Source: an uncultured Veillonellaceae bacterium (GTDB lineage Bacteria > Bacillota > Negativicutes > JARBTT01). Taken from it: a stretch of DNA of 64,000 nucleotides. Made by a program: the position numbers and the translations under genes. The notes under the pieces are model-generated. The model saw nothing but the letters and a program-made list of their open reading frames with translations, did not search any database and was not told the DNA's origin. The DNA lies in the NCBI GenBank assembly GCA_963805085.1, contig CAWDTA010000002.1:128001-192000 (forward strand), written 5' to 3'. Positions 1 through 64,000 of this stretch are shown here, in pieces (positions within the stretch are counted from its first letter, which is position 1; every line of letters starts with the position of its first letter).

Positions 1-483
1 TATATCAAATAGCCCTAAATATAATTCCCCACTATTTTTGTCCAATTGAGTATTTTTCAGCTTTAGCCCTTTTATTGCTCTATGCATCTTTGAGACACTT
101 CTACACAATTTTGTATCATCTTCACAAAGCGCCTTTAGTAAATCAGGATTAGGGATTTCATCCAAGTCAGAGACAATAACCAAATCATTTGGCTTACAAT
201 TTTTTAGACCTCTTGTAATACAATTCCTTTGAAAATTTTCAATTGCCCAATCCATCTCTCCTGTATATTCTGGCAAATCCATGACTTTAATATAAATAAT
301 TTTTTCTGCATATACTGAAAATTCATTTTTACGTTCTTCAAAGTTAAATTTTTTCTTAACGCCTCGCTGTGTTTTATTTGCTTCAACAATTACAAAATAA
401 TCTACTATTGGATTTAATAGCTTTAATCTTAATTCTAATAATTCAAATTCATTAAAAAAAGTAAAACAATCATATAGCGCCAC
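1..483 (-). CDS. GT17-family glycosyltransferase (beta-1,4-N-acetylglucosaminyltransferase-like), partial, runs off the window edge; missed by the ORF track
   Basis: Manual translation from GTG at 483 (RBS AAAGGA upstream): MALYDCFTFFNEFELLELRLKLLNPIVDYFVIVEANKTQRG...ENFQRN...SDLDEIP, open to position 1. These motifs are typical of Glyco_transf_17. Confidence 0.85.
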   Translation of the reverse strand, partial: MALYDCFTFFNEFELLELRLKLLNPIVDYFVIVEANKTQRGVKKKFNFEERKNEFSVYAEKIIYIKVMDLPEYTGEMDWAIENFQRNCITRGLKNCKPNDLVIVSDLDEIPNPDLLKALCEDDTKLCRSVSKMHRAIKGLKLKNTQLDKNSGELYLGLFDI

Positions 484-566
484 TTACACAAACATCCTTT
501 ACATCCCCAATTTTCCTTTAAATTTCCATACAGAATATTTAATATACCAGATTAAATATTTATCAT

Positions 567-592
567 AACAGCTTTTTCTTTGAAAAGCTGTT
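567..592 (-). terminator. Hairpin downstream of waaL, possible intrinsic terminator
   Basis: AACAGCTTTT / AAAAGCTGTT inverted repeat. Confidence 0.45.
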
Positions 593-671
593 GTCATATA
601 CTTTGCTTGTTTATAACTTCTGCCTCTACTATAGGAGTATCTTTTCATGGAAATTTTTCTTTATACTCCGA

Positions 672-1850
672 CTAAGAAATGCCCTTCTGCTCTAAAATGC
701 TAGCTTTTATGCATAAGCCAAACAGCATCCAAAAAAAAGTAATGCTTCCTGCTGATGCAAAATTATACTCAGTTAATCCATGCGATAAAAATCCTAAAGT
801 TGCCCCAAATGCCATCAATGCATAAATATTTCTACTCTTTTTCCAACTTTGCCAAGAATAATAGATAAAATACCCAAACATTATACAAAATCCACTCAGT
901 CCAATCAAACCATTCTCCGCCATCATATTCATAAAATTATTATGAGCATGTGCTAAATTTGGTTCTTTTGCTTCAGGTAAAATATATTTTCCATGATATT
1001 GTACTGCAAAATCACCCAAGCCAACACCAAAAAAAGGATGATCTTTTACCATATTTAAAGAACTTGTCCATAACAAAGTCCGTTCCTTATTAGCTTGATA
1101 GCTCATATCAAAAATAGTATCTACTCGATGTTGGAATGGTAAAACCACCGAATACATCCCCCCGCATAAAACCATGCTTAAAATCATTATCCCAATAATC
1201 TTTTTTACATTTTTTACATAAGTAAACATTAAAAATGGTAACAAAATCACCATTCCAAGCCAAACGCCGCGCGTTCCGTTGAAAAAAAGTGCTATTATTG
1301 AAAATAAAAAAACTATTAAATATAAAGAGTACCACTTAGCAAAATTACTACGATTTAATACCACAATCAATAAAAATGGCAATGCTGTTGCTAAGAACGA
1401 TCCCAGCCACATGTAATCTCCTCTTAACGGTAATGCTCTAAAACTCCCATGCATTCCTTGCCAAATAGCATATAAATCTGTACAAACTAACGATAATAGC
1501 AATACATTTAACACTATGAAAATACTCTTCTTTTTATTTAAAAATAGTAAAATTACAACAAAAATTGACATTTTTTGTATGAATCCAATAAAATCATCTT
1601 TTAACGCAATAAATGGATGTTCTCCCAAAATTGCTGATAAAAACATCGTTAACAGAAATATCCCCATCGCAATGAATAAGTCTTTATACTTCTCAGTATT
1701 TATTCTTTCTCTACAATATACTATTTTTAAGGTTATCCCAATAAAGAGAAGTATGTTGAAAAAATGCACAATACTTGCTGACACACACACACCAAAAGCA
1801 AAACCGCATATACTAAACAAAACCAGACCATCAAAAAATTTTATACTCAT
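672..1850 (-). CDS. waaL: O-antigen ligase family protein (Wzy_C)
   Basis: Many TM helices, TRG motif, R..LW...HPFFGVG.G and HAHN motifs; located at the end of an LPS cluster. Confidence 0.85.
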   Translation of the reverse strand: MSIKFFDGLVLFSICGFAFGVCVSASIVHFFNILLFIGITLKIVYCRERINTEKYKDLFIAMGIFLLTMFLSAILGEHPFIALKDDFIGFIQKMSIFVVILLFLNKKKSIFIVLNVLLLSLVCTDLYAIWQGMHGSFRALPLRGDYMWLGSFLATALPFLLIVVLNRSNFAKWYSLYLIVFLFSIIALFFNGTRGVWLGMVILLPFLMFTYVKNVKKIIGIMILSMVLCGGMYSVVLPFQHRVDTIFDMSYQANKERTLLWTSSLNMVKDHPFFGVGLGDFAVQYHGKYILPEAKEPNLAHAHNNFMNMMAENGLIGLSGFCIMFGYFIYYSWQSWKKSRNIYALMAFGATLGFLSHGLTEYNFASAGSITFFWMLFGLCIKASILEQKGIS

Positions 1851-1923
1851 TTATTGTTAACTCCTCAAAATTTAACAGCATATAGGGTAAAACTCCCCTA
1901 TGAAACTTTTATCTCTTTAAAAA

Positions 1924-1967
1924 CTTGGATTTATAAACATTCTCGTGTAATTGTTTATAAATCCAAG
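1924..1967. repeat. Perfect 16-bp inverted repeat upstream of waaL (terminator or operator)
   Basis: CTTGGATTTATAAACA-N12-TGTTTATAAATCCAAG. Confidence 0.6.
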
Positions 1968-2237
1968 CAACTAAATTACCTTTAACCTCTTTACGCACAT
2001 TAGATAGGCCTTGTGAAAAAGATGAGACTTTCTCCTTGCCTAGAATGCAGAAAAGATAGTTTAAAGCACTAAACGCTCAAAATCGTTTAATCACTTTTAA
2101 ATGGTACACTTGATACTGATTTATACCCAGATTACTTTTTGTTTGACAAAAATAATACGGTTTGTTTTTAAACTATCAATAAGTCAGTCTTCTGTCTCTA
2201 TTTATTTTTATTTGGATTTAGATGGAGGCGAATTTAA

Positions 2238-3311
2238 TCATTCATAGCTGGATAAAATTATTTTCATGCTTTCTCTCATTGTATATTTATCTTTTGCCAT
2301 TTCATAGCCAAAATTCGCTATAAGTTCACGTTCTTTTTCATTCTTTAAATAATAATCAATCTTTTCACATAAATCATCTTGTTCTTTGAACTCAACTAAA
2401 TGTTTTCCGGATTCAAGTTCTACTTCATTTAAATGATTTTCATCTATCAATTGAAATGATTTACAGCCAAGAATCTCAAAAGTTCTTGGATTAACGCCTG
2501 TATGTAACTCATTTATAGAGTGTATATTAATACATATTTTACTTTTTTTATAAACATATGCTAATTCTTCGTAATATATGGGCTTATCAATTAAAAATTT
2601 AATTAAATATGGATATGTAGAATTAAATTTATTTCTTCGTCGACTATTTTTTAACTTTTGCCAAATATACTTACTTGAATACATCTGGTTTGTATACACA
2701 ACCATTTTTTTATCATTTTCCCAGGCGTATTTAGCAACTCGTTCTAATAGCAACAGCCGATTCTCACTTCCCTTGTATAACCCCCCCACAAAACAAATAT
2801 CAAATTCCTTTTTTTCGTTATTATTCATTGGAGAAAAAATGTTTTCATCATACCCTACAAATAAATACTCTGCACCCTTAACTTTACTGGCTAGAAACCT
2901 CCTATCTAATGGTTCATATGAAAAAATCTTATCATAAAAAGACAAATTTTTTAAATAAATTTTGAAAAACTTTGTTTGAATACTATCAAGCATAAATAAC
3001 ACTGTATTTACTTTATTTGCTTTTAATACAGATAATAATTCATCATTAATATGCTGTCCATTTATAACAATACATATATCTGGTTTAAATGAATTTAAAT
3101 CATTAATAATTTTATGATTTAAATTTTTATAATAATTCTTTTCTATACTTTTTATTCCTAATTTAGACAAGCGTGTTCGCCAATAATTATTTTTCGCTTC
3201 TTTAAATTCTACTATGTCACCCTTCATTACTTCATGTCCTAATAACTCACAAGCTTTAACTACAGAACTTATATAATGAAAATACTCCCATCCAATAATC
3301 ATTACTTTCAT
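2238..3311 (-). CDS. CgeB-like glycosyltransferase (Glyco_trans_1_2)
   Basis: DICFVG, SKICINIH, NPRTFEILGC, and C-terminal DL..KIDYYL....R..IA motifs. Confidence 0.8.
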   Translation of the reverse strand: MKVMIIGWEYFHYISSVVKACELLGHEVMKGDIVEFKEAKNNYWRTRLSKLGIKSIEKNYYKNLNHKIINDLNSFKPDICIVINGQHINDELLSVLKANKVNTVLFMLDSIQTKFFKIYLKNLSFYDKIFSYEPLDRRFLASKVKGAEYLFVGYDENIFSPMNNNEKKEFDICFVGGLYKGSENRLLLLERVAKYAWENDKKMVVYTNQMYSSKYIWQKLKNSRRRNKFNSTYPYLIKFLIDKPIYYEELAYVYKKSKICINIHSINELHTGVNPRTFEILGCKSFQLIDENHLNEVELESGKHLVEFKEQDDLCEKIDYYLKNEKERELIANFGYEMAKDKYTMRESMKIILSSYE

Positions 3312-3622
3312 CTAAATATTTCCCCTTAACTAAACTGCTTTTAATTTTCACTTATATATGATTGATAAATTTCTATAATATCTGTTAAACCATCAGTCAA
3401 AAATAATTTATAATTAGATAATATATACCTTAATTTAAAAACACAATCATAATCAAAAAACTGCTAGTCGGAATTATTTTACATTCATATGTTTCTATAC
3501 GCACCTAGTAGACTAGCGCTACAAAATAACTTATAATAATTTTAATATAAATATTGCTATTTCAATATAATAACAATATTTATTTTTCTATCTTACTATA
3601 CTTTTTATTGTGAGGCAATATA

Positions 3623-4441
3623 ATGATATTTTCTACTATTTTTTTTATTTTAATTCTTGGTATTTTCTTTTTATACCTAAAATTTAAAAATTATGTCCCA
3701 ATTCTCATGTATCATCGCATCGCTGATATTCCGGGTGATCGAAATTCATTGCCACCAGCAAAATTTCGCGAGCAAATAGAGTATCTTGCGGACAATGGTT
3801 TTACCACGTTAACAATGCAGATGGTTTATGAATTTTATGCTTCTGGCAAGGAGTTACCCAAAAAGTCGGTACTTTTGACCTTCGATGATGGCTATTCAGA
3901 CAACTACACAGAAGCATTACCAATTTTAAAAGAAAACAATATGACAGCCGTTCTCTTCCCCATTTCCAATTGGGTAGGCAAAGAAAACAAGTGGGAAAAC
4001 TTTAATAAAAAACTTACAACCACGATGGATTGGGATCAGCTTAAAAGCTGGCAAGCTTCCGGAATGGAAATCGCCTCTCATACGATAAATCATCCTTTTC
4101 TAGCAAACTGTGATAGAAAACAGACAACGATCGAACTAACAGAAAGTAAAACTACCTTGGAGCAGAATTTATCTTGCTCTATTGATTTTCTTTGTTATCC
4201 ATATGGAAGCTTTAATACTGAAACAAAGGTCGTTGTTAAAAACGCTGGTTACAAAGCGGCATTTGCAATCTTTGATCAGGCACCACTCTGGAACATAGAT
4301 GTACTAGCTTTACCACGGATACCAATCCCTGCTCGGCAGTCTTTACTGGAATTCAAACTGAAAGTCAGTTCTATTCATGTCATTTTTATTGCATTGCGCC
4401 AATGGGAGCGTATGATAAAACACTGGATACGGAATAAATAA
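3623..4441 (+). CDS. Polysaccharide deacetylase (CE4/NodB) with N-terminal membrane anchor
   Basis: PILMYH, LTFDDGY, SHT..H, YPYG motifs; the only confident plus-strand gene in the window. Confidence 0.9.
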   Translation: MIFSTIFFILILGIFFLYLKFKNYVPILMYHRIADIPGDRNSLPPAKFREQIEYLADNGFTTLTMQMVYEFYASGKELPKKSVLLTFDDGYSDNYTEALPILKENNMTAVLFPISNWVGKENKWENFNKKLTTTMDWDQLKSWQASGMEIASHTINHPFLANCDRKQTTIELTESKTTLEQNLSCSIDFLCYPYGSFNTETKVVVKNAGYKAAFAIFDQAPLWNIDVLALPRIPIPARQSLLEFKLKVSSIHVIFIALRQWERMIKHWIRNK

Positions 4442-4470
4442 GTCAGTTGCAAACTTGCAGCTGACTTATT
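4437..4470. terminator. Bidirectional intrinsic terminator between convergent genes
   Basis: AATAAGTCAGTTGCAA / TTGCAGCTGACTTATT hairpin followed by a T-rich run. Confidence 0.75.
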
Positions 4471-4483
4471 ATTTTTTTACTTC

Positions 4484-6454
4484 TTATTCAAACTTATTCC
4501 CCTTTACCGTGCGCCACCATGATATGGTACGCATAATATTGAGTTTATCCATAGCTTCCTCGCGCTCAAATGACAAATCAGGCTTCTCTTGATCAGGCAA
4601 TACATTCGCTTCATCAGCTTCTATTTTACCAATTGCCTTATCCGTAATCCATAGATTGTCATTAAAGCCAACTCTACTATTTTTTGTTAAGCTTTCGCCC
4701 AATGAGTAATATGTAAAATCTTTTGGAGCAATCAATTCTATTAAGGTAGCACCAATATTAGCCTGACTACCAGCGACATTTTGTGCTAGCGTATTCTTCG
4801 TTATCCCTGGTCCATAAATCACCAAGGGAATCGTATACCGCTCAAATAAACTTGGATTTGTATCGATGTTGGTTCTATTCGCATGGTCACCCGTAATGAT
4901 AAATAAGCTATCAGGATATTTTTCACGAGTCGTTTGAATAAAATCGGTAATTACTTTATCCATATACCAATAGTGTCCAAGCCGTTTAATCAAGTCTTGA
5001 TTATTCTTCGCCTCTTCTGGCAACTCTTTAACCAAGGCAGCTTCATCAAAACCTTCCTTAGTTAAATCAACACTATAAGGTGCATGGTTCGATACGGTTA
5101 AAATCACATCTACAGTTGGCGTATCATCCATTGTTTGCGAAAGACCCTGGAATAAATACTTATCATCGCTGCCCCATACATTGCCAGCGCTATATTTGAA
5201 ATCAGAAGCGCCATGAAATTGATCGAACCCCTGAGCAAGCGTGAAATCTTTGATTTTTTCCCAAGAATTAAAACCGGCATACCAGAAATCAGTTTTATAA
5301 CCGAGTTTTTTCAATTGCGGTGCCAGAGCTGTCGCATAGGGAGCTTTATAAGATTCCGCTTGATAATTTGGATATACGTTGACATCTGATAAACTTGTCG
5401 CTACTGCCGTAACTGCCATCGGGGTAAATGCACCATTGGGCAGAAACGATTGTATTGACGCAGAATTTGGCTCCTTCATAATATTTCTTAGTCCATCTGC
5501 TAAATGAAGATGGCTATATTTATCTAGCGTCGGCCACTGTGCATAGCTTTCACCAATGATAATAAAAATATGCTTTGGTTTCGGTATTGTAGCTCCATCA
5601 GCTTTTCGCATGAGCAATGCATCAATCTCGTGGGTATTGTCCTTATGATTTGCCGCTTGCTGCGCATAGGTAGCAATTTTTTCTTTATGTATACCTGCTA
5701 AAACACCATTATTGATTCTCTCATGAATGCTATAACCACGATATATAGCCTGCACATCATCAAGAATTGCTTCATTTAGAAAATCATCTTTCGTCATCGA
5801 ACAATTTTCCCAATGCAAAGAATGTGCATAGGTTAAAGTCCCGCCAAACCGTACAAATACGGCAAAAACTGCTAATAAAAAACATACCAAAATACGCTGT
5901 CCATATTTTTTACTGCTAGAATGAGCCATCGGCAAAATATACGTAGTAGTGTTTAAAATACGCTTTAAACACCAGACAAATCCCCCAGTAATAGCAATCG
6001 CCGCCATCACGCGCCATCCCAGTTGATATTGATCAATCATCGTACTCCAAAGTGCACCGACATCATCTTTAAAGGTATTAAAAATAAATTGGTTAAATCC
6101 TACATGGAACTCTTCATAGAAAGGGAAGCTGGCTTGAAATAATATGCTAATGATAATTATATAAATACCACCAAGGGTAAGACGAACTTTTGCAAATTTT
6201 TCTGTTCTTCCTACTACACTTGGCAAAGTACTAAATAAAAAAGACAGCAGCATTGCCACGCCAGCCGTTTTTAAGCTAATTCTCGTTCCATAATATAAGG
6301 CAAGCCAAAAATCATTCGCTGTAGTTTCCTGACCGATGTACTGATTCATGATTGTGATAAAAGCAATGCGAAATATATCTAAGAGTACCAATACGGCAAC
6401 AAATAGCTTCAAATCCTGTTGTAAATTTTTAAAAAATATATCCCATCTCGACAC
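4484..6454 (-). CDS. LTA synthase family / alkaline-phosphatase-superfamily membrane transferase
   Basis: About 5 N-terminal TMs, IIIGES, TVSNHAPY and TGDH motifs; likely GTG start at 6454 with RBS AGAGGG. Confidence 0.8.
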   Translation of the reverse strand: MSRWDIFFKNLQQDLKLFVAVLVLLDIFRIAFITIMNQYIGQETTANDFWLALYYGTRISLKTAGVAMLLSFLFSTLPSVVGRTEKFAKVRLTLGGIYIIIISILFQASFPFYEEFHVGFNQFIFNTFKDDVGALWSTMIDQYQLGWRVMAAIAITGGFVWCLKRILNTTTYILPMAHSSSKKYGQRILVCFLLAVFAVFVRFGGTLTYAHSLHWENCSMTKDDFLNEAILDDVQAIYRGYSIHERINNGVLAGIHKEKIATYAQQAANHKDNTHEIDALLMRKADGATIPKPKHIFIIIGESYAQWPTLDKYSHLHLADGLRNIMKEPNSASIQSFLPNGAFTPMAVTAVATSLSDVNVYPNYQAESYKAPYATALAPQLKKLGYKTDFWYAGFNSWEKIKDFTLAQGFDQFHGASDFKYSAGNVWGSDDKYLFQGLSQTMDDTPTVDVILTVSNHAPYSVDLTKEGFDEAALVKELPEEAKNNQDLIKRLGHYWYMDKVITDFIQTTREKYPDSLFIITGDHANRTNIDTNPSLFERYTIPLVIYGPGITKNTLAQNVAGSQANIGATLIELIAPKDFTYYSLGESLTKNSRVGFNDNLWITDKAIGKIEADEANVLPDQEKPDLSFEREEAMDKLNIMRTISWWRTVKGNKFE

Positions 6455-6548
6455 AAATACGCCCTCTTTACTAGTAATATTGTAAAAACAACGATAAGAT
6501 AAAATTCTCAAGTAATTTCATCCTTCAGCTTTTGCTACGTTTATTTAT

Positions 6549-7625
6549 CTAGCGCAATAACTTTTGATAAATCGCGATAATATTATCCATCATTAAGTCG
6601 CTGGCAAAATGCTCTTTCACCCATACTCTTCCTTGTTTTCCCATGGTCTGACATACTGCTTTATCACTCGCTAGTATCGCTAAATTTCCATATAATTCAT
6701 CTAGATTATCTTTTTCAACTAAAAAACCGGTATGCTGGTCATCAATGACCTCTGGTGTCCCACCAACAGCATAGGTTACAACTGGTTTCTCCATCGCCAT
6801 AGCTTCGGCTAGAACCAGCCCGAAAGTTTCAAATTTCGAGGGCAATACCACTACATCCACGCCATCTAGCACCTCTTGGACGTTGACAATGTGGCCCAGC
6901 GTATGAACGCGATTCCCTAAACGGTTTCTCCAGACATGATATTTCAGCCTCCACAGCCCTTTTCCCTTACCAATGACCATAAGGTGCCAGTTTTTTGCCC
7001 CTTCATACTTTTCCAACACACGTAAAATATCCGCATGCCCTTTATTACGCAAATTCTTGATACGCGAAACAATTGCAATGGTAAAACAATCCTCTGGAAT
7101 ACCATTAACTTTTCGAATAGCGTGTGCTTTTGCCAAATTTGGCTCAAACTTATGTAAATCAATGCCACTATAAACAGTCAACAACTTTTCTGGTGAGAAG
7201 CCTTTCCTAATTGCATCTTGACGAACGAACTCGCTCACACAAATAATCCGATCACAATCATTTAGTGTCATTTCTTTGGCATTATGACCAAATACACCGT
7301 GGGCAGTATACACAATCGGCACAGAAAATTTTTGTTTTATCTTTACAGCAACAATACCGGCAGCAGCAGAATTTGCATGAATGAGGTCAATATCGTATTT
7401 TTTAACGATATTTCCTAGCAAATACGCCGCCAAGGTAGCATTTGCTCGAATCGGCAGAAAACAATGCTTTATTCCTTGCTTTACAAGAGACTTTGCCAAG
7501 ACTCCCCCGCCAGATGCTACAAAAACATTGAAACCACGCTTTTTTAACCCTAGCGCAACCGTAGCAACATAGGTTTCAGCTCCTCCGATATTAAGGCGCG
7601 GGACAAGTAATACTATATTTTTCAA
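6549..7625 (-). CDS. GT4-family glycosyltransferase
   Basis: GGAE, HAN, YTAHG, and ETFGLVLAEAMA motifs. Confidence 0.9.
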   Translation of the reverse strand: MKNIVLLVPRLNIGGAETYVATVALGLKKRGFNVFVASGGGVLAKSLVKQGIKHCFLPIRANATLAAYLLGNIVKKYDIDLIHANSAAAGIVAVKIKQKFSVPIVYTAHGVFGHNAKEMTLNDCDRIICVSEFVRQDAIRKGFSPEKLLTVYSGIDLHKFEPNLAKAHAIRKVNGIPEDCFTIAIVSRIKNLRNKGHADILRVLEKYEGAKNWHLMVIGKGKGLWRLKYHVWRNRLGNRVHTLGHIVNVQEVLDGVDVVVLPSKFETFGLVLAEAMAMEKPVVTYAVGGTPEVIDDQHTGFLVEKDNLDELYGNLAILASDKAVCQTMGKQGRVWVKEHFASDLMMDNIIAIYQKLLR

Positions 7626-7675
7626 ACATGTTCACCCTCTTTATTAAAGGTTTCTGGCTAAGTTTAAACACACAG

Positions 7676-8698
7676 TTATAAAATAGACCGTAACTTCTCC
7701 ACTACAGCTTCTAATTTAATATCTGCCAAACAGTCTAGATTTAATTTACATTGACGTTTCCAACAGTGTTTACATTGTCTACTTATTTCAACTGCATTTT
7801 TCTCTTGCCCATATGGCCCATTACGATTGATATCTGTTGGCCCCATAAGCATTACAACAGGCTTTTCTAATCCTGCTGCTAAATGCATTGGACCCGTATC
7901 TCCGCCAACTACTGCTTTGGCATTTTTAATCATATAAGCAAGCTGCTTTAGCGTTGTTTTCCCCACTAAATCCACCGCTGGTATCTCAGCTCTTTCGTTT
8001 ATTTCAGCCACCAATCTGCCATCAACGCTACCTCCACCAATGACAATTGGAATGATGTCTTTGGAATACAAATAATCGACAAGTGCGGCATAAAGTTCGG
8101 TAGGCCAACGTTTATTTGGCCAATTAGCACCAACTGCCAATACAACATAAGGATTTTTAATATTCATGCCCGCTTGCAGCATCAGTTTCGTTGCAATATC
8201 AGCTTCTTTTTCCGTTATCACCATTGGAAATACGACTTTTTCTACTTTACAACCAAGTTCACGGGCTACGTCTAAATAGCGTTCTACAATATGACCATTT
8301 TGGTTTGGCCCACAAATTGGCTTACTCACCAAACCACTAAGCTCACGCATATTACAGCAACCTAATTTTACAGATGCTCCACTCAAATAAGTTATAACAG
8401 CACTTTTGCCCAGTCCTTGTAAATCAAGAGCAACATCATATTTTATTTTTTTTAGCTCTGCTGAAAATGCTGGTAGATGCTTCATAAAACCACCAATGGA
8501 TTTAAACTTCTTTTTTTCAAATAATAGAATATTATCTATATACGGATTATTGGTCAATAAATCATATGCTGGCGGTTCCACAACCCAAGTTACTTTTGCC
8601 TCGGGGAAAGTTTCCTTGATCGCATAGGAAACTGGTAAAGCATGAATTACGTCACCAATTGCGCTTAATTTTACAACTAAAACATTTTCAATCGACAT
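7676..8698 (-). CDS. GT9 LPS heptosyltransferase (WaaC/WaaF-like)
   Basis: KLSAIGDVIHALP, DLQGL.KSA, KRWP, GDTGPMHLAA; likely start MSIEN at 8698. Confidence 0.9.
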   Translation of the reverse strand: MSIENVLVVKLSAIGDVIHALPVSYAIKETFPEAKVTWVVEPPAYDLLTNNPYIDNILLFEKKKFKSIGGFMKHLPAFSAELKKIKYDVALDLQGLGKSAVITYLSGASVKLGCCNMRELSGLVSKPICGPNQNGHIVERYLDVARELGCKVEKVVFPMVITEKEADIATKLMLQAGMNIKNPYVVLAVGANWPNKRWPTELYAALVDYLYSKDIIPIVIGGGSVDGRLVAEINERAEIPAVDLVGKTTLKQLAYMIKNAKAVVGGDTGPMHLAAGLEKPVVMLMGPTDINRNGPYGQEKNAVEISRQCKHCWKRQCKLNLDCLADIKLEAVVEKLRSIL

Positions 8699-8808
8699 AG
8701 TTATGTTAACCTCATGTTCAAAATAACGATAACCACAACGATACAAGATAAACAAAAGTCTGCTACTTCTGTCGATTTTATACCATTGTGGTTAAATTAT
8801 CGTTACAT

Positions 8809-9279
8809 TTATTTTTCTGTACTTTTCATTTTATTGATAATATTAGAAGATGAACGTCCAGCAACTAATGGAACCAATTCAATCTTTCCACCGTAACTTA
8901 AGACACCCTTTGCTTCTGGCAGCGTTTCTACAGTATAGTCGCCACCTTTCACATAAATATCGGGGCGCACTTTTGTAATGAGATTTTCAGCCGTTTCGTC
9001 GTCAAAAACAACAACGCAGTCTACAGCTCGGAGTGCCCCTAGCACTTCCGCACGGTCCTCTTCGCTATTGATTGGACGAGATTCTCCTTTTAGTGCGCGT
9101 ACAGATGCATCACTGTTCAGCCCAATAACTAAACAATCACCGAGCTCTTTCGCACGCTCTAGATATCGTACATGACCTGCATGCAAAATATCAAAGCAAC
9201 CATTCGTAAATATAACTTTTTTGTTTTGCTTACGTAATTGGTCACACCAAAGTTCAATATCCTGCTGTGCTATTACCAT
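8809..9279 (-). CDS. rfaE2: D-glycero-beta-D-manno-heptose 1-phosphate adenylyltransferase (HldE domain II)
   Basis: FTNGCFDILHAGHVRYL, GLNSD.SV, KGGDY. Confidence 0.93.
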   Translation of the reverse strand: MVIAQQDIELWCDQLRKQNKKVIFTNGCFDILHAGHVRYLERAKELGDCLVIGLNSDASVRALKGESRPINSEEDRAEVLGALRAVDCVVVFDDETAENLITKVRPDIYVKGGDYTVETLPEAKGVLSYGGKIELVPLVAGRSSSNIINKMKSTEK

Positions 9280-9282
9280 TGT

Positions 9283-10275
9283 TTACAAAACCCCAATCGC
9301 ATTTTTTAATTCTGTTACACTTACGGTCGCTGTGCCAAGCTTACGAACAGCAATCCCTGATGCAATATTAGAAATTTCTGCGGCTAATGCTGGTTCTACC
9401 CCCGCTGCTAATGCAAGAATCATTGCTGCAACACAAGTATCACCAGCACCACTTACATCAAACACTTCACTACGATTCGATACTGGAATATTATGAACCG
9501 CACCATTTGATTCAAATAATGTCATTCCTTTATCACCATGCGTAATGAGTATCCCTTTTGATTGCATTTTTTCTAATAAAATTGCTCCAGCTTTTAATAA
9601 GGAATCTTCAGTTTCAATTTCAAAGCCGACATTTGCTGAGGCTTCGGCATCATTTTGCTTTACATAATCTACCCCTGTAAAGCCTAAAATATTATAGCGG
9701 GAATCTACCATACATGGTATATTACATTTTTTACAATTGTAAAGAATTTGTTTGGTAATGCTATCTGTTAACGTTCCGCTGCCATAGTCACTAATAACGA
9801 CACCATCTACAACCTTTAAAATACTTGCCAACGAGTTCATGAGCTTTGCTTCTACCGCTGGACTAATTGGCAGTTTTGTTTCTTTATCAATACGCACAAT
9901 TTGTTGACTAACCGTTGCTGCGCCGCCAGCAATAATCCGTGTTTTCGTTATCGTTGATCTATTGTTTACAGAAAGAAGTCCATCAATATGGACTCCCTTT
10001 TCTGCAAGTATCTGTGCTAAGCCTTCACCAGCTTGATCATGCCCTAATAGACCGACAGCCCATACAGCACCGCCTAACGTAGCAATATTATGCACAACAT
10101 TCGCAGCACCGCCAGCAACAATTGTTTCTTTTGCCTGTTCTAGTACCAAAACTGGTGCTTCGCGGGAAATACGAGATATAGCACCATGTAAATATACATC
10201 CGCAACCATATCACCAATGACTAAGATTTTCTTATCTTGAATTTGATTTATTATATCTACTAAATCACTTTTCAC
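9283..10275 (-). CDS. rfaE1: D-glycero-beta-D-manno-heptose-7-phosphate kinase (HldE domain I, PfkB family)
   Basis: RISREAPV, GGAANV, SDYG.G, DVSGAGDT; likely GTG start at 10275 after AAAGGAG. Confidence 0.9.
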   Translation of the reverse strand: MKSDLVDIINQIQDKKILVIGDMVADVYLHGAISRISREAPVLVLEQAKETIVAGGAANVVHNIATLGGAVWAVGLLGHDQAGEGLAQILAEKGVHIDGLLSVNNRSTITKTRIIAGGAATVSQQIVRIDKETKLPISPAVEAKLMNSLASILKVVDGVVISDYGSGTLTDSITKQILYNCKKCNIPCMVDSRYNILGFTGVDYVKQNDAEASANVGFEIETEDSLLKAGAILLEKMQSKGILITHGDKGMTLFESNGAVHNIPVSNRSEVFDVSGAGDTCVAAMILALAAGVEPALAAEISNIASGIAVRKLGTATVSVTELKNAIGVL

Positions 10276-10286
10276 ATTATTCTCCT

Positions 10287-11789
10287 TTACCAATGTACTG
10301 TGGCAAATTTAACTTGAACACTACGATCTTTCTCAATATAATCTTTGTGGTACGTCAAGCTCATATCCCAACAATGCAAACTATGATTCCAAGTATAATA
10401 CATATCTGCAATTTTTCCATTCGCTACATCATAACTTTGGCTAATGGATACTGCATTCTTAGGATCAAAGCGATAACTAATACCACTTGCAACTTCTTCT
10501 CCCACACTTGAATTATCGTAGTCAAATAACGAATTCTGATTATTATTTTTGGTATAGTGATAGCCAGTATAAACATTAATTCTGTTATTTACTTTTTTAT
10601 TTAAGGTAGCATCATATTTCATGGTATTAATTTGCGAATTATCATAAGATTCTTTTACAATTTCATACCCTGTCCCCAGCGATAAGCTAAGTGTCTTACT
10701 CAAGTGAATCGGATCACGAGTAAAATATAAAGTGTAATCTTGATGCCAACTTGTTTTATCATCATCCGACCATTTACCATAAAGGCCAGTAAAATCATAC
10801 TTCCATGAAGTTCCTACTATCCGTTTTGTAGCTAATTTGAGTTTTAGCTCAGGCTCTTTCTTTATCCAATGATCATCATCATCCAAGAAATCACCTGCTC
10901 TTAACGATAGCGTATAATTAGGATCTTGTTTCGTGATTCCATAGTCATTTTTAGAGCCATGCTTACTATAGTAACCAAGATTAACATCGGCTGTGACACT
11001 ATCTGATAATGCTCTTTCAAAATCTTGTGTAATGAAAACGCCATTCTTACTATTATATCCGACTTTAGGAAAAGGACTCTTATCGTCTTTATTCGTACCA
11101 ATTTTAGCTTCATACCGCGGTGTAGAATAAATAATTTTATCTTTAATCAAAAATTGCGCATCATAAGCAACCATTCTATCATTTGGCCAAATTTCAATTT
11201 TCTTAGCCCGCATATGGTAATCTGGTTTTTTGGCAGGACATTTCGTTACCGTGCCATTATAGATGATATATTCATCAGGCAAAAATTCGATACGTTCTCC
11301 TTTCACATGTTTTTCATAATCAACAACCCCTTTTGCTTGCCCCATATTACCTGTATGCGTTTGATAGTTATAGAAAGTAGAATAACCATCTAAATTCATT
11401 CCCGGCTGCGTAATCTTTGCTTTACCATCTATATTAACTTCTGTACGCTGTGTATTCCCACGAATATCATCAGCATAAACCGCTGCCGGATTTTGCTTGA
11501 TAATAACATTACCTTTTGCATACACGTCACCCGTTTGATTATCGAAAGAAATATCATCTCCCTCAATCGTCACTGGCACCGGTGGCAATGGAGCTTTAGA
11601 TTTCTCTTGCGTTGCATCCTTAGAGATAGTTCCTGTTTTAACTTCTGTGGTTTCACTTTGATCATTGGTCGTCTGCTGAGTAGCAATAATTGGTTCATTG
11701 ATATTTTCTGCTGCTTGGCCTACCCCGCAATGACCTAAGATAGTGTACAAAGTGATCAGACCACAAAGAATTTTTGTTTGCTTTACCAT
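10287..11789 (-). CDS. lptD: LPS-assembly protein LptD-like (OstA jellyroll plus beta-barrel)
   Basis: Signal peptide, OstA-like N-domain, T.C....P.Y...A..I motif, LHCW near the C-terminus, aromatic last residue. Confidence 0.8.
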   Translation of the reverse strand: MVKQTKILCGLITLYTILGHCGVGQAAENINEPIIATQQTTNDQSETTEVKTGTISKDATQEKSKAPLPPVPVTIEGDDISFDNQTGDVYAKGNVIIKQNPAAVYADDIRGNTQRTEVNIDGKAKITQPGMNLDGYSTFYNYQTHTGNMGQAKGVVDYEKHVKGERIEFLPDEYIIYNGTVTKCPAKKPDYHMRAKKIEIWPNDRMVAYDAQFLIKDKIIYSTPRYEAKIGTNKDDKSPFPKVGYNSKNGVFITQDFERALSDSVTADVNLGYYSKHGSKNDYGITKQDPNYTLSLRAGDFLDDDDHWIKKEPELKLKLATKRIVGTSWKYDFTGLYGKWSDDDKTSWHQDYTLYFTRDPIHLSKTLSLSLGTGYEIVKESYDNSQINTMKYDATLNKKVNNRINVYTGYHYTKNNNQNSLFDYDNSSVGEEVASGISYRFDPKNAVSISQSYDVANGKIADMYYTWNHSLHCWDMSLTYHKDYIEKDRSVQVKFATVHW

Positions 11790-11875
11790 ATTTTCTCCTA
11801 TTCTATCTAAACAACTTGCTTAGAGGCGACATTATCAATTTGATAAAGTTAAGAAATAATTCTTAACTTTTCTCT

Positions 11876-11900
11876 ATTCTACAAATATACCTTATTTCCT
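11876..11900 (-). promoter_or_regulatory. Sigma-H-like promoter upstream of lptD
   Basis: Minus strand gaAGGA-N17-GAAT (AGGAaataaggtatatttgtaGAAT). Confidence 0.6.
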
Positions 11901-12000
11901 TCCCTAAAACTATCGGTAATATGTAGAAAACCACAAAGTTCGCAAAATTGTTATCTTTTTTCTGCGTCTTTGTGGTCTCTTAATTTAAAATACTGATATT

Positions 12001-12924
12001 TTATGAAGCCTGCGCTTGAACACCGTGGACAACATTCTCTAATTTAGTTTGAATATACAATTGGGCACCTTCGTCAATTTTGGCACTTTTACCTTTGACA
12101 AATACACCACCGACGATTCCAACAGGTCCTAGTATAGCCAAGCCTGCTACCGAAGCACCAGCAGCCATCGTTATAGATTGTGTTTCTTTTTTCGATTTTT
12201 CACCTAAGAATGTAGTTATCGTGGAACCATCAATGGCTTTTATTGATGTAAAGTCTATTTCAAGCTTTGCATCACGACCAAAGTTTTGCGCTTGTGATAC
12301 TTTAGTCACTTGTCCAATGCCATCAGCACCTTTGGCAAGCACCAAAACACCATCCACCAATACATCTTCAGCTACTTGATAGGTAACAACATCACCAATC
12401 CTTGCTGTTTTGCTATCAATCGTTGAAGTTAACTTAATTTTAACCAATGTATCAGCAGGAACAACTTTATCCGCGACAATAACCGTTCCATTAGCAAAAG
12501 CTAACTTGGCTAATTTATTAATCCGCTCATTGTAGGCACCTGTTTGGGAAATGCCATCAATTAATCCTTCTAATTTTTCAATACGTTCTTTTACCGGTAG
12601 ACTCGTAACTTTATGGTTGAGCTCCCACTCTATACCATTTATTTTGGTTAAAATAGACGGAGCACTAGCAGAACTATCAAAAAATCCATTATATAAACTA
12701 TCAGCTCTTGTTACAACTGCCCCGCTAGCGGCAGTACCATATAAATCAGTTTCTAACTTTGAAATACGCTCAAGTAATGACCCTGTTTGATCATTGCCAT
12801 ATAATGTTTTTTCCACTGCAGAAACTTTATCAATCAGTGTATTCTCTGGTGCCACTTGTGCGGAAACTATCGTTGTGAAAATAAACATGCATACAATTGC
12901 TAGTGATATTGCCTTACGAAACAT
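12001..12924 (-). CDS. Conserved secreted hypothetical protein (repeated R/K-I..LE helical units; C-terminal beta domain with a Gly/Ala-rich hairpin)
   Basis: Signal peptide, RBS AGGGGG, 307 aa, co-oriented with the cluster. Confidence 0.75.
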   Translation of the reverse strand: MFRKAISLAIVCMFIFTTIVSAQVAPENTLIDKVSAVEKTLYGNDQTGSLLERISKLETDLYGTAASGAVVTRADSLYNGFFDSSASAPSILTKINGIEWELNHKVTSLPVKERIEKLEGLIDGISQTGAYNERINKLAKLAFANGTVIVADKVVPADTLVKIKLTSTIDSKTARIGDVVTYQVAEDVLVDGVLVLAKGADGIGQVTKVSQAQNFGRDAKLEIDFTSIKAIDGSTITTFLGEKSKKETQSITMAAGASVAGLAILGPVGIVGGVFVKGKSAKIDEGAQLYIQTKLENVVHGVQAQAS

Positions 12925-12968
12925 ATATTTAAATCCCCCTTAAACTCCACAATACTTTTTATATTAAA

Positions 12969-12993
12969 ATTCTAAGTTTATTTACAAAATCCT
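12969..12993 (-). promoter_or_regulatory. Sigma-H-like promoter
   Basis: gcAGGAttttgtaaataaacttaGAAT, 17-nt spacer, about 45 nt before ATG 12924. Confidence 0.6.
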
Positions 12994-13039
12994 GCTAAAT
13001 AACAAAAAGAAAAGCAGGACATTTGATAAAATATCCTGC

Positions 13040-13282
13040 TAGATTGTAAACATACTATGGACAGATAGGCCGCGGGCAGGCGAGAAGCACCCATCTGCGT
13101 CGTTGCAGCAAGGTGCTGCTCCTCGACGTACGAAAGTACGACTCCTTCGCAACTCCTTGCTACGCCTAGCATCTGAACGCTTCTCGCCAACCGGCAACCT
13201 ATCTTCGCACTAGTTTAGAAGTGGTACGAATTTAGATTGTTTTTATTATTAATATAAATATTTTTATTTGGTCGACAGTCTG
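13040..13282. mobile_element. MITE-like non-autonomous insertion with a GC-rich internal hairpin
   Basis: Flanked by 26-bp direct repeats (13014-13039 and 13283-13308, 23/26 identical); imperfect terminal IRs TAGATTGTAAAC / GTCGACAGTCTG; a partial second copy lies at ~19685-19778. Confidence 0.6.
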
Positions 13283-13417
13283 GCAGGACATTTCATAAAA
13301 AATCCTGTAAAAACTATAGATAATATAATATTGTAGATGATTTGCAACAAAAATAACAAGTCAGCAAGAGACGAATCTCAGACTAGTACTAATGTGAAAA
13401 TCGCAATGAAGGCTTCA

Positions 13418-13855
13418 TCAAATCTTCACATCGATTTGTGCAGATACCCCAACACCTTGTACTCTATTAAAGCTCGTTGGATTTTTACTGTCGATTGGAA
13501 TTAAAGCTTTTATTCTAAATTGGTCACCACTAAAATTGCCTTCGATTTGTAGTACTGCCTGTGTTTCATCGACTGCACTTTGTGGTCCAGTAATTTGTGC
13601 TGCCCCAGTATATGTACCACTACCAACTACAATAATTGGCACCACTTTTGTTGTATAATCACTGCTCACCGAATGTTTCGCTGTCAAAGTATTGATAAAG
13701 TTATTTAACGGCGTAGCAAATTTATCTACTAAAATTGCAATACCGCCAACTTTTAAAATACTACCTAGGCTAAAAGCTTGCGTTGTCTGTACTGCAACCG
13801 TTGAAACAACACTAAATGCAATCATTGATGCAATCACAGTTTTTTTCACATTCAT
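13418..13855 (-). CDS. Conserved small secreted hypothetical protein
   Basis: Signal peptide (TQA/FSL), RBS AGGAGG, beta-rich C-terminus. Confidence 0.8.
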   Translation of the reverse strand: MNVKKTVIASMIAFSVVSTVAVQTTQAFSLGSILKVGGIAILVDKFATPLNNFINTLTAKHSVSSDYTTKVVPIIVVGSGTYTGAAQITGPQSAVDETQAVLQIEGNFSGDQFRIKALIPIDSKNPTSFNRVQGVGVSAQIDVKI

Positions 13856-13901
13856 ACTGAGATACCTCCTAAACTATACTATATGTACTGTATATTCTTT
13901 G

Positions 13902-13926
13902 ATTCGACATGATAAAGTAAAACCCT
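13902..13926 (-). promoter_or_regulatory. Sigma-H-like promoter (AGGG variant)
   Basis: gaAGGGttttactttatcatgtcGAAT, 17-nt spacer. Confidence 0.5.
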
Positions 13927-13965
13927 TCCAAAACAAATTAAGTAAATTCTTCCTTTTACAGACAA

Positions 13966-13998
13966 AAAAATGCTTCTGTCATAAACAGAAGCATTTTT
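13966..13998 (-). terminator. Intrinsic terminator after ompM (14012..15295)
   Basis: AAAAATGCTTCTGT / ACAGAAGCATTTTT hairpin; gives a U-tract on the minus strand. Confidence 0.8.
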
Positions 13999-14011
13999 AA
14001 TAAATCGAAAA

Positions 14012-15295
14012 TTAGAAGTTGAATTCAAGACGACCGAATACTTTTTTAACATCATTATCAGTATCAATATCTTTACCATCAAAGTAAACCACTTTAGCTA
14101 AGATGTTTTTGTCAAGGATATAGTCAACGCCAACTTCTGTACCTTTTTCGCCAAAGCCAACACCATCATAAGTAGGAGAAATAGAAGCCAATTGACCGAT
14201 TTGACGATATGCTACCCATGCGCCAAATGAACCAGGATCGCTTAATTTTGCACCTTTATAAGTCATTTGTGCGCTGTATGAATTTTCTTCATCGCTATCA
14301 AGACCCAAATCACTTGCATTTAAGCTAGACCCTGCATATAAGCCACCTAATTTAAGAGTATTATTGAATTTGTAGTCAAAACCTGCAGTCCAGATACCAT
14401 TATTATCATCGGATAAGTAATTGTTAGTAAGATTATGATAACCAGCAGCTAATGCAAATTTATTTGTATCATAGCCAAATTGAATTGCTTGATAATCAGT
14501 TGCTCCTGTTTTACCTTCTAATGAAGTCTTATTATGAGAAACAATTGAATAATCATCTTCAGCTACACGACCAGCCGTTAATGTTGTTTTTAAAGCTTTA
14601 CCAAATTGGAATTCAGCACCGCTTACTTGAGTATCAATGATTAAACCACCATCGGATAAATTACCACTATCGAATGCAGGGAATTTACCTACTTTTACAT
14701 CTGTACCAAATAAAGGACCTTGTGCATATGCTTGGTCAATTGTTGTTTTTCTGTCTGTGTCAGAATCTCCAGTATTATCATTGTTAAGATCTGCTTTAGA
14801 ATTTAAACGTCCTACTACTTTCCAGTTATCGTTTACTGCAGCATCTACATATAAACGAAGTAATCCAGTAGTAGCATTGCCATCCTCTTTAGTATCTTGT
14901 GTATAATGTTTAGTATCTAAACGTAAATACCCTGAGATTTTCACATTGTCAGTTTTCTTTTCAAGAGCGGCAACGCGAACACCTAAGTTGTTTAATTCAT
15001 CTGCATATTCTGCGGATAATTTGTCGATTGTTGCTTTGTCAGCAGCGCTAACGTTTTCTTTAGTCATAGCTTTTGCTACCATTTGAGCCATTTCATAACG
15101 AGTAATTTTTGCATCGCCACGGAATGTGTTGTCGCCATAACCTTCGATTACGCCTTCGTGTGCTAATTTAGCTACAGCGTCAAAAGACCAATGGTCAGTT
15201 GGAACGTCGCTAAATGGATTTGCAGCAGCAAATGTTGTGCTAGCTACACCGATTACTAGTGCTGAAGTGATTGCAGCAGCAAGTGTTTTTTTCAT
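14012..15295 (-). CDS. ompM: OmpM-like SLH-domain porin (outer membrane-peptidoglycan tether)
   Basis: Signal peptide, SLH (FSDVP..HW, GY.D..F.G...ITRYEMA), coiled stalk (LGVRVAALEKK), beta-barrel ending in F. Confidence 0.9.
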   Translation of the reverse strand: MKKTLAAAITSALVIGVASTTFAAANPFSDVPTDHWSFDAVAKLAHEGVIEGYGDNTFRGDAKITRYEMAQMVAKAMTKENVSAADKATIDKLSAEYADELNNLGVRVAALEKKTDNVKISGYLRLDTKHYTQDTKEDGNATTGLLRLYVDAAVNDNWKVVGRLNSKADLNNDNTGDSDTDRKTTIDQAYAQGPLFGTDVKVGKFPAFDSGNLSDGGLIIDTQVSGAEFQFGKALKTTLTAGRVAEDDYSIVSHNKTSLEGKTGATDYQAIQFGYDTNKFALAAGYHNLTNNYLSDDNNGIWTAGFDYKFNNTLKLGGLYAGSSLNASDLGLDSDEENSYSAQMTYKGAKLSDPGSFGAWVAYRQIGQLASISPTYDGVGFGEKGTEVGVDYILDKNILAKVVYFDGKDIDTDNDVKKVFGRLEFNF

Positions 15296-15363
15296 GATAA
15301 AAATCCCCCTTAAAATAAATATATTTTTTTGTGAGCCTTTACTTTAAGGTGAGAACGAATTTT

Positions 15364-15383
15364 AGAGTATCCACGTTTCCTCT
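15364..15383 (-). promoter_or_regulatory. Conserved ompM leader stem-loop, copy 1
   Basis: mRNA AGAG-GAAACGUGGAUA-CUCU, about 70 nt upstream of ATG; same motif at 17020 and 19037. Confidence 0.6.
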
Positions 15384-15486
15384 TCAACTTTTCCCGCCTA
15401 TTTAGTTCCAGCTCTATATAAGATATACTTTTTGGTAAAGTATATACTCATATCACGCTTAAAAATAATAAAGATTTAACGAAAAC

Positions 15487-15515
15487 TTAATAAATAGTTA
15501 ACAACTATTTATTAA
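15487..15515. promoter_or_regulatory. Perfect 13-bp AT-rich palindrome just downstream of the ompM promoter (candidate operator)
   Basis: TTAATAAATAGTT-aac-AACTATTTATTAA. Confidence 0.5.
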
Positions 15516-15530
15516 TTCCTCACTGATATG

Positions 15531-15559
15531 ATAATACCACTTTCTCTCATGGAAAACAA
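15531..15559 (-). promoter_or_regulatory. Sigma-A-like promoter of ompM (14012..15295)
   Basis: TTGTTT-N17-TATTAT with an extended -10 TG. Confidence 0.5.
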
Positions 15560-15589
15560 TACCTAAATTTAAATTAAATTTTTCAAAAT

Positions 15590-15622
15590 AAAAGACCTTC
15601 TGTTTTCACAGAAGGTCTTTTT
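15590..15622 (-). terminator. Intrinsic terminator after ompM (15636..16943)
   Basis: AAAAGACCTTCTGT / ACAGAAGGTCTTTT hairpin. Confidence 0.8.
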
Positions 15623-15635
15623 ACTAAGTTTTAGC

Positions 15636-16943
15636 TTAGAAACTGAATTGAAGACGTCCGAAGACTTTTTCAACATCGTTGCCGCCAGAGATTTTTTCGC
15701 CTTTGAAATAATCAACATATGCCATAATATTTTTATCAAGCATATATTGAGTACCAACTTGGAAACCTTTTTCGCCATAAGCAGCATCATCATAAGTTGG
15801 ATGTAAAGTTGCAAGTTTACCGATTTGACGGTAACCAGCCCATATACCAAATGAACCTGGAGCACTTTGTTTAACACCTTTATAAGTCAATTGTGCTGTA
15901 TAAGAATTTTCTTCATCTGAGCTTGCATCGCTAGCAATAGCAGTAGATGCATCAGCACTAGAGCCAGCGTATGCACCACCTAAAGTAAGATTTTTACTAA
16001 GCTTATAGTCAAAACCCACATTCCAGATGTTATTCGCATCATCAGTACCAAAAGCATCACTATTGCCTAAATGGAAATAGCCTGCATTAAGTTTTAGTTT
16101 ATTGCTTGCTTTATAATCAAATTGAATTGCATCATAATCAGTAGTGCCATATGAAATAGGAGTGGTAAATTTAGCAGCAGTAGAAGTATAATCATAATCA
16201 CCTTGTGCAATACGAGCAGTAGTTACTGTTGTTTTTAATGCTTTAGTTTGCCAAGCAAATTCAGCACCTTCTACAGGATTATCTAAAAGCATACCGCCAG
16301 TTGTATAACCAGCATTATCAAAGCCACCAAATTTACCTAATTTTGCAGTAGCACCAAATAAAGGACCTTGTGCATAAGCCCAGTCAATTGTTGATTGTCT
16401 GTTGTTAGGAGCAGTAGTATCATCATTATCAAGATCTGCTTTATTATTAATACGAGCTTTTACTGCCCAGCTATCGTTTACTGCAGCATCCACAAATAAA
16501 CGAAGATTTGCAGTAGTAGTAGCAGGAGAGCTAGCACCTTTCTCAGTTGTTTTATTCGAGCCGTCTAAACGTAAATAACCTGAGAATTTTACGTTGTCAG
16601 TTTTCTTTTCAAGAGCAGCAACACGAACACCTAGGTTGTTAAGTTCAGAAGCATATTCTGCGGATAATTTGTCGATGGTTGCTTTGTCAGCAGCGCTAAC
16701 GTTTTCTTTAGCCATAGCTTTTGCTACCATTTGAGCCATTTCATAACGAGTGATTTTTGCATCGCCACGGAATGTGTTGTCGCCATAACCATCGATTACA
16801 CCTTCGTGTGCTAATTTAGCTACAGCGTCAAAAGACCAATGGTCAGTTGGAACGTCGCTAAATGGATTTGCAGCAGCAAATGTTGTGCTAGCTACACCGA
16901 TTACTAGTGCTGAAGTGATTGCAGCAGCAAGTGTTTTTTTCAT
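15636..16943 (-). CDS. ompM: OmpM-like SLH-domain porin
   Basis: Same architecture as 14012..15295; the N-terminal ~120 aa are almost identical. Confidence 0.9.
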   Translation of the reverse strand: MKKTLAAAITSALVIGVASTTFAAANPFSDVPTDHWSFDAVAKLAHEGVIDGYGDNTFRGDAKITRYEMAQMVAKAMAKENVSAADKATIDKLSAEYASELNNLGVRVAALEKKTDNVKFSGYLRLDGSNKTTEKGASSPATTTANLRLFVDAAVNDSWAVKARINNKADLDNDDTTAPNNRQSTIDWAYAQGPLFGATAKLGKFGGFDNAGYTTGGMLLDNPVEGAEFAWQTKALKTTVTTARIAQGDYDYTSTAAKFTTPISYGTTDYDAIQFDYKASNKLKLNAGYFHLGNSDAFGTDDANNIWNVGFDYKLSKNLTLGGAYAGSSADASTAIASDASSDEENSYTAQLTYKGVKQSAPGSFGIWAGYRQIGKLATLHPTYDDAAYGEKGFQVGTQYMLDKNIMAYVDYFKGEKISGGNDVEKVFGRLQFSF

Positions 16944-17019
16944 GAGAAAATCCCCCTTAAAATAAATATTTTTTGAGCTTAAACTTTTCGGGGAAGATAT
17001 TCAAATAAAAGTTAATTAC

Positions 17020-17039
17020 CGAGTTTCCATGTTTCCTCG
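17020..17039 (-). promoter_or_regulatory. Conserved ompM leader stem-loop, copy 2
   Basis: mRNA CGAG-GAAACAUGGAAA-CUCG, within a longer stem (GGAAGAUA / UAUCUUCC). Confidence 0.6.
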
Positions 17040-17065
17040 TAAACTACCTTTATCTTCCTGTCCTC

Positions 17066-17118
17066 CACAATTATGTAACGCTCTTGTACATGATTCTACA
17101 TGATGTTACATAATTGTG
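17066..17118. repeat. Perfect 14-bp inverted repeat in the ompM leader
   Basis: CACAATTATGTAAC ... GTTACATAATTGTG. Confidence 0.65.
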
Positions 17119-17270
17119 CAAGCAAATAACTGGAAGAATCATTATAATCTTGTTAATTTTCTGTTAATTTCTCATTAAATTTGAAAATAAATTAGAAAAA
17201 TCTTTTTATCATAAGTATAACTGATTTTCACACTTGGAATTTATAATTAATTTTTATAATTAAATTTAAT

Positions 17271-17681
17271 TTACTGTTTCTTTAAATATCGTTCAGCTAA
17301 AATAACTGCTACGTAATCATCAACTGGTACAGGTGGAACTCGCATAGTCGTTGGCAATAATCGCCAAAATCCGGTAGGTGGATTGGCTTGCCAATAACGA
17401 ATTTTTGCTGCATCGGTCGTACGATATTCATCGACCAGTTGTAAGGTAATATTTTTTTCAGCACTTACTGCTTCCAGCTGTTTTTTTGCTTTATCACTTG
17501 AGGTGCCATTCCCCATTACAATGGTACTTACTTGATACTCTTCACTTAGCGTTTTCACTGCAGGGATTAAGTCGATCGTATTGATTACTTTTTGGTATGA
17601 AACGCCACTCATTTTCCCCACTACGGCAATGCCACATTTTTCTCTTCCTGGATCAATGGCGATAATGGTTGTCTGCATCAT
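17271..17681 (-). CDS. YqgF/RuvX-like RNase H-fold nuclease
   Basis: IAIDPGREKCG, GNGT, VDEY.TT, VDDYVAV motifs. Confidence 0.8.
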   Translation of the reverse strand: MMQTTIIAIDPGREKCGIAVVGKMSGVSYQKVINTIDLIPAVKTLSEEYQVSTIVMGNGTSSDKAKKQLEAVSAEKNITLQLVDEYRTTDAAKIRYWQANPPTGFWRLLPTTMRVPPVPVDDYVAVILAERYLKKQ

Positions 17682-17720
17682 AGCTCACCTTCATCATTTT
17701 ATGTATATAGCTCTTTATAC

Positions 17721-17749
17721 AATGTAAACATATCTTTAGGGAATGTCAA
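17721..17749 (-). promoter_or_regulatory. Sigma-A promoter of the YqgF-like gene
   Basis: TTGACA-N17-TACATT. Confidence 0.6.
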
Positions 17750-17750
17750 C

Positions 17751-17780
17751 AAAAACCCCCACTAAAATTAGTGGGGGCTT
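17751..17780 (-). terminator. Intrinsic terminator after the third ompM
   Basis: CCCCCACTAA / TTAGTGGGGG hairpin with an A-run on the plus strand (U-tract on the minus strand). Confidence 0.8.
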
Positions 17781-17818
17781 GGTTCAAGAATGATTGACTC
17801 TGAATCTTAAATTTTAAT

Positions 17819-18943
17819 TTAGAATTTTACGTTTAAAGTAGCTGCAGTACGATTTTGTTGTTTATCGCCAGCTTGGTTTTTGAAATCTTGGTATTGAAGA
17901 GTTAATGCTGTATTTTCAGCAACATCTTTTGTATATTTGTATTCCATACCTTTGAAACCTTCATTTAAGAAAGATACATCATTGACTCCAGTAAGACCAG
18001 AGTAGCTTGTGAATGCACCAGCTTCAACATCTTTATAAGTTGCAGATAAACCAAGTTTATTGGATTTTACGCCGTAAGCAATCGCTTTGGCACCAGAATT
18101 GTTTTCTTTGTTATATTCTGCATTTACACTGATATCTTTTGTTAAGCCAACAGAAGTATTTACACCGTAGAATTCTTTATCATTGCCTGTTGTTACATCA
18201 GCTTTCATATAGTTTAAATTGAAAATACCAGCTTGTAGCTCAGCACCGTATAAACGTTCTTTTGCACTAACTTGGTTACCAGCGAATAATTTTACGCTGC
18301 CAATGTTAGATTCAATACCATTGATCGTGTCATCAATGATCATACCAGTACCTACTTTTAAGTCTTGACGACCAATTGCGTTTTCTGCACCAAATGCATT
18401 AAAACCTACATTTGCAGTGTCTAATTTAATACCAGTAGATTCTCCGTCATAAGCGATATCACCACTAGATAAACGAGTGTTGAATGTTAAATCTTGATTG
18501 ATTTTACCAGTAACACCAATACGTGCTCTAAAATCAGTATTATCACTGCCGTTATCAGTAGCACCATAACGAAGACGTGCATCACCAGTAATTTTTGCGC
18601 GTTCTTGTTCAGCTTTTACTTCATCAACTGCGATACCCATGTCTTTTAATTCGCTAGAAAATTCTCTTGCTAATTTTTCTACTGCTAATTTTTGTTCGCC
18701 ATTTAAGTCTTTGTTCATTGCTTTTGCTACGATTTGAGCCATTTCATAACGAGTGATCGTTTTGTCACCTTTGAAAGTGCCATCGCCGTAACCATCAACG
18801 ATACCGTCTTGTGCAAGTACGTTTACTGCATCATATGCCCAATGACCTTTTTGCACATCAGCGAATGGATTTGCAAATACAGGAACTGCAACTGCTAATG
18901 TTAACGCTGTTGTAATCGCTACTTTTAATAAATTCTTTTTCAT
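17819..18943 (-). CDS. ompM: Divergent OmpM-like SLH-domain porin
   Basis: Signal peptide, SLH (FADV..GHWA, GYGDGTFKG...ITRYEMA), shorter beta-barrel ending in F. Confidence 0.85.
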   Translation of the reverse strand: MKKNLLKVAITTALTLAVAVPVFANPFADVQKGHWAYDAVNVLAQDGIVDGYGDGTFKGDKTITRYEMAQIVAKAMNKDLNGEQKLAVEKLAREFSSELKDMGIAVDEVKAEQERAKITGDARLRYGATDNGSDNTDFRARIGVTGKINQDLTFNTRLSSGDIAYDGESTGIKLDTANVGFNAFGAENAIGRQDLKVGTGMIIDDTINGIESNIGSVKLFAGNQVSAKERLYGAELQAGIFNLNYMKADVTTGNDKEFYGVNTSVGLTKDISVNAEYNKENNSGAKAIAYGVKSNKLGLSATYKDVEAGAFTSYSGLTGVNDVSFLNEGFKGMEYKYTKDVAENTALTLQYQDFKNQAGDKQQNRTAATLNVKF

Positions 18944-19036
18944 TTTGTGGAAATCCCCCTTGAATAATTTTTATATTTTTAGCTTGGCCTAATGCCAACA
19001 TACAAGGGTGGACATTTGATTTTCGCTAGCTTTCAC

Positions 19037-19056
19037 TGAGTATCCACGTTTCCTCA
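19037..19056 (-). promoter_or_regulatory. Conserved ompM leader stem-loop, copy 3
   Basis: mRNA UGAG-GAAACGUGGAUA-CUCA. Confidence 0.6.
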
Positions 19057-19242
19057 AGCAATCGCTACAATTATCTTATGTTTACCACTTGTTGTCCCTA
19101 CAGCTTTTTGTAGGTATGTACTAAAAATTTCAAGGTAGGTTTTCATTATGTTGGAGATATGTGGGAACCATATGTGGGAGACGAACGACCAGTCAGTCAT
19201 TCATTCGGAAGCGAACAATAAAATTGTTTCATTTGCTTCATG

Positions 19243-19665
19243 TTTACATAATTCTATAAACATTTTCTTTTTCCTGCTTTTAAATTCGTGTAATTTTTTC
19301 CATTGATCCTTGGATAACTAAAAGCAAATCATTATAAAATTAATTTTTAAGCATTGGTTTTATATTTACATAATTCTATAAAACTTGTCTTTTTCCTGCC
19401 GGCAAACTTGTGTAATGTTTTCCATCTAGATTTAAACATCCATCGGTCAATCATTGTAAAATGATTTCTTTAAGAATTCATTTTACGTTTACATAATTCT
19501 ATAAACATTTTCTTTTTCCTGCTTGTATATCTGTGTAATATTTTCCATAAACCACTGATTACCTAAGGATTAAGTATTTAAAACCAACTTTTAAGCATTA
19601 ATTTTATATTTACATAATTCTATATTTACGACGATTCTCCTTCTTTAAGTTCATGGTAATATACG
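19243..19665 (-). repeat. Four tandem ~122-bp units, each carrying a sigma-H-like promoter
   Basis: TTTACATAATTCTATA at 19243, 19365, 19488 and 19609; each unit has minus-strand AGGA-N17-GAAT. Confidence 0.85.
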
Positions 19666-19684
19666 GAAATATATTTATATCGGT

Positions 19685-19778
19685 AACTAAATTCATTCCA
19701 CTTGTAAACTAGTACTAAGATAGGTTGCCGGTTGGTGAGAAGTGCTCAGATGCAACCCGCGGCCTATCTGTCCATAGT
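19685..19778. mobile_element. Internally deleted, inverted copy of the element at 13040-13282
   Basis: Reverse complement matches ACTATGGACAGATAGGCCGCGGG and CATCTG..CTTCTC.CCAACCGGCAACCTATCTT...ACTAGTTTA.AAGTGG of the first copy. Confidence 0.75.
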
Positions 19779-19781
19779 TTT

Positions 19782-19831
19782 TGTTCAATAGAAAAGACGA
19801 GGAGCATTCTCCTCGTCTTTTCTATTGAACA
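19782..19831 (-). terminator. Perfect 23-bp stem terminator overlapping the DUF3084 stop codon
   Basis: TGTTCAATAGAAAAGACGAGGAG-catt-CTCCTCGTCTTTTCTATTGAACA. Confidence 0.7.
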
Positions 19832-20997
19832 TTCTTTATTTTCACATTAAGTCTGAGCGGCCCCACGGCATTTGTATCGGCCCCCGCTACAGCGGTAAGT
19901 TCCACTTTTCCATCTGCCGCTTCCAAAGCATTTACGATATCATAGAATTGTGAGCCACTCATTACGCCTATTGTCCCTTGAAGTGGATCGGGAATCATGC
20001 CTTTATTCACTGCAGTTGCATTTACTTTTTTAAGAAACTCAAGGACAATTTTCTCGGCATCTTTTTCTTTTATACTGACAGTCATAATTTCTTTATAAAC
20101 AATCTGGTTTTCTTTATAAACTTGTTTATTTGGATAGAGTTCAAGATTGACTCGAACTGGTTCTCCATAAACGATATTGGCCGCCGCAACGACCCGAACA
20201 ATCATTTCTTGGTTACTCTGGTTAATTTGTTGAACTACTTGATCAAATGCTTCTTTTGTGATCCATACTACATCTATATTCTCTTTTATACCAAGCCGCG
20301 ATAGAATCGTCTCATTTGCTGTATTTAAAATTCCAGTTACTTCTTCAATGTTTTTACTCTTATCTTCTACTGGATTGACGGTTCCAGTTACAATCACTTC
20401 ACCAGCACGATAGACGATATCGCCTTCTCGCACAAATTGAATCCCCTGATTCAATCTTTTTGTTAAAACATTCAGGCGCTCAATATCACTTTCGAGAACT
20501 TTTTGCTGCTCACTTAAACTAGCTACACGATCATCCAATTCTTTTTTAGTTTCTTCTAATGCATTGTTCTTGTCTTCCAATATACTTTTCTTGTTTTCTA
20601 ATTCTTGAATCTGCTCTTCTGATTTTTCACTAGCAATTCTGTAATCTTCTTTGGCTTTATCAAGTGCCGCAATTACTTCTTCACGTTCTGTATTTGCTTT
20701 AGCAAGATCAAACGTTACGGTTTGCAGATTATTTTCTGTTGCTTTGATTTGTTGGTTTAATTTTTCCATACCAAACAAGGCAACCCTAACATTTTTTGAG
20801 GTTAAAGCAAGAACGCCGAGCGTAGAGGAAGTGATGAGTATGCCTGTAATGATGGTAACAATAATAGATGTGTACTTTGGCCTTAGTCCAAAGATTGACA
20901 ACTTCTTTTTGCCAACCTTACTCCCTAGTTTATCGCCAATGTAAGCAATGGCTCCGCCCATAACAATTAATACTAGAATTAATACAACTCCATACAT
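19822..20997 (-). CDS. DUF3084 domain membrane coiled-coil protein
   Basis: GG.IAYIGD.LG.KVGKKKLS.FGLRPKYT signature, two TMs, long coiled coil; likely start MYGV at 20997. Confidence 0.85.
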   Translation of the reverse strand: MYGVVLILVLIVMGGAIAYIGDKLGSKVGKKKLSIFGLRPKYTSIIVTIITGILITSSTLGVLALTSKNVRVALFGMEKLNQQIKATENNLQTVTFDLAKANTEREEVIAALDKAKEDYRIASEKSEEQIQELENKKSILEDKNNALEETKKELDDRVASLSEQQKVLESDIERLNVLTKRLNQGIQFVREGDIVYRAGEVIVTGTVNPVEDKSKNIEEVTGILNTANETILSRLGIKENIDVVWITKEAFDQVVQQINQSNQEMIVRVVAAANIVYGEPVRVNLELYPNKQVYKENQIVYKEIMTVSIKEKDAEKIVLEFLKKVNATAVNKGMIPDPLQGTIGVMSGSQFYDIVNALEAADGKVELTAVAGADTNAVGPLRLNVKIKNVQ

Positions 20998-21114
20998 CGC
21001 TTGCTCTCCCTCCTCATAAAAATAGCCACAAAGTGTTATCATCGTACACAAAGGATAAAAACATCAATCCCCTTTGTCAACTTTATCCTCTTTGTGGCTC
21101 ATAACATATTTCAT

Positions 21115-22203
21115 TTATCTTGCTGCTTTACGGATCAATACAATACCAACAATCGTTCCTAATATATTTGGTATCCAAGATGCCAATAATGGGGGCAAAG
21201 CTCCACCTTGTCCTAAAGTACTGCAAATCGTCATAACGGTGTAATAGATAAAAATAACAATAATGCTAAGTCCAAAACCAATCGAGGAACTCGTCCGATT
21301 CGGCTGCAAACCTAACGGGACGCCAACTAAGGCAAATACAAAGCTTGCAAATGGAATCGTGATCTTTTTATACAGTTCTGATTCTAGTTTCTTGGTATTT
21401 ACCGATTGCTCTTTCAGCACTTTGATTTGATAGCGCAGGTCACGCATCGTCATTTCTTCAGGATCTTTTTGCTCTCTCATAAGTTTATTCGGATCTTTCT
21501 TTATTGGCAAAATTTGTTGCTGGAATTTTAGCGTACGTTGCACATTACCTTCTGCCGATAATTCATTCATCGTCCCTGTATACATTGTCCAATGATCAGT
21601 CGTCCAAGTAGCTTTTTCGGCATTTTGGACACGAACTAGTTTTCCATTTTCAAATTCTTGCACTGAAACACCATACATCGCTGTTGTTTCCGCATCATAA
21701 CGACGAGCATAGGTCAATCTTTCGATTTCTCCACCTGTAATTTCTTTTAGCACTAAGTGCTCTTGCGATTTTGGCGCAGTGTTGCCCTGAATCTCATAGA
21801 ACACAATATCATTATACGCTTGAGTCGCTCGTGGCACTACATGTTCATTAAATAAAATCGCAAAAATACTAACAAAGAGAGCAATAAAAAATACGGGTGT
21901 AGCAATACGATAAAAACTAATCCCACCAGATTTCATTGCAGTAATTTCACTTGATGCTGATAGTCTACCAAATGACAATAACGTTGCTAGAAGCATTGAC
22001 ATTGGAAAAGTCAATACAATGATACTGGGTAAACTATAAACAAATAGTTTGATGACAGCTTGAGTTGATGCCCCGTATTGTGTTACATATTGCGCTATTC
22101 TAAACAAGGTACTAGACCCGATAAAAACACTGGAGAAAGCAAAAATGCCAAAAACAAAAGTTCCTACCATTTCTTGCATTATATATCTATCTAAAATCCG
22201 CAT
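21115..22203 (-). CDS. lptF: LptF/LptG family LPS export permease
   Basis: MRILDRYI, SEITAMKSGGIS, P.A..VFAL.GVPLG, LASW.PN; the only LptF/G paralogue in the window. Confidence 0.88.
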   Translation of the reverse strand: MRILDRYIMQEMVGTFVFGIFAFSSVFIGSSTLFRIAQYVTQYGASTQAVIKLFVYSLPSIIVLTFPMSMLLATLLSFGRLSASSEITAMKSGGISFYRIATPVFFIALFVSIFAILFNEHVVPRATQAYNDIVFYEIQGNTAPKSQEHLVLKEITGGEIERLTYARRYDAETTAMYGVSVQEFENGKLVRVQNAEKATWTTDHWTMYTGTMNELSAEGNVQRTLKFQQQILPIKKDPNKLMREQKDPEEMTMRDLRYQIKVLKEQSVNTKKLESELYKKITIPFASFVFALVGVPLGLQPNRTSSSIGFGLSIIVIFIYYTVMTICSTLGQGGALPPLLASWIPNILGTIVGIVLIRKAAR

Positions 22204-22214
22204 TCTATATCTCC

Positions 22215-22934
22215 CTATAACGTAAAGTTTTCGCCTAGATAGAACTTCTTGGCTATTTCACTATTGGCAATCGTATCGCTATCGCCCTCTAAAAGTATTT
22301 TCCCTTGATTTAGTATATAAGCACGGTCAACAATACTGAGTGTTTCTCGTACATTATGGTCAGTGATTAGTATCCCAATGCCACGTTTACGCAGATAAGC
22401 AATGATTTCCTGAATATCCGCCACAGCAATTGGGTCAACACCGGCAAAGGGCTCATCAAGCAAAATAAAACTCGGATCTGTTGCCAAACAACGCGCAATT
22501 TCTACCCGACGACGTTCGCCACCAGAAAGCTCAGTTCCCTTACGACTACGTACATGTTCAACATGAAATTCTTTTAAGAGGCTTTCCATTTTAGCATGAC
22601 GTTCTTGCTTGGATAAATTGGTCGTTTCTAAAATAGCCATCAGATTTTTTTCTACGGTCAACTTACGAAAAATAGATGCTTCTTGCGCCAGATAACCAAT
22701 CCCATAAGCGGAACGATGATACATTGGCATCTCAGTCACATCATCATTTTCAATCAAGACTTGCCCCTTAGTGGGTTGTTCAAGCCCAACAATCATATAA
22801 AACGTAGTGGTCTTACCAGCACCATTCGGTCCAAGCAACCCAACAATTTCACCTTTTTCTACTCTCAAAGATACTCCATCGACAACATTTCGCTTATTAT
22901 AAGTTTTTATTAAGTTTTTTGCTTCTATAAACAT
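22215..22934 (-). CDS. lptB: LPS export ABC ATPase
   Basis: [50 protein letters not shown]. Confidence 0.95.
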
Positions 22935-22961
22935 CTTCTTGCCTCATTTCGAGGTTTATTT

Positions 22962-23663
22962 TTATTCCGGTTGGACAACGACTTGTTTACCTGATACTGG
23001 CGTATCACTTAGAAATAGTGTCAATGTTTTGCCGCGTAGCGTATTACTATCTTGCACAGCGACTGCATTGCCTGAAAGAACAATCTTACCTCGCTGATCT
23101 TCGCCACCATAATAAGTTGCAACATCTCCTGTTGCATCTAAATTTTTAGTTTGACTAACAATATGCGCATTTCCTGTTCCTACGGCACGATTTTCTGCCA
23201 TATAAGCTTCTAACTTATCAGCGGTCATCGTTCCATCTGGATTGACGATACGCGCATTAGAATTAATTATAGCATATTGTCTGTCACTAAAATAGTCCAC
23301 TTGTGGACCATATAACGTACTTTCAGCTTTTTTCATTATAACATTGCCGACAGCAACGATATGGTTTTCATCAAGTGATGTTACGCTATCAGAAGTCATA
23401 TCAAGATCTTCTTTTACCAAATGAGCACCACCAAGTACTTTACCCTCTTTGGTTTTGGAATTATATTCTGCTCTCGCCCCAGTTACAATAGCATTTTCTT
23501 GCAACATTTTTACCGAACCCGTAGCTTTCATTAACCCTGTCGAGGAATCGTACTCAATGACATCACCAGAAATGTCTACTGGTTTATCGCTTGCTGCATA
23601 TATCGTGCTTGTCATTGCTAGACAAATCATGCCAGTCAATGCAAATTTTTTTAACTTCATCAT
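22962..23663 (-). CDS. lptA: LptA/OstA family periplasmic protein
   Basis: Signal peptide, repeated beta-jellyroll strands, located between lptC and lptB. Confidence 0.8.
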   Translation of the reverse strand: MMKLKKFALTGMICLAMTSTIYAASDKPVDISGDVIEYDSSTGLMKATGSVKMLQENAIVTGARAEYNSKTKEGKVLGGAHLVKEDLDMTSDSVTSLDENHIVAVGNVIMKKAESTLYGPQVDYFSDRQYAIINSNARIVNPDGTMTADKLEAYMAENRAVGTGNAHIVSQTKNLDATGDVATYYGGEDQRGKIVLSGNAVAVQDSNTLRGKTLTLFLSDTPVSGKQVVVQPE

Positions 23664-24214
23664 TATTTTGCTCCTCCCTTAACGATATGGGCATTACCAG
23701 TTACTTTCACTTTGATAAAGCCAGCATCACTTTCTAGTTTATCACCTGTTAAAACGGTATCTTCACGTGTGACAATCACATTTCCTTCGCCAAGAAATAG
23801 TTGTTTTTCCCCTTGCCAGAATACAGTTTTTGCCTGAAAGGTTGCACCATCACTAGTTTTTGCATTCACTTGATCACTAATGGTAATATCTCTGGTCTTA
23901 TTATCAAAAATTGCTTGTGGTGCTGTTAGTGTCACAGTTTGACCGTTTTCCTGATAAAAAATGCCTTGGATATTTTTCAATACTGTATTTTTCGTAACAG
24001 GATCTATTTCAATCGTTTCCGCCGTTAAATCCCAAATCTTTTTACCATCTTTTTCCTCGCTGAGGGTATTTCCTGCGTAAGACATAGCCATTGGCTTTTC
24101 TTCAGCTTTTTGATTTTGATCCGGCAGATGAATTTCTTCAGAAAAAGCCCAATACAATACCCCTGTAACAGCAATAATAACCGCTGCAATTAAACCAATT
24201 ATTTGTTTATTCAT
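23663..24214 (-). CDS. lptC: LPS export protein LptC
   Basis: N-terminal TM, G...W.L.A jellyroll pattern, synteny. Confidence 0.82.
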   Translation of the reverse strand: MNKQIIGLIAAVIIAVTGVLYWAFSEEIHLPDQNQKAEEKPMAMSYAGNTLSEEKDGKKIWDLTAETIEIDPVTKNTVLKNIQGIFYQENGQTVTLTAPQAIFDNKTRDITISDQVNAKTSDGATFQAKTVFWQGEKQLFLGEGNVIVTREDTVLTGDKLESDAGFIKVKVTGNAHIVKGGAK

Positions 24215-25115
24215 GCTCCACCTTATCTTTCGTGGTATGTTTTTGCTTTTTCATTTCTAGTGTTGTATTCCAACGTTTTTGGAACCACAGCCATTGCGTA
24301 GGATATTCTTTAATGGTATTTTCAATAATTCGTGTCAATCTTACCGTAAAATCATATAAATCTTGTTCTTCATTGCCATTGTCTTGATAGTATAATGGCT
24401 CATGAATCAAAACTTTATGCTTGCCATCGCTCTTACGGATGATAAAGCAGGGAACCACTGGTGACTTGAAACGTTTTGCAAATACAGCGGGTCCTAATGG
24501 AGTCGAAGCCGGCTTACCAAGAAAATCAATAAATGCTCCACTTGGTCCTGCATCTTGATCTGCTAAAAAGCCCAGCGATTTTCCTTTTTTTAAAGCCTTT
24601 GCCGCACCAATGAGCTCTGTTGTTCCTCGAGAAAATACTTCTACCCCTACCATTTCACGATATTCATTTAAAAGAACTGTATGTTGATCATTCGGCTGAC
24701 GTTTGATAATCGCTGTTAATGGAATATCGGAAAAAGTAAGTGCTGCTGACAGCCATTCCCAATTGCCAACATGTGCTGTTAATATCACAACACCATTGCC
24801 TTCTGCTAGTGCATTTTTAAATCTGTCAATATGTTCAACTTCCATATAGTCCGTAAAATTTTGACGATTTAAATTTGGCATATACATGATTTCTAAAAAA
24901 GTTCTGCCTATATTGATAAACGAATCCCTACAAATCTCACTTGCTTTTTCCTTTGAAACTTGTAAACTTTTCATCATTTGTTCAATTGCCCGCTTACGTT
25001 GTTTTGCGGCAATTTGATAATAGAGGCTACCTAAAATTTTGCCCAACCATAGTAATACACTATGTGGCAATAGACACAATACCCAACTAATAAATTTTAA
25101 AAATCTATATTGCAT
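24207..25115 (-). CDS. lpxL: Lipid A late acyltransferase (HtrB/LpxL family)
   Basis: TAHVGNWE, LADQDAG, F.GKPASTP.GPA, QWLWFQKRW; likely start MQYR at 25115. Confidence 0.85.
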   Translation of the reverse strand: MQYRFLKFISWVLCLLPHSVLLWLGKILGSLYYQIAAKQRKRAIEQMMKSLQVSKEKASEICRDSFINIGRTFLEIMYMPNLNRQNFTDYMEVEHIDRFKNALAEGNGVVILTAHVGNWEWLSAALTFSDIPLTAIIKRQPNDQHTVLLNEYREMVGVEVFSRGTTELIGAAKALKKGKSLGFLADQDAGPSGAFIDFLGKPASTPLGPAVFAKRFKSPVVPCFIIRKSDGKHKVLIHEPLYYQDNGNEEQDLYDFTVRLTRIIENTIKEYPTQWLWFQKRWNTTLEMKKQKHTTKDKVEHE

Positions 25116-25152
25116 ATATCGCCATCCCTTTCGATCATAAACGAATGATTTT

Positions 25153-25183
25153 AAATAACCCACTTAATTTAAGTGGGTTATTT
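25153..25183. terminator. Hairpin between kdsC and the acyltransferase gene
   Basis: AAATAACCCACTTA / TAAGTGGGTTATTT perfect inverted repeat. Confidence 0.55.
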
Positions 25184-25215
25184 CTATATTATATACTAAA
25201 TTTAATAAAATTGCA

Positions 25216-25764
25216 TTATTGCTGAATTCCTTTAATTGGTTTGAGATTAATATAGGACAAAAGAATGTCTTCCCACTTACCTTGCGCTTTTAAAATAAAC
25301 TCAGCAATTTCACGCACGCCACCATTTCCGCCTTCGGCTTTAGAGATATAATGCGCTCTTTCTTTTACTTCTGCAACTGCATTATGTACAGCACAAGCAA
25401 AACCTACTTTTAACAGAATAGGTAAATCAAGTAAATCATCACCGACATAAGCCATTTCGTCTAAAGACAGCTTGTGTTTTTTTTGCAATTCTTCAAGAGC
25501 ATCAAGTTTATTATTGGATCCTTGATAAACATCGGTAATTTTTAATTCTTGACTGCGAATATTGACAATATCAGATTTGCGCCCCGTAATAATAGCAGTC
25601 TTTATCCCCGCATTATGCAGTAAAGAAATCCCCATTCCATCATGGACATCGAAACTTTTAAAGGATTCACCATTTGCACTAAAAAAAAGTTTTCCGCTCG
25701 TTAAAACGCCATCTACATCAAAAATAATCAATTTAATTTTACTGGCTCTGGCCACAAATTCCAT
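25216..25764 (-). CDS. kdsC: Kdo 8-phosphate phosphatase (HAD family)
   Basis: FDVDGVLT, F.V.DG.GI, VGDD..D, GG.G.VRE. Confidence 0.93.
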   Translation of the reverse strand: MEFVARASKIKLIIFDVDGVLTSGKLFFSANGESFKSFDVHDGMGISLLHNAGIKTAIITGRKSDIVNIRSQELKITDVYQGSNNKLDALEELQKKHKLSLDEMAYVGDDLLDLPILLKVGFACAVHNAVAEVKERAHYISKAEGGNGGVREIAEFILKAQGKWEDILLSYINLKPIKGIQQ

Positions 25765-26732
25765 TAAACCACCCCTTGACGTAGAAGATCCGTAAGATGA
25801 AGAATACCGATCGGCTTATTTTCTTTATCCACAACTGGCAACACCGTAATCGGGCGTGGTTTATGTTTTTCCATAATACTAAGTGCTTCAGCAGCCATTT
25901 TTTCTTTTGAAATTGTTTTTGGTGCCTTCGTCATTAATTTTTCTGCGGATTCATCAAGGAACTTATGACCGTTTTCTAAGCTGCGTCTAATATCACCATC
26001 GGTAATAATACCAACCAATTTACCGTTTCCATCCACAACTGAAGTTGCCCCAAGCCCTTTCGAAGTCATGGTAAAAATAGCTTCTTTGGCTGTTTTTGTA
26101 ATATCAATTACAGGATTGTCCTTCCCTGAATGCATAACGTGTTCTACAGTCAAGAGTAATTTTCTTCCCAATGCTCCACCAGGATGGAACACAGCAAAAT
26201 CTTTTGCTGTAAAATTGCGTTCCGATAATAATGCAATGGCCATTGCATCACCCATTGCTAGTGTTGCCGTAGTGCTTGCCGTTGGCGCAAGGCCAAGTGG
26301 GCAGGCTTCTTTTTCTACACTGATATCAATAAAGATTTCAGCATTTTTACCTAATGTTGATTCTCGGCATCCACTCATTGCAATAATCGTAGCACCTATA
26401 CGCTTAATAATCGGTAAAATGTTCACTACTTCTAAACTCTCACCACTATTAGAAATTGCCACTACAACATCATTACAGGTTACCATCCCTAAATCACCAT
26501 GGAATGCTTCGGCTGGATGCATGAAAAAAGACGGTGTTCCCGTACTAGCAAAGCTAGCCGCCATTTTTTTACCTATATGTCCAGATTTGCCCATGCCAGT
26601 TACTACGACTCTACCTTGACACTCAAGAATCGTATGAATCGCTTGAATAAATTCATCGTTGATACGTGGAATCAGTGCTTTCACTGCATCCGCTTCAATC
26701 GTCAATACCTCAACTGCTTTTTCTATAATCAC
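25764..26732 (-). CDS. kdsD: Arabinose-5-phosphate isomerase (KpsF/GutQ; SIS plus CBS domains)
   Basis: GMGKSGHIG, HPAEA.HGDLG, EACPLGLAPT.ST, FHPGG.LG; likely GTG start at 26732. Confidence 0.93.
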   Translation of the reverse strand: MIIEKAVEVLTIEADAVKALIPRINDEFIQAIHTILECQGRVVVTGMGKSGHIGKKMAASFASTGTPSFFMHPAEAFHGDLGMVTCNDVVVAISNSGESLEVVNILPIIKRIGATIIAMSGCRESTLGKNAEIFIDISVEKEACPLGLAPTASTTATLAMGDAMAIALLSERNFTAKDFAVFHPGGALGRKLLLTVEHVMHSGKDNPVIDITKTAKEAIFTMTSKGLGATSVVDGNGKLVGIITDGDIRRSLENGHKFLDESAEKLMTKAPKTISKEKMAAEALSIMEKHKPRPITVLPVVDKENKPIGILHLTDLLRQGVV

Positions 26733-26792
26733 AAAATTTCCCCTCTTCTCGTTCACTAAGAAATCTTATTTTCTATAAATTGAATCAAAACT

Positions 26793-27617
26793 TTATTTAT
26801 GTTTGCGCACGATTTTATCAATTGCTAAGGCATCTTTTAAAATATCTTCAAGTTTATCTAAATATACCATATTGGGTCCATCACAAAGTGCTTCTTCTGG
26901 GTTATCATGAACTTCCATAAATAGTGCATCTACCCCAACCCCAACGGCTGCCCTTGTCAAATATTCTACATATTCACGATTACCTGCGGAACTTGTGCCT
27001 GCACCGCCAGGAAGTTGTACGCTATGCGTTGCGTCGAAAACTACTGGATAGCCAAAGGAACGCATAATTGGAAAACTACGCATATCGACCACAAGATTAT
27101 TGTAACCAAAGGTTGCCCCACGCTCTGTGAGCATGATATTTTCATTACCACCTTCGCGGAGTTTATCAATGACATTTTTCATATCGTTAGGCGACATAAA
27201 TTGGCCTTTTTTCACATTGATTGCTTTACCCGACTTAGCTGCCGCATATAACAAATCCGTCTGTCTACAAAGAAATGCAGGAATTTGTAATAAATCAATC
27301 ACCTTTGAAGCCTCTTCAATTTGCGTTGAACAGTGAATATCACTAACCACTGGTACTTGTAAATCATCTTTAATTATTTTTAAAATTTTTAATCCTTCTT
27401 CTAAGCCCGGCCCACGAAAGCCAGCATACGAAGAACGATTTGCTTTATCAAAAGAAGCTTTGAAAATATAAGGAATTCCTAAACGCGATGTAATTGCTTT
27501 AATTTCACGGCCAATTTTCAAACTCCGTTCTAAGCCTTCAATCACACAAGGACCAGCAAGCAATGCTAGTGGTTGTCCAGCACCAATTTTTACGTTACTA
27601 ATATTAATTGTATTCAT
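26793..27617 (-). CDS. kdsA: Kdo 8-phosphate synthase
   Basis: [35 protein letters not shown]. Confidence 0.97.
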
Positions 27618-27658
27618 AGTTACCTCTCTTTTAAATTAATCATAATATCGAAAATACC

Positions 27659-28396
27659 TTAGTTCTTTACTTCAAGTTTTTTGTAAATGTCATTGACTCT
27701 AACTAAATCTTCTTGTGTATCAACGCCAACAAAACTGAACATCGTTTTCAAAACTTTAATTTTATAACCATTTTCTAATGCGCGCAATTGCTCTAACGAT
27801 TCTGTGCTTTCAAGCGGTGTTGGCTGCATTGCCGCATATTTTAATAAAAAGTCACGACGATAAGCATAAATACCAATATGTTTGTACACTGGCACATTGT
27901 TATCATTACGGGGATATGGCAATAAGGACCGTGAGAAGTATAAAGCATAGCCATTTAAGTCAGTGACTACTTTAACATTATTGGGGTTATTCTTTTCTTC
28001 TTCTTGGATTGGTGTCATAACAGTCGCCATATTAAGCTCACTATCTCTAGTAAAAGCTTCCGCTAATTCATCAATAATACTTGGCTCGATGAGTGGTTCA
28101 TCTCCTTGCACATTGATAATAACGTCAATATCGGTATATTTTCTCGCGACTTCCGCTAAACGGTCTGTTCCGGTTGGATGATCTGGTGATGTCATCATTA
28201 CATGTCCATTAAAACTCTCAACGGCCTTCAATACTGCATCATGATCAGTCGCAACCAGTACCTCTGTTGGCTTTGTTGCTAATTGTGCACGTTCATAGAC
28301 ACGCTGAATCATTGGCTTACCGGCAATATCTGCTAGTGGCTTGCCTGGCAACCTGGTTGAGGAATAACGCGCTGGTATCACACATAAAATTTTCAT
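27659..28396 (-). CDS. kdsB: CMP-Kdo synthetase
   Basis: IPARY.STRLPGKPL, NVQGDEP, LYFSR, LEQLR. Confidence 0.97.
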   Translation of the reverse strand: MKILCVIPARYSSTRLPGKPLADIAGKPMIQRVYERAQLATKPTEVLVATDHDAVLKAVESFNGHVMMTSPDHPTGTDRLAEVARKYTDIDVIINVQGDEPLIEPSIIDELAEAFTRDSELNMATVMTPIQEEEKNNPNNVKVVTDLNGYALYFSRSLLPYPRNDNNVPVYKHIGIYAYRRDFLLKYAAMQPTPLESTESLEQLRALENGYKIKVLKTMFSFVGVDTQEDLVRVNDIYKKLEVKN

Positions 28397-28437
28397 TTAT
28401 CTTCCTCCTATACACTATAAAATAATGAGCTGCACTT

Positions 28438-30912
28438 TTATTTCTTATTTTTCAAGCTTTCGCTGATTAGGTTAATAAAGTTATCATATCCAGCTTGGAA
28501 ACTAATTTCGATGCTTAGAATATAAATTGGCAATTGCCGATTAGAATGGATAATTTCTGCTGGTATTTTCACCGCATCTTTATCCGTAATAATGATTGCC
28601 TCTGCCCCTTGCTCCATTGCTTTGTCCAAAACAGCTTGCATTTCTGCCATTGTATAGTCATGATGATCAGGAAAACGGACACTATCGATTACTACTGCAC
28701 CAATATCGCTAATTGTCTGCTCAAATGATGCTGGGTTTCCAATTGCCGATACCGCAATTACTTGCTTATTTTTCAAGGTACTAACATCAATACTCTTGCT
28801 AGGAGTATCCTTATACCAATCAGCAATTTCAATAAAGCAACGTGGTTTATGAATACTTTCAACGACAAGGGCATGGTCATTATACCGAGCTACCGTTTCT
28901 TTTATGGTTTCACAAGCTTTTTTATCCGCTTGGTCAACCTTTGTTAACAGACAAACATCGGCACGATTTAAATGTGAAAGTGGCTCTCGTAACGTGCCCC
29001 GTGGTAACATGTAGTTATTGCCAAAGACGTTAATCGCATCTACTAGCAGGATATCTAAGTCTCGGAGTAAACGCCAATGCTGATACCCATCATCTAAGAT
29101 AACAACTTGGGCATTTAATTTCTCCACAGCATATTTACCGGTCTCTGCCCGATCTGCCCCAATTAGTACTGGTACTTTAGGCAAATTCTTCGCAAGTAAA
29201 AACGCTTCATCGCCAGCTTCCGCCGCTGACATATAAATTTTCTTGCCATCAGACACAACGCCTACTTTACCTTTCCATTTCGCCCGATAACCACGGTTTA
29301 AAATAACCACTCGATACCCCATATCACGAATTGCAGCTGCAAGTCGCTGTGCCGTTGGCGTTTTTCCTGTCCCGCCAACGGTAATATTCCCCAAACTGAT
29401 CACATGACAATCTAATCTGTATTGTTTAAAAATTCCCGAGCGATATAGTGCTATTGTCATTTCAATCAATTGACAATACACAAAAGAAAAAGCATACAAA
29501 ATACTCAAAAAAACATTAGGAAAAAACCCATTTTCGTCACCATGCACCAGTTTATATAAATAGGTCTGAAAGTTTTCGATCTGGCGTAGTGTTCTCTTCG
29601 GGCTTCTTGCTTTTTTTTGTTCATAAGTTCCTAACATTTCTCTTAGCAGTACTGCACTTTTTCTTGAAGCCCCTCGGTTTTCTTTTACGATTGCCAGCGT
29701 CTCTGCTTCCATTTCTAGTCTTAACTCAGGATTATGAAAAAGTTTTAAAATATTAGAACCAAGCTCAGCGGCATCATGAGCCGTAATGCAAGCATTACGG
29801 TTTGAAAATAAAGCATAGGTATCTTTAAAATTAAACATATTGGGTCCAACAATAATCGCTTTGCCATGTGCCGCTGGTTCTAATATATTATGCCCGCCAT
29901 GTGATACTAAACTACCACCAACATAAATAACATCACCAATACTATAGACTTTTCCGAGTTCACCAATCGTATCTAAAAGAACAACGTCATGTCCTGTTTC
30001 TACGCTTTTATTTAACGCCGTCCGTGTTTTCACTTTCATACCAAAAATTTTAGCAGTTTCGGTAATTTCACCAACTCGTAAAATATCACGAGGAGCAATA
30101 ATCAATTTTGCTGTAGGTATTTCCTTCTTTAGCTGACGAAATGCTTCTAGAATCAAATTTTCTTCGCCTTTATGCGTACTACCAGCAAGCAAAATCGCCC
30201 CTGAACCATTAAGTCCCATTTCATCAAGCAATTTTTGTTTTTCTTCTGGAGCTACATCCGTATAAGTTTGATCAAATTTCGTATTCCCAGTTATCGTAAC
30301 TAAATCAGGATTTGCCCCGAGTTTTATAATATATTTTGCATCTATGGGTGATTGCATACAAAATTTTTTCACAGTACCAATCATATCTTTTAAAACACCA
30401 CGCAAATGATGGTAGCGATTTACGCTTTTGTCACTAATTCTACCATTTACCATCATAACTGGAATATGATATTTACGTGCTGCTTTTAAGAAATTTGGCC
30501 ATAACTCTGTTTCTACTGGTAAAAACACACTTGGCATTACTTTTTTGACTACGCCACTACTAAGCCATGGCAAATCAAGCGGAAAATAAATAATACTATC
30601 CGCATCTTTGACGATTCTATTTGCCATTTCATAGCCATTATTCGTAACCACTGACACTAAAATCGGTTTTTTAGGAAATTCTAAACGAAATTCCTTGATT
30701 AACGGACTGGCAGCAACAATTTCACCGACAGAAGCTGCGTGTATCCAGATACACCCCTTATTTGCTACTGGTTCTAAGGCATCTTTATGTAAGAAACCAA
30801 AGCTTTGCCTCAGCCTCTCGACAAATCCTTTTTCACGCATAGCTCGTACCATAAATACCGGTATCGCTAATATTACCAGTATGATCGCCACTATGTTGTA
30901 TATAATCTGCAT
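28438..30912 (-). CDS. waaA-lpxK: Fused Kdo transferase (WaaA/KdtA) and lipid A 4'-kinase (LpxK)
   Basis: N-half: WIHAASVGE, ETELWPN, GGHN.LEP. C-half: GNITVGGTGKTP, RGY, GDE, LDDG.QH. One uninterrupted 824-aa ORF. Confidence 0.9.
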   Translation of the reverse strand: MQIIYNIVAIILVILAIPVFMVRAMREKGFVERLRQSFGFLHKDALEPVANKGCIWIHAASVGEIVAASPLIKEFRLEFPKKPILVSVVTNNGYEMANRIVKDADSIIYFPLDLPWLSSGVVKKVMPSVFLPVETELWPNFLKAARKYHIPVMMVNGRISDKSVNRYHHLRGVLKDMIGTVKKFCMQSPIDAKYIIKLGANPDLVTITGNTKFDQTYTDVAPEEKQKLLDEMGLNGSGAILLAGSTHKGEENLILEAFRQLKKEIPTAKLIIAPRDILRVGEITETAKIFGMKVKTRTALNKSVETGHDVVLLDTIGELGKVYSIGDVIYVGGSLVSHGGHNILEPAAHGKAIIVGPNMFNFKDTYALFSNRNACITAHDAAELGSNILKLFHNPELRLEMEAETLAIVKENRGASRKSAVLLREMLGTYEQKKARSPKRTLRQIENFQTYLYKLVHGDENGFFPNVFLSILYAFSFVYCQLIEMTIALYRSGIFKQYRLDCHVISLGNITVGGTGKTPTAQRLAAAIRDMGYRVVILNRGYRAKWKGKVGVVSDGKKIYMSAAEAGDEAFLLAKNLPKVPVLIGADRAETGKYAVEKLNAQVVILDDGYQHWRLLRDLDILLVDAINVFGNNYMLPRGTLREPLSHLNRADVCLLTKVDQADKKACETIKETVARYNDHALVVESIHKPRCFIEIADWYKDTPSKSIDVSTLKNKQVIAVSAIGNPASFEQTISDIGAVVIDSVRFPDHHDYTMAEMQAVLDKAMEQGAEAIIITDKDAVKIPAEIIHSNRQLPIYILSIEISFQAGYDNFINLISESLKNKK

Positions 30913-30951
30913 GCCTGCACCTCACAATTATCGTTAATATAAAAAGCTACC

Positions 30952-32679
30952 TTAATCATGATTGTTAAATTGTATTTTAGATAAACTACTATATAATCCA
31001 TTCAACTGAAGTAACTCTTTATGTGTACCTTGTTCGACGATTTTCCCTTTTTCCAGAACAATAATACAATCTGCGTTTAATACTGTTGATAAGCGATGCG
31101 CAATCACAAAAGAAGTACGACCAACCATTAATTTATCTAATGCGACTTGTACGATTTTTTCACTTTCGGTATCCAAGGCTGATGTTGCTTCATCTAATAT
31201 CAAAATGCGTGGATTTTTCAATATGGCTCTAGCGATCGCAATCCGCTGTCTTTGTCCACCGGAAAGACTAGCACCACGTTCACCAATTTGGCTGTCATAT
31301 TCCTCTGGCATTGCCATAATAAATTCATGGGCATTGGCGGCTTTCGTTGCCGCAATGACCTGCTCTTTGCTCGCATCCAAATCACCATATAAAATATTAT
31401 CATATATAGATCCATTAAATAATACGGTTTCTTGTGGGACGATACCGATTTGCTGTCTTAATGAATCCAAGGTTACGTCCGTAATATCAACATCATCAAT
31501 AAAAATGTTGCCAGATTTCAAATCATAGAATCTCGGTATCAAGTTAGCAATCGTGCTTTTTCCTGCACCACTTGGTCCAACAATCGCAACCATTTGGCCT
31601 GCTTTTACTTCTAAACTAATATTATTTAATGCCAGTTCATTTGGTTTATATTCAAATATAACATTTTTAAAACTTACTTTACCATCAATTGTTGGTAATT
31701 GAATAGCACTTGCTTTTTCTCTTATTTCGGGTTCAGTATCAAGTACTTCAAATACTCTTTCTGCTGCTGCTAATGCTTTTTGAACATCCCCAAATAAACG
31801 GCTAAGCCTTTTAACGGGGTTCGCCAAATTTACAGCGTATACTAAGAATGCAACCAACTCTCCAGCACTCAATCTACCATTGACAACTTCAACACCGCCA
31901 TACCAAATAATACAAGTAACCCCAATTGCCGCTAAAAATTCAACAACCGGAGTCAAGGTCGCCATCACTTGCGTATTCTTCATTTGGGCACGGAAGTTAG
32001 ATTCGTTTTGTACCTTGAATCGTTCAATTTCATAGTCTTCCCGTACAAAAGTTTTGACTACACGTACAGAAGAAATAGTTTCCTGCAATACAGAAGTAAT
32101 ATCAGCAATTCGCTCTTGCATAACAAAGCTGGTTTTTTTTAATTTTTTACCAAAAACTTTCATGGCCTGTGCAATAATCGGCATCGTAATCAATGTTAGT
32201 AATGACAATTTCCAATGAAGAAAAAACATAGTGCCAAGTGAGCCAAGTAAAATAGCACTTTCTTGCACGATTTCCACCATACTGCTAACAAGTGCAACCT
32301 GCAGAGCCGATACATCATTGGTAATATAACTCATAATAGTACCAGTCTTACGCGTTTCATAATACGCAAGCGACAATTTCTGCAAATGGCGATATAAATC
32401 TTCTCTAATATCTATAATAACACGCTGTGCGATATATGACATTAGATAAGTTTGTCCATAATAGAAAATACCTCTAAGGAAAAACACCACCACGATACCA
32501 ATAGCAATGGTATTTAGCATCCTCATATTTTTTTGTGCTAATACCTCATCAATCACATCTTTTAGTACCCAAGGGACATAAAGATTTGCTAATGCTGCAA
32601 AAATGATACATACAATAGCTACACAAAGTCTCGAGATATATGGTTTCATATAGTAAAGTAAACGTTTATAAGTATTCAA
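30952..32679 (-). CDS. msbA: Lipid A-core flippase ABC transporter
   Basis: Six-TM ABC membrane domain plus NBD (GPSGAGKST, LSGGQRQR, DEATSALD); lies between lpxB and waaA-lpxK. Confidence 0.88.
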   Translation of the reverse strand: MNTYKRLLYYMKPYISRLCVAIVCIIFAALANLYVPWVLKDVIDEVLAQKNMRMLNTIAIGIVVVFFLRGIFYYGQTYLMSYIAQRVIIDIREDLYRHLQKLSLAYYETRKTGTIMSYITNDVSALQVALVSSMVEIVQESAILLGSLGTMFFLHWKLSLLTLITMPIIAQAMKVFGKKLKKTSFVMQERIADITSVLQETISSVRVVKTFVREDYEIERFKVQNESNFRAQMKNTQVMATLTPVVEFLAAIGVTCIIWYGGVEVVNGRLSAGELVAFLVYAVNLANPVKRLSRLFGDVQKALAAAERVFEVLDTEPEIREKASAIQLPTIDGKVSFKNVIFEYKPNELALNNISLEVKAGQMVAIVGPSGAGKSTIANLIPRFYDLKSGNIFIDDVDITDVTLDSLRQQIGIVPQETVLFNGSIYDNILYGDLDASKEQVIAATKAANAHEFIMAMPEEYDSQIGERGASLSGGQRQRIAIARAILKNPRILILDEATSALDTESEKIVQVALDKLMVGRTSFVIAHRLSTVLNADCIIVLEKGKIVEQGTHKELLQLNGLYSSLSKIQFNNHD

Positions 32680-32727
32680 TCAATAACCTCCAATTTCATA
32701 CTGTTTAGAGAAACCGATTGTAGATTT

Positions 32728-33864
32728 CTATTTTTTATTTGCCATGATTAAAACTTCCTCAGCAACGCGCTTCACAGCCCCTGATGAACCAAGTTTTTCT
32801 TTCATTAATTTTAGTTTTGTACGAACTGCTTGGCCATAAGGGTTTGTTTCTAGTAAGCGCATTGCTTCTTTAGCAACATTTTCTGCCGTAACCTCATCTT
32901 GCAATAATTCTGGAATCATTCGTTCTTCCATTACTATATTGGGCAAGCTGATATGAGGAATTTTCACTAGCAATCTACCTATAAAATAAGTGATTGCCGA
33001 CATTTTATAGACAACAACAACTGGCACCCCTAAAATAGCCGCTTCCAATGTAACTGTTCCCGATGCGGCAATTGCAGTATCGGCGATATTCATTAAATCA
33101 TAAATATTTCCACTAGTTAAATGGACTTTAACCTTGTAACTATTTAGTATACTTTGCAACATTTCCCGGGAAATTGTAGATGCTACTGGTAAAAAAAATT
33201 GACAACTAGGGCTTTCTTGCAATATTTTTTCGGCACTTTCAAGCATAATTGGCAATAAGCTGGTAATTTCTTGTTTGCGACTACCTGGTAATAGTAGAAT
33301 AATAGGCTCATCAGGGTTAGCAGTAAAAAATTGATAGGACTCTTCTTTATTCATACTTGGCTTAACGATATCAAGTAAAGGATGTCCAACAAAATTAACA
33401 TCTGCACCTGCCTTACGATAAACCTCTGCTTCAAAAGGAAAAATACTAGCAACCTTATTAACCAATTTTGCCATTGATTTTGCTCTGCCTTTTCGCCAAG
33501 CCCATGCCGATGGTGGGATATAAGAAAGTATCGGAATACCCAGCTGTTTGGCACATTTTGCCAAACGCATATTAAAGTCAGCATAATCAATAATGAGCAA
33601 TACATCTGGTCTTTCTTTTTTCATAATTTCTACTAACTCATCACGCAAACGAAAAAAGCGCGGTAAATTTTTTATTACTTCGACGAATCCCATGACATCA
33701 AGATCCGCAAAATCATGACTAATCTCTACACCGGCTTCACGCATCGCTTTACCGCCCATACCAAACATTTTAATATTAGGTTTTATTTTTTTTAATTCTG
33801 CGGCTATACTTGCACCATGCAAATCCCCCGATGCTTCACCAACAGATATCATGATTTTGCACAT
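32728..33864 (-). CDS. lpxB: Lipid-A-disaccharide synthase
   Basis: GEASGDLHG, IDY..FN, WAWR, FVGHP, LPGSR, SGT.TLE. Confidence 0.96.
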   Translation of the reverse strand: MCKIMISVGEASGDLHGASIAAELKKIKPNIKMFGMGGKAMREAGVEISHDFADLDVMGFVEVIKNLPRFFRLRDELVEIMKKERPDVLLIIDYADFNMRLAKCAKQLGIPILSYIPPSAWAWRKGRAKSMAKLVNKVASIFPFEAEVYRKAGADVNFVGHPLLDIVKPSMNKEESYQFFTANPDEPIILLLPGSRKQEITSLLPIMLESAEKILQESPSCQFFLPVASTISREMLQSILNSYKVKVHLTSGNIYDLMNIADTAIAASGTVTLEAAILGVPVVVVYKMSAITYFIGRLLVKIPHISLPNIVMEERMIPELLQDEVTAENVAKEAMRLLETNPYGQAVRTKLKLMKEKLGSSGAVKRVAEEVLIMANKK

Positions 33865-33948
33865 AAGGAACCTCCAGTAACAATTTTAAAAAGACGCGAG
33901 GACGCTTTACTAATTTTTAGCATCCGTCGCGCCTCTTATCATCAGTAT

Positions 33949-34752
33949 TTACAGAGCGACAATTGTTATTCCGTTTTTATTGGCAATTTCAAGGACTTTT
34001 TCCTCTTCTACTAAAATTGTTTTGCCAGCTTCCATTACCAAAGCTTTCGCTCCGACTGTACACATGGATTCTATGGTCTTTATCCCAACCGCTGGTACAT
34101 CAAAACGGATATCCTGCTTCGGTTTCGCAACCTTTGCTACGACAACACCACCACGGCCTAACTTGCCACCACGTAAAATACATTCATCCGTACCTTCAAT
34201 GGCTTCCACTGCCATCACTGCTAGATTTTTCACGACAACGGTTTGACCAATATCAAGACCGCCAATCGCCTTGGCCATTTTAAAACCAAATTCCATATCT
34301 GCCTGTTCATCTACATTTGGTTCACGCTCTGTAAGTGTACCCTCTTTTACGATCAAAGAACGAATCAATGCGGTTTGATCAAAAACAGTAATGCCTTCTA
34401 TCGCAAGCTCGCGAACGAACGCCAGCATTAATGTATCATCGTTATTATCTGGCAAAGCTGCTAAGATTTTTTTCATGCGATTATCAAGCATTACTTTACC
34501 ATCAAACATCAATTCTTTGGTAACTTTGCCAAGCATCGTTACTCTTGTAATATTATTTTGCTTTAAAAATTCAAAAATTGCATCTAATTGACCAACACCA
34601 ATTTTTTCTATTTTTTCAACGTGTTCCGCTAATTCTTTTTCTACCGACTCTACCAAAGCGACTGTAAAAACATTAAAGCCCATACCTTTAGCAGCACGAG
34701 CAAATTCTACAGGCAATTTACCAACACCAGCCAACAACCCAATTCTCTCCAT
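33949..34752 (-). CDS. lpxI: UDP-2,3-diacylglucosamine diphosphatase LpxI (DUF1009)
   Basis: GLLAG.G.LP, DIGQ, AVEAIEGTD, K..KP.QD.RFDVP; likely start MERIG at 34752. Confidence 0.92.
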   Translation of the reverse strand: MERIGLLAGVGKLPVEFARAAKGMGFNVFTVALVESVEKELAEHVEKIEKIGVGQLDAIFEFLKQNNITRVTMLGKVTKELMFDGKVMLDNRMKKILAALPDNNDDTLMLAFVRELAIEGITVFDQTALIRSLIVKEGTLTEREPNVDEQADMEFGFKMAKAIGGLDIGQTVVVKNLAVMAVEAIEGTDECILRGGKLGRGGVVVAKVAKPKQDIRFDVPAVGIKTIESMCTVGAKALVMEAGKTILVEEEKVLEIANKNGITIVAL

Positions 34753-34781
34753 ACTTGTTCCTCCGAATAGCATTCAGCTCA

Positions 34782-35600
34782 TTACTCACTCGTCTCTTTA
34801 CGTCCGCGACAAATTCCCCGTTCGGCATTACGCAAAAACCGCAAAAGATGTTCGACTTCATTGCACGAATCAACTTCTTGTTCAATTAATGCAATTGCTT
34901 GCGTTAAGCTAAGACCAGAGCGATAAAGTAATTTATATGCTTTTTTAATATTACGCCGAGATTCAATCGCAATCCCTGCACGAGAAATTCCAACACTATT
35001 TAAACCAGACACTTTTGCTGGATGACCATCAACAATAGTATAGGGAACAACATCTTGTACAACTTTCGAAGCTCCACCAATCATTGCATTACGACCAACT
35101 TTTACAAATTGATGAATTCCCGTTAAACCGCCAATTACCGCACGATCTTCAACAATAACATGACCTGCCAGCGTTGCAGCATTGGACATAATAACATTAT
35201 TGCCAACGATACAATTGTGAGCGACATGTGTATATGCCATCATTAAGCAATCATTTCCGATACGTGTTTCTTCGCCTTCACCTGTCGCTCTATTTACAGT
35301 TGCACATTCACGAATCCTAGTATTATCTCCAATGAACACATAGGACTTTTCACCGGCAAATTTCAAGTCTTGTGGTTCCGCTCCGATGGATGCGCCTGGG
35401 AATATCACACAATTTTTACCTATACTAGTCCAGCCGTCTATAACAACATGTGCACCAATCTTTGTACCATCATCAATCAGAACATTCTCACCAATAACCG
35501 CATATGGTCCGATTTGTACATCTTTGCCAAGTCGCGCACTAGGATGTACAACTGCCGTCTCATGCACATTCCGCAAAACAACTACCTTCTCTGGTTTCAT
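34782..35600 (-). CDS. lpxA: UDP-N-acetylglucosamine acyltransferase
   Basis: Hexapeptide repeats, PQDLK, IRE..T..R.T, HVAH.C, LAGHV; likely start MKPEK at 35600. Confidence 0.96.
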   Translation of the reverse strand: MKPEKVVVLRNVHETAVVHPSARLGKDVQIGPYAVIGENVLIDDGTKIGAHVVIDGWTSIGKNCVIFPGASIGAEPQDLKFAGEKSYVFIGDNTRIRECATVNRATGEGEETRIGNDCLMMAYTHVAHNCIVGNNVIMSNAATLAGHVIVEDRAVIGGLTGIHQFVKVGRNAMIGGASKVVQDVVPYTIVDGHPAKVSGLNSVGISRAGIAIESRRNIKKAYKLLYRSGLSLTQAIALIEQEVDSCNEVEHLLRFLRNAERGICRGRKETSE

Positions 35601-35788
35601 AAGTATCTCAGCTCCTTTTCCTCTTAAATTTATATGAACGCCTACACGTAAACTTCTCCTTAATTCACCAACACCTATATATAGTCCAGACAGTCTGTCT
35701 AAAATAAACGACTCAAATTTCGCCAAAATCAGCTATTATAGTAGGAAAGTAGTATAATAGCTAAATATTTCATACCAAAACAGCTGAT

Positions 35789-36232
35789 TTACTCATTATT
35801 TTCCGGCGTTTTTAACGCAAACGTAAAATCACCTTGCGCAACCATTTGATCTTCCACATATGCCTCACAATGTAATTTTCCAATAGAACCACGTATTTTT
35901 ATTAATTCTGCTGTCATTTTCAATTGATCTCCCGGCACAACAGGCTTTCTAAACCGTACATTTTCCATGCCGGCAAAGAAGGTCACTTTCCCGCGGTTTT
36001 CTGCTGGGTAAAGCATTGCCACGCCACCAACTTGTGCCATTGCCTCCAAAATTAAGACACCTGGCATAATAGGATTGCCAGGAAAGTGCCCTTGAAAATG
36101 AGTTTCTGTCATTGTCACGTTTTTTATACCAACAGCTCGTTTCATTGGTTCTAACTCAATAATCCTATCCACTAATAAAAACGGGGAACGGTGCGGCAAT
36201 ATTTTTTGTATATCAGTTACTGATAAAATCAT
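35789..36232 (-). CDS. fabZ: 3-hydroxyacyl-ACP dehydratase
   Basis: LPHR.PFLLVD, F.GHFP..PIMPGVL..EAMAQ. Confidence 0.97.
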   Translation of the reverse strand: MILSVTDIQKILPHRSPFLLVDRIIELEPMKRAVGIKNVTMTETHFQGHFPGNPIMPGVLILEAMAQVGGVAMLYPAENRGKVTFFAGMENVRFRKPVVPGDQLKMTAELIKIRGSIGKLHCEAYVEDQMVAQGDFTFALKTPENNE

Positions 36233-36249
36233 AATAAACTCCTCCTCTT

Positions 36250-37077
36250 TTACTTACTAAGCCCAGCGGATATCTGCTTTGCAAGTTCTGTATTAATGGC
36301 ATGGCTAGATTTTACAGCGACAATATGTCCGCGTACCCGTCCAACCAGACGAATATCACCAATGATATCGAGTACCTTATGGCGTACCAATTCATCTACA
36401 AATCTAAGCTTCGTTAGCCATTTTTCATCATTATATACAATGACGTTTTCTGGCGTTCCACCTAACCCCAAGCCCATTTTTTGCAAGGCTTCTATTTCCT
36501 GTTCATAGGCAATGGTTCTAGCTGGTGCTATTTCTTTATGAAAAATTTCTGCTGTAATCTCATAATCTGCATATTGAATCCCCACCAGCTCACTTGGATT
36601 GACAGAAGTAAAGCTAACTCTAAAACCATCGTAAGGTAATATCATGACAAACTTATCATCTTGTCTTATAATATAAGTTCGATCAATGATGATTTCCCTG
36701 CTTTCTTCTTCTTGCTCTCTAACACCAGCACTTTGGATTAACTCAAAGAAAACCAAAGCACTACCATCGGTTACTGGTGGTTCTACGGCATCAATTTCAA
36801 TATAGCAATTATCTATTTGTAGAGCATGAAAAGCTGACATCAAATGCTCTATTGTAAAAACCTTCGCCGTTCCTGATTCAATCGTTGTTGCTCTAACAGT
36901 AGCCGTTACATTGTCAGAAATCGCAGCGACCCGTGGTGAATCTTCTAGATCAACACGAATAAACACAATGCCCGTATTTACTGGAGCAGGCTTTAACCTA
37001 ATTGTGACCTCACAGCCCGAATGTAAACCAATCCCAGTATAGGCTACATCTTTTTCAATTGTCGTTTGGTACTGCAT
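36250..37077 (-). CDS. lpxC: UDP-3-O-acyl-GlcNAc deacetylase
   Basis: GIGLHSG, TIEHL, P..DGSA, IAPART, RHKVLD..GD; likely start MQYQ at 37077. Confidence 0.96.
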   Translation of the reverse strand: MQYQTTIEKDVAYTGIGLHSGCEVTIRLKPAPVNTGIVFIRVDLEDSPRVAAISDNVTATVRATTIESGTAKVFTIEHLMSAFHALQIDNCYIEIDAVEPPVTDGSALVFFELIQSAGVREQEEESREIIIDRTYIIRQDDKFVMILPYDGFRVSFTSVNPSELVGIQYADYEITAEIFHKEIAPARTIAYEQEIEALQKMGLGLGGTPENVIVYNDEKWLTKLRFVDELVRHKVLDIIGDIRLVGRVRGHIVAVKSSHAINTELAKQISAGLSK

Positions 37078-37112
37078 AAATAAAAATCCTCCTGACATGA
37101 TAACCTTTGTTT

Positions 37113-37137
37113 ATTCTACAAAAAATTAGCTCATCCT
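37113..37137 (-). promoter_or_regulatory. Sigma-H-like promoter upstream of lpxC
   Basis: gcAGGAtgagctaattttttgtaGAAT, 17-nt spacer. Confidence 0.6.
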
Positions 37138-37161
37138 GCAAGCATAAAAAGAAATTTTTAT

Positions 37162-37923
37162 TTATTTTACCAAAACACGCTTACTAGCATTCATTTGATA
37201 TTCAATTAATGCTTTATAATCTTGTCCCACATTTGAGGTTGGATTAAGAAAAATGTCTTGCGTTGCTCCTGTTTCAACAATCTTTCCTTTATCCATTAAA
37301 ATGATCTTATCAGCCACATTTAAAGCAAACGATAATTCATGGGTAACGACCAGCATTGTACTCGATCTATATTTTGCAAGCTCTTCCATGATAAGGAGAA
37401 CCTCTCGAACTAGCATAGGATCAAGCGAAGCCGTTGGTTCATCCCACAGGATTAGTTCCGGTTCTAACACAAGCGCTCTAGCAATGGCAACACGTTGTTG
37501 TTGCCCCCCTGATAGTACATTCGGCCTCTTTTGTAGTTCTTTTTCTAAGCCTACTTTCATTAATGCTATTTTTGCTTTTTCATAAGCTACTTCCCTTGGC
37601 TCATTCCCCATAATCAGGCCCAACATCACATTTTCTATCGCAGACAACCGTGCTATTAAATTAAAATGCTGAAAAACAAAACCGATTCGTTTACGCATAG
37701 CAAGCAGCTCAGTTACATTCAAGGTTGTAACATCAATGGAATCAAAGAAGATACTTCCTTCATCTGGCTCAATTAAGCGATTAATCATCCGAATTGTCGT
37801 CGATTTTCCACAACCAGATGGTCCCATTAAAACGAGGGTCTCACCTTGCTTTGCCGTTAAATTAATATGATCAACAGCTTGAACTCCACCAAATTGTTTT
37901 GAAAGATTAGAAATTGCAAACAT
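37162..37923 (-). CDS. ABC transporter ATP-binding protein (GlnQ-like)
   Basis: GPSGCGKST, FQHFNL, LSGGQQQRVAIARAL, DEPT.SLDP, VTHE. Confidence 0.9.
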   Translation of the reverse strand: MFAISNLSKQFGGVQAVDHINLTAKQGETLVLMGPSGCGKSTTIRMINRLIEPDEGSIFFDSIDVTTLNVTELLAMRKRIGFVFQHFNLIARLSAIENVMLGLIMGNEPREVAYEKAKIALMKVGLEKELQKRPNVLSGGQQQRVAIARALVLEPELILWDEPTASLDPMLVREVLLIMEELAKYRSSTMLVVTHELSFALNVADKIILMDKGKIVETGATQDIFLNPTSNVGQDYKALIEYQMNASKRVLVK

Positions 37924-37943
37924 ATGATCACCCTTTATACAAA

Positions 37944-40262
37944 TTATTTAAATTTTAGCTTCTGCCGATTTAAACGTTCTAGTATTCCTGGTCTTCCGTT
38001 TGGAATGACAATTTCACGCATGATTTCAGTAAAAGACATTCCTAGTGATTTTCCAGCAAATATCTCTTCTTCCGAAACCGGTGTAATTTTTTCCGTAATC
38101 AAAGCGATCAGTAAGCCAAAAAACATTCCAATAACAGGAACTAGATACCAACTAACGTAAGGGATTCCCGCTCCGGAAAAATAAAATATAAAACAAAGCA
38201 AAATGGCCCCTACCACCATTCCATAGACATTTTCACGATAAGCTATACTTTTTACTAACTGTTTACTAGATTGGATCATACCTTTTTGCTGTTTTTGCAC
38301 ACTGTTACTTAATCTTTGATTACGCAAAGCTGACATAACCGCAGTATGGTCAAAAGCTAATAAAACCAGTGTAATCACAAATGCGGTAAGTCCAGCAAGT
38401 ACTGCTTGTACTTCGTTTAACACCTGATAAGCTTGTAAGTATACATTCGGTTCGATGGCGCCAATATTCGATTCAAAAATGCCAATGTTTTGATGCCCAA
38501 CAACCCCATAAACAATTGGCTTAATATTTTCTAGCCAGATAGAATGATCTATCATAATCTGCAATCTTTTATTTGGTATGACTTGACCATTGATCATCTT
38601 ATTCATTAAGGTAATGGAACTATTCATTTCTTCATCATTCAATTTTGGGGCGGATACTTGTAACGTTTGGAGTGCTTCACTAACATTTGTAAAATCAGTA
38701 TTTGCCAACTGAGTCAATCTTTTATTTGCATCAATTAAATTTTCTTTTGTCTTTCCTTTATTAAACGCTCGCAATGAGCTATTTAATCTATTTCCATTAT
38801 CGGCCATTGTCGATAAAATATTTTTTGTCGCAATGGCTTGTTCATTGACACTATTTAGCCCATTGAGCAATTCTCCGAAGGCATCCATTTTCTCTTGTGT
38901 TTCTTTTAATGTTTCTATGGCTAGTGATACATCGGGGTTGATCAAACGTACTAATCGCAGCGTTCCCAGCAGCTTTGTCATTGCCTTTGATGAATTATCA
39001 ATGCGATCTTGAATTGCTTGTACATCAACCGTTTCCAATTTTTCAGTGGCACTATTAATTGAGATAACTGCATCATCCATATTGCTTAAGGTTCTCTGCA
39101 CATTTGTTTCATTCTCATTATAACTTTGCAAGGTATCTAAAGCTAACTTGCTTACTATATTGCTTTCCTTAGCAAAACTAGGCAATTCTTTCGTTATTTT
39201 TTCCGTTTGCGATAACGCATAAAGAAGCTCATCTCGGGGGCTTTGCCACGTCGCTGTTCCAGCATAGGCTGCCACCTTATCTTTATCAAGCAAATACACA
39301 AGATTACTTTTTAGATTACTTCCGTCTCCCTGCGTAATCACTCCAGTATAGGAGCCATTCGCATTTGCTTCAGTTAATGACACAGTAATATTATTTTTTT
39401 GCAGGGCATCACCAACTTCTATTTTTTTCTCGCCTTCCCCCTGCAGTACTACAGTATTTCCTTTTGCTAACTGCACATTCTTTTCTGGTGTTACAAAAAC
39501 TTTTGTTTGATATGCTTTTAGAAATTTACGCAACTCTTGCATGGTACTTGTCAGATGAGCAATATCATCATTACTACTATCGACAGATACATATTTTGCA
39601 ATCTTCGGCTGTAAATTTTTATATAAAGCTGTTACGATATTTTCTGCCAACAATACCGGATTCTCCGGTTCTAAACCAGCAGGGAAACTCACTTCTATCA
39701 TTTTATTTGTATTAAGAATCGCCTCTACTTGGCTGGTTACACTGGCAATTTGATCTGTACCGGCTAACACAACTCCAATATTAGGACCACTGTGATAAAC
39801 AAAATCTACACCTGAAATCGCTTGTAGTTGTTCCATAGTCATATCTACGGCACCCGTTGGTACACCACGAATATTGAGTCTTGGTTCTGTAATAATACTA
39901 ATCCCCACCCCACCAGGAATATTAGAAAACATTTTTTCTAAATTTTCATATACAGTTTTATTTTTATATTCACTCGGCAAAGAAACAAAAAAATTCGCCT
40001 TTTGCGCAATTCCCGGTCCTTCTTTATACTTTGCTCCTACTAGACTCTCAGCAATAATCTTTTCTAATTGCAGTTGACCATTTGCTTTGCTATCTTCGGA
40101 CATTTGTATGATCAAATCATACTCTCCATAATCGCCAACTAAACTTACTAGTTTTTCTTTAAAGTAAAAATTTGCTCCATACGAAACTGCTTTGGCAAAA
40201 GCCGAACCCAATAGGATACTGACAAGTAAAAGAAAAATTATATCGCGTTTAAAAAATTTCAT
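37944..40262 (-). CDS. Atypical large ABC permease-like membrane protein with a large extracytoplasmic/coiled-coil region
   Basis: N-terminal TM, ~590-aa soluble region, about 3 C-terminal TMs, then an EAA-like loop (EEIFAGKSLGMS..EIMREIVIP.GRPGI); 20 nt from the ATPase gene. Confidence 0.7.
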   Translation of the reverse strand: MKFFKRDIIFLLLVSILLGSAFAKAVSYGANFYFKEKLVSLVGDYGEYDLIIQMSEDSKANGQLQLEKIIAESLVGAKYKEGPGIAQKANFFVSLPSEYKNKTVYENLEKMFSNIPGGVGISIITEPRLNIRGVPTGAVDMTMEQLQAISGVDFVYHSGPNIGVVLAGTDQIASVTSQVEAILNTNKMIEVSFPAGLEPENPVLLAENIVTALYKNLQPKIAKYVSVDSSNDDIAHLTSTMQELRKFLKAYQTKVFVTPEKNVQLAKGNTVVLQGEGEKKIEVGDALQKNNITVSLTEANANGSYTGVITQGDGSNLKSNLVYLLDKDKVAAYAGTATWQSPRDELLYALSQTEKITKELPSFAKESNIVSKLALDTLQSYNENETNVQRTLSNMDDAVISINSATEKLETVDVQAIQDRIDNSSKAMTKLLGTLRLVRLINPDVSLAIETLKETQEKMDAFGELLNGLNSVNEQAIATKNILSTMADNGNRLNSSLRAFNKGKTKENLIDANKRLTQLANTDFTNVSEALQTLQVSAPKLNDEEMNSSITLMNKMINGQVIPNKRLQIMIDHSIWLENIKPIVYGVVGHQNIGIFESNIGAIEPNVYLQAYQVLNEVQAVLAGLTAFVITLVLLAFDHTAVMSALRNQRLSNSVQKQQKGMIQSSKQLVKSIAYRENVYGMVVGAILLCFIFYFSGAGIPYVSWYLVPVIGMFFGLLIALITEKITPVSEEEIFAGKSLGMSFTEIMREIVIPNGRPGILERLNRQKLKFK

Positions 40263-40338
40263 TTTTCTCCCCCGCAATCATAGAATACCTCACATTATTT
40301 TGCTCCATAACGTTTGACTTTATGTTTTGCAAAAATAA

Positions 40339-40364
40339 AAAAAATCCCCATTTGGGGATTTTTT
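40339..40364 (-). terminator. Intrinsic terminator after the second acyltransferase gene
   Basis: AAAAAATCCCCA / TGGGGATTTTTT. Confidence 0.75.
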
Positions 40365-41214
40365 ATCGTTGCTTCCATCTATTGTGCATCCAAAACCATT
40401 CTGCTGGATATTTTCTGATATGTTCTTCAATAATTCGTGTTAATTTTTCCGTTGTTTGTTTGATATCTTCCTGCTTATTTTCTGTTTTCGTGACAAAAAA
40501 TGGCTCTTTAATGATGATCGTATGTGTTCCATCACTATTTTCGGTAATAAAGGTTGGCAGAAGTGGAGCATTTTTAATTCGAGCCAAAAAAGCTGGTCCT
40601 TGTGGACAAGAAGCTTTCCTGCCGAAAAACTCCAATTCTATACCGTCAGTACTAGCATCTTGATCCATTAAAAGTCCAATCGCACTACCCTGACCTAACA
40701 TTTTAATCATTTCGCGCACGCCATTTTTATAAGTGACATGGATACCAACTAAAGCCCGATATTCATTAATCAATCGATCCATATCACCATTGGCTTGTTT
40801 TTGGGCAACACCGACAATGGGATAGCCATTTAAGGCAAGTGCTCCGCCCAGCAGTTCCCAATTGCCACTGTGAGCGGTTGGAATCACTATGCCTTTCCCA
40901 TAAGCAAGTGCTTTGTCAATATTTTCTCTACCTTCAATTTTCACATAGGAATTGATATCTTTTTTGAGCTTCGGATATACCATGACTTCAATCAGCATTT
41001 TACCAAATCGAGTCCAACTATGCTTGGCAATCTGCCTTGCTTCTAACTCTTCAATCCCTAATGCTAAAACAATATTTTCTGTTGCCATCAATTTACGTTT
41101 TTCAGGCACAATCCCCCATGTAACGTTACCAATAAAATTTCCAAGCATCCGCTGCATTTTGAACGGTAACAGGCAAACAATCTTACTAAACAATTTAATC
41201 AATAAATAAGTCAT
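40363..41214 (-). CDS. Second lipid A late acyltransferase (HtrB/LpxL family)
   Basis: TAHSGNWE, LMDQD, FFG..A..P.GPA, EWFWMHNRWK. Confidence 0.85.
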   Translation of the reverse strand: MTYLLIKLFSKIVCLLPFKMQRMLGNFIGNVTWGIVPEKRKLMATENIVLALGIEELEARQIAKHSWTRFGKMLIEVMVYPKLKKDINSYVKIEGRENIDKALAYGKGIVIPTAHSGNWELLGGALALNGYPIVGVAQKQANGDMDRLINEYRALVGIHVTYKNGVREMIKMLGQGSAIGLLMDQDASTDGIELEFFGRKASCPQGPAFLARIKNAPLLPTFITENSDGTHTIIIKEPFFVTKTENKQEDIKQTTEKLTRIIEEHIRKYPAEWFWMHNRWKQR

Positions 41215-41242
41215 CGAATCAACTCCAGCCATAATCCCTTTA

Positions 41243-41860
41243 TTAATATAAATTATATGTTACACCAACATACGTTTCCTTATCACGCCAACCAGCATTT
41301 ACTTTTAATCCCGGTACGATTGACATACGCACTCCATAATTGATATCGTGTCCGTCATTTTCAACAATCAATGTCGTATCAGGAAATACCCCTTTGATCC
41401 CCAGTGGCGTGATATTTTTTTCTAGGGAACAAAACATGCCATCATATCTACCATTACCAACGCCAACATGTGCTCTAAAGCCAAGTGGCAGTCCTTTACT
41501 TACAACCGCGTAGGCTGTGCGATCCCTTTTATTAGCAATATCTTCTACCCCAATAGCAATCCCTGGTGTCAATACCCCTTCTGCTGCTATCGCGTATTTA
41601 GCATTTACATAAGTTGCTTTATCGGAAAAATCAAAATCTGTACGAGCTACACTAACTTCTAAATTTTTTGTTGCACTAAAACCAATACTCGCAGTTTTAC
41701 CTTCATGGAGATTGTAATACCCCAATGAAACTTGCCCTTCACGAAGAACATCCGCCGTAGGTGTATTAATCATCCCTGTGGATCCGCTAGTTGAAGAAGC
41801 TGCATACGTCATATTCGTTAAGGATAGTAAGATTGCTGCACTTAACAATAATTTTTTCAT
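41243..41860 (-). CDS. YjbH-domain small outer-membrane beta-barrel protein
   Basis: Signal peptide, G.TG.I.TPTAD.L..G motif, amphipathic strands, P.IAIG..D. Confidence 0.7.
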   Translation of the reverse strand: MKKLLLSAAILLSLTNMTYAASSTSGSTGMINTPTADVLREGQVSLGYYNLHEGKTASIGFSATKNLEVSVARTDFDFSDKATYVNAKYAIAAEGVLTPGIAIGVEDIANKRDRTAYAVVSKGLPLGFRAHVGVGNGRYDGMFCSLEKNITPLGIKGVFPDTTLIVENDGHDINYGVRMSIVPGLKVNAGWRDKETYVGVTYNLY

Positions 41861-41900
41861 AAATAAAACCCTTTCAAGATCCCATATTTCTCCAGTAAAA

Positions 41901-41925
41901 AGGCTGTTACAGATTGCAACAGCCT
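41901..41925 (-). terminator. Intrinsic terminator after lpxD
   Basis: AGGCTGTT.CA / TG.AACAGCCT hairpin preceded by an A-run on the plus strand. Confidence 0.6.
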
Positions 41926-41938
41926 CAATTCATAAACC

Positions 41939-42961
41939 TTAGCTTTTATTTTCTAATTGGGCTAACCGCTTTTCAAGGTCGCGAACTTTTTTGACAAGGT
42001 CTACGGCTTTGTTCGCTGCCGCTTCGTTACGCAACCACTCTCTATGAGGGCGCGCTGGGAACCCCCCATAGTACGACCCTGCTGGCACATCACCAATCGG
42101 AGCTGACCTTGCAACAAATACGCAATTATCGCCAATATTGATATGACCAACACAGCCACATTGTCCAGCAAACGTAACATTATTGCCAACTTTTGTACTG
42201 CCGGCAATCCCTGTCTGCGAGCAAATCAAGCCATTTTCACCAATGACTACATTATGAGCAAGATGCACGAGGTTGTCCACTTTTGTACCTCGCTTTATTA
42301 TGGTTGATCCAGTTGTTGCGCGATCAATACCAACATTTGCCCCAATTTCAACATCATCCTCTAATACTACATTACCAACTTGGGGAACTTTGCTATGCTT
42401 ACCTTGCTCGGTAATAAAACCGAAGCCATCACTACCAATCACTGCGCCACTATGAATAATCACACGTTTACCAACTCTGCAACATTCACGTACTGTTACA
42501 TTAGGATAGATCACACTATCTTCAGCAATCGTAGCATTTTGTCCCACATAAGTGTGTGGATATAAAATAACATTATCACCAACGATTGCATCATCGGCAA
42601 TCACAACATAAGGCATAATTGCAACATTGTTACCAATCGAAACATTCTCACCAATCACCACTGTGCTATGGACTTCACGTTTGATTTTCAGTGGTGGTGT
42701 AAATAGTTCTAATAACTTAGTAAAAGCCGCTCTTGGATTAGCTACACGAATTGCGGGCTTCCCGTATTGCTCAATATTGTCTGGAATAATGACAGCGCCT
42801 GCATTACAAGCCTCACCTTGTGCAATATGAGGTTCTACTGCAAAGGAAATATCACTTGCCGTTGCATTATCAAGATTTGTCACACCTGTGATTGTAATTT
42901 CTGCCTTGCTCAATATATTGCCATCTACTAACCTGGCAATTTCTTGTAATGTCATTTTCAA
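41939..42961 (-). CDS. lpxD: UDP-3-O-(3-hydroxyacyl)glucosamine N-acyltransferase
   Basis: Hexapeptide repeats, IGSDGFG, KVPQ.G.V, IDR, K.DNLVH.AHN. Confidence 0.96.
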   Translation of the reverse strand: MKMTLQEIARLVDGNILSKAEITITGVTNLDNATASDISFAVEPHIAQGEACNAGAVIIPDNIEQYGKPAIRVANPRAAFTKLLELFTPPLKIKREVHSTVVIGENVSIGNNVAIMPYVVIADDAIVGDNVILYPHTYVGQNATIAEDSVIYPNVTVRECCRVGKRVIIHSGAVIGSDGFGFITEQGKHSKVPQVGNVVLEDDVEIGANVGIDRATTGSTIIKRGTKVDNLVHLAHNVVIGENGLICSQTGIAGSTKVGNNVTFAGQCGCVGHINIGDNCVFVARSAPIGDVPAGSYYGGFPARPHREWLRNEAAANKAVDLVKKVRDLEKRLAQLENKS

Positions 42962-42979
42962 GACATCGTCCTCCCAATA

Positions 42980-43399
42980 TTACTGCAACTTTTGAATGAC
43001 ATCATCCGTTACATCTATGCCACCCTGTGCTACATTATTTTTATATAATACAACGGATAGACCTTTCTCTTTCGCGATATCTGCTAATGCCTGATTGATT
43101 AAAGTATCCATTTGATTTTCTAAGTCTTGTTTTTGTTTTACAAAATCAGCATACACTTCTTGCTGACGTTTTTGAAATTCCTCAGTTGATAGCGTTCCTT
43201 TTTCTTGTTCGAGTTTTTGAGTTAAATCTTTACCACTTGTATTTAATTGCTCTTGGAATTGTTGTACCTTAGCACTATCCTTCATTACTCTTTGTACATC
43301 AACAACCCCTGTTTTTTGCGCGTTAAAGCAGCCTGACACCATTACTGACATCACTACTACCATAAGCAGTGTTACCATACGCTTTGCTTGTAATTTCAC
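42980..43399 (-). CDS. ompH: OmpH/Skp family chaperone, predicted lipoprotein
   Basis: Lipobox-like VSGC, GVVD..RV, IAKEKGL..V, GG.DVT..V. Confidence 0.85.
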   Translation of the reverse strand: MKLQAKRMVTLLMVVVMSVMVSGCFNAQKTGVVDVQRVMKDSAKVQQFQEQLNTSGKDLTQKLEQEKGTLSTEEFQKRQQEVYADFVKQKQDLENQMDTLINQALADIAKEKGLSVVLYKNNVAQGGIDVTDDVIQKLQ

Positions 43400-43455
43400 T
43401 TACGAAGCCTCCCTTAAAAAATTAAATAGTTTCATTTCTATTATACACTTTTCCA

Positions 43456-44418
43456 TTACTTCTTAAACTCAGCAATAACAAGATCCGTAATGTCTATTGC
43501 ATTGACGTTAACCTGAACAATCGCTAATACAGTTGCTAAATTTTTTTCAATTGCTATTTTCGCAACTTTACTAGCAATATCATTGTTCATACTTTCTTCT
43601 AATACAGCAATTTCTTGTTCTTTATAAATAATAGTTTCTTTACCTTTTGCTACCTGATTGATATCTAATTTAATCGTTTCATTCTGATTGGTCATCGTTT
43701 GGTTATTACGAGTATCTATTTCTTCTTGCTTCATATTTCTTTCTGTTTTTGCTTCTTCTTCTATTTGCTTACGCTCTTCAGCAAGTTCAATTTCACCCTT
43801 TTTAGTTTCATCTTGCATGATAGAATTCAACTTATTGTTAAATTCTTGCTGTTTTTCTTGAATTTTCTGGTTGCGCTCACTATCTAAATTGATACGTTTG
43901 TTATTTAGTTCTTTTCTTGCTTCCTCAGTAATATTAGCCGTTTCCACCTTCAATTTCAAATCGAAAATGATCGGTTGATAATATGCATTAATTGTCGCTA
44001 CTTCAGCTTCAAATTCTTTTCCAAATTGATCTGTCAGTTCTTTATTTTTCTTTTTTAATCTTTCACTGATTTCTGCGTGTTTTGCAATTAATTTTTGATT
44101 TTGTTTTTGCTGCATTGCATCATCAAGTGAACCTTGACTTACCACTGGTGCCTGATTGTCAATTGTAAAGTTTTGTGCTTCTTCATTTTGGGCAGTCAAT
44201 GTATTCAATTCTTTTTTTAATCTCACTAAGTCTTGATATTTCGGATGTGCTTTTAATGCTTTATTCATATTGATAATACCAATATCTGTTTGGGTATCTA
44301 CAGCTGTCGAACCTTTAGGGTTTTTTGAGTCACCAACTGTAGCCTTGAATAAATATCCAGCAAATGCGATAACAGCTAAAACAAGGATACTAGCAATCAA
44401 AATTTTTCGACTCGCCAT
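43456..44418 (-). CDS. ompH: Elongated OmpH/Skp family protein
   Basis: N-terminal TM, IG.INM...L.AHP, long coiled coil, IA.EK.L..V...DITD.VI. Confidence 0.75.
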   Translation of the reverse strand: MASRKILIASILVLAVIAFAGYLFKATVGDSKNPKGSTAVDTQTDIGIINMNKALKAHPKYQDLVRLKKELNTLTAQNEEAQNFTIDNQAPVVSQGSLDDAMQQKQNQKLIAKHAEISERLKKKNKELTDQFGKEFEAEVATINAYYQPIIFDLKLKVETANITEEARKELNNKRINLDSERNQKIQEKQQEFNNKLNSIMQDETKKGEIELAEERKQIEEEAKTERNMKQEEIDTRNNQTMTNQNETIKLDINQVAKGKETIIYKEQEIAVLEESMNNDIASKVAKIAIEKNLATVLAIVQVNVNAIDITDLVIAEFKK

Positions 44419-44439
44419 GAAACCACCCTTTCTAATAAA

Positions 44440-44469
44440 GTACCGAGCGCGGTTGCCCTTGCTCGGTAC
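44440..44469 (-). terminator. Hairpin after ompH (44507..44977)
   Basis: GTACCGAGC ... GCTCGGTAC. Confidence 0.5.
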
Positions 44470-44506
44470 ATGCTAAAATTCAGTATTTTTAATTACGATA
44501 CCAATT

Positions 44507-44977
44507 CTATTTAGAAAGCTTTTTTACAACTTCGTCAGTAATATCTTGTCCACCGTAAACTACATTGCTTTTATCAAGAACAACAGATAATCCTTTTGCA
44601 TCTGCGACGCTTTTAATCGTAGCTTCTACTTTGTCCATAATAGGAGAAATTAACTCTTTTTCTTTGCTTGCTAGACGTTGTTGCAATTGTTGATAATATG
44701 CTTGTTTATCTTGGTCATTCATATTAGCGGATTTAGACTCGAAATCTGCTTTTGCTTGTTCAACTTCTTTTTGCATTGCTTCTTTTGCTGCCGCCATATC
44801 TGGGTGCTGAGAAACAATCATCTGTTGATTTACAACTCCAACATTAGAAGAAGATCCAGCTGCACTAGCAAAGCCTTTGCCTGATTGAGATACCCCAATA
44901 GCAACTACACTAAATACAAATGCAAGTACAATCGCTACACTAATAACCTTGATTTGTTTTTTTTCAAATTTTATCAT
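44507..44977 (-). CDS. ompH: OmpH/Skp family chaperone
   Basis: VGVVN......HP, VA..KGL..VLDK..V.YGG.DIT.EV. Confidence 0.9.
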   Translation of the reverse strand: MIKFEKKQIKVISVAIVLAFVFSVVAIGVSQSGKGFASAAGSSSNVGVVNQQMIVSQHPDMAAAKEAMQKEVEQAKADFESKSANMNDQDKQAYYQQLQQRLASKEKELISPIMDKVEATIKSVADAKGLSVVLDKSNVVYGGQDITDEVVKKLSK

Positions 44978-45060
44978 TTAAATATTCTCCTTTTTGCCTA
45001 TCCGGCGTTAAAATTTCAACTCATTATGCCTTGACTTATTTTATTAGCAAGACATTATTC

Positions 45061-45089
45061 ATTATAACAAACTCCATCTTGTTATTCAA
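45061..45089 (-). promoter_or_regulatory. Sigma-A promoter of ompH
   Basis: TTGAAT-N17-TATAAT. Confidence 0.6.
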
Positions 45090-45095
45090 GAAAGT

Positions 45096-46364
45096 TTAAA
45101 AATATCCAACCATTCTTAGCCAGCTATCATTATCATCTATGACATACTCCACACCAACAAAATCATGCAACTTATAACGCACAGCAAATTCATTAAATTC
45201 ACGGCTTGGCGTATGTTCAAAGCGTAGCAGCCATTTTTCTGCAACTTGTTGCTTTGCCCATAAAACTGTTGCCTTTTCATTCGTATCATACTTAAAACCA
45301 ATTCTTGTTTGCGGTGTTAAATCATGTGATATTCCCGGTAATAGATTCCACTGAACTTTATGAGGTAAAAAATCTGCCTCGACAAAAGCTTCATCCTGCT
45401 CTGAAATCATCTTACCAGCGTGAATTTTTAACGAGGTATTATCTTCTTTCCGCCCGATATCTAAATATCCTTCCAATGAAATTCGATATTTATTCGTTTC
45501 TGCACTAATTATGATATCAGTATTGTTTGCTACCTGCATTTTTATATTCGTCGTCACGCCAAAATTTTTAAGATTTTTATCATGGTTCAAAACGTCCGTA
45601 AGTTCATTAATAAAATAAGCCTGATGTCTTTTAACGAATTCTACCGGTAATCCAATAAGTTTTTCCGATTGTTTTTGAATATAAGGTCTAAAATTTAATA
45701 ATAATATATTAGGAATTGATTCTGAGTGTAAAGATAAATTTACATCATGAATAATATTTCCTTTGGGATACAAATTTAATTTCAACGTAGTTACATTGCC
45801 AGGAACAACTTCAAAGCTTGCATCATATTCTGGTAATTGTACTGATAAAAAATCTGTAAGTGATATTTTTATGATACTCCTTGCCCAATCTACCGCATCA
45901 ATCGGCAGACCGACTAAAACGTTATTAATCACGTGATCAATTTCAGCCAGATCAGCTAAAATAAGATTTTTTACCTCTGGTGAAACTTCGTTCACCACAA
46001 CATCAATATTGACTTTATTGATAATATCTGGCCATGGTGAAATAACTACAACAATAGAGGTACTGGCTTGCGGTTCAATCATTACAGATTTTATAGAATA
46101 ACCAATTAAAATCCGATCCAAGACTTCGTGGATCAAGCTTTCATACTTATCTTTTTTTAACTCAATATCGCCTACGATATGACCACTTAAAACATTATCA
46201 CCAATCGTATAAATACTCGCCTGCATTCTCTTAACTATTTTATCTGGTATCATCTGTCCGTCATCCGTTTGCACACTCACTTGTATGTTTTCTATTGTAT
46301 CATTTGCAGCAGCACTTACAATATTTGGTGAAAACACTACCAGCAAAAAAAAAGTTATTATCAA
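45096..46364 (-). CDS. Conserved secreted hypothetical protein (alpha/beta repeats plus a probable small C-terminal beta-barrel)
   Basis: Signal peptide, C-terminal amphipathic strands ending in YF, directly after bamA; start uncertain (TTG 46364 or non-canonical 46379/46382). Confidence 0.7.
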   Translation of the reverse strand: MIITFFLLVVFSPNIVSAAANDTIENIQVSVQTDDGQMIPDKIVKRMQASIYTIGDNVLSGHIVGDIELKKDKYESLIHEVLDRILIGYSIKSVMIEPQASTSIVVVISPWPDIINKVNIDVVVNEVSPEVKNLILADLAEIDHVINNVLVGLPIDAVDWARSIIKISLTDFLSVQLPEYDASFEVVPGNVTTLKLNLYPKGNIIHDVNLSLHSESIPNILLLNFRPYIQKQSEKLIGLPVEFVKRHQAYFINELTDVLNHDKNLKNFGVTTNIKMQVANNTDIIISAETNKYRISLEGYLDIGRKEDNTSLKIHAGKMISEQDEAFVEADFLPHKVQWNLLPGISHDLTPQTRIGFKYDTNEKATVLWAKQQVAEKWLLRFEHTPSREFNEFAVRYKLHDFVGVEYVIDDNDSWLRMVGYF

Positions 46365-46419
46365 ACTAAATGTACGTATGATCGTTCACCTCAATACTAA
46401 CTTGCAAATGTTTATAAGA

Positions 46420-46445
46420 GAAACCAGGCAAACCTGCCTGGTTTC
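46420..46445 (-). terminator. Hairpin after bamA
   Basis: GAAACCAGGCA / TGCCTGGTTTC. Confidence 0.55.
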
Positions 46446-46454
46446 AAAAAATTT

Positions 46455-48275
46455 CTAGAAGCTACCACCAAAGCTAAAGTGTGTCCTACCACCATCTTCA
46501 CCTTTACCATAGTCAAGGCGAATTGGTCCAATTGGTGTTTCCATTTGAATTCCAACCCCAATACTACTATGAAGGCCAGAAAGAGTATAATTACCATCCC
46601 AAGCGTTACCAAAGTCAGTAAATAGTGCGCCTTGTACTTTGTTGACAATTGGGAAACGATATTCTACAGAACCTAGCAATAAATTTTTACCTTGGAACTG
46701 ATCATCTTTATAACCACGTAACGTAGTTTGTCCACCCGCATCAAATAATGCAGCCTCTGGCATTGAGCCAGTTGCATACCCTACTGTTGCCCTAGTTGCA
46801 ATTACATGATTACGACCAACCTTAAAATAATGATGATCTTCAAAAGAGTATTTATTATAGTCGAAGTCCCCACCAGCAATGCCAGCGAACTCACCACTAA
46901 CCGTAACTTTTGCCCCTTCGGTTGGATTATAGATATTATCTCTCGTATCAGTCGTATGCGCAAGAATTACACTACGCGTATTACCAAAGTTATCTTTTAA
47001 ATATTGTTGATGTTCAGCTGTACCATCACTATAATTGGTATCACCACTCACATGTTCAATATATTTGTCTGTACGATCTTTAAACGTAATATAGTTAGTT
47101 GAATATTCACTCACTGGACGCCCGAAAGAAAGTTCAACTCCTTTGTAATTTTTGTCATATGTTTCTATCAAATTACCGTTTCGATCATTATCATCATATT
47201 CATGCGTCATATCATATACACGAAAAGTTGCCGAAGTTTGTTTACTATCTAACCAAGGCTTAGTATAGCTAAATTGATAACTATCATAGCTATCAGCATC
47301 GCCACCGAATTCAAAATGAATTTTTATTGCATCTCCTGTACCTCTAAAATTAGTATCACCAATTTCAAAGATACCGATTAAACCGTCAGAACTACTATAC
47401 CCCGCACCAACAGAAAATGATCCTGTACGTTTTTCTACAACATCAGTTTCTAAAACAACAGCATTTGGTTCGCGACCAGGGTTTAATTTCATATTAACAT
47501 CTTCAAAATACCCTAAATTGTAAACCCTTTGCATACTGCGACGCGCATCTTTTACATTAAAAGCTTCGCCTGGTTTTAAGCGCATTTCACGTGTAACAAC
47601 ATAGTCCTTTGTTTTTGTATTGCCTTTTACTTGAAAACCTTCTAATACACCTTCATTAACAGACAACGTTAGGACGCCATCATTTGACATTGCAACATCA
47701 CTTACTTTTGTAAAGATATACCCTTTATCATGGTAATACCCTTCAATACTGCGTGCATTGGCATTTAATGTCTTTGTATTTAATATTTCACCTTTTTTTA
47801 TGGTAAGCATCTCTAAAATTTTGTTCGTATCAACTTTTGTATTCCCTTTTACGACGATATCTTTGAGAATTGGATTTTCAATTACAGTATAAACTACGTT
47901 TACACCTTCTGGAATTTCCTGAAAATTTACAATAATATCAAAAAAGTTTCCCATTTCATAAATAGATTGTAAATCCTGCTTAATTGCAGCTTCTGTTAAG
48001 GAATCGCCAGCCTTGGTCTTAGTTACTGCTAAAATATCATCTTGTTTCGTAATTTTATTACCAGCAACACTAATATTCATAATTGGTTTATTGACATAAG
48101 CACTCACTGGATTTGTAGCTTCAGCTGTTTTCGCAGTATCAGGAGATGCCACTACATCCGCTGGTGCTTCAACGTCATTTACCTCTTCTGCAAATACGGG
48201 AGTGGTAACTGTTACTAAACTAGTCGTAAGCATTAAGGCACATAAAATTGCTTTATATTTTTTATTAATATTCAT
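46455..48275 (-). CDS. bamA: Omp85/BamA outer-membrane protein assembly factor (about 3 POTRA domains)
   Basis: Three GN.K-containing POTRA repeats, LRGY motif, TPIGPIRLDYG, C-terminal F. Confidence 0.92.
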   Translation of the reverse strand: MNINKKYKAILCALMLTTSLVTVTTPVFAEEVNDVEAPADVVASPDTAKTAEATNPVSAYVNKPIMNISVAGNKITKQDDILAVTKTKAGDSLTEAAIKQDLQSIYEMGNFFDIIVNFQEIPEGVNVVYTVIENPILKDIVVKGNTKVDTNKILEMLTIKKGEILNTKTLNANARSIEGYYHDKGYIFTKVSDVAMSNDGVLTLSVNEGVLEGFQVKGNTKTKDYVVTREMRLKPGEAFNVKDARRSMQRVYNLGYFEDVNMKLNPGREPNAVVLETDVVEKRTGSFSVGAGYSSSDGLIGIFEIGDTNFRGTGDAIKIHFEFGGDADSYDSYQFSYTKPWLDSKQTSATFRVYDMTHEYDDNDRNGNLIETYDKNYKGVELSFGRPVSEYSTNYITFKDRTDKYIEHVSGDTNYSDGTAEHQQYLKDNFGNTRSVILAHTTDTRDNIYNPTEGAKVTVSGEFAGIAGGDFDYNKYSFEDHHYFKVGRNHVIATRATVGYATGSMPEAALFDAGGQTTLRGYKDDQFQGKNLLLGSVEYRFPIVNKVQGALFTDFGNAWDGNYTLSGLHSSIGVGIQMETPIGPIRLDYGKGEDGGRTHFSFGGSF

Positions 48276-48297
48276 GCATTATCCTCCAATTTCTACT

Positions 48298-48875
48298 CTA
48301 TTCCTGCCCACGTAGTGACTTACCTGCAGCTCGCATCAAATTTTGCATTTGTGCTGGCGGTAAATTTACTACATCTTCTTTAACCGCTGAAGCCGTGCTC
48401 GGCTTTTCTTCAATTTTTGATTTAGTTTCATTTCCTTGATTTACTTTAGTCACTTCACTAGCTGCGATTGGAACATCTACTTTTTTTCCACCATTTGCAT
48501 TGGCTTATCCATATCATTTATTGATATGTTTTGGTTTTTATCTAAAATCTCATTATTTACTTGTTCCATTTTATTGACATGACTAAATGTATTTATTGCT
48601 GGTTTCCCATTTAAAAATTCCCATCCACTAAAACCAACAACTACAACTAGCCCAGCAATGCAAGCTGCAAGAATACTGTGAATTAGTCGATATTTATTAT
48701 AATGTTTCTTATTTTCTACTCTTGATTCTTGCGCTCGCTTTAATTCCGCTTGCGCTAACATCAAATCAAGCTCACCTCTAATATTCTGCTCTTTATCAAA
48801 GGATTGCTCAGCCTTGCCAAGCCATGCTTTTGCCGCCTTCACATGTTTTGCCATTCGATCCTTTAACTCCACCAT
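48298..48875 (-). CDS. Single-pass membrane protein downstream of the sigma factor (candidate anti-sigma), split by a frameshift at 48480-48487
   Basis: Frame 1 (48875..48477): helical N-domain plus one TM. The -1 frame (48480..48298) continues 60 aa (VDVPIA...LPPAQMQNLMRAAGKSLRGQE*) and ends just before the bamA RBS. Confidence 0.65.
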
Positions 48876-49041
48876 TAGATCACACCCCTAATGTCAATCA
48901 TACAAACATATATATAATCCAATACAAAGTTAATATTAAAACTAGTTGTTTTAAGCTTTAATTCGCCAAAAACACTTGTTTTCATTCAATATCCTTACAA
49001 ATTCATCGTAACTTGACCGTTTTTCATCATTTAAAAAGCAT

Positions 49042-49680
49042 CTACCAATGTTTCATCAGATTTGATAACATTCCACGAATCCTTTTAATCCCCCGTTTCT
49101 GCAAACGATAGATATGCGTGGTGCTAAGTTCTAAATTTTCAGCAACCTCTTTTACATCTTGATCTTTCATATACACACCTCGCAAAACTAGTTGCTCCTT
49201 TTCCGGCAACCTTTGTATTGCATGATTTAGTTGGTCCACTAAAAAACTTTGTTCGACCTGATTTGACACTGCTGGTGCCAAATCGATAATATTCTCACCT
49301 AAGGTCGTCACATTGTCCCCATTATACATTGGTCTGTCAATATAAGTCAACTCAGCACCTCCTTCCTTTTGTAGGAAGTTAAGCATCCGCCCACGAATAC
49401 GATGCAGTGCATATAGACTAAACGCTACGCTACGCTCATGGTTATAATTTTCTACGGCTTCAATCAGACCAACCGTTCCTTCTTGCACGATATCCATGAC
49501 ATTATCGTTTACTTTTAATTGCATAACAGCTTTAAATACAAGAGGTTGATAACTTTCAATTAAAACTTGTCGGGCTTTAATATCTTGATTTATTTTATAC
49601 TCTCGCCAAAGCTTAGCTTCTTCTTCTATATTTAACATTTTTATTTTTTTTAGTTCTTTTAAATATTCACTAAGTTCCAT
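49042..49680 (-). CDS. Sigma-70 family RNA polymerase sigma factor (group 3-like, regions 1.2/2/4)
   Basis: YL.E......L..EEE, D.VQEG.VGLIEAV..Y, F..YA..RIRG, C-terminal HTH (EVAENLELS); likely start MELS at 49680. Confidence 0.9.
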   Translation of the reverse strand: MELSEYLKELKKIKMLNIEEEAKLWREYKINQDIKARQVLIESYQPLVFKAVMQLKVNDNVMDIVQEGTVGLIEAVENYNHERSVAFSLYALHRIRGRMLNFLQKEGGAELTYIDRPMYNGDNVTTLGENIIDLAPAVSNQVEQSFLVDQLNHAIQRLPEKEQLVLRGVYMKDQDVKEVAENLELSTTHIYRLQKRGIKRIRGMLSNLMKHW

Positions 49681-49695
49681 TTGTATCAACCCCAA

Positions 49696-52600
49696 TTAAA
49701 ACTTAATTCTAGCTTCAAGCCCAATTGTAGTATTATGGTTTTGGTCAACATCCCCGTTCAAACTCAATCTATTATTGAAGTCGTAACGAATACCCAATTT
49801 ATACGCTTGATAATCTACCCCTGCTGTATATGTTAACATTGTTTTATCATTGATATATTTACCAATTTCAACATTATATACTTCACGACTTGAGCCATTA
49901 TTGTTAGCACTACTTGCTGAAAGAGTATCCCGAACTACATTAAATTCATCTACACCAATTGCTTGACGAAGTATACTCTCTATTTCACTTAAAAAGCTCA
50001 TTTGTAAACCAATATTAAGCATTGATGTAAGTTCGTCGCGCCCCATAGAAGAATCATTATTATCTTTGCTGTTATAATGACTCCTTAAAGTCAATAATGA
50101 TAAAATTTCTTGTTCATTCATCTCCGGATCAGATGTTAACTTAAAATTCATTGCCTCTACTGGTCCATTAACATTCAAATAGACTTTCGTTTTTTCTAAT
50201 CTTGTATCTGCCTCTACATGAAGACTTGGGAACAAAGATCCAACTTGATTAAAGTAGGCATTTGCCTCTCTAACTTTAAACGATGTCTTCAGATAACTAA
50301 TCGTACCACGCGTAGAATGAATTTCTCCAGAAGTCCGTGGGTGTAGTGTGCTACCAGTAAAATTAGCATGCCCTTCTAGCCAAATATCATATAGGAAAGA
50401 ATTATATAAACGAACTTTTTTACCAACATTCACATCTACATCTAATCGTATATGTGGCATTTCTGTTTCACTAGCAGCAATCATTGGAATATCTACAGTG
50501 CAATTTTCAAAATTCAAATTGCCTGCAATCTTCGGTACTCCATTATCATCAATCAGGGTGAACATACCTTCTAAAGGACCTGTATAGTATTTATTTACAA
50601 TATCAAGTTTATCTAAATTCAGGGCAAAATTATAATCCACAAGCCCTTGGGCTGTGATGCGACTAGTTCCCGAAATTTTATAAGATCCATTTCCCATTAC
50701 ACCTTCGAATGTTTTCAAATCTATTTTATCATTTAAAAATTCAATATCAAGTGCCATTTTTTGGACAGGCTTTGCTAATTGCTTAAATTTAACAGCCCCA
50801 TTTGTAACAGTTACTGCCCCATTAAGGAGTGGATTATCAAGTGTACCACTAATTGTAATACCACCTTTAGTCGGACCAATTGCCCAATCAACTTGTTTGG
50901 TTAAAAGTGGCAAAATGCTAAGATCTGCTTGATCTAACGATACTTTTAAATCCATTTGATTTTTAACGTCAGCATGTTCTCTTTCACCCTTGACAATTGC
51001 TGCCAAAGGAACAATACCGTAAGCACTCGCTTTATACTGGCCCTTATTTAAAAGTATTTGCTGGACATTAATAATACCATCTTGCAATATAAACATACCA
51101 TAGAGTGAATCAAAGGTTGCCGTGCCTACACCGCCACCTTGAATATCTATTGAGACATCTGCCTTTGGATTGTCAAGCATGCCGGTTATTTGCGACCCAA
51201 AATTTAGAACTCCTTTAGTATCAACATCAAGATCTGCTAAATTTGTCAATAAACCAGCTTCAATATTTTGACCAGCGACTTCAACATTAAGTTCACCGGC
51301 TAAATCCATCTTACCTTGTGCAACTAATCTCCCGTTGCCTTGCACAGCATTAAAACGAGTAATTGTAACTACTTTATCATCTAAAGACACATCTAAATCT
51401 ACATTATCTAATTTATATTTTTTAAGCGACCCCTCTTTTAAATTACCCAATAAACGTACTTTAGGATTGTCTGTTGTACCTTCTAAATGAATATTACCAT
51501 TGAGTGTCCCATCAATCCAATTTTGATCAACATTTAAAATCTTTAAAATGGAAGCTAATTGACCATCTTTTACATCTAAATTACCTTGTATTTGTTTTGT
51601 CTTAATATTTGCATTTGCCGATAAACTAAAGCTGCTTTTCTCTTGATTAAAACTAAACGAGGTGAGATCAACGACATCATTGCCATAATTTATTTTACCA
51701 TCTACTTTTTCCAAATTCCGGCCGTTGAAAGCGACACTATCGGCAGTTAATTGTCCATTAAATTTTGGTGCATCTACATTTCCCTGTAATTTACCAATAA
51801 ATTTTGCTTGACCAGATACTGGATATGGTAGTTGTAAACGAAGCTTTTGGACATCAATATCGTCAGCAACAATATCAAAATCAAGATCTTCATTTGCTGT
51901 TAAAACGCCCTTTAATTTCACATTTAAACTAGGTGAACTAACAGAAAAATCTTTTATTTCGGTTTGCCCATTTTTCCGTTGATACTTACCTTGTGCCTTT
52001 GTTAATAATATTCCTCTAAAACTGCCTTGGTTGAAGCTAATTTGCCCATCAGCATTGATATTATCCAGCGTCCCCGTAAGTACAACATCGTTGTCAACGT
52101 TACCTGTAAGAGCTTCACCCGGTAATAATAATTTCACAATATTTTCAGCTCTTGCCTGTCTTGATGAAACTTTTATATTGAGTGATTTATCAGCTGTCAA
52201 ACCAATAGTACCACTTATTTCATGCTTTGAGACGCCATCTAACAAATCAAGTTTTTCAATATTTACTTGATTTTTATCTGCACTTAAACTACCTTGCGCA
52301 ACTTTAAATGGTTGATAGAAGGCACTGCCGTTTATCGCGGAAAAATTACTTTTGACTTGTGGCTGGTTAGTAGTTCCCGTTACTTGACCAGAAAAATCAG
52401 CGAATCCACTTAAAATAAGATTTTGATCTATACTTGCTAATTGCTCAAGTCCAACTGCAGAACCATAAAAGTTAATAGCCAATTGATTACCATTTATAGA
52501 TCCATCGGCAGTAATTTTTCCCTGCGGTAATCCAATTGTTAAATAATCAACTGTAATATCTTCACCTTGTTTGTAAAAGCTAGTATCCATATTTGCAAAA

Positions 52601-53982
52601 GCAATCCCTTGATAAGTCCCGTTGACAATACCCGCATTACCATAGACAGCAGTCATATGATTTAAATCTAAACCTTTTCCGACAATAGCTACATCAGCTT
52701 TTGCATTACCTGAAATCTGCGGAATATAATCACCTAAACTTGTTAAAGAAATATTGTCGGCCTTTGCTTGTAAGTTATATTCTTCAGTAATCGTATTGAT
52801 TTGACCATGAGCATCGACGGTTCCGCCCAGAATTGAAGCCGTAAAATGATCAACAAGCACCATATTGTTAACGAATTTCAATTGTGCTTTTACATTATGA
52901 ATGTCGTAATCATATAAAGTTCCTTCTGCAACATTAAACTCACCACTAATGATTGGTTCACTCATTTTACCGGTAATATTTGCTTTAAAAGCGATCGCAC
53001 CTTTCAGTGGAAAACTAGCTAAAACCTTACTTGCATCAAAACCTTTGGAGCTCACCTGTAAATTTAACACAGGTTCTACAACATCTAAATTAGTTGTACC
53101 TCGCAGGACAATTGGCTGCTCAGCTATCTTACCGCGACTAAATACACGGATTTCTTTCTCATTAAAAAGGATTAAACCGTCAATTTTATCAATGATTGTA
53201 CCTTGCGCCTCTACACTAACGCCCGTAACAACTGTTTCACCATTAAATTCATACTCACCATTTACTTTTAACATAGTAACATCGAATTTCTTCAAATTGC
53301 CTTTTAGCACTTTAATCGCCATTTTTTCTGGTAGAAATTCTAAATAATTTTCTAAATTAAAATCTTCCGCTTTAATACTAAGTGCTTGGTGCTCACCGCC
53401 TATGGTTCCCGAAGTTATTAAACTACCACCTTTGTGCTTTAATGAAATATTTAAAGCAATGGAAGGTTGACTAACAAAATCTAGTGTACCATTAATATCT
53501 TCTAACGTTGCCTCTTTTCCTTCAGCACTGAGATTTGCTGTTGCATTTTTGAGCTCTACTTTTCCTTTAAATTCATTGGAAGCATTTTGTTCACCTGATA
53601 AAAGATCCATATAGTTCCATCTACCATCTTTTTGCTGGACTATATTGACTTCGGAATCATTTACTATCACTTTATCAATCGCCTGAATGACAGATTTATC
53701 TCGTATGATATCAAGTAGGCTAAAAGCCACCTCTACATTTTTTGCAGTTGCTAAAACCTCACCATTCTTAGTATAAATAGTAATTCCATCTGCTGAAATT
53801 TCTGTTGGTGATTTTATCTGTATGGAATTCACTTTTACATCCGTATTTAAAATATTCGTGATTTCAGTTGATAGAACTCCCGCTGTTGTCGTCATAAAAG
53901 ATTGACTTTTTATCCACAATAAGCTAATTCCAACAATCATAATCAGTGTTAATGCAATTATAATCAATGCTTTACGCCACAT
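49696..53982 (-). CDS. tamB: TamB/AsmA-like bridge protein (DUF490 C-terminus)
   Basis: N-terminal TM, ~1400 aa of repeated beta-taco strands, L.SDP.M....ILSLL motif, position in the cluster. Confidence 0.88.
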   Translation of the reverse strand: MWRKALIIIALTLIMIVGISLLWIKSQSFMTTTAGVLSTEITNILNTDVKVNSIQIKSPTEISADGITIYTKNGEVLATAKNVEVAFSLLDIIRDKSVIQAIDKVIVNDSEVNIVQQKDGRWNYMDLLSGEQNASNEFKGKVELKNATANLSAEGKEATLEDINGTLDFVSQPSIALNISLKHKGGSLITSGTIGGEHQALSIKAEDFNLENYLEFLPEKMAIKVLKGNLKKFDVTMLKVNGEYEFNGETVVTGVSVEAQGTIIDKIDGLILFNEKEIRVFSRGKIAEQPIVLRGTTNLDVVEPVLNLQVSSKGFDASKVLASFPLKGAIAFKANITGKMSEPIISGEFNVAEGTLYDYDIHNVKAQLKFVNNMVLVDHFTASILGGTVDAHGQINTITEEYNLQAKADNISLTSLGDYIPQISGNAKADVAIVGKGLDLNHMTAVYGNAGIVNGTYQGIAFANMDTSFYKQGEDITVDYLTIGLPQGKITADGSINGNQLAINFYGSAVGLEQLASIDQNLILSGFADFSGQVTGTTNQPQVKSNFSAINGSAFYQPFKVAQGSLSADKNQVNIEKLDLLDGVSKHEISGTIGLTADKSLNIKVSSRQARAENIVKLLLPGEALTGNVDNDVVLTGTLDNINADGQISFNQGSFRGILLTKAQGKYQRKNGQTEIKDFSVSSPSLNVKLKGVLTANEDLDFDIVADDIDVQKLRLQLPYPVSGQAKFIGKLQGNVDAPKFNGQLTADSVAFNGRNLEKVDGKINYGNDVVDLTSFSFNQEKSSFSLSANANIKTKQIQGNLDVKDGQLASILKILNVDQNWIDGTLNGNIHLEGTTDNPKVRLLGNLKEGSLKKYKLDNVDLDVSLDDKVVTITRFNAVQGNGRLVAQGKMDLAGELNVEVAGQNIEAGLLTNLADLDVDTKGVLNFGSQITGMLDNPKADVSIDIQGGGVGTATFDSLYGMFILQDGIINVQQILLNKGQYKASAYGIVPLAAIVKGEREHADVKNQMDLKVSLDQADLSILPLLTKQVDWAIGPTKGGITISGTLDNPLLNGAVTVTNGAVKFKQLAKPVQKMALDIEFLNDKIDLKTFEGVMGNGSYKISGTSRITAQGLVDYNFALNLDKLDIVNKYYTGPLEGMFTLIDDNGVPKIAGNLNFENCTVDIPMIAASETEMPHIRLDVDVNVGKKVRLYNSFLYDIWLEGHANFTGSTLHPRTSGEIHSTRGTISYLKTSFKVREANAYFNQVGSLFPSLHVEADTRLEKTKVYLNVNGPVEAMNFKLTSDPEMNEQEILSLLTLRSHYNSKDNNDSSMGRDELTSMLNIGLQMSFLSEIESILRQAIGVDEFNVVRDTLSASSANNNGSSREVYNVEIGKYINDKTMLTYTAGVDYQAYKLGIRYDFNNRLSLNGDVDQNHNTTIGLEARIKF

Positions 53983-54030
53983 AAATCTATCCTCCAAGTC
54001 AAAATACCTGTAACCATATATCTTACTCTA

Positions 54031-54056
54031 TTTCGACGTCAGCATTCACACTTCCT
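54031..54056 (-). promoter_or_regulatory. Imperfect sigma-H-like promoter upstream of tamB
   Basis: acAGGA-N18-GAAA(T) (acAGGAagtgtgaatgctgacgtcGAAAt). Confidence 0.4.
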
Positions 54057-54131
54057 GTAGTAAAAATTTACTATTCGAACCAAATGCATACTAGTCTAAA
54101 CAATTGATATTTAAAATTCACTTGGATATAG

Positions 54132-54167
54132 AACGGAGCTGTCACAAAACCTTGTAACAGCTCCGTT
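54132..54167 (-). terminator. Hairpin terminator after tolC
   Basis: AACGGAGCTGT.ACAA / TTGT.ACAGCTCCGTT. Confidence 0.7.
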
Positions 54168-54179
54168 ATTAAGAAGAAA

Positions 54180-55475
54180 TTATTTTACTGCAATCCCCAT
54201 TGCTTGGTCTAGAGTTGCTTTACCAGTATTATAGTCATACAGTGCTTTAATATAATCCTTCTGTGCAGACGTTAATGAAACTTGTGCATCAATTACATCA
54301 CTATTCGTTCCTACACCAGAACTATAACGGACTTGCTCGATTTTCAAATCTTCGCGTGCTTTTTCTATGGCTACTTTACTTGTTTGGATCGTTTTTTCCG
54401 CCGTTACGATCGTTAAATATGCTTTGCGGACTTCTAATTGTATAGAATCTTTTGTCTGTTTTGCCGTTTCCTCAGTTTTTAGCAAAGCGGCTTCTGAGCT
54501 TTTAATATTTGACTTCGTGACATTTCCATCAAAAACATTCCAAGTAGTCGTAAGACCAGCAGACCAGCCATTGTCGTCAGTACCAGCAAATTTATCATCA
54601 GCCAAGCTCTTGGTTGCACTAAAAGTAACATATGGCCTTTGGTCACCTTTTGAAATATTTACAGCTTCTTTTTCCATATCAATATTTTTCTGTGCAATCT
54701 TTGCATCAGGACGATTTTCCAAGGCATAAGCAATACAATCCGCTAAAGATATTTCGTATTTTTCATATTTTAATTGATCAAGCGTGGTCACTACCGTATC
54801 TTGTGGCAGACCAACTGCATTATTAAACGTAGCTACCGCTAGGTCATAATCATTTTTTGTTGAAACCAGCGTTTGTTCTGCAGTTACCAAGTTCACTTCA
54901 GAACTAAGGACATCCGACTTTGCTACCGTACCAACTTCATATTGTGCTTGTACGTTTTTTAAATGAGTTTTATAACTTTCTACGGATTCTTCGCTTACTT
55001 TTACAACCTCAGCACATTTTAAAATATCAAAATAATCCGTTGTTACTTCTTCTTTTAATGATTGTTTGGTATCGTCAAGTGTTAAATCGTAAACCTCCGT
55101 ATTTATTTCCGCTTTTTTGATCTTACCTTCTAATGTACCACCACTATAAATTGGTATCGATGCTGTCAGAGCATTCGTAAAATCATTCCCTGTTACATAT
55201 TTCTTATAAGTTGAACTATAAGCCTTACTCCGACTATCTTTATGCGTATAATCAAATGAGAAACTTTTCGCACCTTTTGCTGCAGCTAAATCCCATTTTG
55301 CGCCTTCTTGTTCTGCGCCAACGATTTTAATACTTTGGTTATTATTCAATGCAAGGTCAATGCTTTGTTCCAAGGTCAAATCTACAGCATTTGCAAAAAC
55401 GGTTGCACTGGTGAAACTTAGTAAAGCACCCAACACCATCGCTGTTAACTGTTTATTAAAATTATATTTTATCAT
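54180..55475 (-). CDS. tolC: TolC family outer-membrane channel
   Basis: Signal peptide, LTLE..I.LAL.NN, PIYSGG, Y..G....DV..A two-fold repeat. Confidence 0.9.
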   Translation of the reverse strand: MIKYNFNKQLTAMVLGALLSFTSATVFANAVDLTLEQSIDLALNNNQSIKIVGAEQEGAKWDLAAAKGAKSFSFDYTHKDSRSKAYSSTYKKYVTGNDFTNALTASIPIYSGGTLEGKIKKAEINTEVYDLTLDDTKQSLKEEVTTDYFDILKCAEVVKVSEESVESYKTHLKNVQAQYEVGTVAKSDVLSSEVNLVTAEQTLVSTKNDYDLAVATFNNAVGLPQDTVVTTLDQLKYEKYEISLADCIAYALENRPDAKIAQKNIDMEKEAVNISKGDQRPYVTFSATKSLADDKFAGTDDNGWSAGLTTTWNVFDGNVTKSNIKSSEAALLKTEETAKQTKDSIQLEVRKAYLTIVTAEKTIQTSKVAIEKAREDLKIEQVRYSSGVGTNSDVIDAQVSLTSAQKDYIKALYDYNTGKATLDQAMGIAVK

Positions 55476-55501
55476 TTCTAATTTTCCTCCTACTTTTAGA
55501 G

Positions 55502-55521
55502 TTTTGACTATGCAGTCAAAA
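55502..55521. promoter_or_regulatory. Palindromic candidate operator between the tolC promoter and RBS
   Basis: TTTTGACT-atgc-AGTCAAAA. Confidence 0.55.
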
Positions 55522-55531
55522 ACTACACTTC

Positions 55532-55560
55532 ATTATATTATTTATCAAATTTAGTGTCAA
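55532..55560 (-). promoter_or_regulatory. Consensus sigma-A promoter of tolC
   Basis: TTGACA-N17-TATAAT, an exact match to the consensus. Confidence 0.8.
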
Positions 55561-55573
55561 GAACAATCCATTT

Positions 55574-56845
55574 TTAAAACGAATGACGCATACCTACAAA
55601 AGACTCTCGCCCCTCACTTTTATTGATACTATCGGTTTCTCCCACAATAAAAGTTTCTGGGGCAACTTCATATTGCGCTCTGAGTTTTACTCTTAAATCA
55701 TTTGGATCGTAAGCATCGACTGACATGCGAAATTCATTGTTTATTTTTGCATCCAAACCGACACCAGCTTTACTATCAATAAGCCCAACCCTACTTGCAA
55801 ATTTATCACTACCAGAACCAATTTGTACATTTGTTTTATTTCCTTCACCGATATCATTTACTCCTAATAAAACAAAGTCATTCGGTGAAGTATGGATTTT
55901 GATATCAGCATTGGTCTTATAATCCTCTGAACTTGCACTATAGAGTGTTTCTACACTGGTTTCTGCTTTGATATTCGACACCTGGTTCATCATACGATTG
56001 GCCTTTTCACTAACACCGCGTGCATTACGAAGCGTAGTTTTTAAATTTTCTGCGGTTTCTGGATCAGTCACAAAACCTTCAATTGAAACGGCCATATTTT
56101 CTACGCGTTTACTGGTAGCATTCAAATTTGCAATTGCTTCTCGCAAATCCGTCGCCGTTTGGCCATTGTTATCTACTGTAGCAAGCATATGGTCAACACG
56201 GCCAGCGGCATTCATCATACTACCCGACATAAATTTCAGATTCGTCACCATCGCCTTTACATCTTGTTCATTATTGACTGCCATCCGTGCCATGACAGCG
56301 CTCATTCGATTTAAATTCTCAGTAAGTTCTTTTACACTCACAGCAGAATCAATCAGTGCATTTTGTACACGTTCATCACCAAAGACTGTATTTAATGATT
56401 GCACTAATTTTTGGATGTCCAGCAGTACACTATCCGCTGTCACCAATAAGCGATCTATGCCTTGCTGATCTCTTCCAGTAATAGCATCGCCAGGTTTTAA
56501 AAATCCCTTTGTTTCAGCACCTGGAGATATACTGATATATTTTTCTCCCATTAATCCGTCTGCACCAATCCCAACAATTGCAGTATCGGGGATTTTAACC
56601 CCAGGATTGATTAGAAGTCTGACTTTAGCTCCATCAGGTTCTGCATGAACGTCATCTACTTTGCCAATATCTACACCAGCATAACGAACAAGATTACCAG
56701 GTTTCAATCCATTGACTTCATTAAATAGAACATCAACAGGATAGCCTTTATCACCAACACCAATTCCACCGAGATGAACGATGATATAGGTTAACAGAGC
56801 CAATCCTAAGATTGTAAATGCGCCTACTTTAGCTTCTGTTGTCAT
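55574..56845 (-). CDS. mlaD: MlaD/MCE protein with a long helical region and C-terminal beta strands
   Basis: EAKVGAF TM, GL..G..V.YAGV.IG.V, GLMGEKYISI.PG MCE motifs; C-terminal F. Confidence 0.9.
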   Translation of the reverse strand: MTTEAKVGAFTILGLALLTYIIVHLGGIGVGDKGYPVDVLFNEVNGLKPGNLVRYAGVDIGKVDDVHAEPDGAKVRLLINPGVKIPDTAIVGIGADGLMGEKYISISPGAETKGFLKPGDAITGRDQQGIDRLLVTADSVLLDIQKLVQSLNTVFGDERVQNALIDSAVSVKELTENLNRMSAVMARMAVNNEQDVKAMVTNLKFMSGSMMNAAGRVDHMLATVDNNGQTATDLREAIANLNATSKRVENMAVSIEGFVTDPETAENLKTTLRNARGVSEKANRMMNQVSNIKAETSVETLYSASSEDYKTNADIKIHTSPNDFVLLGVNDIGEGNKTNVQIGSGSDKFASRVGLIDSKAGVGLDAKINNEFRMSVDAYDPNDLRVKLRAQYEVAPETFIVGETDSINKSEGRESFVGMRHSF

Positions 56846-57591
56846 CTATGAACCTCCTTTGTCATACCTTTGGAGCCATTAATAAAATCTTGCACAACTG
56901 AATTATTAGAATTTTTGATATCCTCAACATTGCCAATCTGAGTAATTTCTCCCTCATGAATCATGGCAATACGATCAGCAATCGCAAAGGCACTTTCCAT
57001 ATGGTGCGTTACCACGACCGAGGTGACCCCTAATACTTTTTGCATGCTTACAATCAAACTATCAATCTTCGCTGTCATAATAGGATCCAGTCCAGCACTT
57101 GGCTCGTCATACAAAACAATGTCGGGTTCAAAGGCGATTGCTCTAGCTAAGCTTACCCGTTTTTTCATACCACCGGAGAGTTCATTGGGTAGATGATGTT
57201 CATAGCCTTCTAAATCAACTAATTTTAACTTTTCTTGGACCTTTTTATTTATTTCAGACTCACTTAATTTGGTATGTTCACGAAGACCAAACGCTACATT
57301 GTCACCAACGCTCATCGAATCAAACAACGCCGAATACTGAAATACCATTCCCATCTGAAGTCTAATTTTATCTAACTGGTCTTCACGTAATTTTGATATT
57401 TCAGTCCCCGCTACCCAAATTTGACCACTCGTCGGGCGAAGCAAGCCAATCATCAACCGTAATAACGTGCTCTTACCAGAGCCACTTGCACCGATAATGG
57501 CAAGTACTTCACCCTTTTTCACTTCTAAATTAATATTTTTTAGTATTTTTTCTTTTTTGAACTCCATATGTACATTCACTAATTTAATCAC
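56842..57591 (-). CDS. mlaF: MlaF ABC ATPase
   Basis: GASGSGKS, FQYSALFDSM.V..NVAF.LRE, LSGGMKKRV. Confidence 0.92.
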   Translation of the reverse strand: MIKLVNVHMEFKKEKILKNINLEVKKGEVLAIIGASGSGKSTLLRLMIGLLRPTSGQIWVAGTEISKLREDQLDKIRLQMGMVFQYSALFDSMSVGDNVAFGLREHTKLSESEINKKVQEKLKLVDLEGYEHHLPNELSGGMKKRVSLARAIAFEPDIVLYDEPSAGLDPIMTAKIDSLIVSMQKVLGVTSVVVTHHMESAFAIADRIAMIHEGEITQIGNVEDIKNSNNSVVQDFINGSKGMTKEVHR

Positions 57592-57603
57592 ACCAACACA
57601 CCT

Positions 57604-58377
57604 CTAGCGATACAAAATCAAGGATAGAAAACAATTTAAAATAAAAATAATAATAATTGAACTAACTACCGATCCTGTTGTCGCTTTCCCTACTCCAACT
57701 GCTCCATTTCGTGCATTCAATCCTTGATAGCACCCAATAATTGCAATAATTGCCCCAAAAAAGACTGATTTTATTACACCACCAGTAACATCATGCACGA
57801 CCATAAAATTATTTATCGACTGCATATAGGTTACCGAGTTAATCCCAGAATAAAAAGTAGCAACCAAATAACCACCAAAAGTACCAATAACATCGGCAAA
57901 TACAACCAATAACGGCAACGTAATCATACAAGCAATTAGCCTTGGTACAACCAAATAACCAACTGGATTGGTTGCCATAACCTTTAAAGCATCAATTTGT
58001 TCTGTTACTTTCATCGTGCTAATTTCTGCTGTAATAGCAGCACCAACACGCCCAGCAGCCACAACTCCAGTTAAGACCGGAGCAAGCTCACGTGCCATAG
58101 AAATTGCCACGATGCCACCAACCGTAGATTGCGCGCCATATTTGATAAATTCATGCGCCGTTTGCAAGGTAATAACCATCCCTGTAAATAGAATGGTAAG
58201 TGTTACAATCGGTAATGAATCAACACCTAAATGTGACATTTGCACGATGATGTGTTTTATATTAGGCGGATGTTTTAATTGGCAAATTGTTTCATAAATA
58301 AGCATCATCACTGCACCGAAGTCTTCAAGAAAACTTAGTACACCGCGGCCAATTTTTTCCAGGTAACCAACCATCAT
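57604..58377 (-). CDS. mlaE: MlaE permease
   Basis: RELAPVL, AGRVGAAITAEI.TMKVTEQIDAL, GVGKATT..VV; likely start 58377. Confidence 0.95.
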   Translation of the reverse strand: MMVGYLEKIGRGVLSFLEDFGAVMMLIYETICQLKHPPNIKHIIVQMSHLGVDSLPIVTLTILFTGMVITLQTAHEFIKYGAQSTVGGIVAISMARELAPVLTGVVAAGRVGAAITAEISTMKVTEQIDALKVMATNPVGYLVVPRLIACMITLPLLVVFADVIGTFGGYLVATFYSGINSVTYMQSINNFMVVHDVTGGVIKSVFFGAIIAIIGCYQGLNARNGAVGVGKATTGSVVSSIIIIFILNCFLSLILYR

Positions 58378-58450
58378 TGCATTTTCCCCCATATATATAA
58401 ATACTAAGATATACAATAGTACATATTAGTTTACTATTTTTTAGAATTAT

Positions 58451-58475
58451 ATTCAATACTTTTCGTCAATTCCCT
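58451..58475 (-). promoter_or_regulatory. Sigma-H-like promoter upstream of mlaE (AGGG variant)
   Basis: gcAGGGaattgacgaaaagtattGAAT, 17-nt spacer. Confidence 0.5.
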
Positions 58476-58509
58476 GCAATTTTCGTTAGTTTTATTTGTT
58501 TTAAACCAA

Positions 58510-58543
58510 GAAACAGCTATCACAATTTTGTAATAGCTGTTTC
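58510..58543 (-). terminator. Hairpin terminator after the S55 peptidase gene
   Basis: GAAACAGCTAT.ACAA / TTGT.ATAGCTGTTTC. Confidence 0.7.
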
Positions 58544-58546
58544 CTC

Positions 58547-60346
58547 TTATTTTACTGGTTCAACATTAATTGACGTTTGTATAACGTTATCAATAATATA
58601 ATCCGTAGCAAATTTTGTATTGTTTGGTTCTTCCTCTGGTTTGTTTTTTACCGTTTTATTATTTTCTTTAGATTCCTTGTTACCTTTAGTAGTTTTTTTG
58701 ACTACTGATGCTTTTTGTGGTGCTACTTGATTTGCTTCATCAACCGGCATAGCAATTGGATCAATAACGATTTCATTATTTTTATTGGTATCTAAAAATT
58801 CTTTGATAATCATATCCAATGTTTTCGTCTTGTCTTCCTGTGCACTAAGATCAATTCCTTGTTGTTGCATTAATAACTGTGTTACAGAAACCAAACCACC
58901 ACCACGTACTTCTAGCATAGTTGCACCCGGCGCTTGATGCTTGGGTACTGTATAGGGAATTTTAAGGATTACTTCATTGTCCCGATATGGTTTTAGTTTT
59001 ACTGCAATATCTACCTTTTCGCCAGCTTTCACACTGGGCTTTTCGGGAATCGCTTCGATAAGCGAAGCAGTTTTTCTTGTTTGATCCACATCGACGTTTA
59101 CTTTTACACTAAAAATATCAGTTTCGTTTTGGTTATTACCACATAAGATATCCAGCGCTTGAAATACCTCTCCAATTGCTAATTTACCAACATCTTGCGG
59201 ATTATAATACATATTATCACGTTTTAAAATGCCACCTGAACCAGCATTGGACATGATTTCAAAACTTACTTTTGCCGTACCTTCACCAGTACGATCTATC
59301 GTCTGATCAATACTATTATAAACCATCGTTGCTGCTAAAGTTGCCGCTAACTCTTCGTCATAAGCAATTTGCATTGAATAACTTTTTGTCGTATTAAACT
59401 GTTTATCTGTTACATTAACTTGAAGCGGAATCACACTTGGATACCTACCAAGCACACCAGAAATTGCTGCAGTTCGATCTTGGGTTACAACGCCGACCAA
59501 ATTGCCAGGAACACCGATTTTAAACCCAGCGTTTAAGCCACTGGCAGTACTAATAATATTAGCATCGGTCATAAAGTAATTCACATTACCTTTGCGTAAG
59601 AAAGGATGTCCAAACGCTAACACTTTTCCATCCTCCACCGCTGTTACTGTGCCAATTGCCGCTAAACTAAAATCACCGCGAACTAATTGAGCGCCAATCG
59701 AACTCCCAGGTTCAATGGTAACTGGCGCAAAATCACCGTTCACACCACTTGACGCATACGGCACCATATTAAATGGTTGCAATTTTTCTGTTAGCATATG
59801 AAATGCTGCATCACTAAAACCAGCTGCCATTAACGGTGTAGCAAGTTCTTTTCCTATTTCTTTAGGTTTAGTTTCTATTTGTTGATCTGGTTTAACTGCT
59901 GCTTTTAAATCTACTTGCTTAATTTTTTGATCTTTCTTTAAATCTGGCATATCCCATAGTTTTAACATATCAGCAATCGGTGTAATAATACATGTTCTGC
60001 TATCAATGTCTTTCCAGCCGCCAGATACTGCCCCGACAAGCTTGCCGTCAATATAAACTGGGCTGCCACTCATTCCTTGCAATACTCCACCAGTTTTATC
60101 AATCACTGGGCCAGACGCTTTTGCTAAAATTCTGCCATCACTATTGATTCCTTCTTTCACCACACCTAAGATTTCAATATCAAACGTATCAATAGTGGTT
60201 CCTTGAATCACTGTTTTAGCAACGCCTTGCATGCCTGGTTGCAATTGATCGGTTGTCATAATGTCCGGTGTTGCACTTACCTTGCTCATTGGTAGTAATA
60301 AAACTACTAGAAGCATAAACAAACTTCTTTTTAGCCATTGCAACAA
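58547..60346 (-). CDS. SpoIVB-like peptidase S55 domain protein, secreted
   Basis: GGVLQGMSGSPVY..GKLVGAV and IGTVT......AFGHPF motifs; signal peptide. Confidence 0.85.
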   Translation of the reverse strand: MLQWLKRSLFMLLVVLLLPMSKVSATPDIMTTDQLQPGMQGVAKTVIQGTTIDTFDIEILGVVKEGINSDGRILAKASGPVIDKTGGVLQGMSGSPVYIDGKLVGAVSGGWKDIDSRTCIITPIADMLKLWDMPDLKKDQKIKQVDLKAAVKPDQQIETKPKEIGKELATPLMAAGFSDAAFHMLTEKLQPFNMVPYASSGVNGDFAPVTIEPGSSIGAQLVRGDFSLAAIGTVTAVEDGKVLAFGHPFLRKGNVNYFMTDANIISTASGLNAGFKIGVPGNLVGVVTQDRTAAISGVLGRYPSVIPLQVNVTDKQFNTTKSYSMQIAYDEELAATLAATMVYNSIDQTIDRTGEGTAKVSFEIMSNAGSGGILKRDNMYYNPQDVGKLAIGEVFQALDILCGNNQNETDIFSVKVNVDVDQTRKTASLIEAIPEKPSVKAGEKVDIAVKLKPYRDNEVILKIPYTVPKHQAPGATMLEVRGGGLVSVTQLLMQQQGIDLSAQEDKTKTLDMIIKEFLDTNKNNEIVIDPIAMPVDEANQVAPQKASVVKKTTKGNKESKENNKTVKNKPEEEPNNTKFATDYIIDNVIQTSINVEPVK

Positions 60347-60361
60347 AAATTCATCCTCTCT

Positions 60362-60661
60362 CTATTGCGCCTCAATACGAGCGACAACATCACCACTATT
60401 TATTTTGCTTCCCTTTTGGACTGTCACTTCTTTCACAACACCTGCAGTCGTTGCCCTAGCAGCTGTAGCTGAACCAGCAATTGTTGTTACTCTCACAAGT
60501 TCTGTACCTTCATTAACACTTGTCCCAACCGCTACAGTTGATACCACCGTGCCCGATAACACAGAATGTTGCTCTATTAAAGAACTGGCTGTTACCGTCC
60601 AAACACCAGTAACTGTTAGTAGTAATACCACTAGGATGATTAACGCTTTTTTATGGAGCAT
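60362..60661 (-). CDS. Small secreted biotin/lipoyl (barrel-sandwich hybrid) fold protein
   Basis: Signal peptide, G.V....V..G..V..G..L and A...G.V..V.V..G..I..GD.V..I; likely start MLHKK at 60661. Confidence 0.7.
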   Translation of the reverse strand: MLHKKALIILVVLLLTVTGVWTVTASSLIEQHSVLSGTVVSTVAVGTSVNEGTELVRVTTIAGSATAARATTAGVVKEVTVQKGSKINSGDVVARIEAQ

Positions 60662-60737
60662 TAAAACTACCCCCTTACTTTCATCATATTCTACCTCAAT
60701 TATAACCGATTGCAACTAAATAGCAAATACCTGATTA

Positions 60738-62144
60738 CTATTTTGATAAAACTACCAATGCGGCGCCAACCTTACGTTCGCTACCATCTGATGGTCTATT
60801 TGCAACTTCATTTTTTATAACCATTTCGCTTGATCCGCCGCCGTCAAAGTTGACTGCGTCTACTGCACCCATTTCTTGCATAAGTACTGCCATCTCTGAC
60901 AAAGTACAACCAATACTATTTGTTTGCCTACCATCCACGACCGCTAAAATAACATGACTATCTTTGGTAATACCAACAGCAGTACGTGGCGCTCTACCAC
61001 TGGCAACGTCTGGTCCAAATTCTTCTTCTTTGGTAGTTAAATATACACTATTATTTTTTAATAACAGTGGACCAACTCCCATGATCTGTGGCACTTGATT
61101 CCAATTTTGGCCCAAATTTTCGCTAACCGTAAGTTTATCGCCAATTTTTACATTTGCTAATTTATCCTTGCTCGTACCATGCGCTGATACGACAATCGTG
61201 CCTGCATCTATTGGTGAATCATTTTGATTGATCGCTATCACTATACCATTTTTAACAACATATTCTATGCCATACTCATTGGTTTTTGTACTGCTATCAA
61301 AGTAAGGATTATATAGAACTAAATTATTCTCACCGCGTTCACAATTTACTCCCGATATTGGTATAGACATCCCATTTGCTAAAGTAACAACACCAGAATA
61401 GTCTACCTGCCCAATCATCGGTTTGCCATTGGTCTGAATACCAAAAGCACCACGCGCCAAATACGTCGTACTAACGATGGTATTATCAATCTTCGTTAAA
61501 CCAAGAATCTCTCCACTCGGAGCAAAATAAGAAGCATTGATCGCCGCCAAAGCATTATTATGTAGCGCCATTGAACTCAAAGACTCACGACCGGCAATGA
61601 CATCATTGGCAAGGACAGGACGAAGCTGAAAATTTGCTTTACCATCAATATCTAAAAAATTTGCTGTAAGCATTCCTTTTTCATTGCTTCGCACCAAAGT
61701 AATATGTTTTATTCCAGGCGCAACTTCATCTACTAACTTTTGATCAGAATTTTTAATGATATCAATATAGAATCGATTGGGGTTTGCCAATTTATTTACC
61801 TTATAAACGGCATTACGACTTAAAGTAATTGTCGTGCGCAAGGTATCTTTGTTAATCGCAGCAAAAGTAACACTTTGAACCAAATCATCATCTATTGCTA
61901 AGTTTTCTAACGAAGTATTATTTACTGTATTTGGCATATCGATAATGATACTTACGCCATTATTGGTCGTACTTACATTATATGTCGGCACAGCATCGAT
62001 ATCAAAAACGATCCTGACAGCTTCGGCTTTTTGACTAAAACGTATTCCTGTAATATTACTTTGCAAGCCCGCTGCAAAAGCAATCTGCGAAATTAATAAT
62101 AACATAATGACAAACGCAACGATGCGTTTACTGAAGAAATTCAT
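60738..62144 (-). CDS. AMIN-like domain plus phosphodiester glycosidase (NAGPA) family protein
   Basis: RIVFD / P.R..IDI N-domain; AINASYF, PRTAVG, VDGR, NFDGGGSS. Confidence 0.85.
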   Translation of the reverse strand: MNFFSKRIVAFVIMLLLISQIAFAAGLQSNITGIRFSQKAEAVRIVFDIDAVPTYNVSTTNNGVSIIIDMPNTVNNTSLENLAIDDDLVQSVTFAAINKDTLRTTITLSRNAVYKVNKLANPNRFYIDIIKNSDQKLVDEVAPGIKHITLVRSNEKGMLTANFLDIDGKANFQLRPVLANDVIAGRESLSSMALHNNALAAINASYFAPSGEILGLTKIDNTIVSTTYLARGAFGIQTNGKPMIGQVDYSGVVTLANGMSIPISGVNCERGENNLVLYNPYFDSSTKTNEYGIEYVVKNGIVIAINQNDSPIDAGTIVVSAHGTSKDKLANVKIGDKLTVSENLGQNWNQVPQIMGVGPLLLKNNSVYLTTKEEEFGPDVASGRAPRTAVGITKDSHVILAVVDGRQTNSIGCTLSEMAVLMQEMGAVDAVNFDGGGSSEMVIKNEVANRPSDGSERKVGAALVVLSK

Positions 62145-62190
62145 AAAAATCTACACTTCCTGTTATTCAATATAATTACAATAGATAAAA

Positions 62191-62212
62191 GCCAGGCTAC
62201 GCTGAGCCTGGC
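62191..62212 (-). terminator. Intrinsic terminator after flgJ
   Basis: GCCAGGCT / AGCCTGGC preceded by AAAA on the plus strand. Confidence 0.65.
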
Positions 62213-62222
62213 AATTATTTCA

Positions 62223-62588
62223 TTACTTCTTGTTACTCATAGACAACTGTTTATAAATCATATTGGCAATTCCAATACCGCCTGCATTTGCCATGTTTTT
62301 CGTTAACTCTGTATCAAGCATCGATTGCATGATTTTTTCGCCACTTGATGATCCATATAAAGTATTTTCAGGTACTGTCTCACGCATTTGAGTATACATA
62401 TAATTCAAAAACATCGATTCAAAATCTTTACAGGTTGCTTTTAATTTTGCATCATCTTTTGCTGTATTTGCAACCTTTCCAGTCTTGGTCGCTTGTTCCA
62501 ATTCCTTGGAAAAAGTTCCATCGGCACTATTTTTTGCCGCAGAATATTGACTTATGATACTATCTGAAGAAATCCCATCAATTTGCAT
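62223..62588 (-). CDS. flgJ: Flagellar rod-binding protein (FlgJ N-domain only)
   Basis: LK..C..FES.F...M...MR.TVP, MLD.E, G.GIA.M.Y.QL; follows flgI. Confidence 0.85.
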   Translation of the reverse strand: MQIDGISSDSIISQYSAAKNSADGTFSKELEQATKTGKVANTAKDDAKLKATCKDFESMFLNYMYTQMRETVPENTLYGSSSGEKIMQSMLDTELTKNMANAGGIGIANMIYKQLSMSNKK

Positions 62589-62605
62589 ATCATTTTCACC
62601 TACAT

Positions 62606-63712
62606 TTAGATAATTTCTAAGTCTGCATGAAGCGCGCCGGATGCTTTAATCGCTTGTAATATTGAAATAATATCACGTGGTGTTGCTCCGACAGCATTTA
62701 ATGCTCCAACAATATCACTTACATTGGCTGTAGCCGGAAGCACAATCGTGTGTGCTTTATCTTCTGTTACCGTAACATCGGTATTCTTTGTTGTAATCGT
62801 TTCCCCTAATGAAAAAGGTGCCGGTTGACTGACATCAGTATTTTTTGTGATATTAATACTTAAGCCACCCTGTGCAATGGCAACTTCATCCACTGAGACA
62901 TTTCCACCGATAACAATTGTGCCGGTCCTTTCATTCACAACGACCTTGGCAATATTATCTGGAGTAACGTACAAATTCTCAATTTCAGCAACAAAATCAT
63001 TCACCTTATTTTGGTACATAACAGGCAACGTAATATCTATCCTGCCTGGATTACTAGCCCTAGATATCGCACCATAGCGAGCGTTAATTGCTTCACTAAT
63101 TCTTGTTGCTGTAGTAAAATCTGGGTTGCTAATCGACAGAGAAACCGTCCCGCCTGTGCCTAAGTTATCTTCAACACTATGTTCCACAATGGCTCCATTA
63201 GGCGTAATGCCTACGGTTGGAAAATTCTTTTTCACTCCGCCACCAGCAGAAAAACCACCTGTCGAAACGGAGCCTTGCCCTACCGCATATACTTGACCAT
63301 TTGCTGCTTTGAGCGGTGTTTGTAAAAGTGTACCACCTTCAATACTTTTTGCATCCCCCATGGAAGAAACAGTGATATCAATCGTATCACCCTCTCTGAC
63401 AAACGGCGGAAGCTGCGCTGTAACCATAACCGCCGCAACATTTTTCGTTTTCAGTTGTGAGGTTGTAATGGATACACCAAATTCTTTCAGCATATTACTA
63501 ACAGATTGTAATGTTTCTAACGTTTTATTGGAGTCACCAGTACCAGCAAGTCCAACTACTAAACCATAACCAACCAACTGATTGGATCTTACTCCTTGAA
63601 CTTTGGCAATATCCTTTATTCTCGTACTCACCGTGCTCGATGCTGCGAAGGCTGATGTAATCAGCGAACAAAACACCAACATAAAGGTCATTGTCGCAAT
63701 AAGTTTACGCAT
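62606..63712 (-). CDS. flgI: Flagellar P-ring protein
   Basis: RIKDI..V.GVR.NQLVGYGLVVGL.GTGD, KNVAAVMVTA, NERTGTIV, GALHA. Confidence 0.97.
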   Translation of the reverse strand: MRKLIATMTFMLVFCSLITSAFAASSTVSTRIKDIAKVQGVRSNQLVGYGLVVGLAGTGDSNKTLETLQSVSNMLKEFGVSITTSQLKTKNVAAVMVTAQLPPFVREGDTIDITVSSMGDAKSIEGGTLLQTPLKAANGQVYAVGQGSVSTGGFSAGGGVKKNFPTVGITPNGAIVEHSVEDNLGTGGTVSLSISNPDFTTATRISEAINARYGAISRASNPGRIDITLPVMYQNKVNDFVAEIENLYVTPDNIAKVVVNERTGTIVIGGNVSVDEVAIAQGGLSINITKNTDVSQPAPFSLGETITTKNTDVTVTEDKAHTIVLPATANVSDIVGALNAVGATPRDIISILQAIKASGALHADLEII

Positions 63713-63725
63713 ACTTAAGCCTCCA

Positions 63726-64000
63726 CTAAAATAAAATATTAAATATTTGAGTTAGAATACCTTGACGTTGCTTGGAGTTCAACGGACCTTTACCATCAAA
63801 TTTAAGCTGTGCATCCGCAACTTGTGATGACTTTATGGTGTTATCTACTGTTACATCATCTCTACGAACAACACCAGTCAAGGTAATTTTATGTGTATCT
63901 GTATTTTGTACAATGGTTTGTGTTCCAGATATCACCATATTACCATTTGGTTTAACTTCAATCACTTGAACAGTAATTCTACCACTCACATTATTCGTAT
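63726..64000 (-). CDS. flgH: Flagellar L-ring protein, partial (N-terminus beyond the window)
   Basis: V.EV.PNGN..I.G, L.G.VR..D....N...S..VADA; the frame stays open to the window edge. Confidence 0.9.
   Translation of the reverse strand, partial: TNNVSGRITVQVIEVKPNGNMVISGTQTIVQNTDTHKITLTGVVRRDDVTVDNTIKSSQVADAQLKFDGKGPLNSKQRQGILTQIFNILF

Follow-up and report, generated by a model that had tools for sequence, protein, structure and literature searches.

Within the outer-membrane biogenesis cluster of an uncultured member of the Negativicutes, a recurrent promoter motif precedes an LptD-like gene and its two small neighbours, an ompM gene and the mla operon, and in weakened form tamB. Judged from their sequence, these sites are probably genuine SigH-class promoters, with a -35 element AGGA or AGGG and a -10 element GAAT spaced 17 or 18 nt apart, which are most likely read by the SigH orthologue of the genome and drive transcription of several outer-membrane genes. 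The window, i.e. the whole stretch of DNA that was analysed, is 64 kb long, and all sites described below are on its minus strand.

Candidate SigH-type promoters in the window

An exact pattern search of the window for AGGR-N17-GAAT gave 11 matches, all on the minus strand. Shuffled versions of the window contained 3.97 ± 2.22 matches with a maximum of 10, and 11 matches were reached in none of 100 shuffles. All nine sites that the earlier note had reported were recovered at exactly the same coordinates. Its claim of a 17-nt spacer also held, as each of the other spacers from 8 to 27 nt gave only 0–4 matches on this strand. Four of the 11 matches are copies within one 122-bp tandem repeat, so that eight sites are independent, namely six loci and two matches in coding sequence. 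The latter two, at 3135-3159 in a glycosyltransferase gene (2238-3311) and at 62783-62807 in flgI (62606-63712), were absent from the earlier list and were taken as chance, because they lie within coding sequence and score below 12 on a matrix trained on the host genome's own intergenic matches. The six loci are all intergenic, with GAAT 35–86 nt before the start codon, except for the ompM array, which lies 307–673 nt upstream.

The LptD-like gene (10287-11789) has an exact match at 11876-11900 (matrix score 22.2), with GAAT 86 nt before the ATG. Pfam and NCBIfam searches with its 500-aa product gave no match, and we call it LptD-like on the basis of synteny with Sporomusa LptD and a weak N-terminal likeness to an LptA-like gene. 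Two small genes of no known family follow the same pattern. The 307-aa gene (12001-12924) is preceded by an exact match at 12969-12993, with GAAT 44 nt before the ATG and a matrix score (24.5) above all others in the window. The 145-aa gene (13418-13855) has an exact match of the AGGG variant at 13902-13926, 46 nt before the ATG (matrix score 22.1); its -10 element, TCGAAT, carries a C at the sigma-A -11 place and is thus not a sigma-A -10 box. Another AGGG match, with TTGAAT as the -10 element, precedes mlaE-mlaF-mlaD (55574-58416) at 58451-58475 (score 22.8). The imperfect version that the earlier note had seen upstream of tamB (49696-53997), a weakened AGGA-N18-GAAA site, was located at 54031-54056. 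The gene for a sigma factor of the cluster lies directly 3' of tamB.

The SLH-domain OmpM gene (17819-18943) is preceded by an array of tandem units of about 122 bp (19242-19641) with four SigH-type promoters, all exact matches (19251-19275, 19373-19397, 19496-19520 and 19617-19641). From their distance to the gene, the leader should be about 300 nt long. The array recurs in relatives, with three copies at steps of about 120 nt in genomes G001 and G004 and one copy in G040, and the nearest copy lies 294–329 nt from the ATG in these three genomes.

The sixth locus is of another kind. At 37113-37137, upstream of lpxC, a hybrid promoter combines the sigma-A-type sequence TTGCAG-N17-TAGAAT with a fit to AGGA-N17-GAAT (matrix score 15.7). 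Among 30 loci of relatives, TTGCnn-N17-TAnAAT was found in 22 and TAGAAT in 18, the G being replaced in four loci, and AGGR occupied the SigH -35 place in only nine. The lpxC promoter thus appears to be essentially of the sigma-A type, compatible with SigH by happenstance. The sigma-A promoters proposed in the earlier note stand for tolC (TTGACA-N17-TATAAT), the 156-aa OmpH gene (TTGAAT-N17-TATAAT) and the YqgF-like gene (TTGACA-N17-TACATT), and no AGGR/GAAT site of the SigH class was found upstream of bamA in the window.

A genome-wide promoter class conserved among relatives

The motif belongs to a class that occurs throughout the host genome. We searched the sense strand of 2696 upstream regions, delimited by rough, home-made gene calls. 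After removal of one dispersed repeat family, which supplied 13 of the 76 genome-wide N17 matches, N17 gave 63 matches and N18 gave 36, compared with a mean of 15.7 and a maximum of 24 at other spacers (Poisson, 2e-19 for N17 and 8e-6 for N18). N17 matches were oriented 76 sense vs 22 antisense, and at a matrix score of at least 16 there were 120 intergenic vs 24 coding matches, with intergenic DNA making up only 15% of the genome. Upstream regions in the cluster carried the motif more often than those elsewhere (4/37 vs 57/2659; odds ratio 5.5, p 0.009).

The -35 element tracks the G of GAAT and shows no such tie to the -10 boxes of sigma-A. In the host genome AGGR-N15-TAGAAT occurred 12 times vs about 1.5 expected, and AGGR-N15-.[not A]GAAT 40 times vs about 10, whereas AGGR-N15-TA[ACT]AAT was not enriched (15 vs about 11). 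The extended consensus, G-C-AGGA-(T-rich)...R-K-M-GAAT, agrees with that of Bacillus subtilis SigH, which the earlier note also gives; consensus and spacer specificity together bear out the proposed fit to the Bacillus motif. A true SigH gene is present in the host genome (TIGR02859 profile search, 376 bits; cut-off 294.8), and 39 of the 41 genomes examined from the class have a SigH above this cut-off. Outside the cluster, the motif class precedes about 110 genes. Among them are dnaG-sigA, spoVS, minC, hpf, a fumarase gene and genes for histidine kinases, for a single-domain response regulator and for a protein with a Spo0B-like domain, the counterparts of which are SigH targets in B. subtilis. 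The genes for TpsA, TpsB and Wzi also carry it.

Conservation in orthologous promoters, named beforehand as a refutation test, extended across as many as 10 GTDB families of the class, with the motif present in under half of the relatives' loci at any one gene. Upstream of the lptD-like gene, 14 of 30 relatives' loci, from 10 families, had an orthologous G[C/A]AGGAAA...GTAGAATA site, which lay within 400 nt in 12 of them and at about -435 in the other two. A site matching the promoter of the 307-aa gene, GCAGGAT(T/A)TT...GAAT, was found 1139–1293 nt upstream of lptD in six of 30 loci. At mlaE, 12 of 30 loci, representing nine families, kept GCAGGGAA...AT(T/G)GAATA, the AGGG included. At tamB, eight of 29 loci had an orthologous ACAGGAAG-N18-..GAAT within 35 nt of the start; the spacer was N17 in two loci, and the site reads GAAA in G000, G001 and G004. 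With a randomised spacer, matches in the sense direction vs the antisense control numbered 12 vs 0 for lptD, 9 vs 0 for mlaE and 9 vs 0 for lpxC.

Which sigma factor reads the promoters

Three other readings of these sites were weighed. Chance recurrence in AT-rich intergenic DNA, inflated by the tandem repeat, could draw on the repeat copies and coding matches in the window and on the dispersed repeat family in the genome. It was rejected, with a negligible probability, in view of the N17 excess, the sense bias and the conservation at the same place with no antisense matches. A more serious reading, which we nevertheless consider rather unlikely, takes the sites as normal promoters of sigma-A in which TAGAAT is the -10 box and the -35 element is weak, the AGGA being incidental or serving some activator. 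TAGAAT equals TATAAT at five of six places and is separated by exactly 17 nt from the hexamer ending in the AG of AGGA; the lpxC relatives and the sigA assignments in Sporomusa sphaeroides described below, for LpxC alone and for OmpM and MlaE together with sigH, point the same way. However, an excess of AGGR at the proper distance is seen only for GAAT-type -10 elements and not for TATAAT, TAAAAT or TACAAT. Moreover, the sigma-A -11 place holds no A in the 145-aa gene promoter or at mlaE in the relatives (TTGAAT, TGGAAT or GGGAAT), and one ompM array copy in G001 has lost this A by a change from TAGAAT to TCGAAT that keeps GAAT. The lptD orthologues conserve AGGAAA with no TTG upstream of AGGA, and two have GCGAAT or GAGAAT as the -10 element. 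Sigma-A may also use some of the sites, because its -12 place is occupied by a T in five of the six loci in the window, as part of TA in four.

It is very unlikely, in our view, that the sigma factor of the cluster, rather than SigH, reads the outer-membrane promoters through an overlapping AGGA/GAAT specificity, as a self-contained regulon. This protein (49042-49695) is a sigma-70-family factor with regions 2 and 4 only (Sigma70_r2, r4) and is not SigH. Of 41 genomes from the class, 35 keep its gene within the cluster; the gene lies directly behind tamB, which itself has a promoter of the SigH type. In six genomes with SigH but without the cluster sigma (G005, G026, G009, G030, G022 and G025), the motif occurred in 0 of 16 lptD, mlaE and lpxC upstream regions, compared with 9–14 of 30 loci per gene where the cluster sigma is present; these are small counts among kin, which prove little. 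The six are also the most divergent genomes (LpxC 46–53% identical) and may have other operon structures. Against this reading, the cluster sigma is only 23% identical to the host SigH over region 2, with no alignment in region 4, reaches 26 bits on the SigH model, and has its best named family matches among the FliA/WhiG and SigF types, whose promoters are unlike the AGGA/GAAT pattern. The genes outside the cluster that share the motif, classic SigH targets included, imply that a second reader is not needed.

Hence, we infer SigH as the initiating sigma factor, and likewise the timing of initiation. RNA polymerase with the SigH orthologue would most likely read the AGGA/AGGG...GAAT promoters and so drive the LptD-like gene with its two neighbours of no known family, one OmpM porin/tether gene via its four promoters in tandem and an extended leader, and the mlaEFD operon. 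The weakened site would drive tamB and, with it, the sigma gene of the cluster. The same set of outer-membrane promoters would be active in the host and in many other Negativicutes. The single alternative-sigma regulon proposed earlier is thereby retained for the lptD-like gene, mlaE, ompM and, weakened, tamB, but not for lpxC, which is mainly sigma-A, or for bamA. In the only RNA run found for the genome, which is stored as contigs, 0.06 of the sampled words were present.

Comparison with known systems

The closest published parallel is a dRNA-seq study of Sporomusa sphaeroides KIAC (mSystems 2025; PMC12456013), a member of the same class, in which a SigH motif AGGA/GAAT with a 17–18 nt spacer was reported at 322 of 2,158 mapped start sites; the sigma assignments are motif-based and not genetic. 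Its supplementary table gives a sigH motif for LptD, a neighbouring hypothetical gene between LptD and OmpM, a glycosyltransferase and TamB (primary start site), sigA plus sigH for one OmpM, the MlaE permease and MreB, and sigA for TolC, YqgF, OmpH and LpxC, the last sigA only. Motif and spacer are the same as here, and the list of start sites almost equals that of the earlier note. The study's topic is acetogenesis, and the term 'outer membrane' is absent from its main text. It has no class-wide comparison, the passages compared here mention neither the four-copy tandem array nor the ompM leader of about 300 nt, and its OmpM paralogue with sigA plus sigH differs in cluster position from the array-bearing OmpM. 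The link to the outer membrane is conserved but was thus partly prefigured in print: the claim that it was undescribed holds only in part, as the SigH class and, in the supplement, the outer-membrane start sites had already been printed.

Like SigH (Spo0H) of B. subtilis and Clostridioides difficile, the class described here has AGGA/GAAT cores 17–18 nt apart and the sigA operon, spoVS, minC, hpf and kinases as targets. Unlike in these models, it reaches LptD-like, Mla, TamB, OmpM, TpsA, TpsB and Wzi genes, which monoderm model organisms lack, the AGGG variant is conserved at mlaE, and the host may not sporulate. The proteobacterial sigma-E (RpoE) regulon overlaps in content, as it includes the transport of LPS, assembly factors of the BAM/TAM type and the control of porins. 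RpoE, however, belongs to the ECF sigma factors; an anti-sigma factor sequesters it until envelope stress sets it free, and it has a different promoter consensus. The suggested analogy with sigma-E is confined to regulon content and does not extend to envelope-stress sensing. SigH is not an ECF factor, no stress-sensing partner was seen, and bamA lacks such a site here. Tandem promoters and a long leader are known at highly expressed cell-surface protein genes, e.g. the cell-wall protein operon of Brevibacillus brevis, where serial promoters and a long leader likewise precede an abundant SLH-domain surface protein gene; in contrast, the copies here stem from a 122-bp tandem duplication and are all of the SigH type.

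A link to sporulation, as proposed in the earlier note, is doubtful in the host, since Spo0A, SigE, SigF and SigG were not found in the 83%-complete assembly. Outer-membrane biogenesis is needed in growth and fits poorly with a transition-phase sigma factor unless SigH is active in growth. The many SigH-motif start sites printed for growing Sporomusa (PMC12456013) and the near-universal retention of SigH within the class suggest that SigH is probably a broad second vegetative sigma factor rather than a sporulation switch. A SigH-type signal in a two-membraned Firmicute and its relatives suggests how outer-membrane construction is switched on.

The motif in the outer-membrane gene cluster and the genome

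The window spans a large gene cluster for the outer membrane (OM), of a kind typical of Negativicutes, and almost all of its genes are on the minus strand. In the direction of transcription, the cluster runs from flgI, flgJ, a gene for a SpoIVB-domain protein, mlaE-mlaF-mlaD, tolC and tamB to a sigma-70-family sigma gene, bamA and two OmpH genes. These are followed by lpxD, lpxC-fabZ-lpxA-lpxI-lpxB, msbA, a kdtA-lpxK fusion, kdsB/A/D/C and lptC/A/B/FG, then by a DUF3084 gene, three SLH-domain OmpM genes with a YqgF-like gene between them, two small family-less genes, a 500-aa 'lptD', and heptose and glycosyltransferase genes. The kdtA-lpxK fusion is one 824-aa open frame (28438-30912, minus strand), with KdtA at residues 2-427 and LpxK at residues 475-785; the Sporomusa gene at this place is listed as tetraacyldisaccharide 4'-kinase in the retrieved part of PMC12456013. 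The 500-aa 'LptD' (10287-11789, minus strand) had no Pfam or NCBIfam match. Its name is based on position, on the Sporomusa annotation and on a weak likeness of its N-terminal residues 71-204 to the LptA-like gene at 22962-23663; if it is an LptD, it is a very divergent one.

The motif AGGR-N17-GAAT occurred 11 times in the window, always on the minus strand, compared to 3.97 ± 2.22 times in shuffled sequences, of which 0 of 100 reached 11. A spacer scan of the minus strand is a sharper control than shuffling, and yielded 11 matches at 17 nt and 0-4 matches at each of the other spacers from 8 to 27 nt. All nine sites named in an earlier note were recovered at their exact positions, i.e. ahead of lptD (11876-11900), a 307-aa gene (12969-12993), a 145-aa gene (13902-13926), lpxC (37113-37137) and mlaE (58451-58475), and in four copies (19251-19641) upstream of the SLH-domain ompM gene at 17819-18943. 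The imperfect tamB site AGGA-N18-GAAA was also found, at 54031-54056, as were the sigma-A promoters claimed for tolC, one ompH and the YqgF-like gene. Two additional exact matches, within the coding sequences of one glycosyltransferase gene and flgI, look like chance. As the four ompM matches are copies of one 122-bp tandem repeat, the window has six independent intergenic loci.

The genome containing the window (G000; 4.21 Mb in 5 contigs, 83% complete) was searched using rough gene calls, which gave 3713 genes and 2696 upstream regions of at most 300 nt each. On the sense strand of these regions, AGGR and GAAT were found 76 times at a spacing of 17 nt and 36 times at 18 nt, whereas other spacers gave 9-24 matches; on the antisense strand, N17 gave 22 matches versus about 7 at other spacers. 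Thirteen of the 76 matches were members of one dispersed repeat family. After this family had been masked by mismatch count, 63 matches remained at N17 (Poisson 2e-19) and 36 at N18 (8e-6); other spacers averaged 15.7 matches and reached 24 at most. A sigma-A yardstick, TTGA[CT]-N18-TA.AAT, gave 75 matches at its right spacing, a signal equal in strength. Hence, the excess upstream of genes in G000 was specific to both spacer and orientation, the mark of a promoter class rather than of a chance pair of words. The median distance from GAAT to the start codon was 68 nt. A weight matrix built from the 63 non-redundant matches found 120 intergenic and 24 coding sites at a score of at least 16, with intergenic DNA only 15% of the genome, a ratio biased toward intergenic DNA by training on intergenic matches. 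AGGR went with the G of GAAT rather than with sigma-A -10 boxes: it occurred with TAGAAT 12 times versus about 1.5, with a non-A base ahead of GAAT 40 times versus about 10, and with TATAAT, TAAAAT or TACAAT 15 times versus about 11.

The check on enrichment over background, which the earlier note had called for, thus found the motif in excess across the genome and also in the cluster, where 4 of 37 upstream regions contained the exact N17 site; outside the cluster, 57 of 2659 did so (odds ratio 5.5, p 0.009). The automatic count missed two loci, the 307-aa gene because a spurious ORF call masked it and the ompM array because it lies more than 300 nt from its gene; adding both by hand gives 6 of 37, a leniency not extended to the rest of the genome.

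The dispersed repeat is about 100 nt long and has 30 copies. Twenty-six of them lie on the plus strand of one 180-kb stretch outside the window (contig C2, 1404504-1584394; loci L028-L041) in steps of 0.35-3 kb, while three are on contig C4 and one on C5. Each copy has a 10-bp inverted repeat with a perfect GCAGGAG...GAGAAT SigH-type motif in its 3' arm. Downstream of the copies, the genes are mixed (CAT-family and GNAT acetyltransferases, an amidohydrolase, AAA_15/21 ATPases, a CDP-alcohol transferase and many family-less genes), and the arrangement resembles an array of cassettes that includes a portable promoter/terminator module. A sigma-54 reading (TGGCA...) of a 45-nt repeated promoter-like element was rejected by eye, as the -12 GC was missing at the proper distance.

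Conservation in related genomes

We compared 40 relatives of the same class from 25 GTDB families, of which only G001 belongs to the same genus. Conservation in orthologous promoters had been set beforehand as a test that could refute the regulon, and the motif was retained at lptD, mlaE, tamB, the 307-aa gene and ompM. At lptD, a G[C/A]AGGAAA...GTAGAATA site was present 50-186 nt ahead of the start in 12 of 30 loci, the 30 including two with less than 40 nt of upstream DNA. Two more loci had the site about 435 nt before the start, which brings the count to 14 loci in 10 families. Across these orthologues the spacer was randomised, no TTG stood ahead of AGGA, and two lineages had GCGAAT or GAGAAT. 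At mlaE, GCAGGGAA...AT(T/G)GAATA was found in 11 of 30 loci and in G001, where the start call is wrong, giving 12 loci in 9 families; AGGG was retained, with TTGAAT, TGGAAT or GGGAAT as the -10 element. A control at a score of at least 14 gave 12 sense versus 0 antisense sites for lptD (28 loci), and 9 versus 0 for both mlaE and lpxC. The promoter of the 307-aa gene recurred at the corresponding position in 6 of 30 loci. At tamB, ACAGGAAG-N18-..GAAT (N17 in two loci) lay at most 35 nt from the start in 8 of 29 loci, a survey in which three loci had no local alignment and G000 and G001 scored below 12 owing to GAAA.

The lpxC site stood up only in part. The exact match is present, but TTGCnn-N17-TAnAAT occurred in 22 of 30 relatives and TAGAAT in 18, versus AGGR in only 9. 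With its TTGnnn, 17 ± 1 nt spacer and TAnnnT with A at -11, lpxC has the features of a sigma-A promoter, and its sequence is best read as a sigma-A-type promoter that would be SigH-compatible in some lineages. At lptD, the 307-aa gene and ompM, a TAGAAT -10 without a TTG -35 makes sigma-A formally possible; mlaE (TTGAAT) and the 145-aa gene (TCGAAT) lack the sigma-A features.

The ompM array had three copies in G001, three in G004 and one in G040; no copy was observed in G019, nor upstream in G036. In G001, G004 and G040, the copy closest to the ompM ATG was always about 300 nt away from it, and the leader of about 300 nt beneath the promoter array was retained in the same three genomes. Rfam at its gathering threshold found no match in the window, including this leader. 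All three ompM leaders (18944-19250, 15296-15400 and 16944-17050, minus strand) share a GAGGAAAC(G/A)TGGA(T/A)ACTC element about 80-110 nt ahead of the ATG, and in all three an A/T-rich stretch precedes the ribosome-binding site. With four tandem copies and a long leader, the ompM promoter makes a natural module for strong expression in such bacteria, and the strength of ompM would derive from both parts.

SigH, the cluster sigma and the likely loss of sporulation

In G000, the extended consensus was G-C-AGGA, a T-rich run, then R-K-M-GAAT-A/T. Among 74 N17 matches, G (64%) and C (48%) preceded AGGA and T (63-72%) followed it; the AGGA and GAAT cores lay 17-18 nt apart, an R stood two positions ahead of AGGA, and the bases after AGGA were rich in T/A. 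This agrees with the B. subtilis SigH consensus, RNAGGAWWW-N11-12-RNNGAAT, as the earlier note had claimed. G000 encodes a true SigH (contig C4, 119561-120157), which scored 376.1 bits against TIGR02859 (cut-off 294.8). Autoregulation was discarded: the sigH promoter is TTGACT-N17-TATAAT, with no SigH-type site scoring at least 12.

At a matrix score of at least 16 there were 115 target genes, of which the 110 outside the window were compared with Pfam. They included dnaG, sigA, spoVS, minC, hpf (ribosome hibernation), a class II fumarase, four histidine kinases, a single-domain response regulator, a Spo0B-type domain, parA, mreB, HU, cdaA and rex. OM-related targets outside the window were a TpsA-type haemagglutinin-repeat protein, its ShlB-type transporter and a Wzi protein. 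Several of these targets, for example among dnaG, sigA, spoVS, minC, hpf, fumarase and the histidine kinases, are SigH-dependent in B. subtilis or other model Firmicutes, so the motif stands ahead of orthologues of known SigH targets. Likewise, the retrieved part of PMC12456013 gives the motif ahead of 32 Sporomusa genes that are orthologous to SigH-dependent genes of model Firmicutes. An mreB-type gene 3 kb past the window end (contig C2, 195058-196008; L055) has a SigH-type site of TGTAGAAT form, in agreement with a sigA+sigH start site at a Sporomusa rod-shape gene in the same source.

SigH exceeded its family cut-off in 39 of the 41 genomes of the class, including genomes of only 1.6-2.5 Mb; of the other two, one is 84% complete and one is 74% complete with a partial match. 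Such a distribution would be unexpected if its role were sporulation alone. In the 83% complete assembly of G000, no Spo0A passed the family cut-off (the best match had 79 bits), SigE, SigF and SigG were not found either, and sporulation has likely been lost. Together with the presence of SigH in so many genomes, this makes it more likely that SigH here is a broad growth and transition sigma rather than a sporulation switch. A Spo0A-box reading of TGTCGAA-type -10 regions was set aside because no Spo0A was found. Besides SigH and spoVS, G000 contains a split sigK (contig C5, 700926-704380; L268; model positions 2-147 and 140-225). The two pieces are separated by a small skin-like element, about 2.7 kb long, whose opposite strand codes for a 653-aa XisF/Ccr-type serine recombinase.

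The economical answer from these sequences is that SigH would read the OM promoters. The other candidate is the cluster sigma (49042-49695, minus strand), which immediately follows tamB, ahead of the bamA operon, and is conserved in 35 of the 41 genomes. In the six genomes in which it was not found, none of the 16 regions upstream of lptD, mlaE and lpxC had the motif, the near-misses being one GAAA site scoring 13.4 and one exact N18 match inside lptD. Five of these six still have SigH above the cut-off, a result that counts against SigH; yet the six are the most divergent genomes and kin to each other, and the counts are small, so that this is a hint for the cluster sigma and no more. Only regions 2 and 4 are present in the cluster sigma, which matched the general sigma-70 superfamily model TIGR02937 but no named ECF or other sigma family model. 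Its best named families were of the FliA/WhiG and SigF types, and it shares 23% identity with SigH, in region 2 only. The proposed likeness to an RpoE-type ECF envelope-stress regulon was not borne out: the motif is SigH-type, SigH fits its equivalog model, and no anti-sigma gene was identified beside the cluster sigma, where the 132-aa neighbour had no family match. In Sporomusa, the gene just downstream of the cluster sigma, ahead of BamA, has a start site with a 'sigE'-like motif in the retrieved part of PMC12456013, which might be the cluster sigma's own site.

With SigH as the reader, its holoenzyme would initiate at the OM promoters. A T or TA before GAAT at most OM sites suggests that sigma-A may share some of them, which would combine basal expression with a SigH-dependent boost. 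The tamB gene and the cluster sigma may form one unit, making a cascade possible.

Published start sites and implications

A published map of Sporomusa sphaeroides (PMC12456013; mSystems 2025) reports 2,158 start sites, with a SigH motif (AGGA and GAAT, 17-18 nt apart) at 322 of them. In the retrieved part of this source, envelope biogenesis is one of the classes enriched in the SigH regulon, acetogenesis is the focus of the discussion, and sigmas are assigned by motif, not by mutant; the term 'outer membrane' occurs 0 times in the main text. At the corresponding genes, motifs within 50 nt upstream of mapped start sites are given in the supplementary entries retrieved as sigH for a glycosyltransferase, LptD, the adjoining hypothetical gene and the TamB primary start. 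They are sigA+sigH for the top-expressed SLH/OmpM gene, the MlaE permease, an MFS gene and MreB, and sigA for YqgF, another SLH gene, FabZ, LpxC, two OmpH (one also sigF) and TolC. The gene ahead of BamA has sigE, while LpxA, MlaD and one SLH gene have none. This list parallels that of the earlier note. Because the sigA+sigH OmpM paralogue occupies another cluster position than the array-bearing ompM, we claim no orthology between them.

The earlier statement that such a regulon had not been described therefore holds in part. SigH-type promoters in a Negativicute are already known, and the OM start sites are in the supplement of PMC12456013. Neither an explicit link to the OM cluster nor its class-wide conservation was found in the literature retrieved outside subscription journals, and the same holds for the AGGG variant at mlaE, the tandem array at ompM and the hybrid character of lpxC. 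In the retrieved parts, a V. parvula outer-membrane proteome paper and an Mla preprint held nothing on cluster promoters or sigma factors. The literature retrieved, again outside subscription journals, did not treat regulation of the OM gene cluster in diderm Firmicutes, and yielded no genetic or biochemical work on SigH dependence in any Negativicute. In a single RNA run (contigs of a rhizosphere metatranscriptome), 0.06 of the sampled words of the G000 genome were present, and contigs do not reveal where transcripts start.

These results propose a concrete wiring, with conserved SigH-type promoters at lptD, mlaE, tamB, an OmpM gene and neighbouring genes of unknown function, and mark the two small genes, of 307 and 145 aa, as likely to belong to this envelope regulon. 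V. parvula is genetically tractable, and start-site maps exist for Sporomusa. It is a tentative and rather doubtful proposition that SigH is the main dedicated driver of OM construction throughout Negativicutes, covering LPS insertion, lipid asymmetry, TamB and the major OmpM tether/porin. If true, the wiring would be ancestral to Negativicutes, and SigH would stand atop a two-step cascade with the cluster sigma, via the tamB-sigma operon. The OM role would then be why SigH persists in nearly all members, including small-genome and apparently non-sporulating lineages, a possible reason for its presence in 39 of 41 genomes. The sigma that opens sporulation in other Firmicutes would be tied to the building of a second membrane, which would be relevant to the debate on the kinship of diderm and monoderm Firmicutes.

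Follow-up and report, generated by a model that had tools for sequence, protein, structure and literature searches.

A covarying hairpin with a Yfr2-like loop in the predicted leaders of OmpM-type outer-membrane protein genes

The stem-loop in the 5' UTR of Escherichia coli ompA and the leaders of Bacillus aprE and ermC are 5' stabilisers of mRNAs. Stabilisers of this type do not depend on the sequence of the loop and are not known to be conserved outside close relatives. In Proteobacteria, the envelope-stress sRNAs MicA and RybB jointly repress outer-membrane protein mRNAs. The hairpin loops bound by CsrA are usually 5-6 nt long.

In cyanobacteria, the sRNA Yfr1 is described as targeting two porin mRNAs in Prochlorococcus (PMC6778093). 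Another cyanobacterial sRNA, Yfr2, is described as possessing a long stem, bulged at -4, that carries a 12-nt loop (PMC2662882); the loop is a GGAAACA repeat, and the stem is broken about 4 pairs below it (PMC1242208, PMC2662882). In Synechocystis, Yfr2b and Yfr2c are reported to share start sites with downstream genes, which places sRNA and leader forms in one family (PMC2662882). From the Rfam consensus, the Prochlorococcus loci, and the descriptions in these papers, we infer that the Yfr2 family (Yfr2-5) and Rfam Cyano-1 (RF01701) are the same RNA.

The window, meaning the whole 64-kb stretch of DNA analysed here, encodes three ompM genes. An earlier note on this DNA had described conserved stem-loops about 70, 78, and 95 nt 5' of their starts. 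The pattern GAGGAAACRTGGAWACTC has exactly three matches in the window, all on the minus strand (15365-15382, 17021-17038, and 19038-19055), and none in 100 dinucleotide-preserving shuffles of the window (expected count 0). The loop cores lie 69, 77, and 94 nt upstream of the ompM ATGs at 15295, 16943, and 18943, in agreement with that description. The features are as follows.

14012..15295, minus strand: ompM-A, 427 aa, SLH domain and barrel (Pfam SLH E 3e-14)
15305..15309, minus strand: Shine-Dalgarno core GGGGG of ompM-A
15333..15414, minus strand: predicted extended hairpin of copy A, made up of several helices and capped by the conserved loop (unconstrained MFE -22.7 kcal/mol)
15365..15382, minus strand: core of copy A, GAG/CUC stem closing the 12-nt loop GAAACGUGGAUA, 69 nt before the ompM-A ATG
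15636..16943, minus strand: ompM-B, 435 aa (Pfam SLH E 5e-14; full-length match to PDB 8BYS, E 2.6e-37)
16952-16956 and 18955-18959, minus strand: Shine-Dalgarno cores of ompM-B and ompM-C
16988..17070, minus strand: predicted extended hairpin of copy B, GGAGGA-type 5' arm paired with a UCUUCC 3' arm (MFE -25.1 kcal/mol)
17021..17038, minus strand: core of copy B, loop GAAACAUGGAAA, 77 nt before the ompM-B ATG
17819..18943, minus strand: ompM-C, 374 aa (Pfam SLH E 2e-13)
19007..19086, minus strand: predicted extended hairpin of copy C (MFE -19.2 kcal/mol)
19038..19055, minus strand: core of copy C, loop GAAACGUGGAUA, 94 nt before the ompM-C ATG

Each ompM leader is predicted to carry an RNA hairpin of ~80 nt with a 12-nt loop at its tip. 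Two further points of the earlier note hold in these folds: the outer pair is compensatory (A-U, C-G, and U-A in copies A to C), and every leader is able to lengthen the stem, with the loop at the tip and energies of -22.7, -25.1, and -19.2 kcal/mol.

The downstream genes encode proteins with an N-terminal SLH domain and a C-terminal beta-barrel that are homologous to the solved OmpM1. PDB 8BYS is OmpM1 as described in PMC10628300, and residues 1-428 of ompM-B align to it (8BYS/8BYM, E 2.6e-37). A genome scan for the motif, which the earlier note had proposed, found four exact copies of the 14-nt core in the 4.2-Mb genome, and 4/4 precede genes for SLH outer-membrane proteins. Pfam SLH matches each of the three window proteins, as well as the protein that follows the fourth genomic copy. 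Four one-mismatch matches to the core lie within open frames or are without a hairpin. Only 4 of the 11 SLH proteins of this genome carry the element.

Beyond this genome, the element is present in all three diderm Bacillota lineages and in some Armatimonadota. With the reversed pattern as the control, it is found in 122/151 genomes of Negativicutes (~366 matches vs 11), 45/61 of Halanaerobiales (62 matches vs 0), and 46/51 of Limnochordia (82 matches vs 1). In monoderm Clostridia, 12/151 genomes have 12 matches vs 16 for the control, which is no more than chance. Two families of Negativicutes are without it (0/10 and 0/3 genomes), and ~43 of 72 ompM loci carry it. In a sample of one locus per genome from Negativicutes (n=30), the downstream gene encodes an OmpM in 26, a porin-like protein in 3, and a TonB-dependent receptor in 1. 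SLH proteins follow 10/12 of the loci in Halanaerobiales and 8/9 of the loci with a hairpin in Armatimonadota, and the distance from the element to the outer-membrane protein gene is 20-270 nt. It stands specifically before genes for outer-membrane beta-barrels, namely OmpM, SLH-less porins, and a TonB-dependent receptor. The proposal that it coordinates outer-membrane tether proteins is too narrow, since SLH-less porins and a TonB-dependent receptor have it as well.

The loop follows the formula GAAAC-NN-GG-NN-A and is closed by G/A-A-G with C-U-C/U. The closing pair beside the invariant A-U is GC in 82 copies, AU in 13, and CG in 1, and is broken in 0/96. The next pair outward is formed in 71/96 copies with 5 pair types, and a 41-sequence alignment gives the same covariation picture. 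Among the 150 class-wide pattern matches listed, with R/Y left free, the pair reads G..C in 124, A..T in 24, A..C in 1, and G..T in 1. Below the loop, the stem has a median of 24 base pairs broken by bulges, and the register between copies is lost after 3-4 pairs. In an alignment-free swap test, leaders with their own flanks fold at -23.4 kcal/mol vs -16.4 with swapped flanks; 28/39 fold more stably than 90% of the chimeras made from them (Wilcoxon p 7e-11). The sequence of the stem changes freely provided that pairing persists. When folded without constraint, 85/93 leaders keep the conserved loop at the tip. The claim of a conserved, covarying cis RNA element in ompM leaders is borne out well beyond the three copies, with a closing pair that is never broken and own flanks that outperform swapped ones. 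Within the loop, the first GGA is invariant, with its first G belonging to the closing pair, though the invariance of loop bases is partly by construction as the sequences were gathered by pattern. Loop variants do exist (L146, L175, L186, and L144/L147/L151/L181).

The element is most probably inside the transcript, judging from promoter-like sequences upstream of it. Across species, -10-like hexamers peak 41-50 nt 5' of the loop, with 32 in two bins vs ~5 per bin elsewhere, and 21 of these 32 are TG-extended. Forty-six leaders have a TGnTAnnnT box; when these are folded from the predicted start, the loop stays at the tip in 40, and the stem begins at nt 1-4 from the start given by the TG-extended -10 box in 28/40. 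The hairpin probably forms the beginning of the mRNA, a placement based on predicted -10 boxes. A transcription start site map for a Negativicute was not found in the literature, and in public sequencing runs the locus appears as contigs only, with a best share of sampled words of 0.07. A promoter consensus scan of the window gave 27 promoter-like sites vs 24.1 in shuffles, which is no excess. A 9-of-12 promoter match at 15387-15359 runs over copy A, and with a second match, at 19098-19070, transcription would begin within the stem of copy C.

An alternative reading treats the motif as a DNA site: a transcription factor would recognise the direct repeat GGAAAC-N2-GGNNAC as its operator, located early in the transcribed region, with the inverted flanks being fortuitous. 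The core is indeed a direct repeat, its orientation is fixed relative to the gene, and copy A is overlapped by a promoter-like match. However, the second repeat is poorly conserved, and the flanks keep complementarity rather than sequence over a median of 24 pairs. G-U pairs make up 209/1908 (11%) of the stem pairs and would be A-C on the other strand; the sense strand folds more stably than the antisense in 72/93 (p 8e-9). The closing pair covaries without exception, and across species the -10 boxes fall 5' of the element. The earlier note had held that a motif upstream of the transcription start would be a DNA site, and the -10 boxes piled 41-50 nt 5' of the loop make such a placement improbable. 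An operator is highly improbable on this evidence.

As judged from sequence, no known RNA comes closer than the apical (first) hairpin of Yfr2/Rfam Cyano-1, a cyanobacterial sRNA, at a score below the Rfam threshold. The ompM-leader element likewise has a 12-nt GGAAACA-repeat loop on a long stem broken about 4 pairs below it. Both RNAs share the 12-nt apical loop GAAAC-NN-GG-NN-A and three closing pairs, G-W-G with C-W-C, and both appear to be placed directly after a strong promoter. The Yfr2 loop GAAACAAGGAAA is identical in 8/96 collected copies. Under the Cyano-1 model, the copy B stretch 17000-17074 scores 32.1 bits, short of the gathering score of 41, while true picocyanobacterial Yfr2 score 52-69 bits. 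Over the whole genome the model finds only two places, and both are leaders of SLH-protein genes (copy B at 32.1 and the fourth copy at 19.3 bits). It has no match to copies A and C and 0 at E<=1 among 20 further leaders. The statement that the element belongs to no named RNA family is accurate in that no Rfam family reaches threshold; it overlooks the match of copy B to Cyano-1 at 32.1 bits and the identity of the loop with the GGAAACA-repeat loop of Yfr2.

The two RNAs also differ. The middle closing pair, A-U in the ompM-leader element, is U-A in its cyanobacterial counterpart. Yfr2 has a conserved single-stranded 5' motif (GUGAGGAG-like) complementary to Yfr1/Yfr10, and this motif is missing from the ompM-leader element; a look-alike, UGUGGAGGA, is found only in copy B, and in the remaining leaders the GGAG-like stretch differs from copy to copy and pairs within the stem. 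The ompM-leader element is without a terminator and is always joined to an outer-membrane protein gene, whereas the cyanobacterial copies are free-standing genes beside unrelated genes, at loci that are not conserved. The loop was found at 0/30 cyanobacterial loci for OprB-type porins. The shared architecture, the predicted position at the very 5' end, and the shared starts of Yfr2b and Yfr2c with downstream genes in Synechocystis (PMC2662882) would all fit a leader-derived small RNA, released by processing or early termination, which would work in trans as Yfr2 does, serving for instance as a decoy for a loop-binding factor or as a partner of another sRNA. Such an origin is unlikely: a scan of the three window leaders found no terminator-like site after the hairpins, an outer-membrane protein gene lies downstream in 30/30 loci of Negativicutes, and ompM leaders do not conserve the single-stranded 5' motif of Yfr2.

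CsrA/RsmA had been put forward as the loop binder; it would repress or stabilise ompM mRNAs by binding the GGA motifs of the loop and perhaps a GGA in the Shine-Dalgarno region. The hairpin exposes one or two GGA motifs in its loop, as do CsrA/RsmA hairpins (RsmY, RsmZ, CsrB, and target leaders), and CsrA is encoded in this genome (G000:C2:1818720, 80 bits). A similar resemblance to GGA/ANGGA was noted for Yfr2 by Voss et al. (PMC2662882). The systems are also alike in idea, in that one factor co-regulates many mRNAs, and the abundant cyanobacterial sRNA with the same loop could titrate such a factor. As a general partner, however, CsrA was rejected. The element is present in 19/21, 9/9, 3/3, and 2/2 genomes of families f17, f24, f28, and f7 (33/35 overall), and CsrA (PF02599) in 0/21, 0/9, 0/3, and 0/2 (0/35); completeness is 94-100% among the genomes listed for f17, f24, and f7. 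The second GGA varies (GGA 61/96, GGC 29, GGG 3, and GGU 3, thus altered in 35/96 copies), the first G of the first GGA lies in the closing pair, and the loop is 12 nt long rather than the usual 5-6 nt. According to PMC2662882, homologues of RsmA/CsrA (RsmA/RsmE) are absent from cyanobacteria, whose Yfr2 shares the loop. The CsrA reading is very unlikely overall, and flagellated species may use the protein in a lineage-specific manner.

The most likely function, which we favour with moderate confidence, would combine stabilisation from the 5' end with the display of a loop on which a trans factor docks. The hairpin would begin a few nucleotides at most from the start of the mRNA and would shield the 5' end of very abundant messages from 5'-end-dependent decay. 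This would resemble the ompA, aprE, and ermC stabilisers, where a stable hairpin lies a few nt from the 5' end (predicted here) of a very abundant mRNA, and the E. coli ompA message likewise encodes an outer-membrane protein; no sequence similarity is claimed. In contrast to those stabilisers, the ompM-leader element retains its 12-nt loop in different phyla, a sign of a partner that recognises the sequence. The invariant loop would be the docking site for a trans-acting factor, a protein or an RNA, that is neither CsrA nor an RRM protein. RRM proteins, like CsrA, did not pass a test of co-occurrence with the element, and a search for a complement to the loop found none in the leaders and no second exact site in the genome. 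A loop-binding factor would tune the mRNAs of all major outer-membrane proteins jointly. MicA, RybB, and Yfr1 offer a parallel, as a shared handle on major outer-membrane protein mRNAs permits joint post-transcriptional control. There, the targets have in common a trans sRNA pairing close to their start codons, whereas the ompM leaders have in common a conserved hairpin in cis, at a long distance 5' of the start.

The arms of the hairpin may add a link to translation. As numerous copies have a CUCC-like 3' arm and a GGAG-like 5' arm, opening of the stem could mask the real Shine-Dalgarno sequence and tie hairpin integrity to translation. The 5' arm is Shine-Dalgarno-like in 58/93 leaders, the 3' arm is anti-Shine-Dalgarno-like in 52/93, and both hold in 40/93, against 7/93 with the reversed arrangement. 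In silico, Shine-Dalgarno openness is 0.30 with the hairpin intact vs 0.16 with the 5' arm removed (30/39 leaders, p 2e-4), in a fold test that has no independent matched control and in which accessibility is low even with the hairpin intact. Taken by themselves, these figures would suit a pure translational switch, in which the 3' arm is the anti-Shine-Dalgarno and the 5' arm its decoy, and hairpin opening stops translation without any stabilisation. We consider this quite improbable, as many copies have arms without Shine-Dalgarno or anti-Shine-Dalgarno likeness (e.g., L136, L193, and L133), purine-rich leaders may account for the polarity, and the fold test is without a matched control.

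A broader and more doubtful proposal is offered tentatively. The GGAAAC-loop hairpin could be an ancient recognition module of diderm Terrabacteria, and the factor bound to it would adjust the production of outer-membrane beta-barrel proteins to envelope state. The module would act in cis on OmpM, porin, and TonB-receptor mRNAs of diderm Bacillota and Armatimonadota and would have been freed in cyanobacteria as the abundant sRNA Yfr2. Yfr2 and Yfr1, a porin regulator known to pair with it, would then make up a trans version of the circuit, with Yfr2 a decoy for the loop-binding factor. If this is true, Yfr2 would gain the function that has been missing since 2005.

The element before the three ompM genes is a conserved, covarying RNA hairpin that is specific to outer-membrane protein genes. 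Its three copies in the window (copies A, B and C, named after the genes that follow them) and these genes are as follows.

14012-15295, minus strand: ompM-A, an open reading frame (ORF) with an N-terminal SLH domain
15365-15382, minus strand: core of copy A, a match to GAGGAAACRTGGAWACTC, 69 nt 5' of the ompM-A start codon
15636-16943, minus strand: ompM-B, an ORF with an N-terminal SLH domain; residues 1-428 align with the solved OmpM-type chains 8BYS/8BYM (E 2.6e-37)
17021-17038, minus strand: core of copy B, a match to GAGGAAACRTGGAWACTC, 77 nt 5' of the ompM-B start codon
17819-18943, minus strand: ompM-C, an ORF with an N-terminal SLH domain
19038-19055, minus strand: core of copy C, a match to GAGGAAACRTGGAWACTC, 94 nt 5' of the ompM-C start codon

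The pattern GAGGAAACRTGGAWACTC has exactly three matches in the window, all on the minus strand, and none in 100 shuffles, in agreement with the earlier note, which had placed a stem-loop before all three genes. The same note had described an outer pair that is fully compensatory and leaders that are otherwise dissimilar. Both descriptions hold: the pair flanking GAG/CUC reads A-U, C-G and U-A in the three copies, and the leaders have little in common beyond the core and the Shine-Dalgarno region. The ompM cluster is split between ompM-B and ompM-C by a RuvX/YqgF-like gene of 136 aa (17271-17681, minus strand; Pfam RuvX, 32 bits). Between the ompM region and the gene that comes next (19822-21051, minus strand) stands a perfect hairpin of 20 pairs, flanked on each side by T-runs, that resembles a bidirectional terminator (19783-19830).

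The genome that holds the window is a 4.2-Mb assembly, 83% complete. Allowing at most one mismatch, the 14-nt core GGAAACRTGGAWAC has eight matches in this genome. Four are exact, namely the three window copies and a fourth at C2:618191-618204, about 50 nt before the gene of a 471-aa SLH protein, so the genome scan proposed earlier yielded one copy beyond the window, again before an SLH protein. The stem of this copy is GGAAAAGcAAAG/CUUUcUUUUCC, and its first closing pair is A-U instead of G-C. All four one-mismatch matches are attributed to chance; three lie in long open frames, and in none is the motif at a hairpin tip. The genome encodes 11 SLH-domain ORFs of 383-510 aa, and the element precedes only four of them. 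A search before the seven other SLH-plus-barrel paralogues (C2:631903, C2:920682, C2:1181357, C5:148463, C4:378340, C4:306421 and C5:371936) found no such hairpin. The element may mark just the highly expressed members of the SLH family in this genome.

To collect the element without reference to its motif, 72 ompM loci were gathered via protein alignment, mostly from Selenomonadaceae, Phascolarctobacterium and Succiniclasticum; the nearest named relative is Propionispira arboris (57% identity), and one locus (L154) has no upstream DNA. Of the 72 upstream regions, 28 contain the strict loop pattern, in every case at a distance of 46-94 nt from the start. Reading through the other 44 revealed 15 more with the element, in which the second GGA is replaced by GGC or GGG. 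Nearer or farther variants occur at seven loci (L146, L175, L186 and L144/L147/L151/L181).

The loop bases and the two inner pairs were fixed by the collecting patterns, and their invariance is therefore by construction, while the two outer pairs were free to vary. In an ungapped alignment of 41 copies, the pair adjoining the invariant A-U is GC in 34, AU in six and CG in one. With 96 copies, it is GC in 82, AU in 13 and CG in one, and is broken in none. The next pair outward is formed in 71 of the 96 and occurs as UA, AU, CG, UG and GC. Among the 150 matches listed from the class-wide pattern search, the free R/Y pair is G..C in 124, A..T in 24, and A..C and G..T in one each. Because the register beyond four pairs varies between copies through bulges, support for the outer helices comes from alignment-free tests. 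When 84-nt stretches are folded without constraint, 85 of 93 distinct copies carry the 12-nt loop at the tip, on a stem with a median of 24 pairs; of 1908 pairs, 209 are G-U. A copy folded with its own 5' and 3' flanks reaches -23.4 kcal/mol, compared with -16.4 when the 3' flank is taken from another copy, and in 28 of 39 cases the own-flank fold is more stable than 90% of the chimeras made from that copy (p 7e-11). In 72 of 93 copies, the fold of the sense strand is stronger than that of the antisense strand (p 8e-9). Together, the covariation and the alignment-free results favor a structure in the gene-strand transcript and disfavor a site in double-stranded DNA. The covariation first suggested by the three window copies is supported by the unbroken closing pair and by the advantage of own flanks over swapped ones.

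The distribution of the element was searched with the pattern RAGGAAACNNGGNNACTY, and the same pattern reversed served as the control.

Matches to the distribution pattern, given as group; genomes with a match; matches; control
Negativicutes (own class); 122/151; ~366; 11, own count
Order holding a Halanaerobiales MAG; 45/61; 62; 0
Class holding a Limnochordia MAG; 46/51; 82; 1
Phylum holding an Armatimonadota MAG; 24/81; 26; 13
Class of a Lachnospiraceae MAG (monoderm control); 12/151; 12; 16

The monoderm control shows a mixture of R/Y combinations, as expected by chance. Downstream genes in the Negativicutes were sampled at one locus from each of 30 genomes. OmpM, recognized by its SLH signature, follows at 26 of these (Pfam check on four), a porin-like protein without SLH at three (Porin_4 above the cut-off in two), and a TonB-dependent receptor with plug and barrel at one. 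Ten of 12 Halanaerobiales loci precede SLH proteins (two checked); one is unclear, and one is a chance match without an ORF. The loop forms the hairpin tip at all ten Limnochordia loci, and at nine of these an ORF of 80 aa or more follows, in most cases beginning like a signal peptide. Four of the Limnochordia ORFs give weak, sub-threshold barrel matches; locus L030 stands before an SLH protein, and L316 has no ORF within the locus. Among 16 Armatimonadota loci, nine hold the loop at a hairpin tip, and eight of these nine have an SLH protein downstream. In two Negativicutes families, the pattern was found in 0/10 and 0/3 genomes, and the OmpM-like genes there stand without the element.

The closing helix also occurs as AAG/CUU. 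This form precedes all three SLH-less porin-like genes of the class sample (L223/L226/L227; genomes G055, G029 and G116) and the gene of a barrel protein at L294 (G195:C19). Genes with the AAG/CUU form often neighbor an ompM gene with the GAG/CUC form, and AAG/CUU is also found before SLH genes (L205, L206 and L305). The split of the two forms by gene type is at most a tendency, and a loop partner might tell them apart.

Across species, -10-like hexamers are most frequent 41-50 nt 5' of the G that opens GGAAAC, with 32 in two 5-nt bins against about five per bin elsewhere, and 21 of the 32 have a TG extension. A TGnTAnnnT box is present in 46 leaders. Folding these from the seventh base after the box leaves the loop at the tip in 40, of which 28 have a stem that begins at nt 1-4. 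For the family as a whole, these predicted starts suggest that the hairpin is likely to be 5'-terminal in the mRNA. Within the window, a consensus promoter scan gave 27 sites versus 24.1 in shuffles, which is no enrichment, and its candidates conflict, as one overlaps copy A and another would start inside the copy C stem. A search of public sequencing runs for the locus gave shares of 0.07 or less, as contigs, and the literature searched yielded no TSS map for Negativicutes. The placement of the element inside the transcript, assumed in the earlier note, is thus backed by predicted -10 boxes upstream of it in many species, while the window's own promoter scan is uninformative.

The ompM upstream regions hold further repeats. 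Six copies of the 10-mer TTACATAATT are present in the window, where chance would give 0.85, and every one of them is upstream of ompM genes.

17069-17078, minus strand: TTACATAATT site
17106-17115, plus strand: TTACATAATT site
19244-19253, 19366-19375, 19489-19498 and 19610-19619, plus strand: TTACATAATT sites

Two of these sites form an inverted pair around the best ompM-B promoter candidate. Each of the remaining four falls in a different unit of a tandem array (19213-19650) within the long spacer 5' of ompM-C, where three to four units of ~122 nt are 72-89% alike and have a conserved 21-mer that is found nowhere else in the genome. TTACATAATT resembles an operator at which a DNA-binding protein would regulate the ompM promoters, and the ~122-nt units could be repeated promoter or operator modules. 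In a Selenomonas MAG, a group II intron domain (RF02001, 139 bits; L134 377-549) lies ~350 nt upstream of an ompM gene.

Several candidates for a partner of the loop were considered. CsrA, which the earlier note had put forward as a possible binder, was found in none of 35 genomes of four families, of which 33 carry the element, and this excludes it as a general partner. Proteins with an RRM domain were also rejected, as PF00076 was found in 0/22, 0/21, 0/9 and 0/3 genomes of the element-bearing families f12, f17, f24 and f28. Small single-domain RRM proteins (~85-110 aa), which are unusual for Bacillota, are encoded in 55 of 151 Negativicute genomes, including the one studied here (G000:C5:628458-628664). 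They are all-or-none by family, and their occurrence bears no relation to that of the hairpin. A pseudoknot or long-range pairing of the loop with the leader or early coding region was rejected as well; a complement of the own loop was found in 0/92 leaders, and the loop duplex energy equals that with swapped loops (-7.6 vs -7.8 kcal/mol). In some Selenomonas-type leaders, the loop can be seen by eye to pair with the U-rich spacer that follows the Shine-Dalgarno sequence, but this pairing is absent from the leaders of Halanaerobiales, Limnochordia and Phascolarctobacterium and was rejected too.

Because the loop persists from phylum to phylum although the stems diverge, it is probably read by a sequence-specific partner. 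Stabilizers at the 5' end are known for ompA and for Firmicute mRNAs. By analogy with these, and given the predicted position of the hairpin and the abundance of the encoded proteins, we infer that the hairpin would act as a 5'-terminal stabilizer of the mRNA. A translational switch is a looser proposal, in which opening of the stem would mask the ribosome binding site. It would be made possible by the polarity of the arms, which are GGAG-like on the 5' side in 58/93 copies and CUCC-like on the 3' side in 52/93 (reverse layout in 7/93), and by the in silico openness of the Shine-Dalgarno region, which is 0.30 with the hairpin intact against 0.16, in 30/39 leaders and in a comparison without a matched control.

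The apical hairpin most like the element is that of Yfr2, a cyanobacterial sRNA. In Rfam 15, the sole notable match in the region is that of copy B to Cyano-1 (RF01701). Its 32.1 bits fall short of the gathering score, which is 41, and its E value is 0.00074 for the leader by itself and 0.026 for 12 kb. Over the whole genome, the Cyano-1 model matches two places, both leaders of SLH proteins; it gave no match on copies A and C and on 20 leaders from other organisms. The main difference lies in the middle pair, which is U-A in the Cyano-1 consensus core GUGGAAACAAGGAAACAC and A-U in the element. A collection scan with GWGGAAACAWGGAAACWC returned two groups. The GUG..CAC group consists of Prochlorococcus and Synechococcus sequences adjoining unrelated genes, and the GAG..CUC group stands before SLH/barrel genes in Halanaerobiales, Limnochordia, Selenomonas, Lucifera, Abditibacteriaceae and Armatimonadota records. 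The same loop was sought in cis on cyanobacterial porin genes and found at 0/30 OprB-type loci (14/41 genomes had such genes).

According to the Yfr2 literature, Yfr2b and Yfr2c of Synechocystis have start sites in common with downstream genes, and an RsmA homologue was not found in cyanobacteria (PMC2662882). Yfr2 base-pairs with Yfr1/Yfr10 through its 5' motif, two porins are targets of Yfr1, and the role of the Yfr2 loop motif is described as not known (PMC6778093). Weinberg et al. count Cyano-1 among the likely RNAs and regard it as not cis-regulatory (PMC2864571). Cyano-1 and Yfr2 appear to be one RNA. The element has the apical module in common with Yfr2 and differs from it in the Cyano-1 score, the 5' motif and the free-standing gene. 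The view in the earlier note that the element belongs to no named family therefore stands in that Rfam 15 has no family for it, and is qualified by the sub-threshold match of copy B and by the apical module of Yfr2. No description of the element outside cyanobacteria was found in the literature searched, which included an OmpM paper. What appears to be new is a Yfr2-like hairpin in cis on outer-membrane protein mRNAs outside cyanobacteria.

In the literature, OmpM is seen as the ancestral protein that tethers the outer membrane in Terrabacteria, and losing it is discussed as one way in which two membranes could have become one. Nothing on the control of OmpM expression was found in the literature searched, and the conserved leader element offers a first way into how diderm Bacillota control the expression of OmpM and porins. 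It marks OmpM, porins and a TonB-dependent receptor, which suggests that the supply of outer-membrane proteins is under a shared post-transcriptional control. To our knowledge, the bacteria that bear the element are without the sigma-E/sRNA system of Proteobacteria. The motif is also a cheap marker with which uncultured diderm Bacillota and Armatimonadota can be searched for the genes of their major outer-membrane proteins. Through the link to Yfr2, a universally conserved, enigmatic cyanobacterial sRNA motif is tied to outer-membrane biogenesis, and the old question of what the conserved Yfr2 loop does is now open to experiment.
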